Positions 1 through 40,970 are shown, counted from the whole stretch's first letter. The stretch: DNA of 40,970 nt, filler included, from an uncultured virus (IMG/VR IMGVR_UViG_2049941000_000602) (3 parts of one record of this genome joined end to end with filler, not necessarily neighbours in it); one strand, 5' to 3'. Translations and numbers: made by a program. The notes: generated from the letters alone by a model not told the origin.

Positions 1-2
1 AT

Positions 3-164
3 GTCCCGTTCGAGGAAGAGCAGACGGACGGCATGACCGTGCTCAAGCTCAAGTACAACGAGGACCTCCTTGCAATCTTCCCGCCCGACGAAGGCGAGGA
101 GGAGTTCCATGCTGTCACCGCATACGACGGCAAGGTGCAGCAGTACGCCAGGATGGACATCGAG
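3..164 (+). CDS. hypothetical protein, partial
   Basis: Open frame from the window edge to an N gap. Confidence 0.5.
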
Positions 165-225
165 NNNNNNNNNNAGCCGGGCAGGCCGTCCCGAACCTTA
201 AGAGATATATCTGCGTGGAGGTTAG

Positions 226-679
226 ATGAAGTCTATCGAAGACATCGGCATCCCCAGGTACAACGGCCTGATACTCCCAGGTTACGACACGAGGAACCCG
301 GTGACCCCGAAATGTCCCCGCTGGATGATTGTGTGGGACAGGGCCGGGTGGACAAAGCCTGTCCGCAGAATCGTCGTCATGTTNNNNNNNNNNCGGGTAC
401 GACACGAAGAACCCGGTGACCCCGAAATGTCCCCGCTGGATGATTGTATGGGACAGGGCCGGGTGGACAAAGCCTGTCCGCAGAATCGTCGTCATGTTCG
501 ACGGCAAGTTCCTCGATACCGACGGGAACTACTGGGACTTCGGCTCGGATATCCCGTACGAGTACGCAACCGAGACCCTGCAGGACTACTGGAAGATACC
601 GGAAGGCCTTGCCCCGGCGTTGGACAACTTGCCCCCTCTCGGGAACCTGTTCCGGGACCAGGATAAGACCGACTGGTAG
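226..679 (+). CDS. hypothetical protein (assembly duplicate across gap)
   Basis: MKSIEDIG...DKTDW rebuilt by collapsing the near-identical segments either side of the gap at 384-393. Confidence 0.65.
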
Positions 680-688
680 GATGGTGGT

Positions 689-1103
689 ATGAACAGGGAA
701 CGATTTCTCAAGAAATCCAACGTCGACATCGAGCTCGTCCCGGGAAGGGCAAAGTACCTGCATGCCGGGAAGGTCCCGGAAGGATACTGCGAGCCACTGA
801 CGNNNNNNNNNNGTTTCGGACATCCACTCCATCTCCGACTATCTCAACTTCACAAAGGATAGACTGGACGCACTTTCCTATCTCCGCGGAAAGCTGCTGG
901 ACATATCGATGGATATCAAGCTCGGCGAGGCACACGGAGACTGGGAACAGGTATTGCGCAAGCTGCAGATGCTCAAGTCCACCGCGGAATCCATTGGCGT
1001 ATTCTGGGAGAACCTGGACAAGCTCGAAAGCATGACTTACGAGCGCATCAAGGTCGTGCTGGCTTCGGTACACGAGGAGATGCTGTGGCTTATGCAGTAC
1101 CTC
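689..1103 (+). CDS. hypothetical protein fragments
   Basis: Open frames 689-802 and 813-1103 bounded by gaps; may or may not be one gene. Confidence 0.5.
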
Positions 1104-1113
1104 NNNNNNNNNN

Positions 1114-1478
1114 CGGTAAGGGATGTCCGGGAATTGTCTTGCATAGGTGCTGATTTCCATTTTGGTCAAGACCAAAACTATTGCTTTGCAATCGTCATTG
1201 ACCTCTACCAGGTACATGTCGCCGCCGAATGCGAGCGTATCCGGGTTGATATCGGGTATCCTGTTGACCTTTTTCAGGTAGCGTACCAGGGCCGCCTCGT
1301 CATCTTCCGGGAGGGTATTGGGACTTGCCAGTACGTCCATCCGGATTACGACTTCGCGGATGTCTACCTCGGAGATGCATACCGGCCTTGAGAACTGCCT
1401 GTTGCAGTCCTTCAGCCAGTAGAAATCGCACCCGGGAAAGTAGGCGCGGACGCAGGTCTTGAAGTGCTCGAAGTTCAT
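1114..1478 (-). CDS. hypothetical protein, 3' partial
   Basis: ATG 1478 overlaps the stop of the upstream gene (ATGA). Confidence 0.65.
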
Positions 1479-1717
1479 AGGTCTAATGCACACTTCTCGA
1501 CAACGGTGTCGTTGATACAGTCACGGAGTGATTCCCCGGAGTAGGCCATGTTGCAGGCAGCCTTGATGCCGTAGGAGACGTTCTCGCCAAGCAGGCTGCC
1601 CTTGTGTTCGAGAAGCCAGCGTTTAACTTGCTTGCGCAGCTGTACCATGGACTGTGCAAATTCTTCTTCGGTGGCATCTTCGGGAATGATAAGCGGTTTG
1701 GTGTCTAATGTACTCAT
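1475..1717 (-). CDS. hypothetical protein (leaderless)
   Basis: 80 aa; ATG 4 nt after TATATTTG. Confidence 0.75.
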   Translation of the reverse strand: MSTLDTKPLIIPEDATEEEFAQSMVQLRKQVKRWLLEHKGSLLGENVSYGIKAACNMAYSGESLRDCINDTVVEKCALDL

Positions 1718-1720
1718 GTC

Positions 1721-1750
1721 CCAAATATAGTAAAAATTGCTATATTTGGA
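1721..1750. promoter_or_regulatory. divergent pair of class I CTATATTTG promoters
   Basis: ccaaatatag-taaaaattg-ctatatttgg; each copy lies 4 nt from an ATG (1717-, 1753+). Confidence 0.8.
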
Positions 1751-1752
1751 GC

Positions 1753-2040
1753 ATGCAGAAGCACAATATCAACGAACTGTACGAGATGCTTAATGACATC
1801 ATGGACGAGAACCATCCCGGTAAAGCCACGCTGCACACTCAGCCCGACTATGACCACGAGTGCATCAACCTAGGCATAATCAATGAGGTTATAGCCTACA
1901 CATTCGTGCTGGCGGACGGGAACGGGTTCGTCGCTTCGCCCGGTGAGTTCGTCAAGTGGGATGACGCCACCATGGAAGACATGGCGCGTGCCGTGGAGTT
2001 CGCCGATAACTGGTTCAACGACAAATCAGGGGAGGCATGA
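1753..2040 (+). CDS. hypothetical protein (leaderless)
   Basis: 95 aa from ATG 1753; coupled to the next gene. Confidence 0.75.
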   Translation: MQKHNINELYEMLNDIMDENHPGKATLHTQPDYDHECINLGIINEVIAYTFVLADGNGFVASPGEFVKWDDATMEDMARAVEFADNWFNDKSGEA

Positions 2041-2387
2041 TGTACAACCCTCAAATCGCAACATCCCAGGAATTCCCCCAGGACAACCTGGTGAAGCACT
2101 TCGACGCCGAAGGGCGCATCGTCAGGATTGACTTCAGGTTTTCCGGGAACTACGTCCTAATCGAGTATCTCCCGGAAGGAACCGACGGGCATTCCCAGCC
2201 GCGCAAGATGTGGTGGTCCGACGGGCACGTCTACCTCAGCTGGAAGGAAGGCGACCAGTTCAGGTACGAGCATATCGTCCGCGCTTTCACCTGCGAGATG
2301 CCCCGCAGTGTCTGCTGTGGCGAATGCGATACCTGCAGCTACCGCGACCACAGGGTATATTTCCCGTCATACAACATATTCCAATAG
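2037..2387 (+). CDS. hypothetical protein with Cys-rich C-terminus
   Basis: GGAGG RBS, ATGA overlap, CCGECDTC motif. Confidence 0.75.
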   Translation: MMYNPQIATSQEFPQDNLVKHFDAEGRIVRIDFRFSGNYVLIEYLPEGTDGHSQPRKMWWSDGHVYLSWKEGDQFRYEHIVRAFTCEMPRSVCCGECDTCSYRDHRVYFPSYNIFQ

Positions 2388-2404
2388 AGGGCACAGGATA
2401 TAGT

Positions 2405-2710
2405 ATGGTTTTAAGATTCGACAGGCGACACCGTGTCAAGACGGACAAATTGCTGAACATATCCCGGCCACAATGGAAGGGACGGTTTTTCTGGCACAAC
2501 TATGTCGTTATAAGTCCGTTGCCCACCGAGGTGCGCAATGACGGCATGGTATGCGATTTCTACAACATTGTTACCGACAAGGCCGTGTTCTTCACAGCGG
2601 CAGACGCTCTCCGGTTCCTCCGGATAGCGCTAATGCAGGAATTCGACGGACAACGAATCGGCGTCGTATCGGACAACGTGGATAATTTCCCATCGTTGAA
2701 GCTGGAATGA
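2405..2710 (+). CDS. hypothetical protein
   Basis: 101 aa from ATG 2405, fills the operon. Confidence 0.65.
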   Translation: MVLRFDRRHRVKTDKLLNISRPQWKGRFFWHNYVVISPLPTEVRNDGMVCDFYNIVTDKAVFFTAADALRFLRIALMQEFDGQRIGVVSDNVDNFPSLKLE

Positions 2711-2791
2711 TTCGTACCGCATGCTACATTGCGATAATCCTGCAGCTACCGTGACCACAGGGTATATTTCCCATCATACAACATATTTCAA
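2705..2791 (+). repeat. chimeric relic: copy of the 3215 gene start fused to a copy of the 2037 gene end
   Basis: 2705-2744 matches 3213-3252 (37/40); 2739-2791 matches 2332-2384 (50/53); the two share CCTGCA; no N gap. Confidence 0.9.
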
Positions 2792-2801
2792 AAGGTAAAA
2801 C

Positions 2802-3218
2802 ATGGAAACTCTACACTTAAACATCAAGAAGGACAAGGACGGAAAGCTCGCGCCAATCTTCCCGACCTACGACTGCACCACCGATTTCGACGACGAGTCG
2901 TCCTACCCGGTAATGGAACGTGACGAGAACGGCGAGTATTACTGGAGGAATGAGGCTGACCGTCTCGTAGTGCGACAGCAAATCGCACTATTCCGCGCCC
3001 GAGCAAAGGCTGCCCGGTATAAGCTGCAGATGTTTTCCATAATCGACCAGCACCAGCATTATACCCCGGTGAACATGGAAGGCATCGCATATCCGATGAG
3101 AAAGATGAACGTTATGCACTATGCCTACGTGTGGGTGGGCATCTGGTTCACCGTGCACAAGCGGTGCAGCGAGTATGCAACGAAGCTTGAACAGTACATG
3201 GACTCAATCAAAGAATGA
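2802..3218 (+). CDS. hypothetical protein
   Basis: 138 aa, AAGG RBS, ATGA overlap. Confidence 0.75.
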   Translation: METLHLNIKKDKDGKLAPIFPTYDCTTDFDDESSYPVMERDENGEYYWRNEADRLVVRQQIALFRARAKAARYKLQMFSIIDQHQHYTPVNMEGIAYPMRKMNVMHYAYVWVGIWFTVHKRCSEYATKLEQYMDSIKE

Positions 3219-3667
3219 TTCGCAACGCATGCTACATAGCGATAATCCTGCACTTCCTCCGGAAGATTTTCCGTAGGGTCTTGCCGCCTACACTGCGGGA
3301 CGGAGTCCACCGGTATCGCGTGATGATGGGTCCTTACAAGGACGACAACATCGGCTCGCTGGCCGCAGTCGTCGCATCCACCAGCGACATCGTGCTCGCA
3401 CAGAGAATAGCGAACGAAATCAACGGCGGCAAGGGAGTCAGCCTGTACATCGTCTCCTTCCCCGACATGAGAGTGCTGGACCTCATTACCTCATTCCCGG
3501 AGGACAAGGAAGAGGACATCAGATATTTCGAATCGGAACTCCCGGATATGTCCTTCTGGCCAATCTTCGGTGACACCGGGGGGTCGCACATCCAGCCACG
3601 CATCAGGGACAGGATACGGGCCATCGCCGCAAAGTATGGCCAGAGCTACGAAACAACCGATACATAG
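3215..3667 (+). CDS. AxY-FLR N-terminal module family protein
   Basis: MIRNACYIAIILHFLRKIFRR. Confidence 0.8.
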   Translation: MIRNACYIAIILHFLRKIFRRVLPPTLRDGVHRYRVMMGPYKDDNIGSLAAVVASTSDIVLAQRIANEINGGKGVSLYIVSFPDMRVLDLITSFPEDKEEDIRYFESELPDMSFWPIFGDTGGSHIQPRIRDRIRAIAAKYGQSYETTDT

Positions 3668-3678
3668 AGAGGAACGAC

Positions 3679-4108
3679 ATGATTACGATAAGCAAGTATT
3701 TCCCGGGATTCGCCATGCCCGACAGTGATGCGGAGTATTGCCGCACCAAATGCGCTACCCCGGAAGAAGCAATCAGGAGCGAGTGCTGGCAGGAACGCGT
3801 CGGCGACAGCAAGCTCCAGTATGCGGATTACGAGAAGGTGGGAAAAGAAATGGTGTTCTTTGACGGCAAGTGGGGTTCCATCGTCGCCANNNNNNNNNNG
3901 CGCTACCCCGGAAGAAGCAATCAGGAGCGAGTGCTGGCAAGAACGCGCCGGCGACAGCAAGCTCCAGTATGCGGATTACGAGAAGGTCGGGAAGGAAATG
4001 GTGTTCTTTGACGGCAAGTATGGTTCCATCGTCGCCAAGGCAGACACCGTGGAAGAAATGCAGGCGTTAATCGACCTGGCGGGAATCAAACCAGGACATT
4101 GGTGGTGA
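3679..4108 (+). CDS. hypothetical protein (assembly duplicate across gap)
   Basis: GAGGA RBS; sequence before the gap at 3890-3899 is repeated after it. Confidence 0.7.
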
Positions 4109-4112
4109 AATT

Positions 4113-4769
4113 ATGAGCAAGAACGATAAAAACAATGGCATTGTCAACTGTACAGGTACAGGAAAATTCTACCCTGGGTCGGGGTTGCCCGAGGTTGTTA
4201 CCGAGGATTACCGGCTCGAACCCGGCGCCAGGGACCGCGAGGAGATAAAGGGTCTCAAGGAATTCGAGGTCGAACCAATCAAGGCCGGCGAACGGTTCTA
4301 CATCCCGCTTCCATGGCAGCTTGGCGGCGACATGGACGAGCAGAAGTATCAGCTTGGCGTGGCACTGAAGGACATCCCGGCGACCAAGACGTTACTTAAA
4401 CCTTACATTACCGGACTTTTCGGCAATTCCACCGTCCTAAATGCATGTAAAAGATATAGCCTGGCCACCAATCTTGCAGGGAAGCCGGGCGAGGCAAAGA
4501 CCGAACCCGAACAGCACATCACCAGAACACAGACGCTCAATTGGCACGATGCCAGGAAGGATATCCCGGAGATGAACCGGGTCTGCCTAATCAAGGTACC
4601 TGACCGTCCCTGGTGTTTCACCGGCAAGGGCGACATCAAGCAGGATGTAGTATATCTCGACTTTCGCCAGACATTCAACAAAGGGGAGCTGCCGTACGTT
4701 TTCCGCCAGTTCGGTCCCGGAACCTTCGACTACAACGAAGTGACCGAGTGGGCCTACCTGGACGAATAG
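4113..4769 (+). CDS. hypothetical phage protein, DUF551-like C-terminus
   Basis: WHDARKDIPE...VTEWAYLD pattern. Confidence 0.6.
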   Translation: MSKNDKNNGIVNCTGTGKFYPGSGLPEVVTEDYRLEPGARDREEIKGLKEFEVEPIKAGERFYIPLPWQLGGDMDEQKYQLGVALKDIPATKTLLKPYITGLFGNSTVLNACKRYSLATNLAGKPGEAKTEPEQHITRTQTLNWHDARKDIPEMNRVCLIKVPDRPWCFTGKGDIKQDVVYLDFRQTFNKGELPYVFRQFGPGTFDYNEVTEWAYLDE

Positions 4770-4820
4770 TACTGGCAAAATCGTGCGAAAAATTCGACTG
4801 ACACGCCGTGCCGGTCGTTT

Positions 4821-4833
4821 TTTGCTATATTTG
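4821..4833 (+). promoter_or_regulatory. class I promoter
   Basis: tttgctatatttg, 38 nt before ATG 4872. Confidence 0.75.
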
Positions 4834-4871
4834 TTACATAACGATATAGCACAATCAAAATAGGCATAACA

Positions 4872-6559
4872 ATGGACTACAAGAAAATCTACGACCTCTT
4901 CATCGAAGACAGACGCCAGCATCCCACCGGGGAAATCCGCGCGGAAATCCACCACATCATCCCGATTTCGGCAGGAGGTGACGTAAAAGAAGCCAACTGC
5001 ATCCGTCTTTCAATCAGGGACCACGTATTCGCCCACAAGGTTCTCCGTAGGCTCGGTCTCGACCCTACCGGACCCCACAAGAGGATGTCCAAGGCAATCG
5101 CCGCCGAAGTCTACGCCAGGATGGCAGACCAGCCCGTCGCGGCATACGGCAGGGGAAAGACCTCCGTCTCCGTCAAGGTCCTCGCCAAGATGGTAAAGAA
5201 GAAAGAGAAGGAACTCATCGAGCTCGGCAACGAGATGACCGACAAGTTCCTGCAGATTATCGACCCCGGCGTCGAGAAGTATGCCTACCGCATCGGACGC
5301 GCAAAGAAGTTCAATACCAAGGTGCTTACCTTCTTCGCCAACATGGTCCCGTGCATCTCAATCGAGCGTCTCGACCGCCTTCCCCAGAATGATTCCCGGG
5401 AACTCCCGGACGAACCCGAGAAGTTCTCGGGACGTTCCGAGTTCTATTCCAGCTGGGCCGCCGATAACAAGATTTTCCTCAGTTACGAAGGGCAGGTGAA
5501 GCAGTCGTTCTTCCCGACGAAAATCAACGAGAAGTTCCTGAAATGCAACGCCTGGCAGGGACTCCTGTTCCGCTGGGTATACCCGGCGCTCAAGAACCTG
5601 TATGACGACATCATGAACCACGGAGGCAGGATGAAGCCCGAAGGGGCCGTAATCTGCCGCAGCGAGGAGGAATTCAAGCAGTTCCGCGTCGAGGCGGCCA
5701 TCTACGGCTACTACATGACGACCAAGCTGAAGCCCGGTACCTACAAGGTCGAGGACATCGTCGGCTGGGCCTGCCAGGGAATCCAGATGCTCCTCCTGCA
5801 GCATACCGCGCTGTACCACCTCAGGGACCTGGCGGACGTGGACTTCGTCGATGTCTACGACACTGCACTCCTGAGACGTCTCCAGGAGTTACCCGGTAAA
5901 GCCCTTGATAGCCAGGATGACTATGATACTTACTTCGAGTGTCTTGCTGCTCAAGTACTGAAACGTGCACTCTGGAACATCGCCTTCACGCAGAAGCGCA
6001 GGGAAGAGCTCATGCCTATTGCTATGCAGGGGGCATACGCAGTAAGGGACCAGCTTCCTACCGCGATTAAGCGTGTACGCGACAACGGTTTCACCGAAAA
6101 GGAAGCGGCGCTCTGGCAAANNNNNNNNNNTGTCGAGAATTATGCCTACCGCATCGGACGCGCAAAGAAGTTCAACACCAAGGTGCTTACCTTTTTCGCC
6201 AACATGGTCCCGTGCATTGCCATCGACCGTCTCGACCGTGTTACCCAGAATNNNNNNNNNNATCAGGGACCTGGCGGACGTGGACTTCGTAGATGTCTAC
6301 GACACGAATCTCCTGCAACAGCTCCAGAAACTCCCCGGTATCATCAGCAATCCCGACCTGTACAACAACCACTACGGCGATGCCGCGGAGAAGGTTCTGA
6401 AGCATGCGCTCGGGAACATCGCCTTCACGCAGAAGCGCAAGGATGAACTCATGCCTATCGCGCTGCAGGGGGCATACGCCGTAAGGGACCAGCTTCATAC
6501 CGCGATTATGCGTGTACGCGACAACGGTTTCACCGAAAAGGAAGCGGCGCTCTGGCAAA
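4872..6559 (+). CDS. HNH endonuclease domain fused to a long unknown region, 3' partial; 6131-6559 are variant copies
   Basis: EIHHIIPISAGG...NCIRLSIRDHVFAHKVL fits the phage HNH pattern. Confidence 0.75.
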
Positions 6560-6808
6560 NNNNNNNNNNNNNNNNNNNNNNNNNNNNNNNNNNNNNNNNN
6601 NNNNNNNNNNNNNNNNNNNNNNNNNNNNNNNNNNNNNNNNNNNNNNNNNNNNNNNNNNNNNNNNNNNNNNNNNNNNNNNNNNNNNNNNNNNNNNNNNNNN
6701 NNNNNNNNNNNNNNNNNNNNNNNNNNNNNNNNNNNNNNNNNNNNNNNNNNNNNNNNNNNNNNNNNNNNNNNNNNNNNNNNNNNNNNNNNNNNNNNNNNNN
6801 NNNNNNNN

Positions 6809-6943
6809 GACAATCCAGTCGACAAGCGGGGCGATTGGCTGCTTTGGGCGGAACCCGAAAAGGGACCCGAAAGCACCGGCGACTGCCTCCACCATCGGGT
6901 TTGTCGGTTCAAGGTCGCTAAGAATTTCGTCTACGTCGCACAT
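6809..6943 (-). CDS. hypothetical protein, 3' partial (EA-motif N-terminus)
   Basis: GGAGG RBS, upstream ATAAACT; MVEAVAGAFGSLF. Confidence 0.6.
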
Positions 6944-6963
6944 ATTTTGCCTCCGCAACGCAC

Positions 6964-6990
6964 AGTTTATATATTTATTTGCTATATTTG
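6964..6990. promoter_or_regulatory. back-to-back class II ATAAACT (-) and class I GCTATATTTG (+) promoters
   Basis: agtttat 6964-6970; gctatatttg 6981-6990. Confidence 0.65.
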
Positions 6991-6993
6991 AAC

Positions 6994-7090
6994 TAGGCTG
7001 AATCCCGCTCATTCCGTAGCGAAAAATGTCCGAGTAACATCTTGGATGGACAAAGCCTACAGGATTCCCAAGGAACCCCGCAAGGAATCC
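6994..7090 (+). ncRNA. candidate structured 5' leader RNA
   Basis: Stems taggct/agccta, cgct/agcg, tgtcc/ggaca and ggattcc/ggaatcc right after the promoter. Confidence 0.4.
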
Positions 7091-7119
7091 ACAGACACAC
7101 CTACACAAGGAGAAATCCG

Positions 7120-7491
7120 ATGAACATTAACGTTCAGCTACCCGATATCGACACCGAAACCAAGCAGCGTGTCGTCAACTACTTCAGCAAGGCCAAGGAC
7201 CTCGGCCAGGTGCTCGTCACCCTCCACCGTGACGACCTCCCGGACACCGTGGAGAAGCTCGAAGTCGTCAGCTTCGCACCGGCATCCGGCAAGAAGGAAG
7301 ACCGCATCATCGACAACGAAATCATCGTCGTCTCCCTGCTTACCCACAAGACTGGCGCGGTCGACATGGGCGTGGTCATCCATACCCGAGTGAACCAGAA
7401 TTCCATGGGCATCCCGTGCGGCACCAAGTCCGAGAACCTGATGTTCAACGGCAAGCATGCCGAATGGCTCCTCGCATTGAAGACCATGTAA
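7120..7491 (+). CDS. hypothetical protein
   Basis: AAGGAG RBS, 123 aa, strong C-ending codon bias. Confidence 0.8.
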   Translation: MNINVQLPDIDTETKQRVVNYFSKAKDLGQVLVTLHRDDLPDTVEKLEVVSFAPASGKKEDRIIDNEIIVVSLLTHKTGAVDMGVVIHTRVNQNSMGIPCGTKSENLMFNGKHAEWLLALKTM

Positions 7492-7492
7492 G

Positions 7493-7735
7493 ATGAAATC
7501 AGTCAGGTACGCAGTATACATCGGCATATTCCTGCACTTCCTGAGGCGCTGCCTCAGGAAGTCCTTGACGCAGGTAACGCATCCGACAATCAACCTGTCC
7601 GGCGAAATCGGCGGTCGTGAATCATTGCCGGAATCTCTACGCCCGGCGTATGACGAGATGGTCACCGAGATGGACCGGGAAACACTCAAGGCGATGGTTG
7701 AAGTCGCACGAGCAGAAAAGCCAAGCTACGGCTTC
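7493..7735 (+). CDS. AxY-FLR module family protein, partial
   Basis: MKSVRYAVYIGIFLHFLRRCLRK. Confidence 0.75.
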
Positions 7736-7865
7736 NNNNNNNNNNACTTCACCGTGACGACCTCCCGGACACCGTGGAGAAACTCGAAGTCGTCAGCTTC
7801 GCTCCGGCATCCGGCAAGAAGGAAGACCGCATCATCGACAACGAAATCATCGTNNNNNNNNNNCG

Positions 7866-8174
7866 GACCGTGTCCGTGCGGCATCCAGGAAAATCCGGGC
7901 ATCCTACTCGGAAGAGCAAATGTGCAGCATGGTAGGATATGACGTGGAAGCCCTCCTGAAGGAAGCCATGCAGCAGGAAATGCAGGCTGAAACATGCAAA
8001 AGACCAAGTCTTGGAAAAATAATTGAGGATTGTGCCATGCCGGTTGTATTCACACAGGACGACATAGACAGCGGACGCGTCAGGCCAATCCTTATCAGGC
8101 GAGAAATCAATGCCTTCTCACGAAGGGAGCCCGGATATACCATAGCGCCGCCCAGTATCGAATTCCCCACTTGA
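7866..8174 (+). CDS. hypothetical protein, 5' partial
   Basis: Open frame from the gap to TGA 8174. Confidence 0.55.
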   Translation, partial: DRVRAASRKIRASYSEEQMCSMVGYDVEALLKEAMQQEMQAETCKRPSLGKIIEDCAMPVVFTQDDIDSGRVRPILIRREINAFSRREPGYTIAPPSIEFPT

Positions 8175-8210
8175 ACATTGGCGACTTCATACGGTCGCCA
8201 TTCAATCAAT

Positions 8211-8642
8211 TTAAATGGAATATTTCTCCCTGGCGCGAATTCGCCATATTTCCTCGTGCATGGCGAGCCTTATCCGTTTCATGATGATTGCCCCGGGATA
8301 CCTATGGAACGGGTTGTAGGATTCCCTGGAGCGCATCGTGTCAAGGTCCTTGAGGATATGCGCGAAGTCATCTCCTTCAAGGGTGGCGATTTCCATCCTT
8401 ACCCGGTTGGACACCTGGGTAGCCACTTCGACCACGGCCGATTCACGGTACCTAGGGTCCTTGATACGCCCGAGGAACGGCCCGTCCTTGACGAAGCCCA
8501 TCACACGCTCGACTCCCTTGTTGATAGCGTCGTTGAGCAGGGTGAAATGGCGGCAATACAGCCAGGCCATCTCGTCGTTGCTCACGGTCTTGTTTGCTAT
8601 GGCTTTGGCGACCGGCGCTATTTCACCTGCGTCTGGCCCGTA
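8211..8642 (-). CDS. hypothetical protein, 5' partial
   Basis: Open frame from the gap; protein-like composition; convergent with the gene ending 8174. Confidence 0.6.
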   Translation of the reverse strand, partial: YGPDAGEIAPVAKAIANKTVSNDEMAWLYCRHFTLLNDAINKGVERVMGFVKDGPFLGRIKDPRYRESAVVEVATQVSNRVRMEIATLEGDDFAHILKDLDTMRSRESYNPFHRYPGAIIMKRIRLAMHEEIWRIRAREKYSI

Positions 8643-8652
8643 NNNNNNNNNN

Positions 8653-8791
8653 CATCGTCAACGTCGGCTACATGGAGGTGACCTCCGTGGACACTTCGCA
8701 TGACAAGGACGGGAACGTAATCGCGAAAGTCGGTGTCAACACCATGCTGTCCAGGCCGGTCGAATACGTCGAAATGAAGGTATCGGTTTGA
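8653..8791 (+). CDS. hypothetical protein, 5' partial
   Basis: Stop overlaps the next TTG start. Confidence 0.55.
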
Positions 8792-8876
8792 AGGAACTGA
8801 AATACGCCATATATACAGCAATCTTCCTGCACCAGTGCAGGAAGATTTTACATAAGGTATACAATCCTCGCCCGGC
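8788..8876 (+). CDS. AxY-FLR module family protein, partial
   Basis: MKELKYAIYTAIFLHQCRKILHK (TTG start). Confidence 0.7.
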
Positions 8877-9606
8877 NNNNNNNNNNNNNNNNNNNNNNNN
8901 NNNNNNNNNNNNNNNNNNNNNNNNNNNNNNNNNNNNNNNNNNNNNNNNNNNNNNNNNNNNNNNNNNNNNNNNNNNNNNNNNNNNNNNNNNNNNNNNNNNN
9001 NNNNNNNNNNNNNNNNNNNNNNNNNNNNNNNNNNNNNNNNNNNNNNNNNNNNNNNNNNNNNNNNNNNNNNNNNNNNNNNNNNNNNNNNNNNNNNNNNNNN
9101 NNNNNNNNNNNNNNNNNNNNNNNNNNNNNNNNNNNNNNNNNNNNNNNNNNNNNNNNNNNNNNNNNNNNNNNNNNNNNNNNNNNNNNNNNNNNNNNNNNNN
9201 NNNNNNNNNNNNNNNNNNNNNNNNNNNNNNNNNNNNNNNNNNNNNNNNNNNNNNNNNNNNNNNNNNNNNNNNNNNNNNNNNNNNNNNNNNNNNNNNNNNN
9301 NNNNNNNNNNNNNNNNNNNNNNNNNNNNNNNNNNNNNNNNNNNNNNNNNNNNNNNNNNNNNNNNNNNNNNNNNNNNNNNNNNNNNNNNNNNNNNNNNNNN
9401 NNNNNNNNNNNNNNNNNNNNNNNNNNNNNNNNNNNNNNNNNNNNNNNNNNNNNNNNNNNNNNNNNNNNNNNNNNNNNNNNNNNNNNNNNNNNNNNNNNNN
9501 NNNNNNNNNNNNNNNNNNNNNNNNNNNNNNNNNNNNNNNNNNNNNNNNNNNNNNNNNNNNNNNNNNNNNNNNNNNNNNNNNNNNNNNNNNNNNNNNNNNN
9601 NNNNNN

Positions 9607-10059
9607 GTTGAGGGAATGCATGATTTCCCGGCAGTCCTTCCTAGCCTTGTCAACGGCCGTATCGATGGCCGAATCAATCTTCTCGACAGCCGGCTTCAGG
9701 GTGTCAGGTACATGTTTGCGCATGTTCCCCATGAGCCAGTATTTCGTCAGGACGCGCCAGCAACCGAAGAGCGTAGCCGGGATTGGTTCCTCCTTCCGCA
9801 GCGTAGCCGAATACGCCGGCATGTCATCGGGAATCGACGAGGTCGGCGGAATGTCGAACCCGGACGGCTGTTCCGGCGCCTCGACGCATTCGAATTTCTT
9901 GATGGCATCAAGGAACCGTTTTTCTTCCTCGGTCACGTAGACGACGTGGCCGTCTTCCAGGGTATACTCGTTCCTTTCACCGCCGATGATAATGCTGTTC
10001 GCCGAATGCATTTCGGCGAAAGCCCAGTACAGGTCTTCTATGGTAGTTATGGTTCTCAT
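9607..10059 (-). CDS. hypothetical protein, 3' partial
   Basis: GAGG RBS, ATG 10059. Confidence 0.7.
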
Positions 10060-10069
10060 TTGGTTACCT

Positions 10070-10156
10070 CTAGGTCCACAGTCGGATGAACGCAACGACG
10101 GCTATGACACATGCCGCCAGCATAATCCTGGCGAAAATACGGTCGAAGTCGTTCAT
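10070..10156 (-). CDS. 28-aa hydrophobic peptide
   Basis: MNDFDRIFARIMLAACVIAVVAFIRLWT; GAGGA RBS; fills the intergenic space. Confidence 0.6.
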   Translation of the reverse strand: MNDFDRIFARIMLAACVIAVVAFIRLWT

Positions 10157-10167
10157 GCGCGGTTTCC

Positions 10168-10524
10168 TCATGCTGTTGCGTGGTTGAGAGCTTCGGCTAT
10201 CTCGGCATAGTCGTTCTTGTTGAACAGCGTCCTCAGCTCCGGGTCGTCCAGTCTGATTATGGTTTCCCCGTCATCGGGCACGAAGGTCCCGTCGACCGCT
10301 ATCTCGGAAGTCCAGCTCAGACTGTCTAGGTACTTTCCCATGTTCCTGAGTACTCCGTAGTTGGGCGACGTGGCTACCAGGACGGTGAAGTCGCGGTTCT
10401 TCCGGTTGCATCCCGGTATGTACAGGCTGTACAGCATGCCGTCACGGGTGATGAACTTCGACAGGAAAATCCTCAGGAAATGCAGGAATATCGAGAGATA
10501 CAATGCGTTGTAGATTGTTTTCAT
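10168..10524 (-). CDS. AxY-FLR module family protein
   Basis: MKTIYNALYLSIFLHFLRIFLSK. Confidence 0.8.
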   Translation of the reverse strand: MKTIYNALYLSIFLHFLRIFLSKFITRDGMLYSLYIPGCNRKNRDFTVLVATSPNYGVLRNMGKYLDSLSWTSEIAVDGTFVPDDGETIIRLDDPELRTLFNKNDYAEIAEALNHATA

Positions 10525-12353
10525 ACTTCGTATACCACTCTGCCGATGCGTTTGAACTGTTCAATCATGTCCTTCACCGGCTCGGTAAATGACCACCCGA
10601 CGCCGAAGAAACGCGGGCCCTTGCCAACGGCGAGGCCTAGCTTTACTTTCTGTCCGTTCCAGTTCAGCCACCACAGGTACTTCTTGTCCTTGTCCCGTTC
10701 AAGCCGGACTGTACTGCTGGATACCTTAAGGTACTCCGGGGTGTCCATGTACGGCATGTCGAATACGTGGTCCTTGGTAATCACTTTGATGCCGTGTATG
10801 ACAAAGGCTTCAAAGATGAAATCCCTTACTGCATTGTTCGCGTACTTGAGGCGGTCCTCGAACTGCACGAAGTCGGCATAGCGGCGCATCTGGTCGATAA
10901 GGGCGGGCTTGGCTGTGCCCGTAGAACACGGATGGTCATCGAGTGTCACGACCGTACCAGGAACTCCATGGACATGGATATGGTGTACACCGAATGCGCG
11001 GAATACGTAGATGCTCTTGGGACCGATACGGAACCGAGTAGCGGTATTGCCGAAGAACGTACTCTTCTTGTTTTTCAGGAACGCCTCGTAGCACATTGAA
11101 ACCCGATGCGTACGGAGCGTGCCGTCAAGGCCCGGGNNNNNNNNNNGAGGACAGAATCTTGCCGGTCTGGCAGGACACGATTACCCACGGGGCATCCTCG
11201 CCCTTCGAGTTCTTGTGGCCCTTCCGGTATTCCACGTGTTCTACCAGGGGTTTCCCGGAGACACCGGCGGCTTCGTCCATCGGACGGCTTGCATTTACCC
11301 TGGCAGCATCAAGTATTTCCGGGACAGTGAATGCATCGTTGAATATGTCTATGCCGAGAGCCAGGGCGATTTCCTTCATGATGATGCATCGGCTCGCCTC
11401 ATCCCCGTTTATTGCACGGACGACCGCGGGGTCGNNNNNNNNNNTCGACTTCCGACTGGATTTGCCGGCGAGACCGGGAGCGCTTGCCGCGCTTCCGTTT
11501 TTCCTTGGGCTTACCCGGTGTCTTCGTCCGGCAAAAGGTCTTCTTTAGAAAATCCAAAAACATNNNNNNNNNNAGCAGTATTGCCGAAGAACGTACTCTT
11601 CTTGTTTTTCAGGAATGCCTCGTAGCACATCGAAACCCGATGCGTACGGAGCGTGCCGTCAAGGCCTGGGGTAAGCCCCATGAGTACAGTCTTCTTTCTA
11701 AGCTGCAGCACGGTTGCAATAAGGTCGTTATGCTGCTTGGACATATAGGCATTCACGCCGTCAGCCAGGATTTGGTCCAGCTTGGCGAAATCGGTTTCCT
11801 TCTGGGAGAAACTGGTATCGATGTTGAAGTTGCCGTAATACACGTCCCGATAGAAATCATATCCGTACTTGACACAATCGGGTTCGATGGTGTAGTGTTT
11901 GATGGAGAACTTCGGCTTGCACATGATTCTGTCCGGGTATACCCTGGCAATTTCCACGCTGTTCACGATGTCGCGCTCGTCATCGTCCAGCTTCCTTACT
12001 TCATCGCGACCGATAATTCTTCCGAGCGACACGGGCCCATAAGGGAACGAAAAAGTATGCTCGTCGGATTGCATGATATTGTTGCCAAAGAACTTGCATG
12101 CTAGTATGTCATTGGGTGCCATGACTAGTCGGCAAGACACGCTTCCGTCATCTTTTTTGGGATGGCAGAATATGATGTGCTTGTTAGCAGCCAGTTTAAA
12201 ATTTAGATGCTCCCGGATTTGCGCCATCGATAACAAACTATCCTTTGGCGTACCGGTCAGGTCCGATTCCTTTATCAGTTTGTGCAGGTAGCCATCTACG
12301 TTCACGCTCAGCAGGTGGTCATACGTGATAATTATGTGCTTAAACTGTTTCAT
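10521..12353 (-). CDS. hypothetical protein split by scaffolding (11574-12353 plus 10521-11136)
   Basis: Both pieces share the sequence encoding PGLDGTLRTHRVSMCYEAFLKNKKSTFFGNTA. Confidence 0.7.
11147..11434 (-). CDS. interleaved gene fragment
   Basis: Open frame ...PLVEHVEYRKGHKNSKGEDAPWVIVS... between gaps. Confidence 0.5.
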
Positions 12354-12789
12354 CCTGTCCCTCCTCCACTTCGCTGTCTTCCGCGTCCTTCCACGATACC
12401 TCGAAAGCGGGTTCCCTGTTCTGCTTCTCCATCTCCATGCTACCGTTCGGGAGGTAGTTCACCGAGAACCCTTCCTTGGTGAGCCTGTCAATGAAGGGCT
12501 TCAGTATCAGGTTGGTAAACTGTGCGCCGTACAGATTTGGCAGCTTCGTCCCGATGGGCACGAACGTCTTGAACTCCCCGTGGTTCGCCGCGTAGGTCAC
12601 CGTATACTTCACCCGGCGGTAAAGCATCTTGAGGTCCTTCATGGCCATGCTGTTGCGGGTGACGGTCCCGAGGTCACGGAAGTCGCTCGCCTTGAACTTC
12701 AGGATTCTGCGCTCCTTCCGACGGCTCGATACATACAATGACCCGATTATCAGGCCAAGTATGAGAAGCATTGCTCGTGGAGAAACTCG
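12340..12789 (-). CDS. hypothetical protein with a hydrophobic segment, 5' partial
   Basis: AMLLILGLIIGSLYV then a basic region. Confidence 0.6.
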   Translation of the reverse strand, partial: RVSPRAMLLILGLIIGSLYVSSRRKERRILKFKASDFRDLGTVTRNSMAMKDLKMLYRRVKYTVTYAANHGEFKTFVPIGTKLPNLYGAQFTNLILKPFIDRLTKEGFSVNYLPNGSMEMEKQNREPAFEVSWKDAEDSEVEEGQDETV

Positions 12790-12799
12790 NNNNNNNNNN

Positions 12800-12973
12800 G
12801 TCGGGATAGTCGCACAGGTGCTCGGCATTTGTCTTGAGAGACGCCAGGACATCCTCGACTTCCGAATGGATTTGCCGGCGAGACCGGGAGTGCCTGCCGC
12901 GCTTCCGTTTTTCCTTGGGCTTATCCGGTGTCTTCTTCCGGCAAAAGGTCTTCTTTAGTAAATCCAAAAACAT
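12800..12973 (-). CDS. basic hypothetical protein, 3' partial
   Basis: GCTATATTTTG promoter and GAGGA RBS upstream; variant copy at 11445-11563. Confidence 0.65.
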
Positions 12974-13002
12974 TGATTCCTCGGTACAAAATATAGCAAT
13001 TT

Positions 13003-13977
13003 TTATGATTCCGTGCCGGCTGTATAGCGATATTCGCTATTGAATGTAAGGCCTATAGTTTCCAGGTCTTCGAATGGGAAATTGCTGTAAGGCTCGAACA
13101 GCCTGGCACGATTCTTGATTCGTACCACACGCCGGAAAAGCTCGGCATCCGGCTTTTTTACCACCAGGCTCAATATGCTCTCGCACGCAAGGTCGACCAG
13201 CCCGGCTACGGACTCGTAGAACAGCGTGGTTATGTCCATGTTCACGGTGTTGGTTGTCACGTCCTGGTTGAACCTGAAGGCCGTCCCGGTCCCGTTAGTC
13301 GTGCTATCCTGCGTGACCATGTAATTGTTTGCCTGGCCGACATACGACGTGGCCGCATTTACCAGCGGTGCGAGCGTAGTGTTGGAACACATGTGGAGAA
13401 ACAGTATCAGAACATCGGGGCGGATTATTTTCATTGACTTCATCGGTAAGTACATGCTGACACGGCCCATTCCTTCCTCGTCACAGAGGTATATGTGCCT
13501 AAGCCATGTCCCGGTGAGTTCCGGCGGCATGTTCCTGAACTGCCCGCGGTTTACGGATGCACGCATCACAATCGTACCGACCCGACGCTCAACCAGGCTG
13601 TCGTGGTCGTTCCCCTTGTATACGGCGGCAACACNNNNNNNNNNAGGATACAGGTTAACTATGACTGACCACTTGTTCTCGCCGACATCACTCTTGGAAT
13701 TCTCGGGAGTATCAGCCCCGTACGACATGTAGGTGATTCTCTCCAGAGGTACAAGCATGATGCTCTGGCGGGCATAGATGTACTTCCCATCTTTTCCGAA
13801 TCTGAACCTGGTAAATCCATCATTAACGTCGTTAACAAACTCGATGCTATTATAGTTGTCCAAATCCGTACCCCATGCCATAGCACGCTTTATATCCTTT
13901 GGCGAGATATAAAGCATGCGCCCGGTTCCCTGGTGGATTGGACAGCCGTTATGCGGTATGGATATAGTTGCAGCCAT
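13003..13977 (-). CDS. hypothetical protein (gapped; alternative allele at 14210-14543)
   Basis: Long ORF; shared MSYGADTPENSK and MPPEL anchors. Confidence 0.65.
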   Translation of the reverse strand: MAATISIPHNGCPIHQGTGRMLYISPKDIKRAMAWGTDLDNYNSIEFVNDVNDGFTRFRFGKDGKYIYARQSIMLVPLERITYMSYGADTPENSKSDVGENKWSVIVNLYPXXXXVAAVYKGNDHDSLVERRVGTIVMRASVNRGQFRNMPPELTGTWLRHIYLCDEEGMGRVSMYLPMKSMKIIRPDVLILFLHMCSNTTLAPLVNAATSYVGQANNYMVTQDSTTNGTGTAFRFNQDVTTNTVNMDITTLFYESVAGLVDLACESILSLVVKKPDAELFRRVVRIKNRARLFEPYSNFPFEDLETIGLTFNSEYRYTAGTES

Positions 13978-14199
13978 TACTTGGTGAATTCCCTGATTGC
14001 GCGGCAGACGCAGCGGTCGATTTCGGCGAACTTGATGGGTCCGAGAATATCGGCAAGTTTCATTCGCTGGTCATGCAGGAACTGCGCCTGTTCAAGGACA
14101 GTGAACGCATCGGAGTCGATGGGTCCGGCATGGTACGCGTGGCTGAAGCTGCACCCGCAGCTTTCCAGGTTAATTACCGGGAATTTCTGGGGATGCTGC
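13977..14199 (-). CDS. hypothetical protein, 5' partial
   Basis: TAATG coupling to the 13977 start. Confidence 0.55.
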
Positions 14200-14586
14200 N
14201 NNNNNNNNNCCGCCAGTTCTGGAGGCATATGTCCCCTGGCGACCGTCGCAGGGTCATAGCGGGTACAGATATTCTCCGTTCCCATGAGTATCTCGCCTGC
14301 CAGCTTGCGCTTGACATCTTCCTGCCCATAATATGCCTTCCACAGGCAGGTAGCAATCTCCACGACCTTACGTGCCATCATGGTACGCCCGCCGGTCGGA
14401 TAAATCATCTTCACCATGCTGGGTTTCCCGGCAGGATACAGGTTAACTATGACTGACCACTTGTTCTCGCCGACATCACCCTTGGAATTCTCTGGAGTAT
14501 CAGCCCCGTACGACATGTAGGTGATTCTCTCCAGAGGTACAAGNNNNNNNNNNGCCGTTGATGTAGAGGTAAGTCTTCTTGTTACG

Positions 14587-14608
14587 CATGCCCCAAATAT
14601 AGCAATTT
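14587..14608 (-). promoter_or_regulatory. class I promoter with leaderless ATG 14589
   Basis: aaattgctatatttg-gggc-ATG. Confidence 0.75.
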
Positions 14609-14771
14609 CGTCCCGGCTAGAAGCGTCGACCTTATTCGGGAATAGGTCGCAAGGCCGTATTTTGTCTTGAATATGATGAAATCCTGCCCTTTCTGGCCAT
14701 AAGGCAATTCGCTCTTCCTTATTCGGANNNNNNNNNNNNNNNNNNNNNNNNNNNNNNNNNNNNNNNNNNNN

Positions 14772-14783
14772 TTAATTAATTAA
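14772..14783. other. artificial contig linker
   Basis: TTAATTAATTAA inside an N run; identical at 18379-18390. Confidence 0.95.
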
Positions 14784-14827
14784 NNNNNNNNNNNNNNNNN
14801 NNNNNNNNNNNNNNNNNNNNNNNNNNN

Positions 14828-15164
14828 TGGCGATGTAGAATGCCGGCACGCATGCGATTTCGACTGACACGCCGAGCATCACGAAGCCGGCTATGAATAC
14901 GACGGTGGACAGCACGGCGCCGAGCCTCGGGTTCTTCTCGATTGTCCTCCCGAATATCGCTGCGCACATGCCGAGGAAGAAGATTATCAGCGTGAAGCCG
15001 ACGTCGGTCGCCATCCGGCCCATGCCGAACACCCGCATCAGCTCCGGGGCGAACTGGCTCCAGCAGTAGACCGAGCCTATGCAGGTCGTCAGGGCTACCC
15101 CGGGAATGGCGCAGTTCAGCCATCTGTTTGGTACTTTCTGTGGCTTTTTCATGTCATTGTCCAT
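14828..15164 (-). CDS. MFS transporter (OFA/OxlT-like), N-terminal part
   Basis: NRWLNCAIPGVALTTCIGSVYCWSQF plus several hydrophobic helices. Confidence 0.8.
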
Positions 15165-15179
15165 AACTGTGTACCGGTT

Positions 15180-15234
15180 GTTTATGGCGGCACCCTTCTC
15201 CAAACTAGACAATTTTTGCTATATTTGGGGTATG
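15180..15234. promoter_or_regulatory. back-to-back class II (-) and class I (+, leaderless ATG 15232) promoters
   Basis: gtttat 15180-15185; gctatatttg-gggt-ATG. Confidence 0.65.
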
Positions 15235-15368
15235 AGCGAACCAAACCATAAATACGCAAAGAGGATTGCCAAGGCAATCGTTGACAACGCCATCATGTTC
15301 GGCATGCCCGTGCCGAAGGTCGAGAGCATGTACGAGTACGCCAAGAAGGGCGCCGGGGACATAGTATC
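15232..15368 (+). CDS. hypothetical protein, 3' partial
   Basis: MSEPNHKYAKRIAKAI; leaderless start. Confidence 0.65.
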
Positions 15369-15378
15369 NNNNNNNNNN

Positions 15379-15499
15379 ACTTCATCGAGGTAAACTTAGC
15401 TGGCGGTTTACGCTTAACTTGTCGGAATGCCTTCCGAACCACCTTCCTGAGGAAGGAGATGAATATCGCTACATATATGCCAATGGCTACTGACCGCAT
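15379..15499 (-). CDS. AxY-FLR module family protein, partial
   Basis: MRSVAIGIYVAIFISFLRKVVRK. Confidence 0.7.
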
Positions 15500-15729
15500 G
15501 TGTCTGCCATCTTCAGGAAGAAAGCTTTCAGACATTCCTTGCAGATATGCTCAACGGGCTTTCCGTACTTGGAGAATACCAGGTTGTAACTGTAATCGAC
15601 CTGGATAGACCCGTCCATATACATGTCTCCTGCATTGGACTTGCTTCCAAGGCCATACTCTGACGAAAGTGGGCGGCTACAGATGTCGCAGGTATATTCG
15701 TCGTGGGCTTGTATAACTGTTGTCTTCAT
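15487..15729 (-). CDS. small zinc-finger-like protein (leaderless)
   Basis: CDIC...HICKEC; ATG 5 nt after TATATTTG. Confidence 0.75.
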   Translation of the reverse strand: MKTTVIQAHDEYTCDICSRPLSSEYGLGSKSNAGDMYMDGSIQVDYSYNLVFSKYGKPVEHICKECLKAFFLKMADTCGQ

Positions 15730-15746
15730 GCTACCAAATATAGCAA

Positions 15747-15771
15747 AAACCCGGGAGGAAATCCCGGGTTT
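15747..15771 (-). terminator. intrinsic terminator
   Basis: aaacccggga/tcccgggttt stem with a T run on the minus strand. Confidence 0.65.
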
Positions 15772-15790
15772 CCCCTGTAANNNNNNNNNN

Positions 15791-16405
15791 TACAGTATCG
15801 CGAGCACCAGGTAGAGCGAGCTGCCCGTGAACGTGTTCGCCAGGAGTGGGCCGAGGATTCCGCCCACGCTCCACCCGGTAAGGGTCAGCGAGTGGACCCT
15901 GGAGGCGTTGCCCATACCGAACCGCTTCGCCAGCAGGCTGGGAAGCACGCTGAAGTTGCCCCCGTAAGCGGCCTCGCACAGGAGGATTCCGATTATGCTG
16001 AGCACGGGGTTCCCGGTGAGACAGAACATCGCCCCGAGGATGCCGAAACTGCACACGAAGTGGTAGCTTGCCTTCCTACCTATCCTGTCGGACAGGCTGG
16101 AGAACCCCAGGCGTCCCCCGGCGTTCGCCAGGGCTGTACCCGAGAGTATGGCGCCTATCGCCCCTATGCCGAGCCCTGTGAGGAGCCCCTTCTCCTGCGA
16201 GATTATCGACAGGCCGCAGGATATGTTCACCATGAACATGAACCAGATGGCCCACCACTCCCGGCTTTTAAGTATGAGCGAGTAGCGGAAGTCGGAATGT
16301 CCCCACTCACGGTCCGCGTCTGGGTACTTCCGGAGCAGCACGGTGGAAGCCACCATGACCAGGGCGTATACCGCCCCCATGGAATAGAATACCTGCGGGA
16401 GCGTA
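15791..16405 (-). CDS. MFS transporter (OFA-like), C-terminal part
   Basis: NAGGRLGFSSLSDRIGRK (MFS motif A), YGGNFSVLPSLLAKRFG. Confidence 0.85.
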
Positions 16406-16415
16406 NNNNNNNNNN

Positions 16416-16656
16416 AGACGTAGTATCCAAGAAATCCTATGTCAACGACCTAGCAAGGACGACCGCGTACTTCACCATCCTGCGCCATTTCTTCAAGGCC
16501 GGCCTCAAGAAGTATTCGGCAAAGATGCCCGAGATGGACAAGATGGAGGTCCGCGCAATCCTGACCCGGAACAGGGACAAACTTATCGAAGGACTTACCA
16601 GAAATGACGACAGCACCCAAGACGAAGGAAAAGAACACTCCCAAGAAGGCAAGTAA
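16416..16656 (+). CDS. hypothetical protein, 5' partial; loose AxY-FLR-like segment
   Basis: ARTTAYFTILRHFFKAGLKK. Confidence 0.55.
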
Positions 16657-16689
16657 CATCTTTCCCACATTCGACGAACTGAAACACCA

Positions 16690-17133
16690 GTGGCAAACAA
16701 TATGTACGAAGAAAATGAAAACAAATCGAAAGTGACGATACTCCCCGTGGACGAGGGCAACAGGTACAACCTGGACACCGCCCACGAGCTCGGCCTGGCA
16801 TTCCAGGACTACCCGGAACTCCGCGAGAGCATCCGCAAGTACGCCCTGATAACGGTGGCGGCCCAGATGGTGCTCGACGAGAAGTCCCGTCAGGCTTGCG
16901 CCCGGAACAAGTCCACCGTCCTGATGGTGCGCGACACCAAGGAGCTGCTCGTCGACGGCCGCCCGGCACTGGACGTGGTCTACAGCACAAGCGTGGCGAT
17001 GCCCCTGCAGAACGGCGTGTCGTCGTTCACCGAGCACGTGCAGGTGCCGATAGAAACCATCCACTCGATAGTGAAGCGGCTCGACGACGGCGACATCCCG
17101 TTCAACGTCGACCCCAGGAGTACCCTACAGTAA
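16690..17133 (+). CDS. hypothetical protein
   Basis: 147 aa ORF; start may be ATG 16702. Confidence 0.7.
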   Translation: MANNMYEENENKSKVTILPVDEGNRYNLDTAHELGLAFQDYPELRESIRKYALITVAAQMVLDEKSRQACARNKSTVLMVRDTKELLVDGRPALDVVYSTSVAMPLQNGVSSFTEHVQVPIETIHSIVKRLDDGDIPFNVDPRSTLQ

Positions 17134-17152
17134 CCCCTACATGGAACGCCAA

Positions 17153-17572
17153 ATGAACAAATTCAAGGAACACATCTTCAACGCCTCGTACCTCGCCATC
17201 TTCCTCTACGGGATGCGCCGTATCGTACGGAGGATTCGCCCCATCTCGTTCGACGACGCCTACTCGCTCGTCGCCGGCCTCGTGAAGCGCCAGGGAGAAC
17301 CAATCTTCCTCGTGCACAGGGACGGAACCTACTACCACGTCGCCAACGCCCCGGAGAAGTACCACCGTGACGTTGTCGGCGCAATCGCGGGCGCGTTCGG
17401 AAATCTCAGGCACAACCAGTGGTCAAAGGTGGTCGCGAACAACAACGCGACCGAACATCTCGACAAGGTAGTGTGGAACACCCCGCTGACCAAGCTCCTC
17501 ACGCCGGAAATGCAGAACCGCATCCCGGTCCTCGCACAGAATCTCAAGAAGGCATACGGGGAGAACAGATGA
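17153..17572 (+). CDS. AxY-FLR module family protein
   Basis: IFNASYLAIFLYGMRRIVRR. Confidence 0.75.
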   Translation: MNKFKEHIFNASYLAIFLYGMRRIVRRIRPISFDDAYSLVAGLVKRQGEPIFLVHRDGTYYHVANAPEKYHRDVVGAIAGAFGNLRHNQWSKVVANNNATEHLDKVVWNTPLTKLLTPEMQNRIPVLAQNLKKAYGENR

Positions 17573-18099
17573 GATACGAGAAGCCGGAATACGAGGGCGA
17601 CTCCCGCCCGGAAACCCAGAAGCATATCGACAAGGTGAACGAGTTCGGCAAGCAGTTCGCCGACAAGCTCAAGTCGAGGCTTATCCTGCATGACGCGTCC
17701 AAGCTGATTGAGCCGGAATGCAAGTTTTTCGACAAGGGCACCCCGAACCTCGCGTCGAGTACCTACGGCGAGAAGAGCTACGACGATGCCAAGGATTCAA
17801 TCAAGGAAGGCATCGAGCACCACTACAAGATGAACGACCATCACCCTGAGCACTTCGGAGACGCCGGGATTGCCGGGATGAACCTGTACCAGCTGGTGGA
17901 AATGTACCTTGACTGGCGTGCCGCGTCTCTCCGCCACAAGGACGGAAACATCTTCAAGAGCATCCAATACAACAAGGACCGTTTCAATATGGACCCGCAG
18001 GTGTACGGCATCCTCCTGAACACGGCCATTGTCGATTCTCCGGAGCTGTTCCCTGACGCCCCGGACGAAGTAAAGGAATACCTGAAGGGCAAACTATGA
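17569..18099 (+). CDS. DUF5662-like HD-domain protein
   Basis: KH...HDASKL...HHYKMNDHHPEHF...EMYLDWRAA. Confidence 0.8.
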   Translation: MRYEKPEYEGDSRPETQKHIDKVNEFGKQFADKLKSRLILHDASKLIEPECKFFDKGTPNLASSTYGEKSYDDAKDSIKEGIEHHYKMNDHHPEHFGDAGIAGMNLYQLVEMYLDWRAASLRHKDGNIFKSIQYNKDRFNMDPQVYGILLNTAIVDSPELFPDAPDEVKEYLKGKL

Positions 18100-18287
18100 T
18101 GTTCGTCATGGCGATAGACATCCTTCTATCCGCGACGGCATGCTTAGGGTGCCTGACAGTAGGATGCCTTGTCGGAACATGCTTCCCGACAACCAGTCCT
18201 GGTGCAAAGTACAGCCGGACGATAGGAGCCATCATCGGGATAATCGCCGCAGTGGTGGCCTATCTATGGCTCAATGAGTATTGCTAG
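18096..18287 (+). CDS. small two-helix membrane protein
   Basis: Two hydrophobic stretches; ATGA overlap. Confidence 0.65.
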   Translation: MMFVMAIDILLSATACLGCLTVGCLVGTCFPTTSPGAKYSRTIGAIIGIIAAVVAYLWLNEYC

Positions 18288-18434
18288 TGTACTTGTCGAC
18301 AATCTCGCCGATGGTGTCGTAGGACTTCGGCTTCNNNNNNNNNNNNNNNNNNNNNNNNNNNNNNNNNNNNNNNNNNNNTTAATTAATTAANNNNNNNNNN
18401 NNNNNNNNNNNNNNNNNNNNNNNNNNNNNNNNNN

Positions 18435-20835
18435 ACGAGCTTGACCAATTCCTCAGTAATTCAGATTTCGACGAACAGTTCTCCCGTGCCATTTCCCACG
18501 CGGCATGGGCCATGTTCGAGGCTACCAACATCAACAAGGACTTCCTCAAGAGGGAAGCCGCCGCCACCGGCGACGAGAACAGGTTCCAGACGGCGAAGCA
18601 GTCCGTGCAGTCCCTGTGGACGCAGGAGGACATGACCCGCCAGCTGAACGAGAAGGCCGCGCAGAAGGTGCTCAACTTCCTGTACCTCATGGAAATCCGC
18701 GAACCCGGTTTCACCACCGCAGACAAGCTCCACGCAATCCACGACCTCTATGTCGGCAACATGCTGGACACCAAGTTCCTTTCGCTGGTAAACTCCGACA
18801 CGACCCCTGGCCAGGCTGCACAGGTTCTTGCCAGCGCCACGGAACACCAGGCGAACTCCGCAAAGGTTTACCCTGACCTTACGGCNNNNNNNNNNACTCC
18901 CGACAAGCACTCGAACAACCAGTACTGGGAACTCCGCGGGCCCGACGGGAAGGCCTACCTTACCGTAATCCTTTCGCCTGAAGGCAAGATAGAGGAATCC
19001 AAGTCGTGGGGAAACCAGCCAAACAAGTACCGCAGAATGATTCAGCCGTACGTCAAGTGGTTCCTCAAGAACAAGGTCACCGGGGTCGGCTACAGGTACG
19101 ACTACGGTTACGCCACGCACAACAACTTCGGCGTCAAGGACTTCATGGGCGACGACCCGGAATTCATCGAATACGTATCGGAAAATAAGCCGGAACTGTT
19201 CGGCAATACCGAGAAGCGGATAATGTTCTGGAAGGAGGCAATCAACCAGGGAGTCGTCACGGTTGACGACATCAAGCGCATGTTCGCGGAAGGTTTCACG
19301 TTGGAGCAGGCGATGAGGACGTTCGCCCCCCTCCGCGAATACCACAGTGGTTCCCGGTTCAACGACTGGGGTGAAGGCAGGCGCACCCGGTACAGCTACG
19401 GCTCGTCTTCGCAGAGCATATTCGGAAGCAACCCGTTCGACGTGGTGTGCGCAGCATGCGACGGCTGCCCGTTCAGCAAGGAAGAGCTGAAGTCCCTAAT
19501 CATGAACAAGAAGGTCAGTCTCGAGGAATTCGCCAACTACGACATCCACCTCCTCACGCCGGAAATGCAGAGGAACTTCGTGTCTGCCGACGCATACAAC
19601 CTCCACAGACTCATGCAGATTGCTTCCGAGGTCGGCACCTTCGAGGTAGCCAACGACATAGTCATGCCGCTGGTCGAGACGGTGAAGGAGCCAAAGCCGG
19701 TTCCTCCCAGGGGATACGAAGAAATGACCTGGCAAGAACGTAACAACAGCTCGGCGGCAAAAAAGTACGAGGATACTATCAGCCGGTGGGAAGGCGCGCT
19801 CGACTACCTGCGCAAGTACTTGAACGAAACCAACCCGCCTGAAAAGGCCAGGCCCGTGGTAGACGCCATATTCGGCGACCAAGAGACGGTAAACCGCATT
19901 TTCAGCGACGGTTTCGGTCATTCCCGCTATAGATACTACTACAACCGTGAAGTCGATTCCTGGCTGAACGTGTTCGCCAGGTTCCGCGACCTGGAAATCC
20001 CGCCACAGGTCAATGAATACCTTGCACACTACCTGTTCGTCGAGCCAAGGAAGAGCCACGACACTGTCGACCTGGTAATCAAGATAGGAAGGCCGCGGAT
20101 AGACGCCCTGTTCGCCAACCGCACGCCCAAGGAAATAGCAACCGCCTGCATCGACACAAGCAGCCACCTCAAACTCGACGCCAGGAACCTCCTACCCAGC
20201 GTAAAGAACATGGGCGCAATCGTAGAGATGTTCCCCGAATACGCGAACATATACGACGTGCTCCGCCCGTCCCTCAAGCTCGGCTACATGTGCTGCGCAC
20301 CGAGGGAAAGCATAGACGTGAACGCCGCCGTGGCACTCGCGGTCAAGCAGATTCGCAAGGGAGAGAACATCCCGTCAAACCCCAACGCCATGCTCAGCGC
20401 CACCGGGGCGGCCACGATGCTGGCCATCAGCAGGTTCCCCGAAATCCTGGAGCAGGTCACGGCGGAGGAGATAGGCGACTACGTGTTCCCGCAGGCGGAC
20501 ATGATTGAGCACACCTATATCCCGGACGGCCCCATGATGCTCAGCGAGCACCTCGTCGGCATCCTCAAAGAAGCGTACCGCTCGTACGACCAATCTAAGC
20601 GGATATCCTGGGCGACCGACGCCGCCAAGATATTCATGGACGCCAGCAGCCAGTGCGACACGGTGAAGCCCGGCGACCCGATATTCAACGAGGTATTCCT
20701 GGACATGCTAAGGGGTTCATACAGGTACGGAACCACGTATGAGAAAATGACCGGCTACCGGTTCTACCCGGACATCCCGAAGGAACAGTGGGACGATGCC
20801 GCCAAGTACATATCCCCGAATTATCCGGCCGAAGC
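18435..20835 (+). CDS. large hypothetical protein, partial; possible PcfJ-like segment
   Basis: About 800 codons; YWELRGPDGKAYLTV...SWGNQP; continues at 25032-24182 on the minus strand. Confidence 0.75.
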
Positions 20836-21177
20836 NNNNNNNNNNNNNNNNNNNNNNNNNNNNNNNNNNNNNNNNNNNNNNNNNNNNNNNNNNNNNNNNN
20901 NNNNNNNNNNNNNNNNNNNNNNNNNNNNNNNNNNNNNNNNNNNNNNNNNNNNNNNNNNNNNNNNNNNNNNNNNNNNNNNNNNNNNNNNNNNNNNNNNNNN
21001 NNNNNNNNNNNNNNNNNNNNNNNNNNNNNNNNNNNNNNNNNNNNNNNNNNNNNNNNNNNNNNNNNNNNNNNNNNNNNNNNNNNNNNNNNNNNNNNNNNNN
21101 NNNNNNNNNNNNNNNNNNNNNNNNNNNNNNNNNNNNNNNNNNNNNNNNNNNNNNNNNNNNNNNNNNNNNNNNNNNNN

Positions 21178-22394
21178 ACATGTTCTCCCGCGAGATAGAG
21201 GACGCTAGTGCCGCGGAGAGGCAGGAGTTCGAGAATGCCAAGAGGAGCCCGACCGGTTACGAAATTATAGTCCTGGACGATTTCGATAAGGCCCATGAGT
21301 TCCTGAAGTATACCCCGGAAGATTCGCCTTGGTGCTACCTGCAGAATAAGGCAACGTTCGAGGACTACAAGTCGAATGGAAATAAGTTGTACCTGGCGCT
21401 GGCGCCAGGATTCGAGAATCTGAAACCAGGGGACAAGGGTTATGGCAGGTCGATGATTGGGTTCGACATGGGGCCGGTCGATGCGCGCGGGATGTCCAAG
21501 ATGCAGGTATGCAACAACAGGTACAACCATGCGCCCGACCTGGAGAACGAGAACGACAGGAGCGGAGACTCGAAGTACACCGAAATCGAACTGGCGGAAA
21601 TACTGGGAATACCCATATGGAAGGATTGCCCGGGATATTCCGAGGAGGAACTTATACAATCAGGTCACATAAACCGGTCAATACTGGAGAGGATGTTCCC
21701 TGATTTTGAGTCGCTGAGGCGTGCCGTGCTGTACAAGCAGGACGCTATTGTGGAGGAATTGGGGGTACGCATCGAGTGGCGCCAATTCGCATCCCTGCAG
21801 CCGTTCGAATTCATGAATGCCCACAACGACCTGATTATCTGCTATGCTATACCCAACCAGGAGACTGACGAGCTGACTTACTTTGACATGTACAGGCGGG
21901 TCAGCGGCGACATCTACGCGATAACCGATATCGGCAAGGGAAGCAAGCTTGTTGATGAGACCGGGAAGATTCTCAACGATACCTGGTTCCACCAGATTGG
22001 CAAGCCGGACTCGTCCGGGTTCCCGGTACCTGTAGCGCGAAAGAATGCCGACCATACCGTAGAATGGAACCTGCTTGATTCCGATGGGAAAATACTTCTT
22101 GACAGCTGGTACCGGAACCTGAACGGGCCGTATGGCAGAAAGTACATTGTCATCAAGGATGATGACGGTATGGCCAGGCTGTGCCTAGCTGAAACGGGAG
22201 AACCGATATTGGACCCGATGGACACAATCCGTCATAACATAATCGACCAGACCCATGTATTCATGATGGAAAAGGACAGTCTGTTTAATTACTGGGTTGA
22301 CGGAGTATTCCTGTTGGATGAATGGACCAGTTCCCCGATGGCATACGCCGACCTGTATCGGTTGATGAGGAAGAGAAACGGCCTGTCTATCTAG
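21178..22394 (+). CDS. phage protein with WC motif and WG-like repeats, 5' partial
   Basis: SPWCY...FEDY...GNKLY, NNRYNH; repeats LVDETGKILNDTWF and LLDSDGKILLDSWY. Confidence 0.7.
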
Positions 22395-22726
22395 CGTAGG
22401 CCAAATTCCTTCAGTATCCCGATTATTTCAGTTATGTACTCGTCGTAGTAGTAGGACGGCAGAGTCGGGTCGTCTAGTTCCGCCGTGCTTGGGAATGCCG
22501 GATTGCCGATGGAAAGCACTTCATCCTGCCATTCGTGCTCAATCATCTTGTCCTTGATTGCATTGAGCAGCACCGAGTTGTCCGACGTGTGTATCCGGAC
22601 GGATATGTCGTCGCCCCTAAGGTTAAGCCATAGGGTCCTCTCGACCCCGTCCGGGATTATCTTGCTTAGAATCATCCTCGTGAAATAAATCAGCATTGCC
22701 AGGTATGCGGCGTGATATATTTTCAT
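22391..22726 (-). CDS. AxY-FLR module family protein
   Basis: MKIYHAAYLAMLIYFTRMILSK. Confidence 0.8.
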   Translation of the reverse strand: MKIYHAAYLAMLIYFTRMILSKIIPDGVERTLWLNLRGDDISVRIHTSDNSVLLNAIKDKMIEHEWQDEVLSIGNPAFPSTAELDDPTLPSYYYDEYITEIIGILKEFGLR

Positions 22727-23184
22727 TTGGTCCGGTCCCTTATAATCTGGATTGCACCGGCCATATCGTGCAGTCGCTTGTGTGCGGCTGATGCCATGCG
22801 CGTGTTGAGTCCAACCAGCTTGTCGTGCATGAGCTTGGTTGCCGATGGGTTTCCGTGGAACTGGTACATCGGGGCGTCCCATATCGGCATGATATACCTG
22901 ATGTTGTTGGCCTTGGCATAGTCGGCAACCTTGTTCACCGGAAGCAGCAGGGTTGTCCATAGTGTCGATGGCGATATACTCTCGGACTCCACGGTAGTTA
23001 CTGCCTGTGCAAGCACTATTATGAGCACGTTGTCACTGATTTTTCCATACCCGCCAACATTCCGGTTCGGGTGTATCGCCGTTACCATATACCTAACATT
23101 TGTGCTAGGTATAATCCTGGCTGCAATCTTCCTGAGGAAGTGCAGGGTGATGGCCATGTATGCAGCGTTCCGTATGCCAATCAT
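22723..23184 (-). CDS. AxY-FLR module family protein
   Basis: MIGIRNAAYMAITLHFLRKIAAR. Confidence 0.8.
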   Translation of the reverse strand: MIGIRNAAYMAITLHFLRKIAARIIPSTNVRYMVTAIHPNRNVGGYGKISDNVLIIVLAQAVTTVESESISPSTLWTTLLLPVNKVADYAKANNIRYIMPIWDAPMYQFHGNPSATKLMHDKLVGLNTRMASAAHKRLHDMAGAIQIIRDRTK

Positions 23185-23767
23185 TGGTTGACCCGCAGTT
23201 CCTTCGTACACAGCGTTCCGCAGCACGGGCACTTCGCGTGGAGCCACGTGTACGTATGGCCGCCGAACTTCCCGCCACACCCGGTGGTAGACGTGCGCTC
23301 GCACTGGTCTGCCGGCAGGTTGAACTCGCACCCGCATCCCCTGCACACGAAACACATCCTGACAGGCTCCTTGGTGATTATGTATTCCAGCTTCTTGTCT
23401 TCGCCGAACGAGTCCATCTTTCCCGGCTCGACATTGGAGAACCAGTCCAGTATCTCGCGCATGTTCTTCTCGGCGTCCGTTTCCCAGTCTATCTGGAAGC
23501 TGTGGAACAGGCATTCAGTTTCCTTGCGCCAGTGGATGTGCGTGAGATAGTTGACATCCCCGGGTTGCTCCGAGCGGCCCCCGATACACACCACGATATG
23601 GTGCCCGGAACTGTCCNNNNNNNNNNGAACTTCCACGCCTTCCTGATGTACCACGGGAGAATCCCGGGGGTCACCGGGATTTCCTCGGCGTCCATGAGCT
23701 TGAGTGCCGGGAGCGCCTCGTGAACCTTGTCGAGGGCGTCGGTAAACTTATCTTCTTTCTCTGCCAT
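23181..23767 (-). CDS. hypothetical protein with C-terminal zinc ribbon (gapped)
   Basis: MAEKEDKF start at 23767; CRGC...CPCC; join across the gap is assumed. Confidence 0.6.
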
Positions 23768-23769
23768 GT

Positions 23770-24162
23770 CTACATTTCCTTTCCGATGATTTGGTTGAAC
23801 AACGTTTCTTTTCTCGTTCCGGCCGGAGGCATCCACTGCCACATTCGCTTTGCAATCTCGTCGGCGAGGTTCTTGTCCTTGAAGGCTACCTGGACCGAGT
23901 CCGGCGTTTCCCCGTCTATTATCCGGAAGCGGTCCTTAGGGACACCTAGGGCTACCGCGATTGCATCGGCAAGCCCCCGGGGACTCATGTTGACTGCCGG
24001 GATGTCGAAATTCCAGTCCCGCGTCATGTCCTTGGAATGCTTGGGTGCGCAGTCGTAATGGTACTGCGTTTCCTTGCGTGGAGGTCTAAAAACCTTCGCC
24101 AGGATTTTCCTGGCGAAGGCTATTACGATTGCACAGTAAACTGCTATCCGAATCGACCTCAT
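23770..24162 (-). CDS. AxY-FLR module family protein (leaderless)
   Basis: MRSIRIAVYCAIVIAFARKILAK; ATG 5 nt after TATATTTG. Confidence 0.8.
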   Translation of the reverse strand: MRSIRIAVYCAIVIAFARKILAKVFRPPRKETQYHYDCAPKHSKDMTRDWNFDIPAVNMSPRGLADAIAVALGVPKDRFRIIDGETPDSVQVAFKDKNLADEIAKRMWQWMPPAGTRKETLFNQIIGKEM

Positions 24163-24181
24163 CGACCCAAATATAGCAATT

Positions 24182-25032
24182 TTATTTTTGCTTCATCGGG
24201 AGTTCTCCCTCTTCTGCCTTGTATTTCTGCGTGGTTTTCCCCAGCTGGTCAAGTTTGTCTATCCTGCTGACGAATTCAGGGGACATGTCGTGGTCCATGA
24301 ATTCACGTCGGCCGCATTCGACGTACATTGTACGCAGCATACGCTTGCCCGGGCCGAACCGGTCGGCAACCATCCGGTATGCATCAAGCAAACCTGATTG
24401 CCTTGCCAGCTTTGCGGCCGCCAGGCAAGTTGGGGTTTTCGGGGAGGCAAGGACGAAGTCCGCAACACGGCGGAAATCATGGAACATCATGGACGCCGCG
24501 GCATCAAGATAACCTTCATCCAGGTCGGATTGGTTGCATCTCATATCGTACTGTTCCAGGATTGCCCTCAGTAGCTCGTTGACGAAGTACGGGAAATTCC
24601 TTGACTTCTTGTACTGCTTGAGCACCCTCTCGGAGCACATATGCTCGAGCTGTTCGGATACGGTCTCGTCGATGTCGGATTCCGACTGCTCGTCGAACCT
24701 CCTGTTCTGCGCCTGCACGAGGAAGTCCTTGTTGAGGAGCCCGTTCCTGTTAAGTTGGTCCGCACGCTCGAGCGAGATGTCTTCGCCGGCGTTGATGCGT
24801 TCCGTGATGGCGCGCTTCACCCTGTTGAGAATATGGCGCTTCCTGAACTTGTCGTCGACGAGGACGCTGTATGTGGATTCCGCCGGGTCGAGTATGAAGT
24901 CGACGAGGTATTTGTACATGTCCTCGTTCTCGGCGAACCTGCCGTTGTTGAGCGCGGGGAGAATGTATTTCTTGATGAACTCCTTCTTGGCTTCGGCCGG
25001 ATAATTCGGGGATATGTACTTGGCGGCATCGT
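24182..25032 (-). CDS. C-terminal part of the large 18435-20835 protein
   Basis: About 43 nt exact overlap encoding DAAKYISPNYPAEA. Confidence 0.8.
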
Positions 25033-25042
25033 NNNNNNNNNN

Positions 25043-25679
25043 ATACGATATGGACGACATGGCAAAGTCGCTCAAGAAACGCATCTACGAGTGGGCTACA
25101 GCGGTGGTCGACGTGCACAACTCCCCGGCATGCGACAACGCAATCCTCGTATCCAACGACAAGTTCGCCCCGGCATACATCAGGTTCGCCATCAAGCACG
25201 GCATACACTACATGCTCCGCGAATCTGCAGCGAACACCATCAAGCGTTATGCCGTATACAGCGGACGCATCGGCTTCACTGTCGAGATGGGCGGTATGGG
25301 ATTCGCCCCTGGGTTCAAGGACACCATAGAGAAGCAGACCGACTTCGTGTACAGGCTCCTGGCCGCGCTCGACGGCGAACCGACAACATCGTTCCTCTCG
25401 TCCAGTAGCGACCTGCACATCCCGCAGCAGTACAATATGTTCCCGCTGCATGCCCACTACCAGGGCATCGTGCGACACCAGTTCGCCCCGGGAGATTCCA
25501 TAAAGCAAGGCGATATCGTGTTCGAGATTCTTACCCCGAACACCACCGCCGTACTTGAAGAAATAACCGCTCCGTGCGACTGTATCCTGGCAGACTGCGA
25601 TGACAGGCTATGGTCTACGCCGGGCATGGAAGTATGCAGTGTCCAGCCCATCATTCCCAAGGAGATAGTAAATGGATAG
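25043..25679 (+). CDS. succinylglutamate desuccinylase/aspartoacylase (M14) family, C-terminal part
   Basis: VVDVHNS, GFTVEMGG, lipoyl-like tail PGDSIKQGD...EITAPCD. Confidence 0.75.
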
Positions 25680-25899
25680 GTTCACTTTCAAGCAGATTAT
25701 GATTCTCGTCTGTACGGTGGCGGGGCTGTTCCTCGTGTTCATCGGTATGATGGTGGGAAACATCAGCAGTGTAACTACCAGGGTATGCGAGGGCGATTCC
25801 CCGTGCAAGTCCTATACCGTGGAAGTAAGGAACGCGAACATCGCAGGCGACGCCCTGTCCGAACTTTCCGAACGCATAATCACTGGAATCAAGCAATAG
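25672..25899 (+). CDS. small membrane-anchored protein
   Basis: AAGGAG RBS; N-terminal hydrophobic helix. Confidence 0.7.
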   Translation: MDRFTFKQIMILVCTVAGLFLVFIGMMVGNISSVTTRVCEGDSPCKSYTVEVRNANIAGDALSELSERIITGIKQ

Positions 25900-25907
25900 T
25901 GACGTTC

Positions 25908-26333
25908 ATGCGCCCGGTCTACATGGCATTCTACCTCTCAATCGTCCTGGGATTCCTCAGGGCGATTTTCAGGAAAGCGCTCACATACAAGGCAGACTAC
26001 GACAAGACCGCAAAGTACTTCCTTATAGCCACTGATTACCACGACTCGTCAATATGCATCCTGCTAGGAAAGATAGCGGAACCGCCTGACTTCCGCGGGT
26101 GGCAAGAGCACCTGTGCAACAAGTTCGTGAACGAAAACGGATTCAGCGAAACACTCGGCACAGCGGTAGTGCAATGGGCGGACCTAGCAGGCATACCGAA
26201 CGAAGAAATCAACTCCCCTGAATCCCAGTATACCGACTGGATGAACGAGCGGCTTGAACGTGCTGCAATTAAGCTTGCCAGGGAATATCCGTGGTTCATA
26301 CCAACAATTTTCAACGACTCAGACTTTCCGTAG
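25908..26333 (+). CDS. AxY-FLR module family protein
   Basis: MRPVYMAFYLSIVLGFLRAIFRK. Confidence 0.8.
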   Translation: MRPVYMAFYLSIVLGFLRAIFRKALTYKADYDKTAKYFLIATDYHDSSICILLGKIAEPPDFRGWQEHLCNKFVNENGFSETLGTAVVQWADLAGIPNEEINSPESQYTDWMNERLERAAIKLAREYPWFIPTIFNDSDFP

Positions 26334-26337
26334 TAAG

Positions 26338-26751
26338 ATGCATAATTCCATCTATCGCGCATTCTATGTTCTTCTAGTAATCAGGTTCCTCCGGACTACT
26401 GTCAGGAAGCTGCTTGTACCGCACAGGAAATTCCGTAACAAATGCAAGTTCGGCCTGTACGCCGTGCCAAAAGGCGAACACGTCACGCTCCACTTCGCAA
26501 ACGTCTATGTGGATGACCCGAGTGACATGGACAACTCGACACTGTTCCATGACCTCGGCGTAACCATGAGCAGGTGCCACGTATTCGCCATAGCGGATGG
26601 AAACAACGAGTACCCGTTCCACCAATTCATTCAGCCAGACAAATACCAAGGCCAACTGTCAGTATCGCTTGATACGAAAACAGTCGTACATACGATAGAC
26701 CACATACTGTACGACTTTGTCGGGCCGAACGACTACGACTTTTTCTTTTAA
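26338..26751 (+). CDS. AxY-FLR module family protein
   Basis: MHNSIYRAFYVLLVIRFLRTTVRK. Confidence 0.8.
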   Translation: MHNSIYRAFYVLLVIRFLRTTVRKLLVPHRKFRNKCKFGLYAVPKGEHVTLHFANVYVDDPSDMDNSTLFHDLGVTMSRCHVFAIADGNNEYPFHQFIQPDKYQGQLSVSLDTKTVVHTIDHILYDFVGPNDYDFFF

Positions 26752-26758
26752 AGGAAAA

Positions 26759-26778
26759 CCCGGTACATCAGTACCGGG
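26759..26778. terminator. hairpin between convergent genes
   Basis: cccggtac-atca-gtaccggg with A/T-rich flanks. Confidence 0.7.
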
Positions 26779-26783
26779 ATTTC

Positions 26784-27092
26784 TTATCTAGTAACGGCCA
26801 CACGGTGTCTCCCGGGTGCTCCGGTTGACCACAGGTCAAACATTTTCCTGGCCAATGCGGCATCCTGGTGAAACGGCTTGACTACCGTATAATTGCCGCG
26901 TTCATCAGTACGGCGATGCAATGTTGCAATCGTCTTCGCCTTTCCGGCATATGTCATGTACTTATAGTACTCCTCGGCATGCTCCGGGGTATCCGATACG
27001 ATTAGTTTCGGAGTGTCAAACGTAGTCATGCCTATGCCAGGCATCACTTCAGTATCATCGAGTTCGGCAACAAGGAAATAATGGTCAGCCAT
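26784..27092 (-). CDS. hypothetical protein
   Basis: GGAG RBS, 102 aa. Confidence 0.7.
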   Translation of the reverse strand: MADHYFLVAELDDTEVMPGIGMTTFDTPKLIVSDTPEHAEEYYKYMTYAGKAKTIATLHRRTDERGNYTVVKPFHQDAALARKMFDLWSTGAPGRHRVAVTR

Positions 27093-27093
27093 A

Positions 27094-27553
27094 CTATTCT
27101 CCGCTTGTTTCGGATGTACCTAGATTCCATTCCTTGAGAGCAGCAAGCTTCTCGTCAAGTTTTGCCTTCTTCTTGTTGATTGGCTCAGTAACCCTGTTCA
27201 GTTCATCGTCCAGGTCTTCCTTCGCCCGTTCCAGGGAAGCAATGGCTGCGTCCCGGTTGGCCGCATAGAGTTCGTTGTTGGTCATCCCCAGGTACTTCAC
27301 CGGAATCTTCACGGTGCACTTCTCGATGCCGTGACGGAAGCTGTATGCATGCTGGCAGTAGATTGTCTCGTGCCCTGCATTGTACTGCCACTGGTGATTG
27401 GCCACGTCCTTCACCCTCTGGGCTACAGAGTTGGTCGCATCTGCCGGAACCACGTCCAGCATCTGGCAACGAGCCATGATTTCAAGCACGTCCCTGATAC
27501 GGTCAACCAGGACCTTCTTCGCCTCAAGATACGCTTTCCATCGGCAATCCGGC
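27094..27553 (-). CDS. hypothetical protein with coiled-coil-like tail, 5' partial
   Basis: Open frame from the gap. Confidence 0.65.
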
Positions 27554-27563
27554 NNNNNNNNNN

Positions 27564-27862
27564 GGGTCCTCGATGTCATCGGTCGAGCCGAAGATGAGTC
27601 TTGCTATCCCGGGGACATAGTACACGTCGCAGCCGCCGCGGTGCACGAAATAATCGCGTATAAGCCCGTAGACCTTGCCGGGCCATTCCTTTGTGTAGTA
27701 CATCTCGAGGGCATCCGACATCCCCATCTTCTCCAGCACGGCCTTCATGTACCTCCGGGCGTCGCCCTCGGATGCCTCGAAGAGTTGCCGGTAAGCCCGG
27801 GTAACCGCCTCGAGCATTGTCCGGGATATCCCGATTTTACCTATTTCAGTCACGAATTTCAT
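27564..27862 (-). CDS. EA-motif protein, 3' partial (possibly the N-terminus of 21178-22394)
   Basis: MLEAVTRAYRQLFEAS; ATAAACT upstream. Confidence 0.7.
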
Positions 27863-27873
27863 ACGATACCGGT

Positions 27874-27900
27874 AGTTTATACAAGAAATTGCTATATTTG
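27874..27900. promoter_or_regulatory. back-to-back class II (-) and class I (+) promoters
   Basis: agtttat 27874-27880; gctatatttg 27891-27900. Confidence 0.7.
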
Positions 27901-27946
27901 GGGTATACACCGATTTCGAACAAGCATAAATATATAGGAACCAATC

Positions 27947-28363
27947 ATGAAACATACATACGTAGTAGGAACATTCGTCGACTCGATGACCGGCATGGAA
28001 GCCGATTACTTCAGTGACCCGTATGACGTCATCGAAGCCGAAAGCAAAGAAGAAGCGTGCGGCATCTACAACAAGAAGCACAAGTGCGACTACTTCTCCG
28101 GGAGGGTAATGGCGGAAATCCAGGACGACAGGATTGCCGACCTGGACAAGTACGCCCGTCTCGCCGATGTTGAAAGGGCTATCAGCGAAACCGCCACAGC
28201 GATGCAAAAGCAGGCTGACTCCAACAACCAGCTATTCGAATGCAGCGGAGCCTGCACAGTTGGAGATGTGCTTGAAGCTAAGCCAAAATTCACTAGAATC
28301 TGCGGATATCTACTCAAAGGACAGACGTTTAGTAAACAAGAAATCCCATCGAGGAACACATGA
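27947..28363 (+). CDS. hypothetical protein
   Basis: AGGA RBS, 138 aa. Confidence 0.75.
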   Translation: MKHTYVVGTFVDSMTGMEADYFSDPYDVIEAESKEEACGIYNKKHKCDYFSGRVMAEIQDDRIADLDKYARLADVERAISETATAMQKQADSNNQLFECSGACTVGDVLEAKPKFTRICGYLLKGQTFSKQEIPSRNT

Positions 28364-28551
28364 AAATCCTTTTAATTTCAGGAACCCACGGTAACGAACA
28401 GGCGGCAGTCTATGCAACCTCGCATGCACTGCGCAGGTTCAAAATTGATTACCACCAATCCGAGGTCGAATACGTTACATTGAACATCCCGGGGCTTAAC
28501 CAGAACACCCGGGAAATGCCAAAGCCGAAGGCGCCAACCATGGACTTCAAC
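28360..28551 (+). CDS. M14 aspartoacylase-like, N-terminal part
   Basis: LLISGTHGNE zinc motif and MDFN at the gap. Confidence 0.75.
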
Positions 28552-28566
28552 NNNNNNNNNNATACC

Positions 28567-28764
28567 CTACAGCAGCCTGAGTAGCTCCTTCCCGAGTTCC
28601 TCCCGGGATTTCCTCTCGGCATCCAGCTTTGCCTGGAGCTGCTCTATCGTGTGGATAAGCTCTATGCGCGACATCAGGTCGAGGTCGTCCCGCGTCAGCA
28701 CGTCAGGGGTCATGGTTAGCTTTTCGCCGAGCCATTTCCCGATGGAAGGCAGGCCGAAAATCAT
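28567..28764 (-). CDS. small coiled-coil-like protein
   Basis: AAGGA RBS, 65 aa. Confidence 0.65.
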   Translation of the reverse strand: MIFGLPSIGKWLGEKLTMTPDVLTRDDLDLMSRIELIHTIEQLQAKLDAERKSREELGKELLRLL

Positions 28765-28859
28765 GTTCCTTAAATCCTTCGGGGCACCCGGTTCCCGGAT
28801 GCCCCAACAATGTGATGTATGTTTATGCCGTCAAAATGCCGGAGAAACTTACAAAAAGC

Positions 28860-29123
28860 TTACATATTAGGGGTTTTGATGAATTTCCGCACGCTGTGCA
28901 GTAGTTCATCCACTGTTCCACGGTCATAAATCGATAAGATACGTGGACTTTCGATGTTGATTGGTTCGTACTTTGGTTCCCCGTCGGTTATCTTCAGGTA
29001 TGCCTCGCTCCAGTTCTCGGCTATGAGTTCCGCCTTCGCCTGTTTCAGTCTCGACAGGGAAACCGATGTAGCCAGTCGAACCGACAGATGGCGCTGCGGC
29101 AGCTCGATGTACAGGCACATCTT
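28860..29123 (-). CDS. 5' partial protein resembling the body of 22391-22726
   Basis: LSVRLATS...LIAENWSEAYLKI versus ISVRIHTS...MIEHEWQDEVLSI. Confidence 0.6.
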   Translation of the reverse strand, partial: KMCLYIELPQRHLSVRLATSVSLSRLKQAKAELIAENWSEAYLKITDGEPKYEPINIESPRILSIYDRGTVDELLHSVRKFIKTPNM

Positions 29124-29133
29124 NNNNNNNNNN

Positions 29134-29725
29134 TTGGGAATGGCTGCGGACACGAACTCTATCAGCCCGCCGAGCTCCCTGTATGCCTCAGCCGAGTGCG
29201 CGGTGTCCAGGCTGTACCCGGCAATATTGCAGCGGACGTTGCCTGACTGCTTCCTGGTGACGATGCGGCGGTCGGCCATGACCATCCCGGCGTCTACATA
29301 TATCTTCCTGGCGCTTACCGCCCATTCGCCTATGCGGTTCCTCTTGAACATGTGCACGGTCGACAGCTCGAGCATCTTCCCGGATATGGCGACGTCGACT
29401 ACGTAGTCGTGGTCCTCGCCTATCCCGTTGAACTTCGACAGGGTGTGCCCCTTGATTTTGGAGCACAGGGCGAGAGCCTTGTCTAGCGACCTGGCGTCCT
29501 CCTTGAACATGTCCGGGGTAATCTTCTCCCTGGCCGCCTGTGCCAGGCGGTTAGCCACCTCGAGAACGGCGGCGTTAGACGGTGGAGTCCACTCGGACAT
29601 CTTCTTCACCATGTCGACCAGTTCCCGGTCGGCGCCGGGGGCCTTCGCGGTCTTCCTCAGTTTTATCTTGAGTATTCACGTCGGCCGCCTTCNNNNNNNN
29701 NNTTCTTCGGCTTATTGTCGTCCAT
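29134..29725 (-). CDS. hypothetical protein, gapped, apparent 1-nt frameshift near 29675
   Basis: Class I promoter and GGAG RBS before ATG 29725. Confidence 0.55.
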
Positions 29726-29739
29726 ATATTTCTCCGATA

Positions 29740-29775
29740 CAAATATAGCAAAAGTGACGTTTTTTGCTATATTTG
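29740..29775. promoter_or_regulatory. divergent class I promoters
   Basis: caaatatagcaaaa ... ttttgctatatttg. Confidence 0.8.
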
Positions 29776-29793
29776 GAACAAGAGGAACCCAAT

Positions 29794-30621
29794 ATGGATA
29801 TTACAGACAAGAATTTCAAGGTCATCATAGGCAAGATGCGCGAATCCGAAACGTCAGACGTCGCTTACCATTGCAACAACGGGAGCTACTGCGGGCAGGC
29901 GAGCATCTCCATGCAGATTGACGACTACCGCAAGCGCCTCAGGGACAGGAACGATAACATGGGCATGCTCAGGACGATGAACTACCTTCTCGCCGGCGCG
30001 AAGGACGAGTGCTCGAGCAAGAAAGCCTTGCAGAATTTAGTGGCCACCGAGCTCAATACCAACAGGTCATTCATGAAGCAGTACGCGGCGAACATGAGGA
30101 CGCTGAAGTACCGCCGCTGGATGGTTGGGTCGGCAAACTCCCTGATTTCCCAGATGTTCGCCCACAAGCAATGGGGCGGCAGCGGTCCGAAGTACCCGGT
30201 GTTCGCCACGTGCCGAGACGCATGGTACCGGCTTTCCGACGACATCACGGTGTACTCCATGCTTGCCGCCGCCAGCGCCAGGCTGGATGCCGGGGACAAC
30301 GAAGCCGAATACAACAACCTGCTGGACTGCTCGGTCGACGTGTTCCGTGCCAACGTGGCACTCTTCAGGAAGCCCGAATCGGACAAGGTGCTCGACTACA
30401 GGATTCACGGGAGGGCTATCGTGTCCTTCGGCCTCACCGACGGGTGCGTGCCAATCATGCTGTCCTTGGACTGCACGTTCGGCATGGACGGCACAATCGA
30501 GGGCCTGGACAGGAAGCTCGGATACGACATCGTCGCCTTCCGCCCGTTCGAGGAGAAGACCGTGACGAGGATGCCGCGCCTCACAAGAATTGAAGCAATC
30601 AAGAAAGGAGCCGAACAATGA
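29794..30621 (+). CDS. hypothetical protein (tandem paralog 1)
   Basis: GAGGA RBS, 275 aa. Confidence 0.75.
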   Translation: MDITDKNFKVIIGKMRESETSDVAYHCNNGSYCGQASISMQIDDYRKRLRDRNDNMGMLRTMNYLLAGAKDECSSKKALQNLVATELNTNRSFMKQYAANMRTLKYRRWMVGSANSLISQMFAHKQWGGSGPKYPVFATCRDAWYRLSDDITVYSMLAAASARLDAGDNEAEYNNLLDCSVDVFRANVALFRKPESDKVLDYRIHGRAIVSFGLTDGCVPIMLSLDCTFGMDGTIEGLDRKLGYDIVAFRPFEEKTVTRMPRLTRIEAIKKGAEQ

Positions 30622-31437
30622 ATTTCAGCCCGAATGAACTGGTAGATACCGTCGACCAAATACTGCTGGAGACCTTGCCGTTCCCGTCATGGAAGAAAAT
30701 GACTCAGTGGGAAATCGAGGCAAGGCGCCACAAGCTCGGCATGGACCGTGCCTCGCAGTACAACGTGCTGCGCCTCCTGAACTCCGTCAAGAGGACTGTC
30801 CGCCACGTCAACGGCATCACCCCGGCGACGCTCAGGTCAGCGCACGTCACGGACGAGCTTGACAAGGTCGACACCGCAGAACGCCGGAAAGCCAAGGCAT
30901 TCATCTCCGAACTCAACGCCACGCTCAGGGAACTGAATGCCGCGTATACGGTAGTGACGAGCTCGTACCTGCTCGCCCGGGACATCATGCACTACTCTTC
31001 CGGTAAAAAGCCGGTGATGCTCAAGAACGAACACGGGAGATGGCATACCACCGCCGGGATGTACCGGGCGTATCTCGGGATGCTCGACGAGATGAAGAAA
31101 AAGAACTCGCCAAAGGGCATGCTTCCCGAACAGATGGAAGACAACGCCAGGCTGTCCGCCAAGGAGTTCCGCAGGAACATCACCCATTTCAACCCGGAAG
31201 AGGAGTACGAGTCGTACAAGGTCACCGGCAAGGCCATCGTCTATGCCGGGGTTGCCGCGGGCGGCTGGCCGGTACTGGTCTCNNNNNNNNNNCGACCTTG
31301 ACGGCCAGGTGGTCGACCTCCCTGAAGACTTCAAGGTGCTCGCCTTCAAGCCCAAGATGGCGACAATTACAAAGGCGTTCATGCAGCCGAAGAAGACTGA
31401 AGAGAAGTCCGAGGAAGGACCCTCCAAAGAAGTCTAG
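30618..31437 (+). CDS. hypothetical protein (tandem paralog 2, gapped)
   Basis: YKVTGKAIV...LAFKP versus YRIHGRAIV...VAFRP in paralog 1. Confidence 0.7.
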
Positions 31438-31615
31438 CGCTACGCCATATAAGCGCGAAATCCATCGCCTCGGCGATGGATTTTTTGTTGTGCTTCAATT
31501 TCCTGGTGTATTTCTTCCTGTCCCGTACCACGCGGGTACGCAGGGTCGTCCCGTTGGACGTCCCGGCAATCCGTTCCTGACGGAGCCGGGCGCTTTCTTT
31601 TGCTTTTTGTGCCAT
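31379..31615 (-). CDS. small basic protein, candidate ArfA/BrfA-like ribosome rescue factor
   Basis: GGAGG RBS; LRTRVVRDRKKYTRKLKH; reads through the hairpin. Confidence 0.5.
   Translation of the reverse strand: MAQKAKESARLRQERIAGTSNGTTLRTRVVRDRKKYTRKLKHNKKSIAEAMDFALIWRSARLLWRVLPRTSLQSSSAA
31458..31489 (+). terminator. intrinsic terminator, lying inside the minus-strand ORF
   Basis: aaatccatcgc-ctcg-gcgatggattt followed by tttgtt. Confidence 0.8.
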
Positions 31616-31634
31616 ATGGCCTCCGTTTTCGTTC

Positions 31635-31659
31635 AGTTTATGACAATATAGCATAAACT
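31635..31659. promoter_or_regulatory. divergent ATAAACT motifs plus a class I-like GCTATATTG on the minus strand
   Basis: agtttatgacaatatagcataaact. Confidence 0.6.
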
Positions 31660-31679
31660 ACCGATTGCAGGAGACCGAT

Positions 31680-32053
31680 ATGAACAGAAACCTTCTCGAA
31701 GCACTCATGACCGGATACAGGGCGATTCTTGAAGCCCAGGATGCGGGCATGAAGAAACTGGAGGCTTACCTCAACAAGAAGCGCGATACCGACATCAAGG
31801 ACGATGACGGTTACCTTACCACGGCGAAGAAGGCATACAACTATTTCGAGAACGCCCGCATGGTCGCCGACCACTGGGCCGTCCACTTCACAAGCGAGGA
31901 AGTCTATCCGAAAATCAAGAAGTCCGGGTTCTCCCACGGTACATCCGACCTAGACCACCTGGCATACACCTCGCAGTGTCCGGGAGGACGCACCAGGCAG
32001 GGATGGCTGTTCGCGTTGCCGGTCGATACAGCCTACTTGAAGCACTACGACAT
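31680..32053 (+). CDS. EA-motif protein, 3' partial
   Basis: AGGAG RBS; LLEALMTGYRAILEAQ; VHFTS...IKKSGF. Confidence 0.7.
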
Positions 32054-32063
32054 NNNNNNNNNN

Positions 32064-32314
32064 AGCTTTACCGAGAGCGGCGCGAAATTCTTACGAGACT
32101 ATTTGAAGTCCAGCCCCACACGGCAACATGGGATGGATTATTCAGCAAGCTCACTGAAATAAACAGCCGTCTTTCCATAGTCAGGTTCAATTACGATTTC
32201 ACCGAACAGTACAACGATATGGTCTTGACCACACGGCTATCCCGGATATTCCTGGTGCTATCCGGCATCATGTTCGCCGGATATATCCTACTAAAGGACC
32301 TTGGCCTCATATGA
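32064..32314 (+). CDS. 5' partial protein with a C-terminal hydrophobic helix
   Basis: IFLVLSGIMFAGYILL; ATGA overlap. Confidence 0.55.
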
Positions 32315-32757
32315 CGCTACAGCAATTTCAGCACATAATCTCCGAGAAGTTTCCCAACGCTGTATTTGAAACCTCCCGGTATCTCCCGGGAGTCACCTAT
32401 GTATCATTCGGAAAAAGCGCGTGCATAGCGACACTATCGTTCAAGGACAGGATGTGGGGTCTGACCGGGATTTTCATGCCTAACCCGAACGACCGGATTC
32501 CGCATATATCGTCCAACAGGCAGAAAGACCTGAAACTCATGGTGAACCTTCTTGGCGAATACGACTATCAGGTTCACCCGAATGCCGACCGAACAGTACG
32601 CCTGGCAACACCGATAGCGATGTGGATTGACGAGCTCGACCCGGAGGATACACCATGGAACGACAACAATGAATTGGCGGACTCCTACCTGGAACTAAAG
32701 GAACGCGGATTAACCGCACCCATCAGAGTAAAATTGGACTTTTTAAATAAAAAATAA
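32311..32757 (+). CDS. hypothetical protein
   Basis: 148 aa. Confidence 0.75.
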   Translation: MTLQQFQHIISEKFPNAVFETSRYLPGVTYVSFGKSACIATLSFKDRMWGLTGIFMPNPNDRIPHISSNRQKDLKLMVNLLGEYDYQVHPNADRTVRLATPIAMWIDELDPEDTPWNDNNELADSYLELKERGLTAPIRVKLDFLNKK

Positions 32758-32781
32758 CAATCTCCAACCAAAAGGAAAATC

Positions 32782-33306
32782 ATGATAGATGCTGACCGAC
32801 TAATAGAGAATATCGACGAATACCATACCGCATGCGCGAAGAAAAAGCTAGAACAGAGCAAGACGGCGGTCGAACAGTTCGACTGTGCAATCAAGGTGTT
32901 CGAAGCTCATCGAGCTGACATTGAAAACGCCGGAAAGGTATTGAAACACTGGGGAATGCGTGTATTCCCGGTAAAGATATATCAACAGTACATGTATGGC
33001 GACCAGCCACAACGTGCCGAATTCAGGTATAACGAACTGGACGGAGGAAGGCTTGTATGCGGATATACGACCGGTATTGGCTCCACAATAGGATGGCTGT
33101 CAGATGGTTCAATTAAGATAGGATATAATTGGTCGATGAAGATAGATACTGTCCGCGAAGGCATTCTGCATGTACTTAATGACAAGGTTGTTGAAGGAAG
33201 CGATATCACCTTCAAACAACTCGTGGATGCATTGGTCAAGCTGGCCACTCTTTACCCGGAAGCGGAAAAGGCCTTTATCAACTATTTCGAAACGCTTGGA
33301 AAGTAG
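32782..33306 (+). CDS. hypothetical protein flanked by duplicated gene tails
   Basis: AAGGA RBS, 174 aa, visibly more AT-rich. Confidence 0.75.
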   Translation: MIDADRLIENIDEYHTACAKKKLEQSKTAVEQFDCAIKVFEAHRADIENAGKVLKHWGMRVFPVKIYQQYMYGDQPQRAEFRYNELDGGRLVCGYTTGIGSTIGWLSDGSIKIGYNWSMKIDTVREGILHVLNDKVVEGSDITFKQLVDALVKLATLYPEAEKAFINYFETLGK

Positions 33307-33326
33307 GAACCGTAATTCCCACTGAG

Positions 33327-33382
33327 CCTGGAACTAAAGGAACGCGGGTTGACCGCACCGGTCAAGGTCAAACTGAACTTTT
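33327..33382 (+). repeat. diverged copy of the 3' end of gene 32311-32757
   Basis: 47/56 identical to 32688-32743; no N gap. Confidence 0.9.
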
Positions 33383-33392
33383 AAGGTTACAT

Positions 33393-33566
33393 ATGGATAT
33401 AATCGGCAACATGCTGCATATGCAGGAAGAACTCAACCCAAAAGAACGGAAACCCGGACCTCCTGTGCACTGGTCGTACTATGTCGACCCGAAAGACCCT
33501 GACTACATAGATGCATGCAAACGAATGGATTCGCTAATTGCCGAAAGCCAATGGGATTGCATATAG
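33393..33566 (+). CDS. 57-aa hypothetical protein
   Basis: TAAGG RBS; MDIIGNMLHMQEEL...WDCI; precedes the terminator. Confidence 0.6.
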   Translation: MDIIGNMLHMQEELNPKERKPGPPVHWSYYVDPKDPDYIDACKRMDSLIAESQWDCI

Positions 33567-33600
33567 CAAATGCAGCTTGGACTTTTATATACAAATAATA

Positions 33601-33627
33601 AAAGCCCCGGGAAATTCCCGGGGCTTT
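33601..33627. terminator. bidirectional terminator
   Basis: aaagccccggga-aat-tcccggggcttt between convergent operons. Confidence 0.85.
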
Positions 33628-33654
33628 CTCTTTCATGACTATAGAGCACCGCCC

Positions 33655-34863
33655 TTATTCACACATTTCCATTGTGCCGGGCGCAAAAATCTCGCTCAGT
33701 ATGGCATTCCCTTCTGTGTCGATTCCGTATATGAAGTTCCACCACTGCGCATCTACCCCGGTGCTTCTCCAGTCGCTGGCGCACCCGTAACTGCTCTGGT
33801 TTTCGGTATTGTGCTCGACCGCTTCCGGGGACATCTCCTTCACCCGCTTCCTGACCGACTCGTATACCGCGGTATCAATCTTTACCTTCCCTATAGTGAG
33901 GCCGCCTTCCTTCTTGATGACCAGGGTAGACCAGTCAAAATACGGGCGGTTTACCGAGAGTGCTTCTATGGTGCTCATGTGGGCACGCGATTCAAACTTG
34001 CTGACAATATCGAATATGCTGTCCCTGTCCTTGAGGCCCCTCTTCCAGTCTAGGTTAATGTACGCCTCCAGCGTGGCAAGCGACTCGGAAACGTGCAGCG
34101 GGTCCCTCGCACATTCCTCTATCGCCTTGCCGAACAGGTCGGTGATTCGGGTAAACCTTTCTATGAACATGGCCTTCCGTTCCCTTGCCTTGTCGGTACG
34201 GTGCTCGTACGCCTCGAGCAGGTCGGCGACTATACGGTTCACGACGCTGATGTCGGGGGATTTGCCGTCCATGCCGAGCCTTCCCCTGGCTTCGCCGATT
34301 TCCACCCATTGCCCGCCCCGCACGTAGTCGTCCTCAATCGTATAGCCCAATTTCACCGTTACCTTGTCGTTGTAGAACGATATCAGCTCGCTCCTGTATT
34401 CATGGTTACGGATTTCGTCCGGTAGGTCCGCGATGTTGGCTACGCTTATGGCCCCGTTGATATCGGAACGCACCGCGTCGAACCACGGCTGCTCCAGGCA
34501 TTCCATCTTGAGCCGGAGGAACCTGGAGTATTCCTTCACCGCATCAGACTTGGTCTTCATCTTAGTTGTGCGTTCCTCGATTATCTCGTCGGTCAGCACG
34601 GCGCCGGTATAGGTGATTTCACCGAGATGCCACCCCTTGGATGCAAGGTAGCGTTTGGCGGACTCTATTGCCGTTTCGATTTTTTCATCTTCGACAAAAT
34701 GTGCCTGTCCGGACCCGTCGCACCAACTGATGGCGAAGCCAAACCGGCAGAAGGACACGTTGTCTCCAGGGCAATGCTTATTATCAACGTCATTGTAAAT
34801 CTTTGCCCTGGCCTCGATTAGGTCATGCGGCATCATGCCGGCGAATGTCGAGAACTTTCTCAT
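33655..34863 (-). CDS. hypothetical protein
   Basis: 402 aa, AAGGAG RBS. Confidence 0.8.
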   Translation of the reverse strand: MRKFSTFAGMMPHDLIEARAKIYNDVDNKHCPGDNVSFCRFGFAISWCDGSGQAHFVEDEKIETAIESAKRYLASKGWHLGEITYTGAVLTDEIIEERTTKMKTKSDAVKEYSRFLRLKMECLEQPWFDAVRSDINGAISVANIADLPDEIRNHEYRSELISFYNDKVTVKLGYTIEDDYVRGGQWVEIGEARGRLGMDGKSPDISVVNRIVADLLEAYEHRTDKARERKAMFIERFTRITDLFGKAIEECARDPLHVSESLATLEAYINLDWKRGLKDRDSIFDIVSKFESRAHMSTIEALSVNRPYFDWSTLVIKKEGGLTIGKVKIDTAVYESVRKRVKEMSPEAVEHNTENQSSYGCASDWRSTGVDAQWWNFIYGIDTEGNAILSEIFAPGTMEMCE

Positions 34864-34873
34864 TTGTGCTCCT

Positions 34874-35323
34874 TTATACTTTATTTAAGCGGCATGCTTG
34901 ATGAAACTGTTTAACCACGGCGTCATACCCGTAGGCAGCCAAGTCGTTGCCTAGTTTCTTGTTGAATAGCTTGATTTGTTTCCTCGCGATAACCAGCTGC
35001 TTCAGGAAATTGATGACCCGAAGTAGCGGGACACGCATGCTTTCCAGGCTGGTAAACCATTCGCCGATATGGACAGCGCCGCAGTCGCTATCATCTTCCC
35101 GGAAATCGCCATCAGAATCCAGCTTCATCTTAAACTCTTCGTTCAGGTATATGCTATCCGGCCCACCCTTGTCATTGTCGTCATAGCTGAACACCGTAAC
35201 TCCCGGCAGGTCCTTCATTACTACGGAATAGTCGGTTATTTCGTGATAATACTTATTGCGGGCGTGAACAATCTTCAATTCAGGGAATTGCGCAACGAAT
35301 TCAGCAATCGAATCAATGGTCAT
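34874..35323 (-). CDS. hypothetical protein
   Basis: 149 aa, TAAGGAG RBS. Confidence 0.8.
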   Translation of the reverse strand: MTIDSIAEFVAQFPELKIVHARNKYYHEITDYSVVMKDLPGVTVFSYDDNDKGGPDSIYLNEEFKMKLDSDGDFREDDSDCGAVHIGEWFTSLESMRVPLLRVINFLKQLVIARKQIKLFNKKLGNDLAAYGYDAVVKQFHQACRLNKV

Positions 35324-35325
35324 GC

Positions 35326-35889
35326 TTACTCCTTATCCGGCGTCCATTTGATTTTCGTGCAAAGCGCACGGTAGCTAGCGTTAATATCGGCCACATTCCC
35401 GGCCAAGTCTTTCATCATGTCCTTCTTAGTTACCTTAATGACATCCTCGGCATATAAGGTAAGATACACTATGCTGTCCTTGGCTTTTGCATTGGTTATT
35501 CTTGCGTCTCCATCTCCAGTCTCAACCATAATATCATAGTGAGTCGGGAACACGAGCTGGCCAGGACACAGTGCCGTATTAGTTGCAGTCCCCCTATCTG
35601 GCTCATCTATGGTGACAACATGGATATAAGTACCATCGGCAATAAACAGCCATTTTCCGGCAAACTTCTTTTTAGCGTCGTCAATCAGCTGCTTGCGTTC
35701 TTTCTTAGCTTTCCGGCGAGCCAGTCGTTCCCGCCTGTATTCCGGGTCGAACCGTTCCATCTTGCGCTGTTCCAGTACCCTGCGTCGTTCGATAAGCTTC
35801 GAATGCTCCTTGCCTATCGACTCGATGTAACCGTCCAGTGTCTGCAGCTCGCGGTCGAAGTCCGCTTCTGTCTTCAGGTGTTTTGCCAT
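35326..35889 (-). CDS. hypothetical protein with N-terminal coiled-coil-like region
   Basis: 187 aa, GGAG RBS. Confidence 0.8.
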   Translation of the reverse strand: MAKHLKTEADFDRELQTLDGYIESIGKEHSKLIERRRVLEQRKMERFDPEYRRERLARRKAKKERKQLIDDAKKKFAGKWLFIADGTYIHVVTIDEPDRGTATNTALCPGQLVFPTHYDIMVETGDGDARITNAKAKDSIVYLTLYAEDVIKVTKKDMMKDLAGNVADINASYRALCTKIKWTPDKE

Positions 35890-35900
35890 ATGTTCTCCAG

Positions 35901-36251
35901 TTAATGTCGATTACCAGTCACTGAATTTCCGGCACTAAAGTCTATCCCGTCCACCGTACCGATTAGGTAATACCGCACACTCAGCAGGATTTCTTCCGGT
36001 GACTTGCCGAAGTCAAACAATTCGCTGAACATGTCAGATATGATACGGGCAAATCCCCGTATCGCAACCTTCTCTTCGTCAGGCTTCAGAATCGCGATGG
36101 TTCCATCAATGAGCCCGTTGAAAAATCCAACAGCGAATTCCAATATCTCCTGCGATGTCTTTCCTTCCGACTTCATACAGTCATATTGGTCAAGCATATC
36201 CTCGGCAAATTCTCGGATGGTATTGGGTAATACTGAGTTAGCCATTTGCAT
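35901..36251 (-). CDS. hypothetical protein with an internal duplication
   Basis: GKTSQEIL...GLIDG and GKSPEEIL...GTVDG. Confidence 0.75.
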   Translation of the reverse strand: MQMANSVLPNTIREFAEDMLDQYDCMKSEGKTSQEILEFAVGFFNGLIDGTIAILKPDEEKVAIRGFARIISDMFSELFDFGKSPEEILLSVRYYLIGTVDGIDFSAGNSVTGNRH

Positions 36252-36693
36252 TCTCCTCTGTTCTATCAGTTACGTTTTCTATAATTTTCTTGAGAGTATC
36301 CACTGTAGCCTGTTCTTTAGCAATCTGCTCGTTGACACGCTCGATAACCTTGTTAGCCTCGTCCACAATAAAGGGCGGCTCGACTACCATCCAGCCGTCG
36401 TCCATGATTCCAATCAGCACTACGGTCATTGGACCATAGTATGCACTGCGGCACTTGATGTCAAACGCAGCCTTTGCCCGCATCCCGTATGCCATGTACT
36501 GCCTAATCCTTGGGGGGATGAACCGGTGATACTTGTAGGCGTCCGGCCCGTCATAGAACCCGTACTTGCACTCTATCACTTCGTCCACCAGAAACAACTG
36601 CTCACGCTTCTCGTTGTAAATCCACTTCCCGGCATACTTACGGTTTGCCTCGTCGCGCCACTTCTCGTACTGCTCTTTTCCCGGTTTCTCCAT
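36238..36693 (-). CDS. hypothetical protein
   Basis: 151 aa, GAGG RBS. Confidence 0.75.
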   Translation of the reverse strand: MEKPGKEQYEKWRDEANRKYAGKWIYNEKREQLFLVDEVIECKYGFYDGPDAYKYHRFIPPRIRQYMAYGMRAKAAFDIKCRSAYYGPMTVVLIGIMDDGWMVVEPPFIVDEANKVIERVNEQIAKEQATVDTLKKIIENVTDRTEENANG

Positions 36694-36694
36694 A

Positions 36695-37579
36695 CTAATA
36701 CCTCTTTATTAACAGCGAATCGTCCGACCACCCACCGGTCAAGCGACCGTCGGCGTGGAGTACGAAGTTACGGATGTACTGGTGCTCGCTCTCGTATTTC
36801 TGCTCAAGCACGGCATCTACCTCGCGGTATTCCACATTCAAGTCCGCGGATTCCACATACCCGTGCATGCACCGGCACTTGGTAGATTCCTTGCGTCCGT
36901 CAATCATCGTGCCGAATATATCGCGAAACCCGGCATTATCCTGGTCGAAATAGTTACGACGGAACAGCACGCTGGAAAACTCATTCTCGGAGGCCATGTC
37001 GATATACCTGTGTATCCATTCGGGGTCAACGGAATGTCCGAGCGTACAGTTCAGCCTGAACCGGCGATACGTATTATGAAGCATATTAAGCAGCCTGGCC
37101 ACTTCCTGGATTCCCGGGATGAACGCGTCATGGAACACGGCACGGTTCCCGTCGTCGTCCCAGTGATGCCTGCTCACGTTGATGTATTTAAGCTTCTCGG
37201 TATTATCGAGGTACATCATGTTCTCCGATAGATACCTGCCGTTCGTAGTGATGGCATAGTAGTCCACGCCACTGCTCTCAAGAGCATTCAGATAGTTGAA
37301 CGTGTAAAAGTGCGGGACGGACAGCGGTTCGCCTCCGGTAATCGACACTCGGTCGACTGCTCCCTGCTTTACCAGCTCGGTTAGCACTTCCTCGAACACT
37401 TTCGGGTTCAGGAACGTATGCCCCCTGGACGAAGCCGAGCAGAAATCGCAGCATGCGTTGCACTGGTCTGTAACCTCGACATACAGGGTGCGCTTGTCGG
37501 AGTTCGACGAGCAGCAAGACCCTGTGTATACCGGGTACTCCTTGCCGAACAGCATAATGGGCACTGTTTTAACTTTCAT
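36695..37579 (-). CDS. radical SAM protein (leaderless)
   Basis: CNACCDFC (CxxxCxxC), SITGGEP, ITTNG, INVSRH. Confidence 0.92.
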   Translation of the reverse strand: MKVKTVPIMLFGKEYPVYTGSCCSSNSDKRTLYVEVTDQCNACCDFCSASSRGHTFLNPKVFEEVLTELVKQGAVDRVSITGGEPLSVPHFYTFNYLNALESSGVDYYAITTNGRYLSENMMYLDNTEKLKYINVSRHHWDDDGNRAVFHDAFIPGIQEVARLLNMLHNTYRRFRLNCTLGHSVDPEWIHRYIDMASENEFSSVLFRRNYFDQDNAGFRDIFGTMIDGRKESTKCRCMHGYVESADLNVEYREVDAVLEQKYESEHQYIRNFVLHADGRLTGGWSDDSLLIKRY

Positions 37580-37634
37580 GACCCAAATATAGCAATTTCC
37601 CGCCGAGCCTGAGCATTTTTGCTATATTTGGGAC
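37580..37634. promoter_or_regulatory. divergent class I promoters, both leaderless
   Basis: Each TATATTTG lies 4 nt from an ATG (37579-, 37635+). Confidence 0.85.
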
Positions 37635-38403
37635 ATGAAGAAACAGGAACTGTTCACAGCACCCCCAGAAATAGCCGCCCGTCTTCTCCGGTACAAGCAT
37701 ACCGAGGACGACGACCCGACACTCTACTACAACCCGGGCGGAAAGAGGGACCGCATNNNNNNNNNNNNNNNNNNNNNNNNNNNNNNNNNNNNNNNNNNNN
37801 NNNNNNNNNNNNNNNNNNNNNNNNNNNNNNNNNNNNNNNNNNNAGGAGCTCCAGGGAAAGCTCATCCGCGTAGATGACGACAACCCGTCCTTCGACGAGG
37901 TGGAACACCTGGCCGAGGCAATCGCACAACAGTGCAGGACCCCTGATTCCGCGCCGGTATTCCAGCTGACCAAGGAACAGATATACGCCGAAATCGTCCA
38001 GGAACTCACCCCGCTTGTCACGGAGGAACTCATAGGCAAGTACCTCTGCCACAAGTCAGGGGCCTACGAATTCACATACTTCAAGTGCGACCGTATAGAC
38101 GTCCGCGTAGGCATGTACAACAGACTGGAAATCCTTGCCGGGGGCCGGGGATTCACCATCGACGCCACCCCGGTATCCTCCAGCTTCCGCGGGCAAGTAT
38201 TTCCGACATTCAAGGTGTCCCTCCTCGACGTGAAGGACCTGTTGCTCACCGGTAAGTACGAGTACATGAAGAAGTGGCTCTACGTACTCTCCGAAGACGA
38301 ATACAGGAAGCAGTTCGAAAAGGCCGTGGCCGGAATCGCGAAAAACATCGGCATAGTCCAAGAAGAAACAGAACAGGACGGGCAAACCCATTTTGGCGCA
38401 TGA
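37635..38403 (+). CDS. hypothetical protein(s), gapped
   Basis: Open frames 37635-37756 and 37844-38403. Confidence 0.6.
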
Positions 38404-38456
38404 ATCCGCCGGGACGGCTCGTCCATTCTATCGTCGTACCGCCCGTTCACTATACC

Positions 38457-39194
38457 TTAATCGAATCCCAATTCCTTCCATCCGTCCACCGGGATATCAT
38501 CGCTATCGCCGCAATCATAGAAGCACCCCAGAACCGTACTAGGAGGATTGTCCTGCGTTGTCATCTGCAGCCACAGGGCATATGCGCCCGTCGTCACGCT
38601 CGTGCAGAATGAGAAGGCATCCCCAACATCAACCATCTTCCCGGTATTGAATAGAGGGATTGCGCTCAAGCTTGAACAATAGGAACACATGGAATTTATT
38701 GTAGTCACGGAACCGGTGTCGAATAGTGCAATTTCGCGCAACTTGGAATCCGACATAAAGAGGGTGCTCATATTAGTGACACCGGTTGTATTAGCACCAA
38801 GTACTGCCAGCAATTCCTTATGCGACGTGGATGTGGCGCTGTTTGTAGCCAATAGGCCACCCCAATTAGTATTTTCGTATGTCAAGTCCCATACGTTGGG
38901 CGATTCCGATACCTGCGTTGCATTACCTTTATGGAATGCCGGCGTATGCCCATCACTGTATTGCAGCCTGATGGTATACGGAGGCAGTCCCAGCGGATTG
39001 AGCGGGTCAACCGGTTCGGGCTCAGGCTCCGGTTCTGGCTCAGGTTCCGGTTCAGGTTCCGGCTCGGGTTCAGGCTCAATTTTACCATCCGCCGACTGTT
39101 CCCGTTTATTGCGTTCGATTTCGGCGATGATTTCGTCCGGCTGCATCAGGTTTCCGTCTGCGTCGAACGCGAATGCATTCAAAAAGCTTGCCAT
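38457..39194 (-). CDS. PE-linker protein with BspA/DUF285-like surface repeats
   Basis: (EP)x10 linker; repeats NTTGVTNMSTLF, DTGSVTTINSMC, NTGKMVDVGDAF. Confidence 0.75.
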   Translation of the reverse strand: MASFLNAFAFDADGNLMQPDEIIAEIERNKREQSADGKIEPEPEPEPEPEPEPEPEPEPEPVDPLNPLGLPPYTIRLQYSDGHTPAFHKGNATQVSESPNVWDLTYENTNWGGLLATNSATSTSHKELLAVLGANTTGVTNMSTLFMSDSKLREIALFDTGSVTTINSMCSYCSSLSAIPLFNTGKMVDVGDAFSFCTSVTTGAYALWLQMTTQDNPPSTVLGCFYDCGDSDDIPVDGWKELGFD

Positions 39195-39220
39195 ACAGTA
39201 ATTCCTTCAATTGAAACGAA

Positions 39221-39284
39221 GTTTATGACGGACGGATAGCGCAGCAACCCTGATTGCCAGGAAAATTACTATATTTGGTGCATG
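39221..39284. promoter_or_regulatory. class II ATAAAC (-) and class I ACTATATTTG (+)
   Basis: gtttat 39221-39226; tatatttg 39270-39277, ATG 39282. Confidence 0.65.
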
Positions 39285-39324
39285 CGCATCAAGCACGAAG
39301 AAACAGACCAGGAAGGACCATCCC

Positions 39325-39597
39325 ATGACGACAAATGCACCGTTTAGCATAATAAAGAAGCTGCTCTTCCCGAAGAAGGCATCCCCTGCACCGCCCAAGG
39401 CAAATTCTCCAGGCATTAAACTCGTGTCGAAAGAAAATCCGGAATTCAACCGTGCACTTGACGAGGCAATGAACAGGCACAGTCCTTTCGACGACCTGTC
39501 CGAAGAATACACGTTCCAGGCCGGCTTCGGCGAAGGCTTCAATGCAGGCCTTCAGTATGCAAAAAGTCTCCTGGACAGCATGACAAAGGAGAACTAA
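39325..39597 (+). CDS. hypothetical protein
   Basis: 90 aa, AAGGA RBS. Confidence 0.7.
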   Translation: MTTNAPFSIIKKLLFPKKASPAPPKANSPGIKLVSKENPEFNRALDEAMNRHSPFDDLSEEYTFQAGFGEGFNAGLQYAKSLLDSMTKEN

Positions 39598-39598
39598 A

Positions 39599-40294
39599 AT
39601 GGCAAACCAGGAATTCGTATCCTTCCTCACTGCCGACAACGGCCAGTCGGCCAAGAACGAACACTTCTTCCGCAAGGACAAGGTGACCTACTTCGGCGTC
39701 ACCGAGAGGAAGAACAAAGGAAATGACTACCATTATTTCGACGTCCGCATAGCATACGAAACCTCCGACACGTCGTCCGACACCTTCCAGGTCAGCATGC
39801 CCGGCACAGCCGAATTCGAGATGTTCCGCGACCAGATGCTCGACACGCAAGCCGCCAGTGCCGAGGAACTGGACAAAATCCGAAACAGCCTGTCCCACAT
39901 GGATGCGCCGGAGGTACCCAAGGAAAAACCACCATTCGTCACCAGGGACGCCCTGGAAATCACCGAAGGCGCGGAGGAGTTCTTCAAGTGGCTCCACGGT
40001 AAATACTTCAATTCCGAAAAAATCAACTGCTGGTCGTTCAAGGCCGTCCCAGGTACACAGGACGAGGACTTCATCGTATGCCACAAGCCGAACACGGCAA
40101 CTTCTCCCGCCGACGTCCATATCGCGTTCAGGAACCACTACAAGTACGCCAGGGTGTGCGGTATCGTCGTAAACGACCACTATACGCCGGACTTCGTCGG
40201 GTTCAATTTAATCCTCCGCGAGTTTGTCCGGGATATCCTGGTGTCGTACGCGCTCATGAACAAAATCACCTACAGCTACGACGGGAAATGCTAG
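39599..40294 (+). CDS. hypothetical protein
   Basis: 231 aa, AAGGAG RBS. Confidence 0.8.
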   Translation: MANQEFVSFLTADNGQSAKNEHFFRKDKVTYFGVTERKNKGNDYHYFDVRIAYETSDTSSDTFQVSMPGTAEFEMFRDQMLDTQAASAEELDKIRNSLSHMDAPEVPKEKPPFVTRDALEITEGAEEFFKWLHGKYFNSEKINCWSFKAVPGTQDEDFIVCHKPNTATSPADVHIAFRNHYKYARVCGIVVNDHYTPDFVGFNLILREFVRDILVSYALMNKITYSYDGKC

Positions 40295-40330
40295 ATTAAC
40301 TCTACAGTGCCACATGCCTGGTCATTTTCC

Positions 40331-40356
40331 TGCCCTTCGCCAGAAGGGCAATTTTC
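40331..40356 (+). terminator. probable terminator
   Basis: tgcccttc-gcca-gaagggca followed by attttc. Confidence 0.65.
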
Positions 40357-40404
40357 ATTGTATGTCAGTGCATTAGTGGCAAATTCCGCTATACACATCA
40401 CCCG

Positions 40405-40602
40405 CTAAGCTCTTCCCAAGCGGGAACCGTCACCATCGCCGCAGCCCAAGCCACAGCCATCCACGGTGCCGTGACCGGAGTACCTGTCGGTGCCAGAGCC
40501 GGTGCCGTGGCCGGAGCCGACGAAAGACCCAGTTCCGGAGCCGACACCCCACCCCCTGCCGTCGTTGAACTTCATACGGGACTGCAGTACAAATTCTTCC
40601 AT
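40405..40602 (-). CDS. Gly-rich GxG-repeat small protein
   Basis: MEEFVLQSRMKFNDGRGWGVGSGTG... Confidence 0.65.
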   Translation of the reverse strand: MEEFVLQSRMKFNDGRGWGVGSGTGSFVGSGHGTGSGTDRYSGHGTVDGCGLGCGDGDGSRLGRA

Positions 40603-40625
40603 TCTCGTCACTCTATACCCACAAA

Positions 40626-40853
40626 TCAATCACCGGAGCCGACACCCCAACCGGTCTCACATCCTTCGCCTGAGCCACAGCCCATGCCGAGGCCGGAGCC
40701 TTCGCTTCTGCCGGAGCCGGAGCCATCGCCGCTACCGTAGCCCAAGCCGTCACCGAAATCGGCTCCGGAGAAGTCGCCATGACCGAAACCATATCCGGTG
40801 CGTCCGCTTCCGGCATTCGACATGAAATTACTTATAAATTCACCTGTGCTCAT
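40626..40853 (-). CDS. Gly-rich GxG-repeat small protein
   Basis: MSTGEFISNFMSNAGSG...GYGSGDGSGSG. Confidence 0.7.
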   Translation of the reverse strand: MSTGEFISNFMSNAGSGRTGYGFGHGDFSGADFGDGLGYGSGDGSGSGRSEGSGLGMGCGSGEGCETGWGVGSGD

Positions 40854-40969
40854 ACTCGTTCACCCCCGGAATAATCGATATCACCGTACCCTGAACAGAA
40901 TCCGGCGCCGGAACCTCCTGCGCAGCAGTCGTCGCCGTAGCCGGCGCCGGAACCGGCGCCGGAACCGGG
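40850..40969 (-). CDS. Gly-rich GxG-repeat protein, 5' partial
   Basis: PGSGAGSGAGYGDDCCAGGSGAGFCSGYGD...; ATGA overlap with 40853. Confidence 0.65.
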   Translation of the reverse strand, partial: PGSGAGSGAGYGDDCCAGGSGAGFCSGYGDIDYSGGERV

Positions 40970-40970
40970 G

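Follow-up and report, generated by a model that had tools for sequence, protein, structure and literature searches.

MinD, FtsA and MreB carry terminal membrane-targeting amphipathic helices, in which the general character, not the sequence, is conserved. The MIX and LXG effectors are recognized by markers that are folded domains of at least 100 residues and are tied to a known secretion system. In T4-type phages, modular shuffling of genes takes place at repeated short sequences, the promoter-early stem-loop cassettes. The internal proteins of phage T4 that bear a capsid-targeting signal (CTS), finally, are described in passages of two sources as probable arms-race effectors (PMC3012670, PMC9026906).

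The stretch of DNA analysed here (the window; 40,970 nucleotides, filler included, of the uncultured virus IMGVR_UViG_2049941000_000602 from IMG/VR, a phage of the rumen) encodes eleven small proteins with a common N-terminal module. With the T4 internal proteins, compared by description, they share the trait of a short conserved peptide at the extreme N-terminus of small and diverse phage proteins; the module, however, is about 25 residues long, first hydrophobic and then basic, and occurs in 11 to 21 copies per genome. As in T4-type shuffling, small accessory genes are gained, lost and exchanged through the homology of short boundary repeats. The repeat in this family is not an intergenic promoter plus terminator hairpin, however, but an in-frame part of the coding sequence (the first ~25 codons), so that recombination yields functional chimeric proteins. 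The helices of MinD, FtsA and MreB are likewise short and terminal, combine a hydrophobic face with basic residues, and are joined by a flexible linker to a soluble domain. The module, by contrast, has near-invariant residues (Y, R, A, F and I) on two faces and a first stretch of 14 residues that is hydrophobic on every side, and about 20 paralogs per genome have this helix in common. The MIX and LXG effectors have the same layout of conserved N-terminal marker and diversified C-terminal part in many paralogs, whereas the marker here is a single helix without known machinery.

The original prediction listed eleven starts, a relic and one looser match. All eleven starts carry the module: its profile scores 40.5 to 50.8 bits at these sites, against at most 10.2 bits in the rest of the window apart from the relic. 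In six-frame translation of the window, the expression ..Y.[A-Z][ILMV].[ILV]...R....[KR] has exactly eleven matches, which are the same eleven sites and all lie 5 to 12 residues past a start codon (200 block shuffles gave 0.94 +/- 1.01 matches, with a maximum of 4). Four of the next five profile matches (3276-, 8846-, 10457+ and 24095+) are simply modules read from the opposite strand. The relic (2707..2754, plus strand; 16.6 bits) is real as well, and its 15 codons before the stop comprise the first 13 module residues and two others; the looser match near 16450 was not borne out, scores there ranging from -1.3 to 2.8 bits.

The module consensus is M-[KR]-S-[IV]-[YR]-[NI]-A-x-Y-L-[AS]-I-[FV]-[LI]-H-F-[LA]-R-[KR]-I-L-[RA]-K-[VI]-[LI]-P. 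It begins at the initiator Met and has its Tyr at residue 7-10 in 142 of 164 collected sequences, a set in which the invariance of Y and R is partly circular because the collecting profile demands both. The fixed Y-x8-R spacing noted earlier is kept in all eleven copies in the window, and conservation is at the protein level, as had been proposed: mean pairwise identity at codon positions 1, 2 and 3 of the module is 0.53, 0.69 and 0.43, the third position varying most, and where two copies agree in the residue, they use different codons in 46% of the pairs, compared to 56% expected from the codon usage of the window. Selection on the protein, not on DNA or RNA, maintains the helix. True starts should have little structure around them, and the region of the start codons does have less of it than synonymous-codon controls (mean z +1.06).

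Eight members are complete, with 111 to 153 aa, and three are interrupted by assembly gaps. On the plus strand, m3215 (3215..3667; 150 aa; 49.1 bits) has its module at residues 1-21 and orthologs with 78-89% identity. The next, m7493 (7493..7735; 50.8 bits), shows 81 aa before a 10-N gap at 7736 and has a different, helix-rich type of body, of which P0063 (147 aa) is a full-length relative. Member m8788 (8788..8876; 43.7 bits) uses a TTG start and is cut by the gap at 8877 after 29 visible aa; its start residue is also that of the relative P0065 (125 aa). Directly upstream lies a C-terminal fragment of an m7493-type body (8654..8791, plus strand), whose translation matches the C-terminus of P0135 (alignment A6) and whose N-terminal part has been lost to the gap at 8643-8652; this fragment could belong to m7493, as its end, or to a twelfth member. 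Further along are m17153 (17153..17572; 139 aa; 43.1 bits; alternative start at 17141), of a subfamily with an N-terminus longer by 4 residues (relatives P0058, P0073, P0074 and P0083), m25908 (25908..26333; 141 aa; 43.7 bits) and m26338 (26338..26751; 137 aa; 40.5 bits), the body cluster of the last having 16 members. On the minus strand, the starts of m10524 (10168..10524; 118 aa; 45.9 bits) and m23184 (22723..23184; 153 aa; 44.5 bits) each overlap the stop of the upstream gene (ATGA), and the start of m22726 (22391..22726; 111 aa; 41.6 bits) overlaps the stop of m23184 in the same way. Member m15499 (15379..15499; 45.5 bits) is interrupted by the gap at 15369-15378 with 40 aa visible, its full-length relative being P0084 (169 aa). 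The complete m24162 (23770..24162; 130 aa; 44.7 bits) is the only one of the eleven directly behind a promoter-like motif (24166-24179). This host-type motif, TTGCTATATTTGGG, is present in 15 copies against 0.16 expected. It includes TAnnTTTG, which is the -7 box given for Flavobacterium sigma-A in a passage of PMC9723704. Many small orphan genes surround the members.

A module-only profile retrieved 110 cluster representatives (E<=0.001) among 1.84 billion proteins, nearly all of one architecture (a length of 47-170 aa, the module being placed at residues 1-28); the module is not a generic N-terminus. The median length in the family is 136 aa (5th to 95th percentile 100-161 aa). One 222-kb phage contig of IMG/VR, which also has a terminase match, holds 21 module matches, some of them in tandem arrays at ~420-nt spacing; the family expands through tandem duplication. 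Consistent with the earlier statement that no named family was known for the module, PHROGs and Pfam gave no family for the eleven members, and none of the matches of 66 relatives falls on the module. In these relatives, PHROGs matched parts of bodies only (phrog_14392 at 3e-7 in P0080 and 0.0025 in P0125, and two further matches with E above 0.002), and Pfam returned one sub-threshold match (Gp23, 17.8 bits, cut-off 24.4). The eleven genes belong to a large, unnamed and apparently phage-restricted family of small proteins from bovine-gut metagenomes.

We are highly confident of this family and of its three-part architecture. AlphaFold models of m3215 (pLDDT 86.3) and m10524 (pLDDT 74.8) show a helix at residues 2-22 and 3-25, respectively, followed by a linker (disordered at residues 23-32 in m3215) and an alpha/beta body. 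The linker is about 8-10 residues long, rich in Pro and basic residues, and predicted to be disordered; its 10-residue block averages a pLDDT of 52-53 in both models, with residues 26-29 of m3215 below 50. Such a low-confidence linker between helix and body fits a tethered tag. The globular body, of 85-140 residues, is so diverged that its sequences fall into at least 52 clusters. In the module, the N-half is uniformly hydrophobic (mean hydrophobicity 1.01, hydrophobic moment 0.14) and the C-half is amphipathic with a basic face (moment 0.48); the module has a net charge of +4.7, the body one of 0.2 +/- 4.3.

The best explanation of the whole, towards which we lean slightly, is a tethering or docking helix that carries diversified domains; for the docking or anchor role of the helix taken by itself, we consider the chances even. 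The helix would be the common tethering element: unable to stay exposed to water, it would bury itself at one shared site, either on the host membrane (at its cytoplasmic face) or in a partner or oligomer common to the members, and the flexible leash would hold the diversified bodies there. The near-invariant Y, I and F on one face and A and R on the opposite one argue for a specific protein contact and not for mere greasiness.

Alternatively, the members could be ordinary, very divergent single-domain paralogs in which the helix, without any addressing role, is the slowest-evolving element of the ancestral fold. We regard this as rather unlikely for the family. The earlier description of the bodies as unrelated or only weakly similar agrees with BLASTP among the eight complete bodies, where no pair was significant (best E 0.21), but not with other comparisons. 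Members m10524 and m22726 are clear paralogs, with 29% identity in a full-length alignment; hhalign links the body cluster of m3215 to clusters 7 and 13 (probabilities of 97%, 86% and 72%) and, weakly, the cluster of m25908 (11%), the decoy maximum being 6.3%; and both AlphaFold models have the same order of body elements (beta-hairpin, helix, beta-hairpin, helix). From the full-length alignment, the cluster links, the common element order and the narrow range of lengths, therefore, a large part of the family resembles single-domain paralogs that have diverged very far, an outcome which the original prediction had itself named as grounds for refutation. The m7493/m8788 type of body looks different from the rest: its make-up is another one, and one relative matches a 47-residue PHROG without the module. 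Besides this body type, a single-domain origin is opposed by the bodies-only profiles of m10524 and m3215, which did not match (0.8%), by iterative HMM searches, which left the clusters unmerged, by the low-confidence linker that parts helix from body in both models, and by the N-half of the module, whose uniform hydrophobicity is not that of a helix on the surface of a soluble protein domain.

Natural chimeras that put one module onto another body also argue against it. P0022 combines the module of m25908 (21/23 identical) with the body of m26338 (98/113 identical), P0039 has an m23184-type module start and an m22726-type body, P0044 likewise carries the m23184 module on an m22726-type body, and P0026 is a mid-module chimera. 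A comparison with L001 revealed a 468-bp insertion at 2745-3212, with the gene 2802-3218 on it, flanked by a ~38-40-nt direct duplication of the 5' part of the module; the relic is the left copy. Breakpoints fall within the module in three independent chimeras or indels, and the ~70 nt of module-coding DNA is an in-frame recombination handle by which bodies are deleted, fused to the module of a neighbour, or inserted. In the coded-run contigs X5 and X6, an in-frame skip of 60 nt removes module codons 4-23 of m22726; the two look like one data set filed twice, and the skip therefore counts as a single observation. It weighs against the docking helix, since one copy or more may either do without the helix or be in decay. 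Of the predicted tag on diversified payloads, the tag finds support in the chimeras and the linker, while the payloads proved not to be simply unrelated.

A signal like the T4 CTS, by which the module would load small proteins into the prohead for injection with the DNA, would suit a module that is strictly N-terminal on diversified small proteins, and the relatives are jumbo phages. The T4 internal proteins have N-terminal propeptides of 10-19 residues, and Glu is required for their processing, according to parts of PMC9026906. In our column table (positions -8 to +23), no T4-type conserved Glu-containing cleavage site follows the tag, nor does any conserved acidic residue or evident protease site, D or E reaching at most 15%. 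Moreover, the 25-residue, strongly hydrophobic module is unlike the short T4 tag, and the genes lie among host-type promoter-like motifs, not beside structural genes; we judge capsid targeting to be distinctly improbable.

Still less probable, in our estimate, is a membrane-spanning signal anchor or a secretion signal, either of which would put the body across the cytoplasmic membrane or outside it. A hydrophobic N-terminal segment with basic residues on either side, and an N-half as hydrophobic as noted above, would be compatible with it. However, the core is short for a transmembrane helix, as had been observed: among the 164 sequences, 68 have an uncharged run of 12 residues, 50 one of 14-15, and only 20 one of at least 16, which falls short of the ~18 or more consecutive apolar residues of a single-pass segment; the best 19-residue Kyte-Doolittle window has an average of 1.25, only 26 sequences attaining 1.6. 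The basic residues also mostly follow the core (R-[KR]-x-x-[RA]-K), unlike in a Sec signal and again as first described, and this stronger cluster past the core would block Sec-type export of the body. The column table of the 164 sequences shows neither an A-x-A-type cleavage region nor a conserved lipobox Cys.

That a nucleic-acid element in the first 70 nt (a hairpin, a protein-binding palindrome or a recombination site) is the main cause of conservation is largely refuted and scarcely credible: the F-L-R-K codons do form a near-palindrome, CTTCCTSAGGAAG, long inverted repeats (25-27 nt, with a 2-5-nt centre between perfect 10-12-bp arms) are present in three copies (7537-7561, 8821-8846, and in m24162 at 24093-24119, 27 nt with 12-bp arms and a 3-nt centre), the hairpin region is slightly more stable than synonymous-codon controls (mean z -1.24; p<0.05 in 3 of 11 copies) and recombination breakpoints lie within the module, but base pairing in the proposed helix extends to 65.5% of cells when the 11 sequences are aligned and to 63.8% in shuffles (153 of 500 shuffles as high), RNAalifold found no consensus structure, the only occurrences of TTCCTSAGGAAG in the window are inside 4 of the 11 modules, TTC, CTS, AGG and AAG are simply the commonest F, L, R and K codons of the genome, and third codon positions are the least conserved, with synonymous sites near saturation.

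Returning to the tethering or docking helix, the surrounding orphan genes, the 15 promoter-like motifs, which we infer to be 'early', and the rapid diversification suggest that the proteins are candidate early effectors of host takeover or anti-defence; against this counts that m24162 alone stands directly behind such a motif. It is also conceivable, if unlikely, that a dedicated machine of the phage (or the host) reads the 25-residue helix as a genuine sorting signal; this machine might direct its cargo into the capsid for co-injection, or to a compartment or membrane platform built by the phage. If so, a single tag would address at least 20 rapidly diversifying effectors in a jumbo phage, and in-frame recombination inside the DNA that encodes this tag would create new ones.

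The module, a conserved N-terminal helix of about 25 residues followed by a variable C-terminal body, is present at all 11 sites of the original prediction, here named by start position as m3215, m7493, m8788, m10524, m15499, m17153, m22726, m23184, m24162, m25908 and m26338. A loose regular expression for the motif matches precisely these sites, each time 5-12 residues past the start codon, and gives 0.94 +/- 1.01 matches in shuffled sequence. The profile built from the 11 copies scores 40.5-50.8 bits at these sites and at most 10.2 bits elsewhere, with the exception of the relic at 2707 (2707-2754, plus strand), a truncated copy that had been foreseen and that reaches 16.6 bits, running for 15 codons before a stop. 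Four of the five next-best matches are the modules' own opposite strands, and the loose match suggested near 16450 is background. Three members (m7493, m8788 and m15499) are interrupted by assembly gaps; full-length relatives of each occur elsewhere (proteins P0063, P0065 and P0084, respectively).

A profile restricted to the module, searched against 1.84 billion representative proteins at E<=0.001, returned 110 proteins (counted as clusters at 50% identity), nearly all of 47-170 aa and with the module at residues 1-28. The long multi-hit proteins P0060 and P0150 were rejected as repetitive false positives. Pfam and PHROGs contain no model for the module, in keeping with the expectation that it belongs to no named family, and the ESM Atlas gave no usable match. 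One 222-kb IMG/VR contig (CheckV completeness 78%) holds 21 module matches, with back-to-back arrays spaced at about 420 nt. Searches for related loci yielded L001 as the one close relative, plus a weak match, when m3215 was used on viral contigs, none when the relative P0005 was used on species genomes, and 35 pattern matches, 0 of them confirmed, when alignment A4 was used on viral contigs. From the species-representative bacterial genomes a degenerate DNA pattern retrieved 84 stretches, all at 20 bits or less and with no true member among them, which is weak evidence of absence since the pattern catches only 4 of the 11 window copies. The family is undescribed, and the finding is real.

The consensus of 164 sequences reads M-[KR]-S-[IV]-[YR]-[NI]-A-x-Y-L-[AS]-I-[FV]-[LI]-H-F-[LA]-R-[KR]-I-L-[RA]-K-[VI]-[LI]-P, with the Tyr at residue 9 in 84 of them. 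Counted from this Tyr, conservation amounts to 96% for A(-2), 87% for I(+3) and 92% for F(+7); Y and R stand at 100%, a value that is partly circular because the collecting profile selects them. By our geometric reading of the column table, a helical wheel would place Y, I and F on one face and A, (A,S) and R on the opposite one. Residues 1-14 are hydrophobic on every side (mean 1.01, moment 0.14) and the following 14 form an amphipathic stretch, one face of which is basic (moment 0.48); the module helix cannot stay exposed to water. In line with what had been noted from the sequence, the core is too short for a standard transmembrane helix (the uncharged run is mostly 12-15 residues, and only 26 of the 164 sequences attain 1.6 in a 19-residue Kyte-Doolittle window), and the basic cluster comes after it, where a Sec signal would not have it.

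Nucleic-acid explanations of this conservation fare poorly. The DNA motif TTCCTSAGGAAG fails as a dispersed element, being present only within 4 modules. An RNA or DNA hairpin was tested because the FLRK codons make a near-palindrome and three modules contain inverted repeats of 25-27 nt (7537-7561, 8821-8846 and 24093-24119) with perfect 10-12-bp arms and a 2-5-nt centre; these long repeats sit at two different centres. The hairpin region is somewhat stabler than its synonymous-codon controls (mean z -1.24; p<0.05 in 3 of the 11 copies), and around the start codon there is less structure than in the controls (mean z +1.06), as should be the case for real translation starts. The modest excess of RNA stability is driven by the three inverted-repeat copies. 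Pairing of the proposed helix in the 11 copies is 65.5% vs 63.8% with shuffled partners (153 of 500 shuffles were as high), and RNAalifold predicts no consensus structure. Synonymous-codon randomisation, pair counting and RNAalifold together reject the hairpin as the main cause of conservation. Identity at codon positions 1, 2 and 3 is 0.53, 0.69 and 0.43, lowest at the third; identical residues are encoded by differing codons in 46% of pairs vs 56% expected, and TTC, CTG/CTC, AGG and AAG are the codons that this genome uses most for F, L, R and K. With third positions varying most and no conserved pairing, conservation acts at the protein level, as first proposed; the palindromy is mostly a by-product, with a small structure excess left over.

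The bodies call for a softening of the proposal that the module is a tag on unrelated payloads. Stripped of the module, 157 bodies fall into 52 phmmer clusters; m10524 and m22726 share one of these and are 29% identical in a full-length alignment. A bodies-only profile comparison, in which decoys (reversed alignments) reach at most 6.3%, links the m3215 cluster to clusters 7 (97%) and 13 (72%), these two to each other (86%), and cluster 7 further to cluster 15 (35%) and to the cluster of m25908 (11%, over 92 co-linear columns). In this comparison no links emerge for the clusters of m26338, m23184, m24162, m17153 and m7493/m8788, and an iterative HMM on the bodies did not merge clusters. AlphaFold models of m10524 (pLDDT 74.8) and m3215 (pLDDT 86.3, pTM 0.73) have a common layout of N-terminal helix, low-confidence linker, beta-hairpin, helix, beta-hairpin and further helices; fold searches with both found no clear structural relative. 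The m7493/m8788 body type differs, with a conserved helical EIDREIL-like motif at its beginning, and one of its relatives has a match to a 47-residue PHROG that lacks the module. Body charge gave no consistent acidity as a hint of DNA mimicry (19 of the 52 clusters are net negative). Many bodies, though not demonstrably all, look like divergent forms of one small alpha/beta domain.

Recombination at the module is visible in several comparisons. Against the 93% identical ortholog region of L001, the window carries a 468-bp insertion that contains the gene 2802-3218; on its two sides the 5' part of the module is present as a direct duplication of 38-40 nt, the relic being the left copy. The relative P0022 combines the m25908 module (21/23 identical) with the m26338 body (98/113 identical), P0026 switches between the m25908 and m26338 types in mid-module, and P0039 and P0044 have an m23184-type module start on an m22726-type body; m25908 and m26338 are neighbours in the window, as are m23184 and m22726. 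These are three independent cases in which breakpoints lie within module-coding DNA. A contig of runs X5/X6 lacks 60 nt (window 22657-22718), so that codons 4-23 of m22726, its module, are removed in frame and a natural variant without the module results; this is a single observation, X5 and X6 probably being one data set filed twice. Insertion, chimeras and the 60-nt skip indicate that module DNA works as an in-frame handle for the gain, loss and exchange of bodies.

Nearly all ORFs of the window are orphans without a PHROGs or Pfam match. The exceptions are an HNH homing-endonuclease N-terminus heading a long ORF (4872-6446, plus strand; phrog_655, 2.1e-14), a DUF5662 protein directly after m17153 (17572-18099, plus strand; 1.8e-31), a radical-SAM protein (36698-37579, minus strand; 3.5e-13) and fragments of an MFS transporter. 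The downstream part of the HNH-headed ORF recurs across gaps at 6121-6261. A neighbouring protein of 774 aa has no tblastn match in named phages. DNA near-identical to the window is found in bovine-gut metagenomes of 12 studies, and contigs as long as 424 and 466 kb carry orthologs of the window's proteins, one such contig having a Fibrobacter MAG as source label. From these findings, and from a terminase match on the family-bearing 222-kb contig, we take the element to be a rumen jumbo phage. The radical-SAM gene stands behind one copy of a promoter-like motif, TTGCTATATTTGGG, that occurs 15 times in the window at two or fewer mismatches vs 0.16 expected (1720-, 1737+, 4822+, 6979+, 12986-, 14592-, 15216+, 15733-, 24166-, 27889+, 29738-, 29764+, 37582-, 37619+ and 39266+), including three divergent, back-to-back pairs. 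It contains TAnnTTTG, described as the -7 box of Flavobacterium sigma-A at -12 to -5 (PMC9723704). An ATG follows 2-3 nt past the motif at at least nine sites, so that the predicted transcripts would begin at or beside the start codon and be leaderless. The source label and the motif point to a probable host within the Fibrobacter-Bacteroidetes group.

With 27 ten-N gaps and several longer ones in 40,970 bases, the window is not one continuous stretch of genome; together with these gaps, the linkers at 14728-14827 and 18335-18434, each built as 44 N, TTAATTAATTAA and 44 N, show that at least three scaffolds of a bin have been concatenated in it. The scaffold contains a false join at the ten-N gap 25033-25042: in run X7 one contig connects 25043 to 21200 on opposite strands, and contigs of three runs take a different course past 25032. 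The ORF 24182-25032(-) starts with the residues that end the 898-aa ORF at 20835, of which it is, by this overlap, probably the C-terminal part. Near-duplicate sequence flanks many ten-N gaps (3679-3889 vs 3900-4108, with one peptide in two versions around 3890-3899; 6073-6120 vs 6512-6559; 11096-11136 vs 11574-11700; and further cases); such pairs resemble contig ends from variant strains that the scaffolder put together, not true tandem repeats. The N-terminal and C-terminal MFS fragments (14829-15212(-) and 15791-16380(-); Pfam MFS_1, 2.2e-12) flank a phage-like piece carrying m15499 with their order swapped, which reflects either a scaffolding artefact or a bin contaminated by host DNA.

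The architecture, the protein-level selection, the copy number and the recombination are shown; as to function, the module helix would tether variable domains to one common site. We favour a specific docking or anchoring helix, at the inner membrane face or on a shared partner or oligomer, because the helix keeps two near-invariant, opposite faces even as the bodies diverge past recognition, and because it sits on a flexible leash. The most interesting rival is a capsid-targeting role as in T4, whose internal proteins are described as diverse and as having only a conserved N-terminal targeting sequence in common (PMC3012670, PMC9026906); the window family likewise joins a conserved N-terminal sequence to diverse proteins. 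However, the module has no conserved cleavage site and the family genes lie among host-type promoter-like motifs, both of which speak against capsid targeting.

Gut and rumen jumbo phages consist mainly of orphan genes, and the analysis delimits one of their larger families. Its architecture of invariant N-terminal helix, flexible leash and hypervariable domain is simple and testable, and recombination inside the helix-coding DNA is direct evidence of the route by which the family diversifies. Should the helix be a membrane anchor only, the family is of use for annotation but ordinary; if it is an address tag, it would help to find the effectors by which the phage interacts with its host and would supply a portable targeting tag for proteins in these uncultured systems.

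Follow-up and report, generated by a model that had tools for sequence, protein, structure and literature searches.

The small gene described here, which lies in a 40,970-nucleotide stretch of viral DNA (the window, filler included), belongs to a family in about half of which a conserved basic core runs in frame into a covarying hairpin of the sense strand and then into a junk tail, behind a gene-specific promoter motif, and Fibrobacter carries tmRNA, RF1, and RF2. On balance, we favor the interpretation that it represents a new family analogous to ArfA and BrfA, the release-factor-dependent ribosome rescue factors made from nonstop mRNA.

Organization of the small gene in the window

Read from the sequence, the ORF occupies positions 31379-31615 on the minus strand and encodes a basic protein of 78 aa that opens MAQKAKESARLRQERIAGTSNGTTLRTRVVRDRKKYTRKLKHNKKSIAEAMDFALIW. 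A Shine-Dalgarno sequence, GGAGG, was read directly at 31620-31624 (minus strand), 4 nt 5′ of the ATG, confirming the original prediction of a 78-aa basic ORF with a strong ribosome-binding site, and AAGGAGG occupies the equivalent position in the Fibrobacter copies. An alternative ATG at 31654 would yield a 91-aa protein; this upstream start is probably not used, since it sits within a promoter-like motif. The motif, TGCTATATT, lies at 31645-31653 on the minus strand, about 30 nt 5′ of the start codon, and is repeated in the window: 14 exact copies were counted, and 22 copies with at most one mismatch, against 4.96 ± 1.98 expected, a number reached in none of 100 shuffles. A simple sigma-70 scan revealed no promoter at the small ORF. 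Given the recurrence of TGCTATATT, the gene therefore appears to use one of the standard promoters of the genome, and a similar motif, GCTATATTTG, is found upstream of the Fibrobacter homologs.

The core of the protein comprises residues 1-44 (31484-31615, minus strand), ends in RKLKHNK, and is near-invariant in 27 close homologs. Its K41-H42 pair is encoded at 31490-31495 (minus strand). The region is strongly basic, with nine K/R among residues 31-45 (RDRKKYTRKLKHNKK) and, over residues 1-55, a pI of 11.3 and 16 K+R. An AF2 model (pLDDT 78.8, pTM 0.29) placed a predicted charged helix at the N terminus (residues 9-18), and a Foldseek comparison of this model with the PDB gave no match at E ≤ 0.001.

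Directly after the core, a stem-loop that can form on both strands (31457-31484) spans codons 45-53 of the ORF, corresponding to the peptide KSIAEAMDF. The stem proper (31458-31483, codons K45-F53) consists of 11 bp and a 4-nt loop, all 11 pairs being Watson-Crick on the minus strand. Read on the plus strand, the hairpin comprises 12 pairs (one of them G-T) around a 4-nt loop and is followed by a T-run; it doubles as the terminator of a convergent gene whose 3′ end lies at 31243-31437 (plus strand; positions 31284-31293 are a masked N run). Beyond the hairpin, the minus-strand ORF continues for 25 codons through a non-conserved tail (31379-31456), which varies among homologs and holds a weak U-rich tract, to its first in-frame stop at 31379-31381, 76 nt past the stem. 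This stop falls 59 nt inside the convergent ORF, which ends at 31437. Thus, K41-H42, the 11-bp hairpin over codons 45-53, and the 59-nt convergent overlap were all found as originally described.

Terminator scoring in the window recovered the hairpin on the plus strand only, and on the minus strand T accounts for 4 of the 12 bases after the stem; such a weak tract may make minus-strand termination inefficient. The window hairpin is one that serves both strands, the plus strand strongly and the minus strand less convincingly, and the window lineage combines a convergent neighbor with an all-Watson-Crick stem and an A-run 5′ of the stem. That the small ORF and its hairpin are more than a chance coincidence follows from their relatives, in which all three features recur, namely the ORF, its hairpin, and the drop in conservation past the hairpin. 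Scans of the window for tRNA, tmRNA, and Rfam families returned nothing, megablast of positions 29000-34000 against a phage collection gave no match, and the neighboring protein encoded at 29764-30621 had no match in five viral records.

A family with two classes of members

Using the first 47 residues as the query, we retrieved 27 proteins of 54-83 aa that share 71-96% identity with it and lie on contigs as long as 462 kb. Among these close homologs, residues 1-53 are conserved at 90-100%, and past F53 there is no conservation, the ends varying in length and sequence; the anticipated loss of conservation in homologs that keep the hairpin was hence observed. A profile of the core (A2) was then compared with 1.84 billion cluster representatives, yielding 117 matches at E ≤ 0.001, among which 66 reached E ≤ 1e-10. 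With P0224 and P0259 put aside as repeat-protein artefacts, 116 proteins were classified, and the family amounts to about 115 clusters at 50% identity. In the ESM Atlas, the nearest clusters contained hypothetical proteins and DUF7230, and no ArfA; the nearest cluster carrying DUF7230 is 78% viral.

Two classes of members were distinguished. The hairpin type (62/116) carries KS.A.A.DF 15-16 residues past an RTR motif, directly after KHK(K), and continues into unrelated tails of 12-83 aa; K-H is retained in 60 of these 62 representatives. The other 54 proteins are devoid of KS.A.A.DF, and most of them end 18-22 residues past RTR with a short acidic end. All stop-terminated forms seen are on phage contigs, with the next gene following directly and no hairpin, and some of them are without KH. 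Their ends fall near the point expected for truncation at the hairpin, so that a truncated hairpin-type product would be about as long as a complete stop-terminated protein. Members with an ordinary stop in place of the hairpin make up roughly half of the family, so that tmRNA control is not a requirement for the function of the protein.

The hairpin as RNA of the sense strand

To characterize the hairpin across the family, its DNA was aligned without gaps in 69 copies (68 distinct) over 12 pairs. Standard pairs occupied 96.7% of 816 cells in the 68 distinct copies, compared with 40-61% when the partners were shifted by one to three columns. At pair 13-26, 44 of the 68 copies have C-G, 10 have A-U, 10 have U-G, and 3 have U-A, and pair 9-30, formed by two third-codon positions, is G-U in 29, A-U in 28, and G-C in 9. 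Third-codon positions are invariant or nearly so in the stem, and both of those in the loop are variable. Pair 14-25 is U.G in 53 of the 68 copies; because the antisense RNA would have A.C, a mismatch, at this position, the complete stem can form in most copies only in the transcript of the small gene.

Covariation was likewise apparent at the peptide level. At the two variable positions of the hairpin peptide, the residue combinations are I-M, L-G, L-R, F-G, F-E, F-R, P-G, V-A, and I-I, and all nine types fit base pairing. Every one of the 63 residue pairs is compatible with it; shuffling the partners gave a mean of 38.6 (SD 3.0) and a maximum of 51 in 10,000 shuffles, a comparison in which the relatedness of the sequences overstates independence. 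In 41 of these residue pairs, base pairing requires a G.U. At the DNA level, 10 metagenome loci and one viral locus retain the hairpin; one locus (L010) has another stem sequence, with the peptide KSPATAEDF, one compensated pair, and one mismatch, and two members (L011 and P0028) are without the hairpin and stop at about 51-54 aa. These data indicated that the hairpin is selected as RNA on the small gene's own strand.

The hairpin is also kept at loci with a downstream gene in the same orientation (L001/L009, L015, L016, and L017). The order at these loci is the hairpin, TTTCGCTTTT, the promoter motif of the next gene, TTGCTATATTT, and the ATG of that gene. A recurrent "FAIF" in the tails is this promoter motif read in frame; the tails read through the promoter of the next gene and are therefore intergenic DNA. 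The explanation of the hairpin as a plus-strand terminator, which had been offered as a caveat for the window, thus fails family-wide, in view of the same-strand neighbors and the sense-only U.G pairs of the Fibrobacter copies, and the alignments indicate that across the family the hairpin belongs to the small gene and is not merely the terminator of its neighbor.

Stop codons and the expected mRNA end

A U-rich tract, for example CCTTTTTTAT, follows the stem on its 3′ side. The median number of T in the 12 nt after the stem is 6 at 65 Fibrobacter loci and 5 at 13 phage-type loci, compared with 4 in the window. No in-frame stop precedes the hairpin at any of these 65 and 13 loci scored. The first stop past the stem lies at 10-268 nt in the Fibrobacter loci, with a median of 61 nt and a distance of 10 nt in three of them, and at 31-109 nt in the phage-type loci. 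Intrinsic terminators release RNA about 7-9 nt past the stem. With release at that distance, the mRNAs of all scored loci would be without a stop codon, narrowly so in the three host loci. The same design is known for brfA, in which a Rho-independent terminator lies within the coding region before the stop, according to the text available from PMC6881298.

Distribution in Fibrobacter and huge phages

Scanning one genome per prokaryotic species revealed 67 loci, all of them in Fibrobacter/Fibrobacterales records, including F. intestinalis ATCC 43854. All 67 run from the core into the hairpin region, and 65 match the pattern; the loop of L083 is longer by one codon, and L085 departs after KSLAD, its frame ending near the contig end. 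In the GTDB genus to which genome G003 belongs, the family was present in 88 of the 101 genomes (one copy in 82, two in 6); in the genus that includes G002 it was present in 8 of 19, and in a phylum-wide sample in 55 of 201. The genomes surveyed are mostly metagenome bins, so misses may be gaps. At L103, the neighbors are a DNA methylase, GTP cyclohydrolase I, and a glutamine amidotransferase class-II protein, while at L051 a PP-loop protein is the only one recognised. Judged by its gene content, L103 is the one locus with informative neighbors, which are of the housekeeping kind and indicate a chromosomal setting rather than a prophage.

The viral matches lie on records of 23-424 kb, several of them of 170-416 kb, and one record with the small gene, 415,750 bp in length and with repeats at its termini, is rated 100% complete. 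A homolog with 52% identity to the 898-aa protein of the window (18512-21208) is encoded a few kilobases from the small-gene copy in such a record, and nearly all window ORFs are without a Pfam or PHROG match. The window is most likely part of a huge phage, the host of which is probably Fibrobacter. Three observations support this host: the small gene was the only real DNA similarity when 20 kb of the window were compared with the 101 Fibrobacter genomes, the promoter motif of the window resembles the GCTATATTTG of the host copies, and the sequencing runs that hold the window sequence come from sheep gut. In that BLAST comparison (window positions 20971-40970), the small gene matched at 68-77% identity, and the other matches were a low-complexity repeat (39020-39075) and one 222-nt match at 70% identity; spacer-like perfect short matches were absent for the same segment and genomes. 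Two matching sheep-gut metatranscriptome contigs cover only positions 31679-31760, in the neighboring gene. In a tree of the core (39 columns), which is unrooted as to the direction of transfer and for which L052, L056, and L079 were disregarded and L063 was left out, 51 host rows formed one clade with support of 98/87, and the phage forms fell outside it.

Trans-translation and release factors in Fibrobacter

A tmRNA above the Rfam cut-off was found in 22 of 26 Fibrobacter genomes, and the RF-1 domain in all 26, usually three times. The RF-1-domain genes of G003 encode RF1, RF2 with the SPF motif (its listed frame has a TTG start and is without the normal N terminus), and a 163-aa GGQ protein that looks ArfB-like. 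Fibrobacter would thereby already have a third, ArfB-like GGQ protein, an observation that counts against a rescue-factor reading of the small gene. ArfA was above the cut-off in none of five Fibrobacter genomes, and a 2024 survey lists, by its table columns as read, no arfA in 1,956 genomes of Fibrobacterota-Chlorobiota-Bacteroidota (PMC11633108). On the evidence of these gene matches, Fibrobacter has the tmRNA and the class I release factors that an ArfA/BrfA-type logic requires. The five phage records contained neither a tmRNA above the cut-off nor an RF-1 domain; a phage copy would hence have to work with host factors.

Proposed function and alternatives

We propose that the ORF product would be a small basic ribosome-binding protein of a family common to Fibrobacter chromosomes and huge phages. 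Transcription from its own promoter would stop, or the RNA would be cut, at the in-frame hairpin before a stop codon, giving a nonstop mRNA. With tmRNA-SmpB working, the product of about 55 aa would be tagged and degraded, and with trans-translation saturated or disabled, for example during infection, the protein would accumulate. Its K/R-rich tail with KH would enter the empty mRNA channel of stalled ribosomes, and the bound protein would recruit a host release factor, by which the peptide would be freed. The mRNA end at the hairpin, control by tmRNA, ribosome binding, and release-factor recruitment are the elements of this scheme that we infer. Phages would plausibly use the protein when infection yields many truncated mRNAs, and the stop-terminated phage forms suggest that phages also use it without the tmRNA gate.

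It is less likely, although worth serious consideration, that a ribosome- or RNA-binding protein with a tmRNA-tied level has a function other than release-factor recruitment; such non-recruiting versions might inhibit or modulate trans-translation, shield idle ribosomes, or serve as a signal of translational stress. The nonstop layout tells how the level of the protein is set and not how the protein acts, the predicted N terminus is unlike that of ArfA, no homology to ArfA or BrfA was found, and the stop-terminated phage forms show that the protein is useful without tmRNA control. These points have to be weighed against the fact that the only genes described with this layout in the available text of PMC8012679 and PMC6881298, arfA and brfA, both encode rescue factors, and against the basic KH tail, which, at an ArfA-like position, would by analogy fit binding in the mRNA channel.

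The gene could also be an ordinary one for a small basic protein, with a terminator that overlaps its 3′ end, read-through or late termination that supplies the stop, and a tail that is tolerated. We regard this as improbable. A stop codon that was needed should be fixed beside the core, as it is in the stop-terminated relatives, whereas no stop precedes the hairpin in the 65 and 13 loci, and the stops fall in unrelated sequence that takes in the promoter of the next gene; what speaks for it is the stop only 10 nt past the stem in three Fibrobacter loci and the weak tract after the stem of the window. Still less credit, and very little in all, can be given to the ORF as a cis-acting leader peptide, whose translating ribosome would cross the hairpin, block termination, and control downstream read-through: the ORF does cross a terminator-like hairpin, and at L103 it is followed on the same strand by GTP cyclohydrolase I, but its 45-aa core is conserved between phage and host and is also present without a hairpin, and the downstream genes vary, have their own promoter, or, in the window, are convergent. 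Finally, the reading of the hairpin as solely a plus-strand terminator and of the minus-strand ORF as a chance frame, for which the T-run on the plus strand and the terminator score found there only in the window might be quoted, is refuted by the family size (the ORF has 117 cluster representatives, the promoter motif, and the ribosome-binding site), by the same-strand loci, with the hairpin accompanying the ORF whatever its neighbors, and by the U.G pairs, which make the hairpin sense-specific in 53 of 68 copies.

Implications of a possible rescue-factor family

Under the favored reading as a release-factor-dependent rescue factor, a wider claim can be put forward tentatively: the family may be an independent new lineage of such factors, the first outside Proteobacteria and Bacillus and the first to be virus-borne, acting in Fibrobacter as a tmRNA-gated back-up and present in phages as copies. 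The release-factor-dependent factors ArfA, BrfA, and ArfT are known from narrow bacterial groups, and the authors who described BrfA considered that many bacteria may have unidentified factors beyond the reach of sequence similarity (available text of PMC6881298 and PMC8012679). The present candidate family was found through its regulatory anatomy and not through homology. In arfA and brfA, as the accessible parts of PMC8012679 and PMC6881298 describe, the hairpin within the ORF results in a product only when trans-translation fails. If the wider claim is true, huge Fibrobacter phages would use their copies to maintain ribosome turnover in infections that generate an excess of truncated mRNAs or inactivate trans-translation, and the phage versions with an ordinary stop would be constitutive forms released from this control. 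Other phyla could then be searched for rescue factors by the same signature, a short conserved ORF that contains a terminator and ends in a junk tail. The gene is single-copy in most genomes of the Fibrobacter genus that includes G003, and its presence on phage genomes of 170-416 kb would place ribosome rescue among the processes manipulated by viruses. A search of the literature, with subscription-only papers outside its scope, did not turn up any account of a comparable factor encoded by a phage or by Fibrobacter.

Comparison with known rescue factors and related domains

At the level of sequence profiles, the resemblance to ArfA expected from the original prediction did not emerge. The Pfam ArfA model (PF03889) did not match the window protein at E ≤ 10, nor anything in the viral record of L001, and an NCBIfam scan of the window protein gave no informative match. 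Three profiles (A1, A2, and A3) searched against PDB sequences at E ≤ 10 returned no ArfA or BrfA chain; matches to 60S L4 (E 0.36) and Byr2 (E 1.3) were dismissed as chance. Profiles A2 and A3 did not match arfA on the E. coli K-12 chromosome. The four E. coli matches of A2 look like chance, the top one being antisense to pdeG and containing a stop. In hhalign, the comparison with an ArfA alignment (enterobacterial only, at least 82% identity, from the best 120 matches listed) gave a probability of 3.9% and a P value of 0.011. The ArfA HMM scored 2.8 bits on the window protein, a score reached by 599 of 5000 shuffles, and the family HMM scored 6.5 bits on ArfA, reached by 25 of 5000 composition-preserving shuffles.

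The best library matches were DUF7230 (PF23876) and PHROGs 2701, 18092, and 6310, over RVV..K.KY.RK.KH; all are of no known function, their profiles are just 42-46 aa long, and the PHROG matches are below threshold. DUF7230 matched only residues 28-45 of the window protein, with 22.4 bits (cut-off 27) and E 1.3e-4, and reached E ≤ 0.01 in 51 of 83 family members, with a best E of 1.3e-5 and all scores below the Pfam cut-off. A literature search for DUF7230 found no paper. On the E. coli chromosome, the sole match of the DUF7230 model is inside arfA (12.6 bits, E 0.96). By BLASTP, residues 25-50 of the window protein aligned with ArfA 25-53, with 11 of 29 positions identical and E 0.006 as a single comparison, the stretch reading R.RV...KK[gap]Y.RK.KH. 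Its counterpart in ArfA is the A-site mid-region plus the mRNA-tunnel tail (available text of PMC5378476). This resemblance may reflect either distant homology or independent adaptation to one binding site; homology to ArfA or BrfA was not demonstrable from these comparisons, and we do not assign the protein to ArfA. What is upheld of the proposed ArfA/BrfA-like factor is its nonstop layout, with the core ending in KH, the in-frame hairpin, and the unconserved tail recurring in relatives; the homology is not.

ArfT of Francisella, compared by description only, is a small basic release-factor-dependent factor of about 40 aa; it belongs to a widespread repeat family (PMC6514570), and the text consulted describes no nonstop layout for it. 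In BrfA (B. subtilis YqkK), the basic C-terminal region contains KH, and the level of the protein is controlled by trans-translation, as is proposed here (PMC6881298 and PMC8012679, in the text available). BrfA is restricted to Bacillus, whereas the present family is found in Fibrobacter and phages. The comparison with BrfA draws on the PDB profile searches, which gave no match and should include the chain of 6SZS, the BrfA entry named in a review.

ArfA (E. coli YhdL) differs from the family in several respects. Its hosts are beta- and gamma-proteobacteria, in contrast to Fibrobacter and phages, and its hairpin is an RNase III site, whereas that of the family resembles an intrinsic terminator. 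Its GKGS insert (the KGKGS stretch) is absent from the window protein, with a 3-residue gap at that point, so that the alignments to ArfA bear out this earlier caveat. Its N terminus is a hydrophobic RF2-activating minidomain (PMC5378476, in the text available), compared with the charged helix predicted for the window protein. The likenesses concern overall design. Both are small and basic, and the family shares with ArfA a positively charged C-terminal region with KH, for which mRNA-tunnel binding is putative; KH is at nearly the same distance from the N terminus (K41-H42 in the window protein, K44-H45 in ArfA). As in the window gene, the hairpin within arfA lies a few codons past KH and is followed by a dispensable tail (available text of PMC8012679), and arfA is convergent with mscL and overlaps its end, just as the window gene does with its own convergent neighbor. 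ArfA works when truncated at Asn47 and not when truncated at Met40, as stated in the accessible parts of PMC8012679 and PMC5378476, and the product expected from the window gene is about 55 aa long.

Promoter-like motif and flanking transcription

Within the window, the motif TGCTATATT is present in 14 exact copies, and allowing at most one mismatch raised the count to 22, against 5 expected. The copies, such as those at 1738-1746, 4823-4831, 6980-6988, 29765-29773, 31645-31653, and 37620-37628, are mostly located directly upstream of ORF starts, and a similar sequence, GCTATATTTG, precedes the Fibrobacter homologs of the small ORF. The window motif also resembles TAnnTTTG, a promoter element of Bacteroidota. 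TGCTATATT is probably the standard promoter of the phage and its host. Window positions 31679-31760, at the start of the divergent neighboring gene (ATG at 31677), were matched at 99% identity or more by contigs assembled in two metatranscriptome runs on sheep gut, both belonging to one study; these contigs end at 31679 and 31692, and such ends do not prove a transcript start.

In three loci of the small-ORF family, L015 (1380-1410), L016, and L017, a TATATTT motif lies only 6 to 7 nt before the start of the gene that follows on the same strand, as exemplified by GCTATATTTGTGGCATGA. Because of this short spacing, the sequences suggest that the downstream gene is expressed from leaderless mRNAs in all three. 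The chance stop of the small ORF in these loci is a TGA overlapping the ATG of the next gene.

Stop-terminated family members

About half of the family ends at an ordinary stop 18 to 22 aa past the RTR motif (L018 to L032, viral contigs). All of the stop-terminated members seen are on phage contigs; they have an acidic end and no hairpin, some of them miss the KH, and the next gene follows directly.

Other window ORFs and similarity to Fibrobacter DNA

Family matches were confined to a few window ORFs, namely, one with a homing-endonuclease-like N terminus (4872-6446, matching PHROG 655), an MFS-like membrane protein (15487-16380), and a radical SAM protein (36695-37579), and no Pfam match was found in 15 of the 17 other large window ORFs tested. 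Several ORFs are broken by short masked N runs (X runs in the translations), e.g., at 31284-31293, and the convergent gene at 30618-31437 is probably one gene divided by the mask. At the DNA level, a GGTTC/GGCTC simple repeat (39020-39075), which encodes a Pro-Glu type linker in the minus-strand ORF 38457-39194, matched many Fibrobacter genomes, as low-complexity sequence only. Apart from this repeat and the small ORF, the only similarity between window positions 20971-40970 and 101 genomes of the genus is a 222-nt stretch (21330-21551, inside ORF 20796-22394) with 70% identity to a single genome (G187:C60).

Comparison with known rescue systems

RF1 and RF2 are not the only RF-1-domain proteins of Fibrobacter genomes; a third one, about 163 aa long and carrying a GGQ motif (locus L110, 482-973, in genome G003), looks ArfB-like. 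In E. coli, arfA overlaps the end of its convergent neighbor mscL by 4 nt (L012, 4432-4650), and the annotation lists a small RNA derived from arfA over the 3′ portion of that gene. This arfA/mscL overlap has the same geometry as that of the small ORF (31379-31615, minus strand) and the convergent gene in the window.
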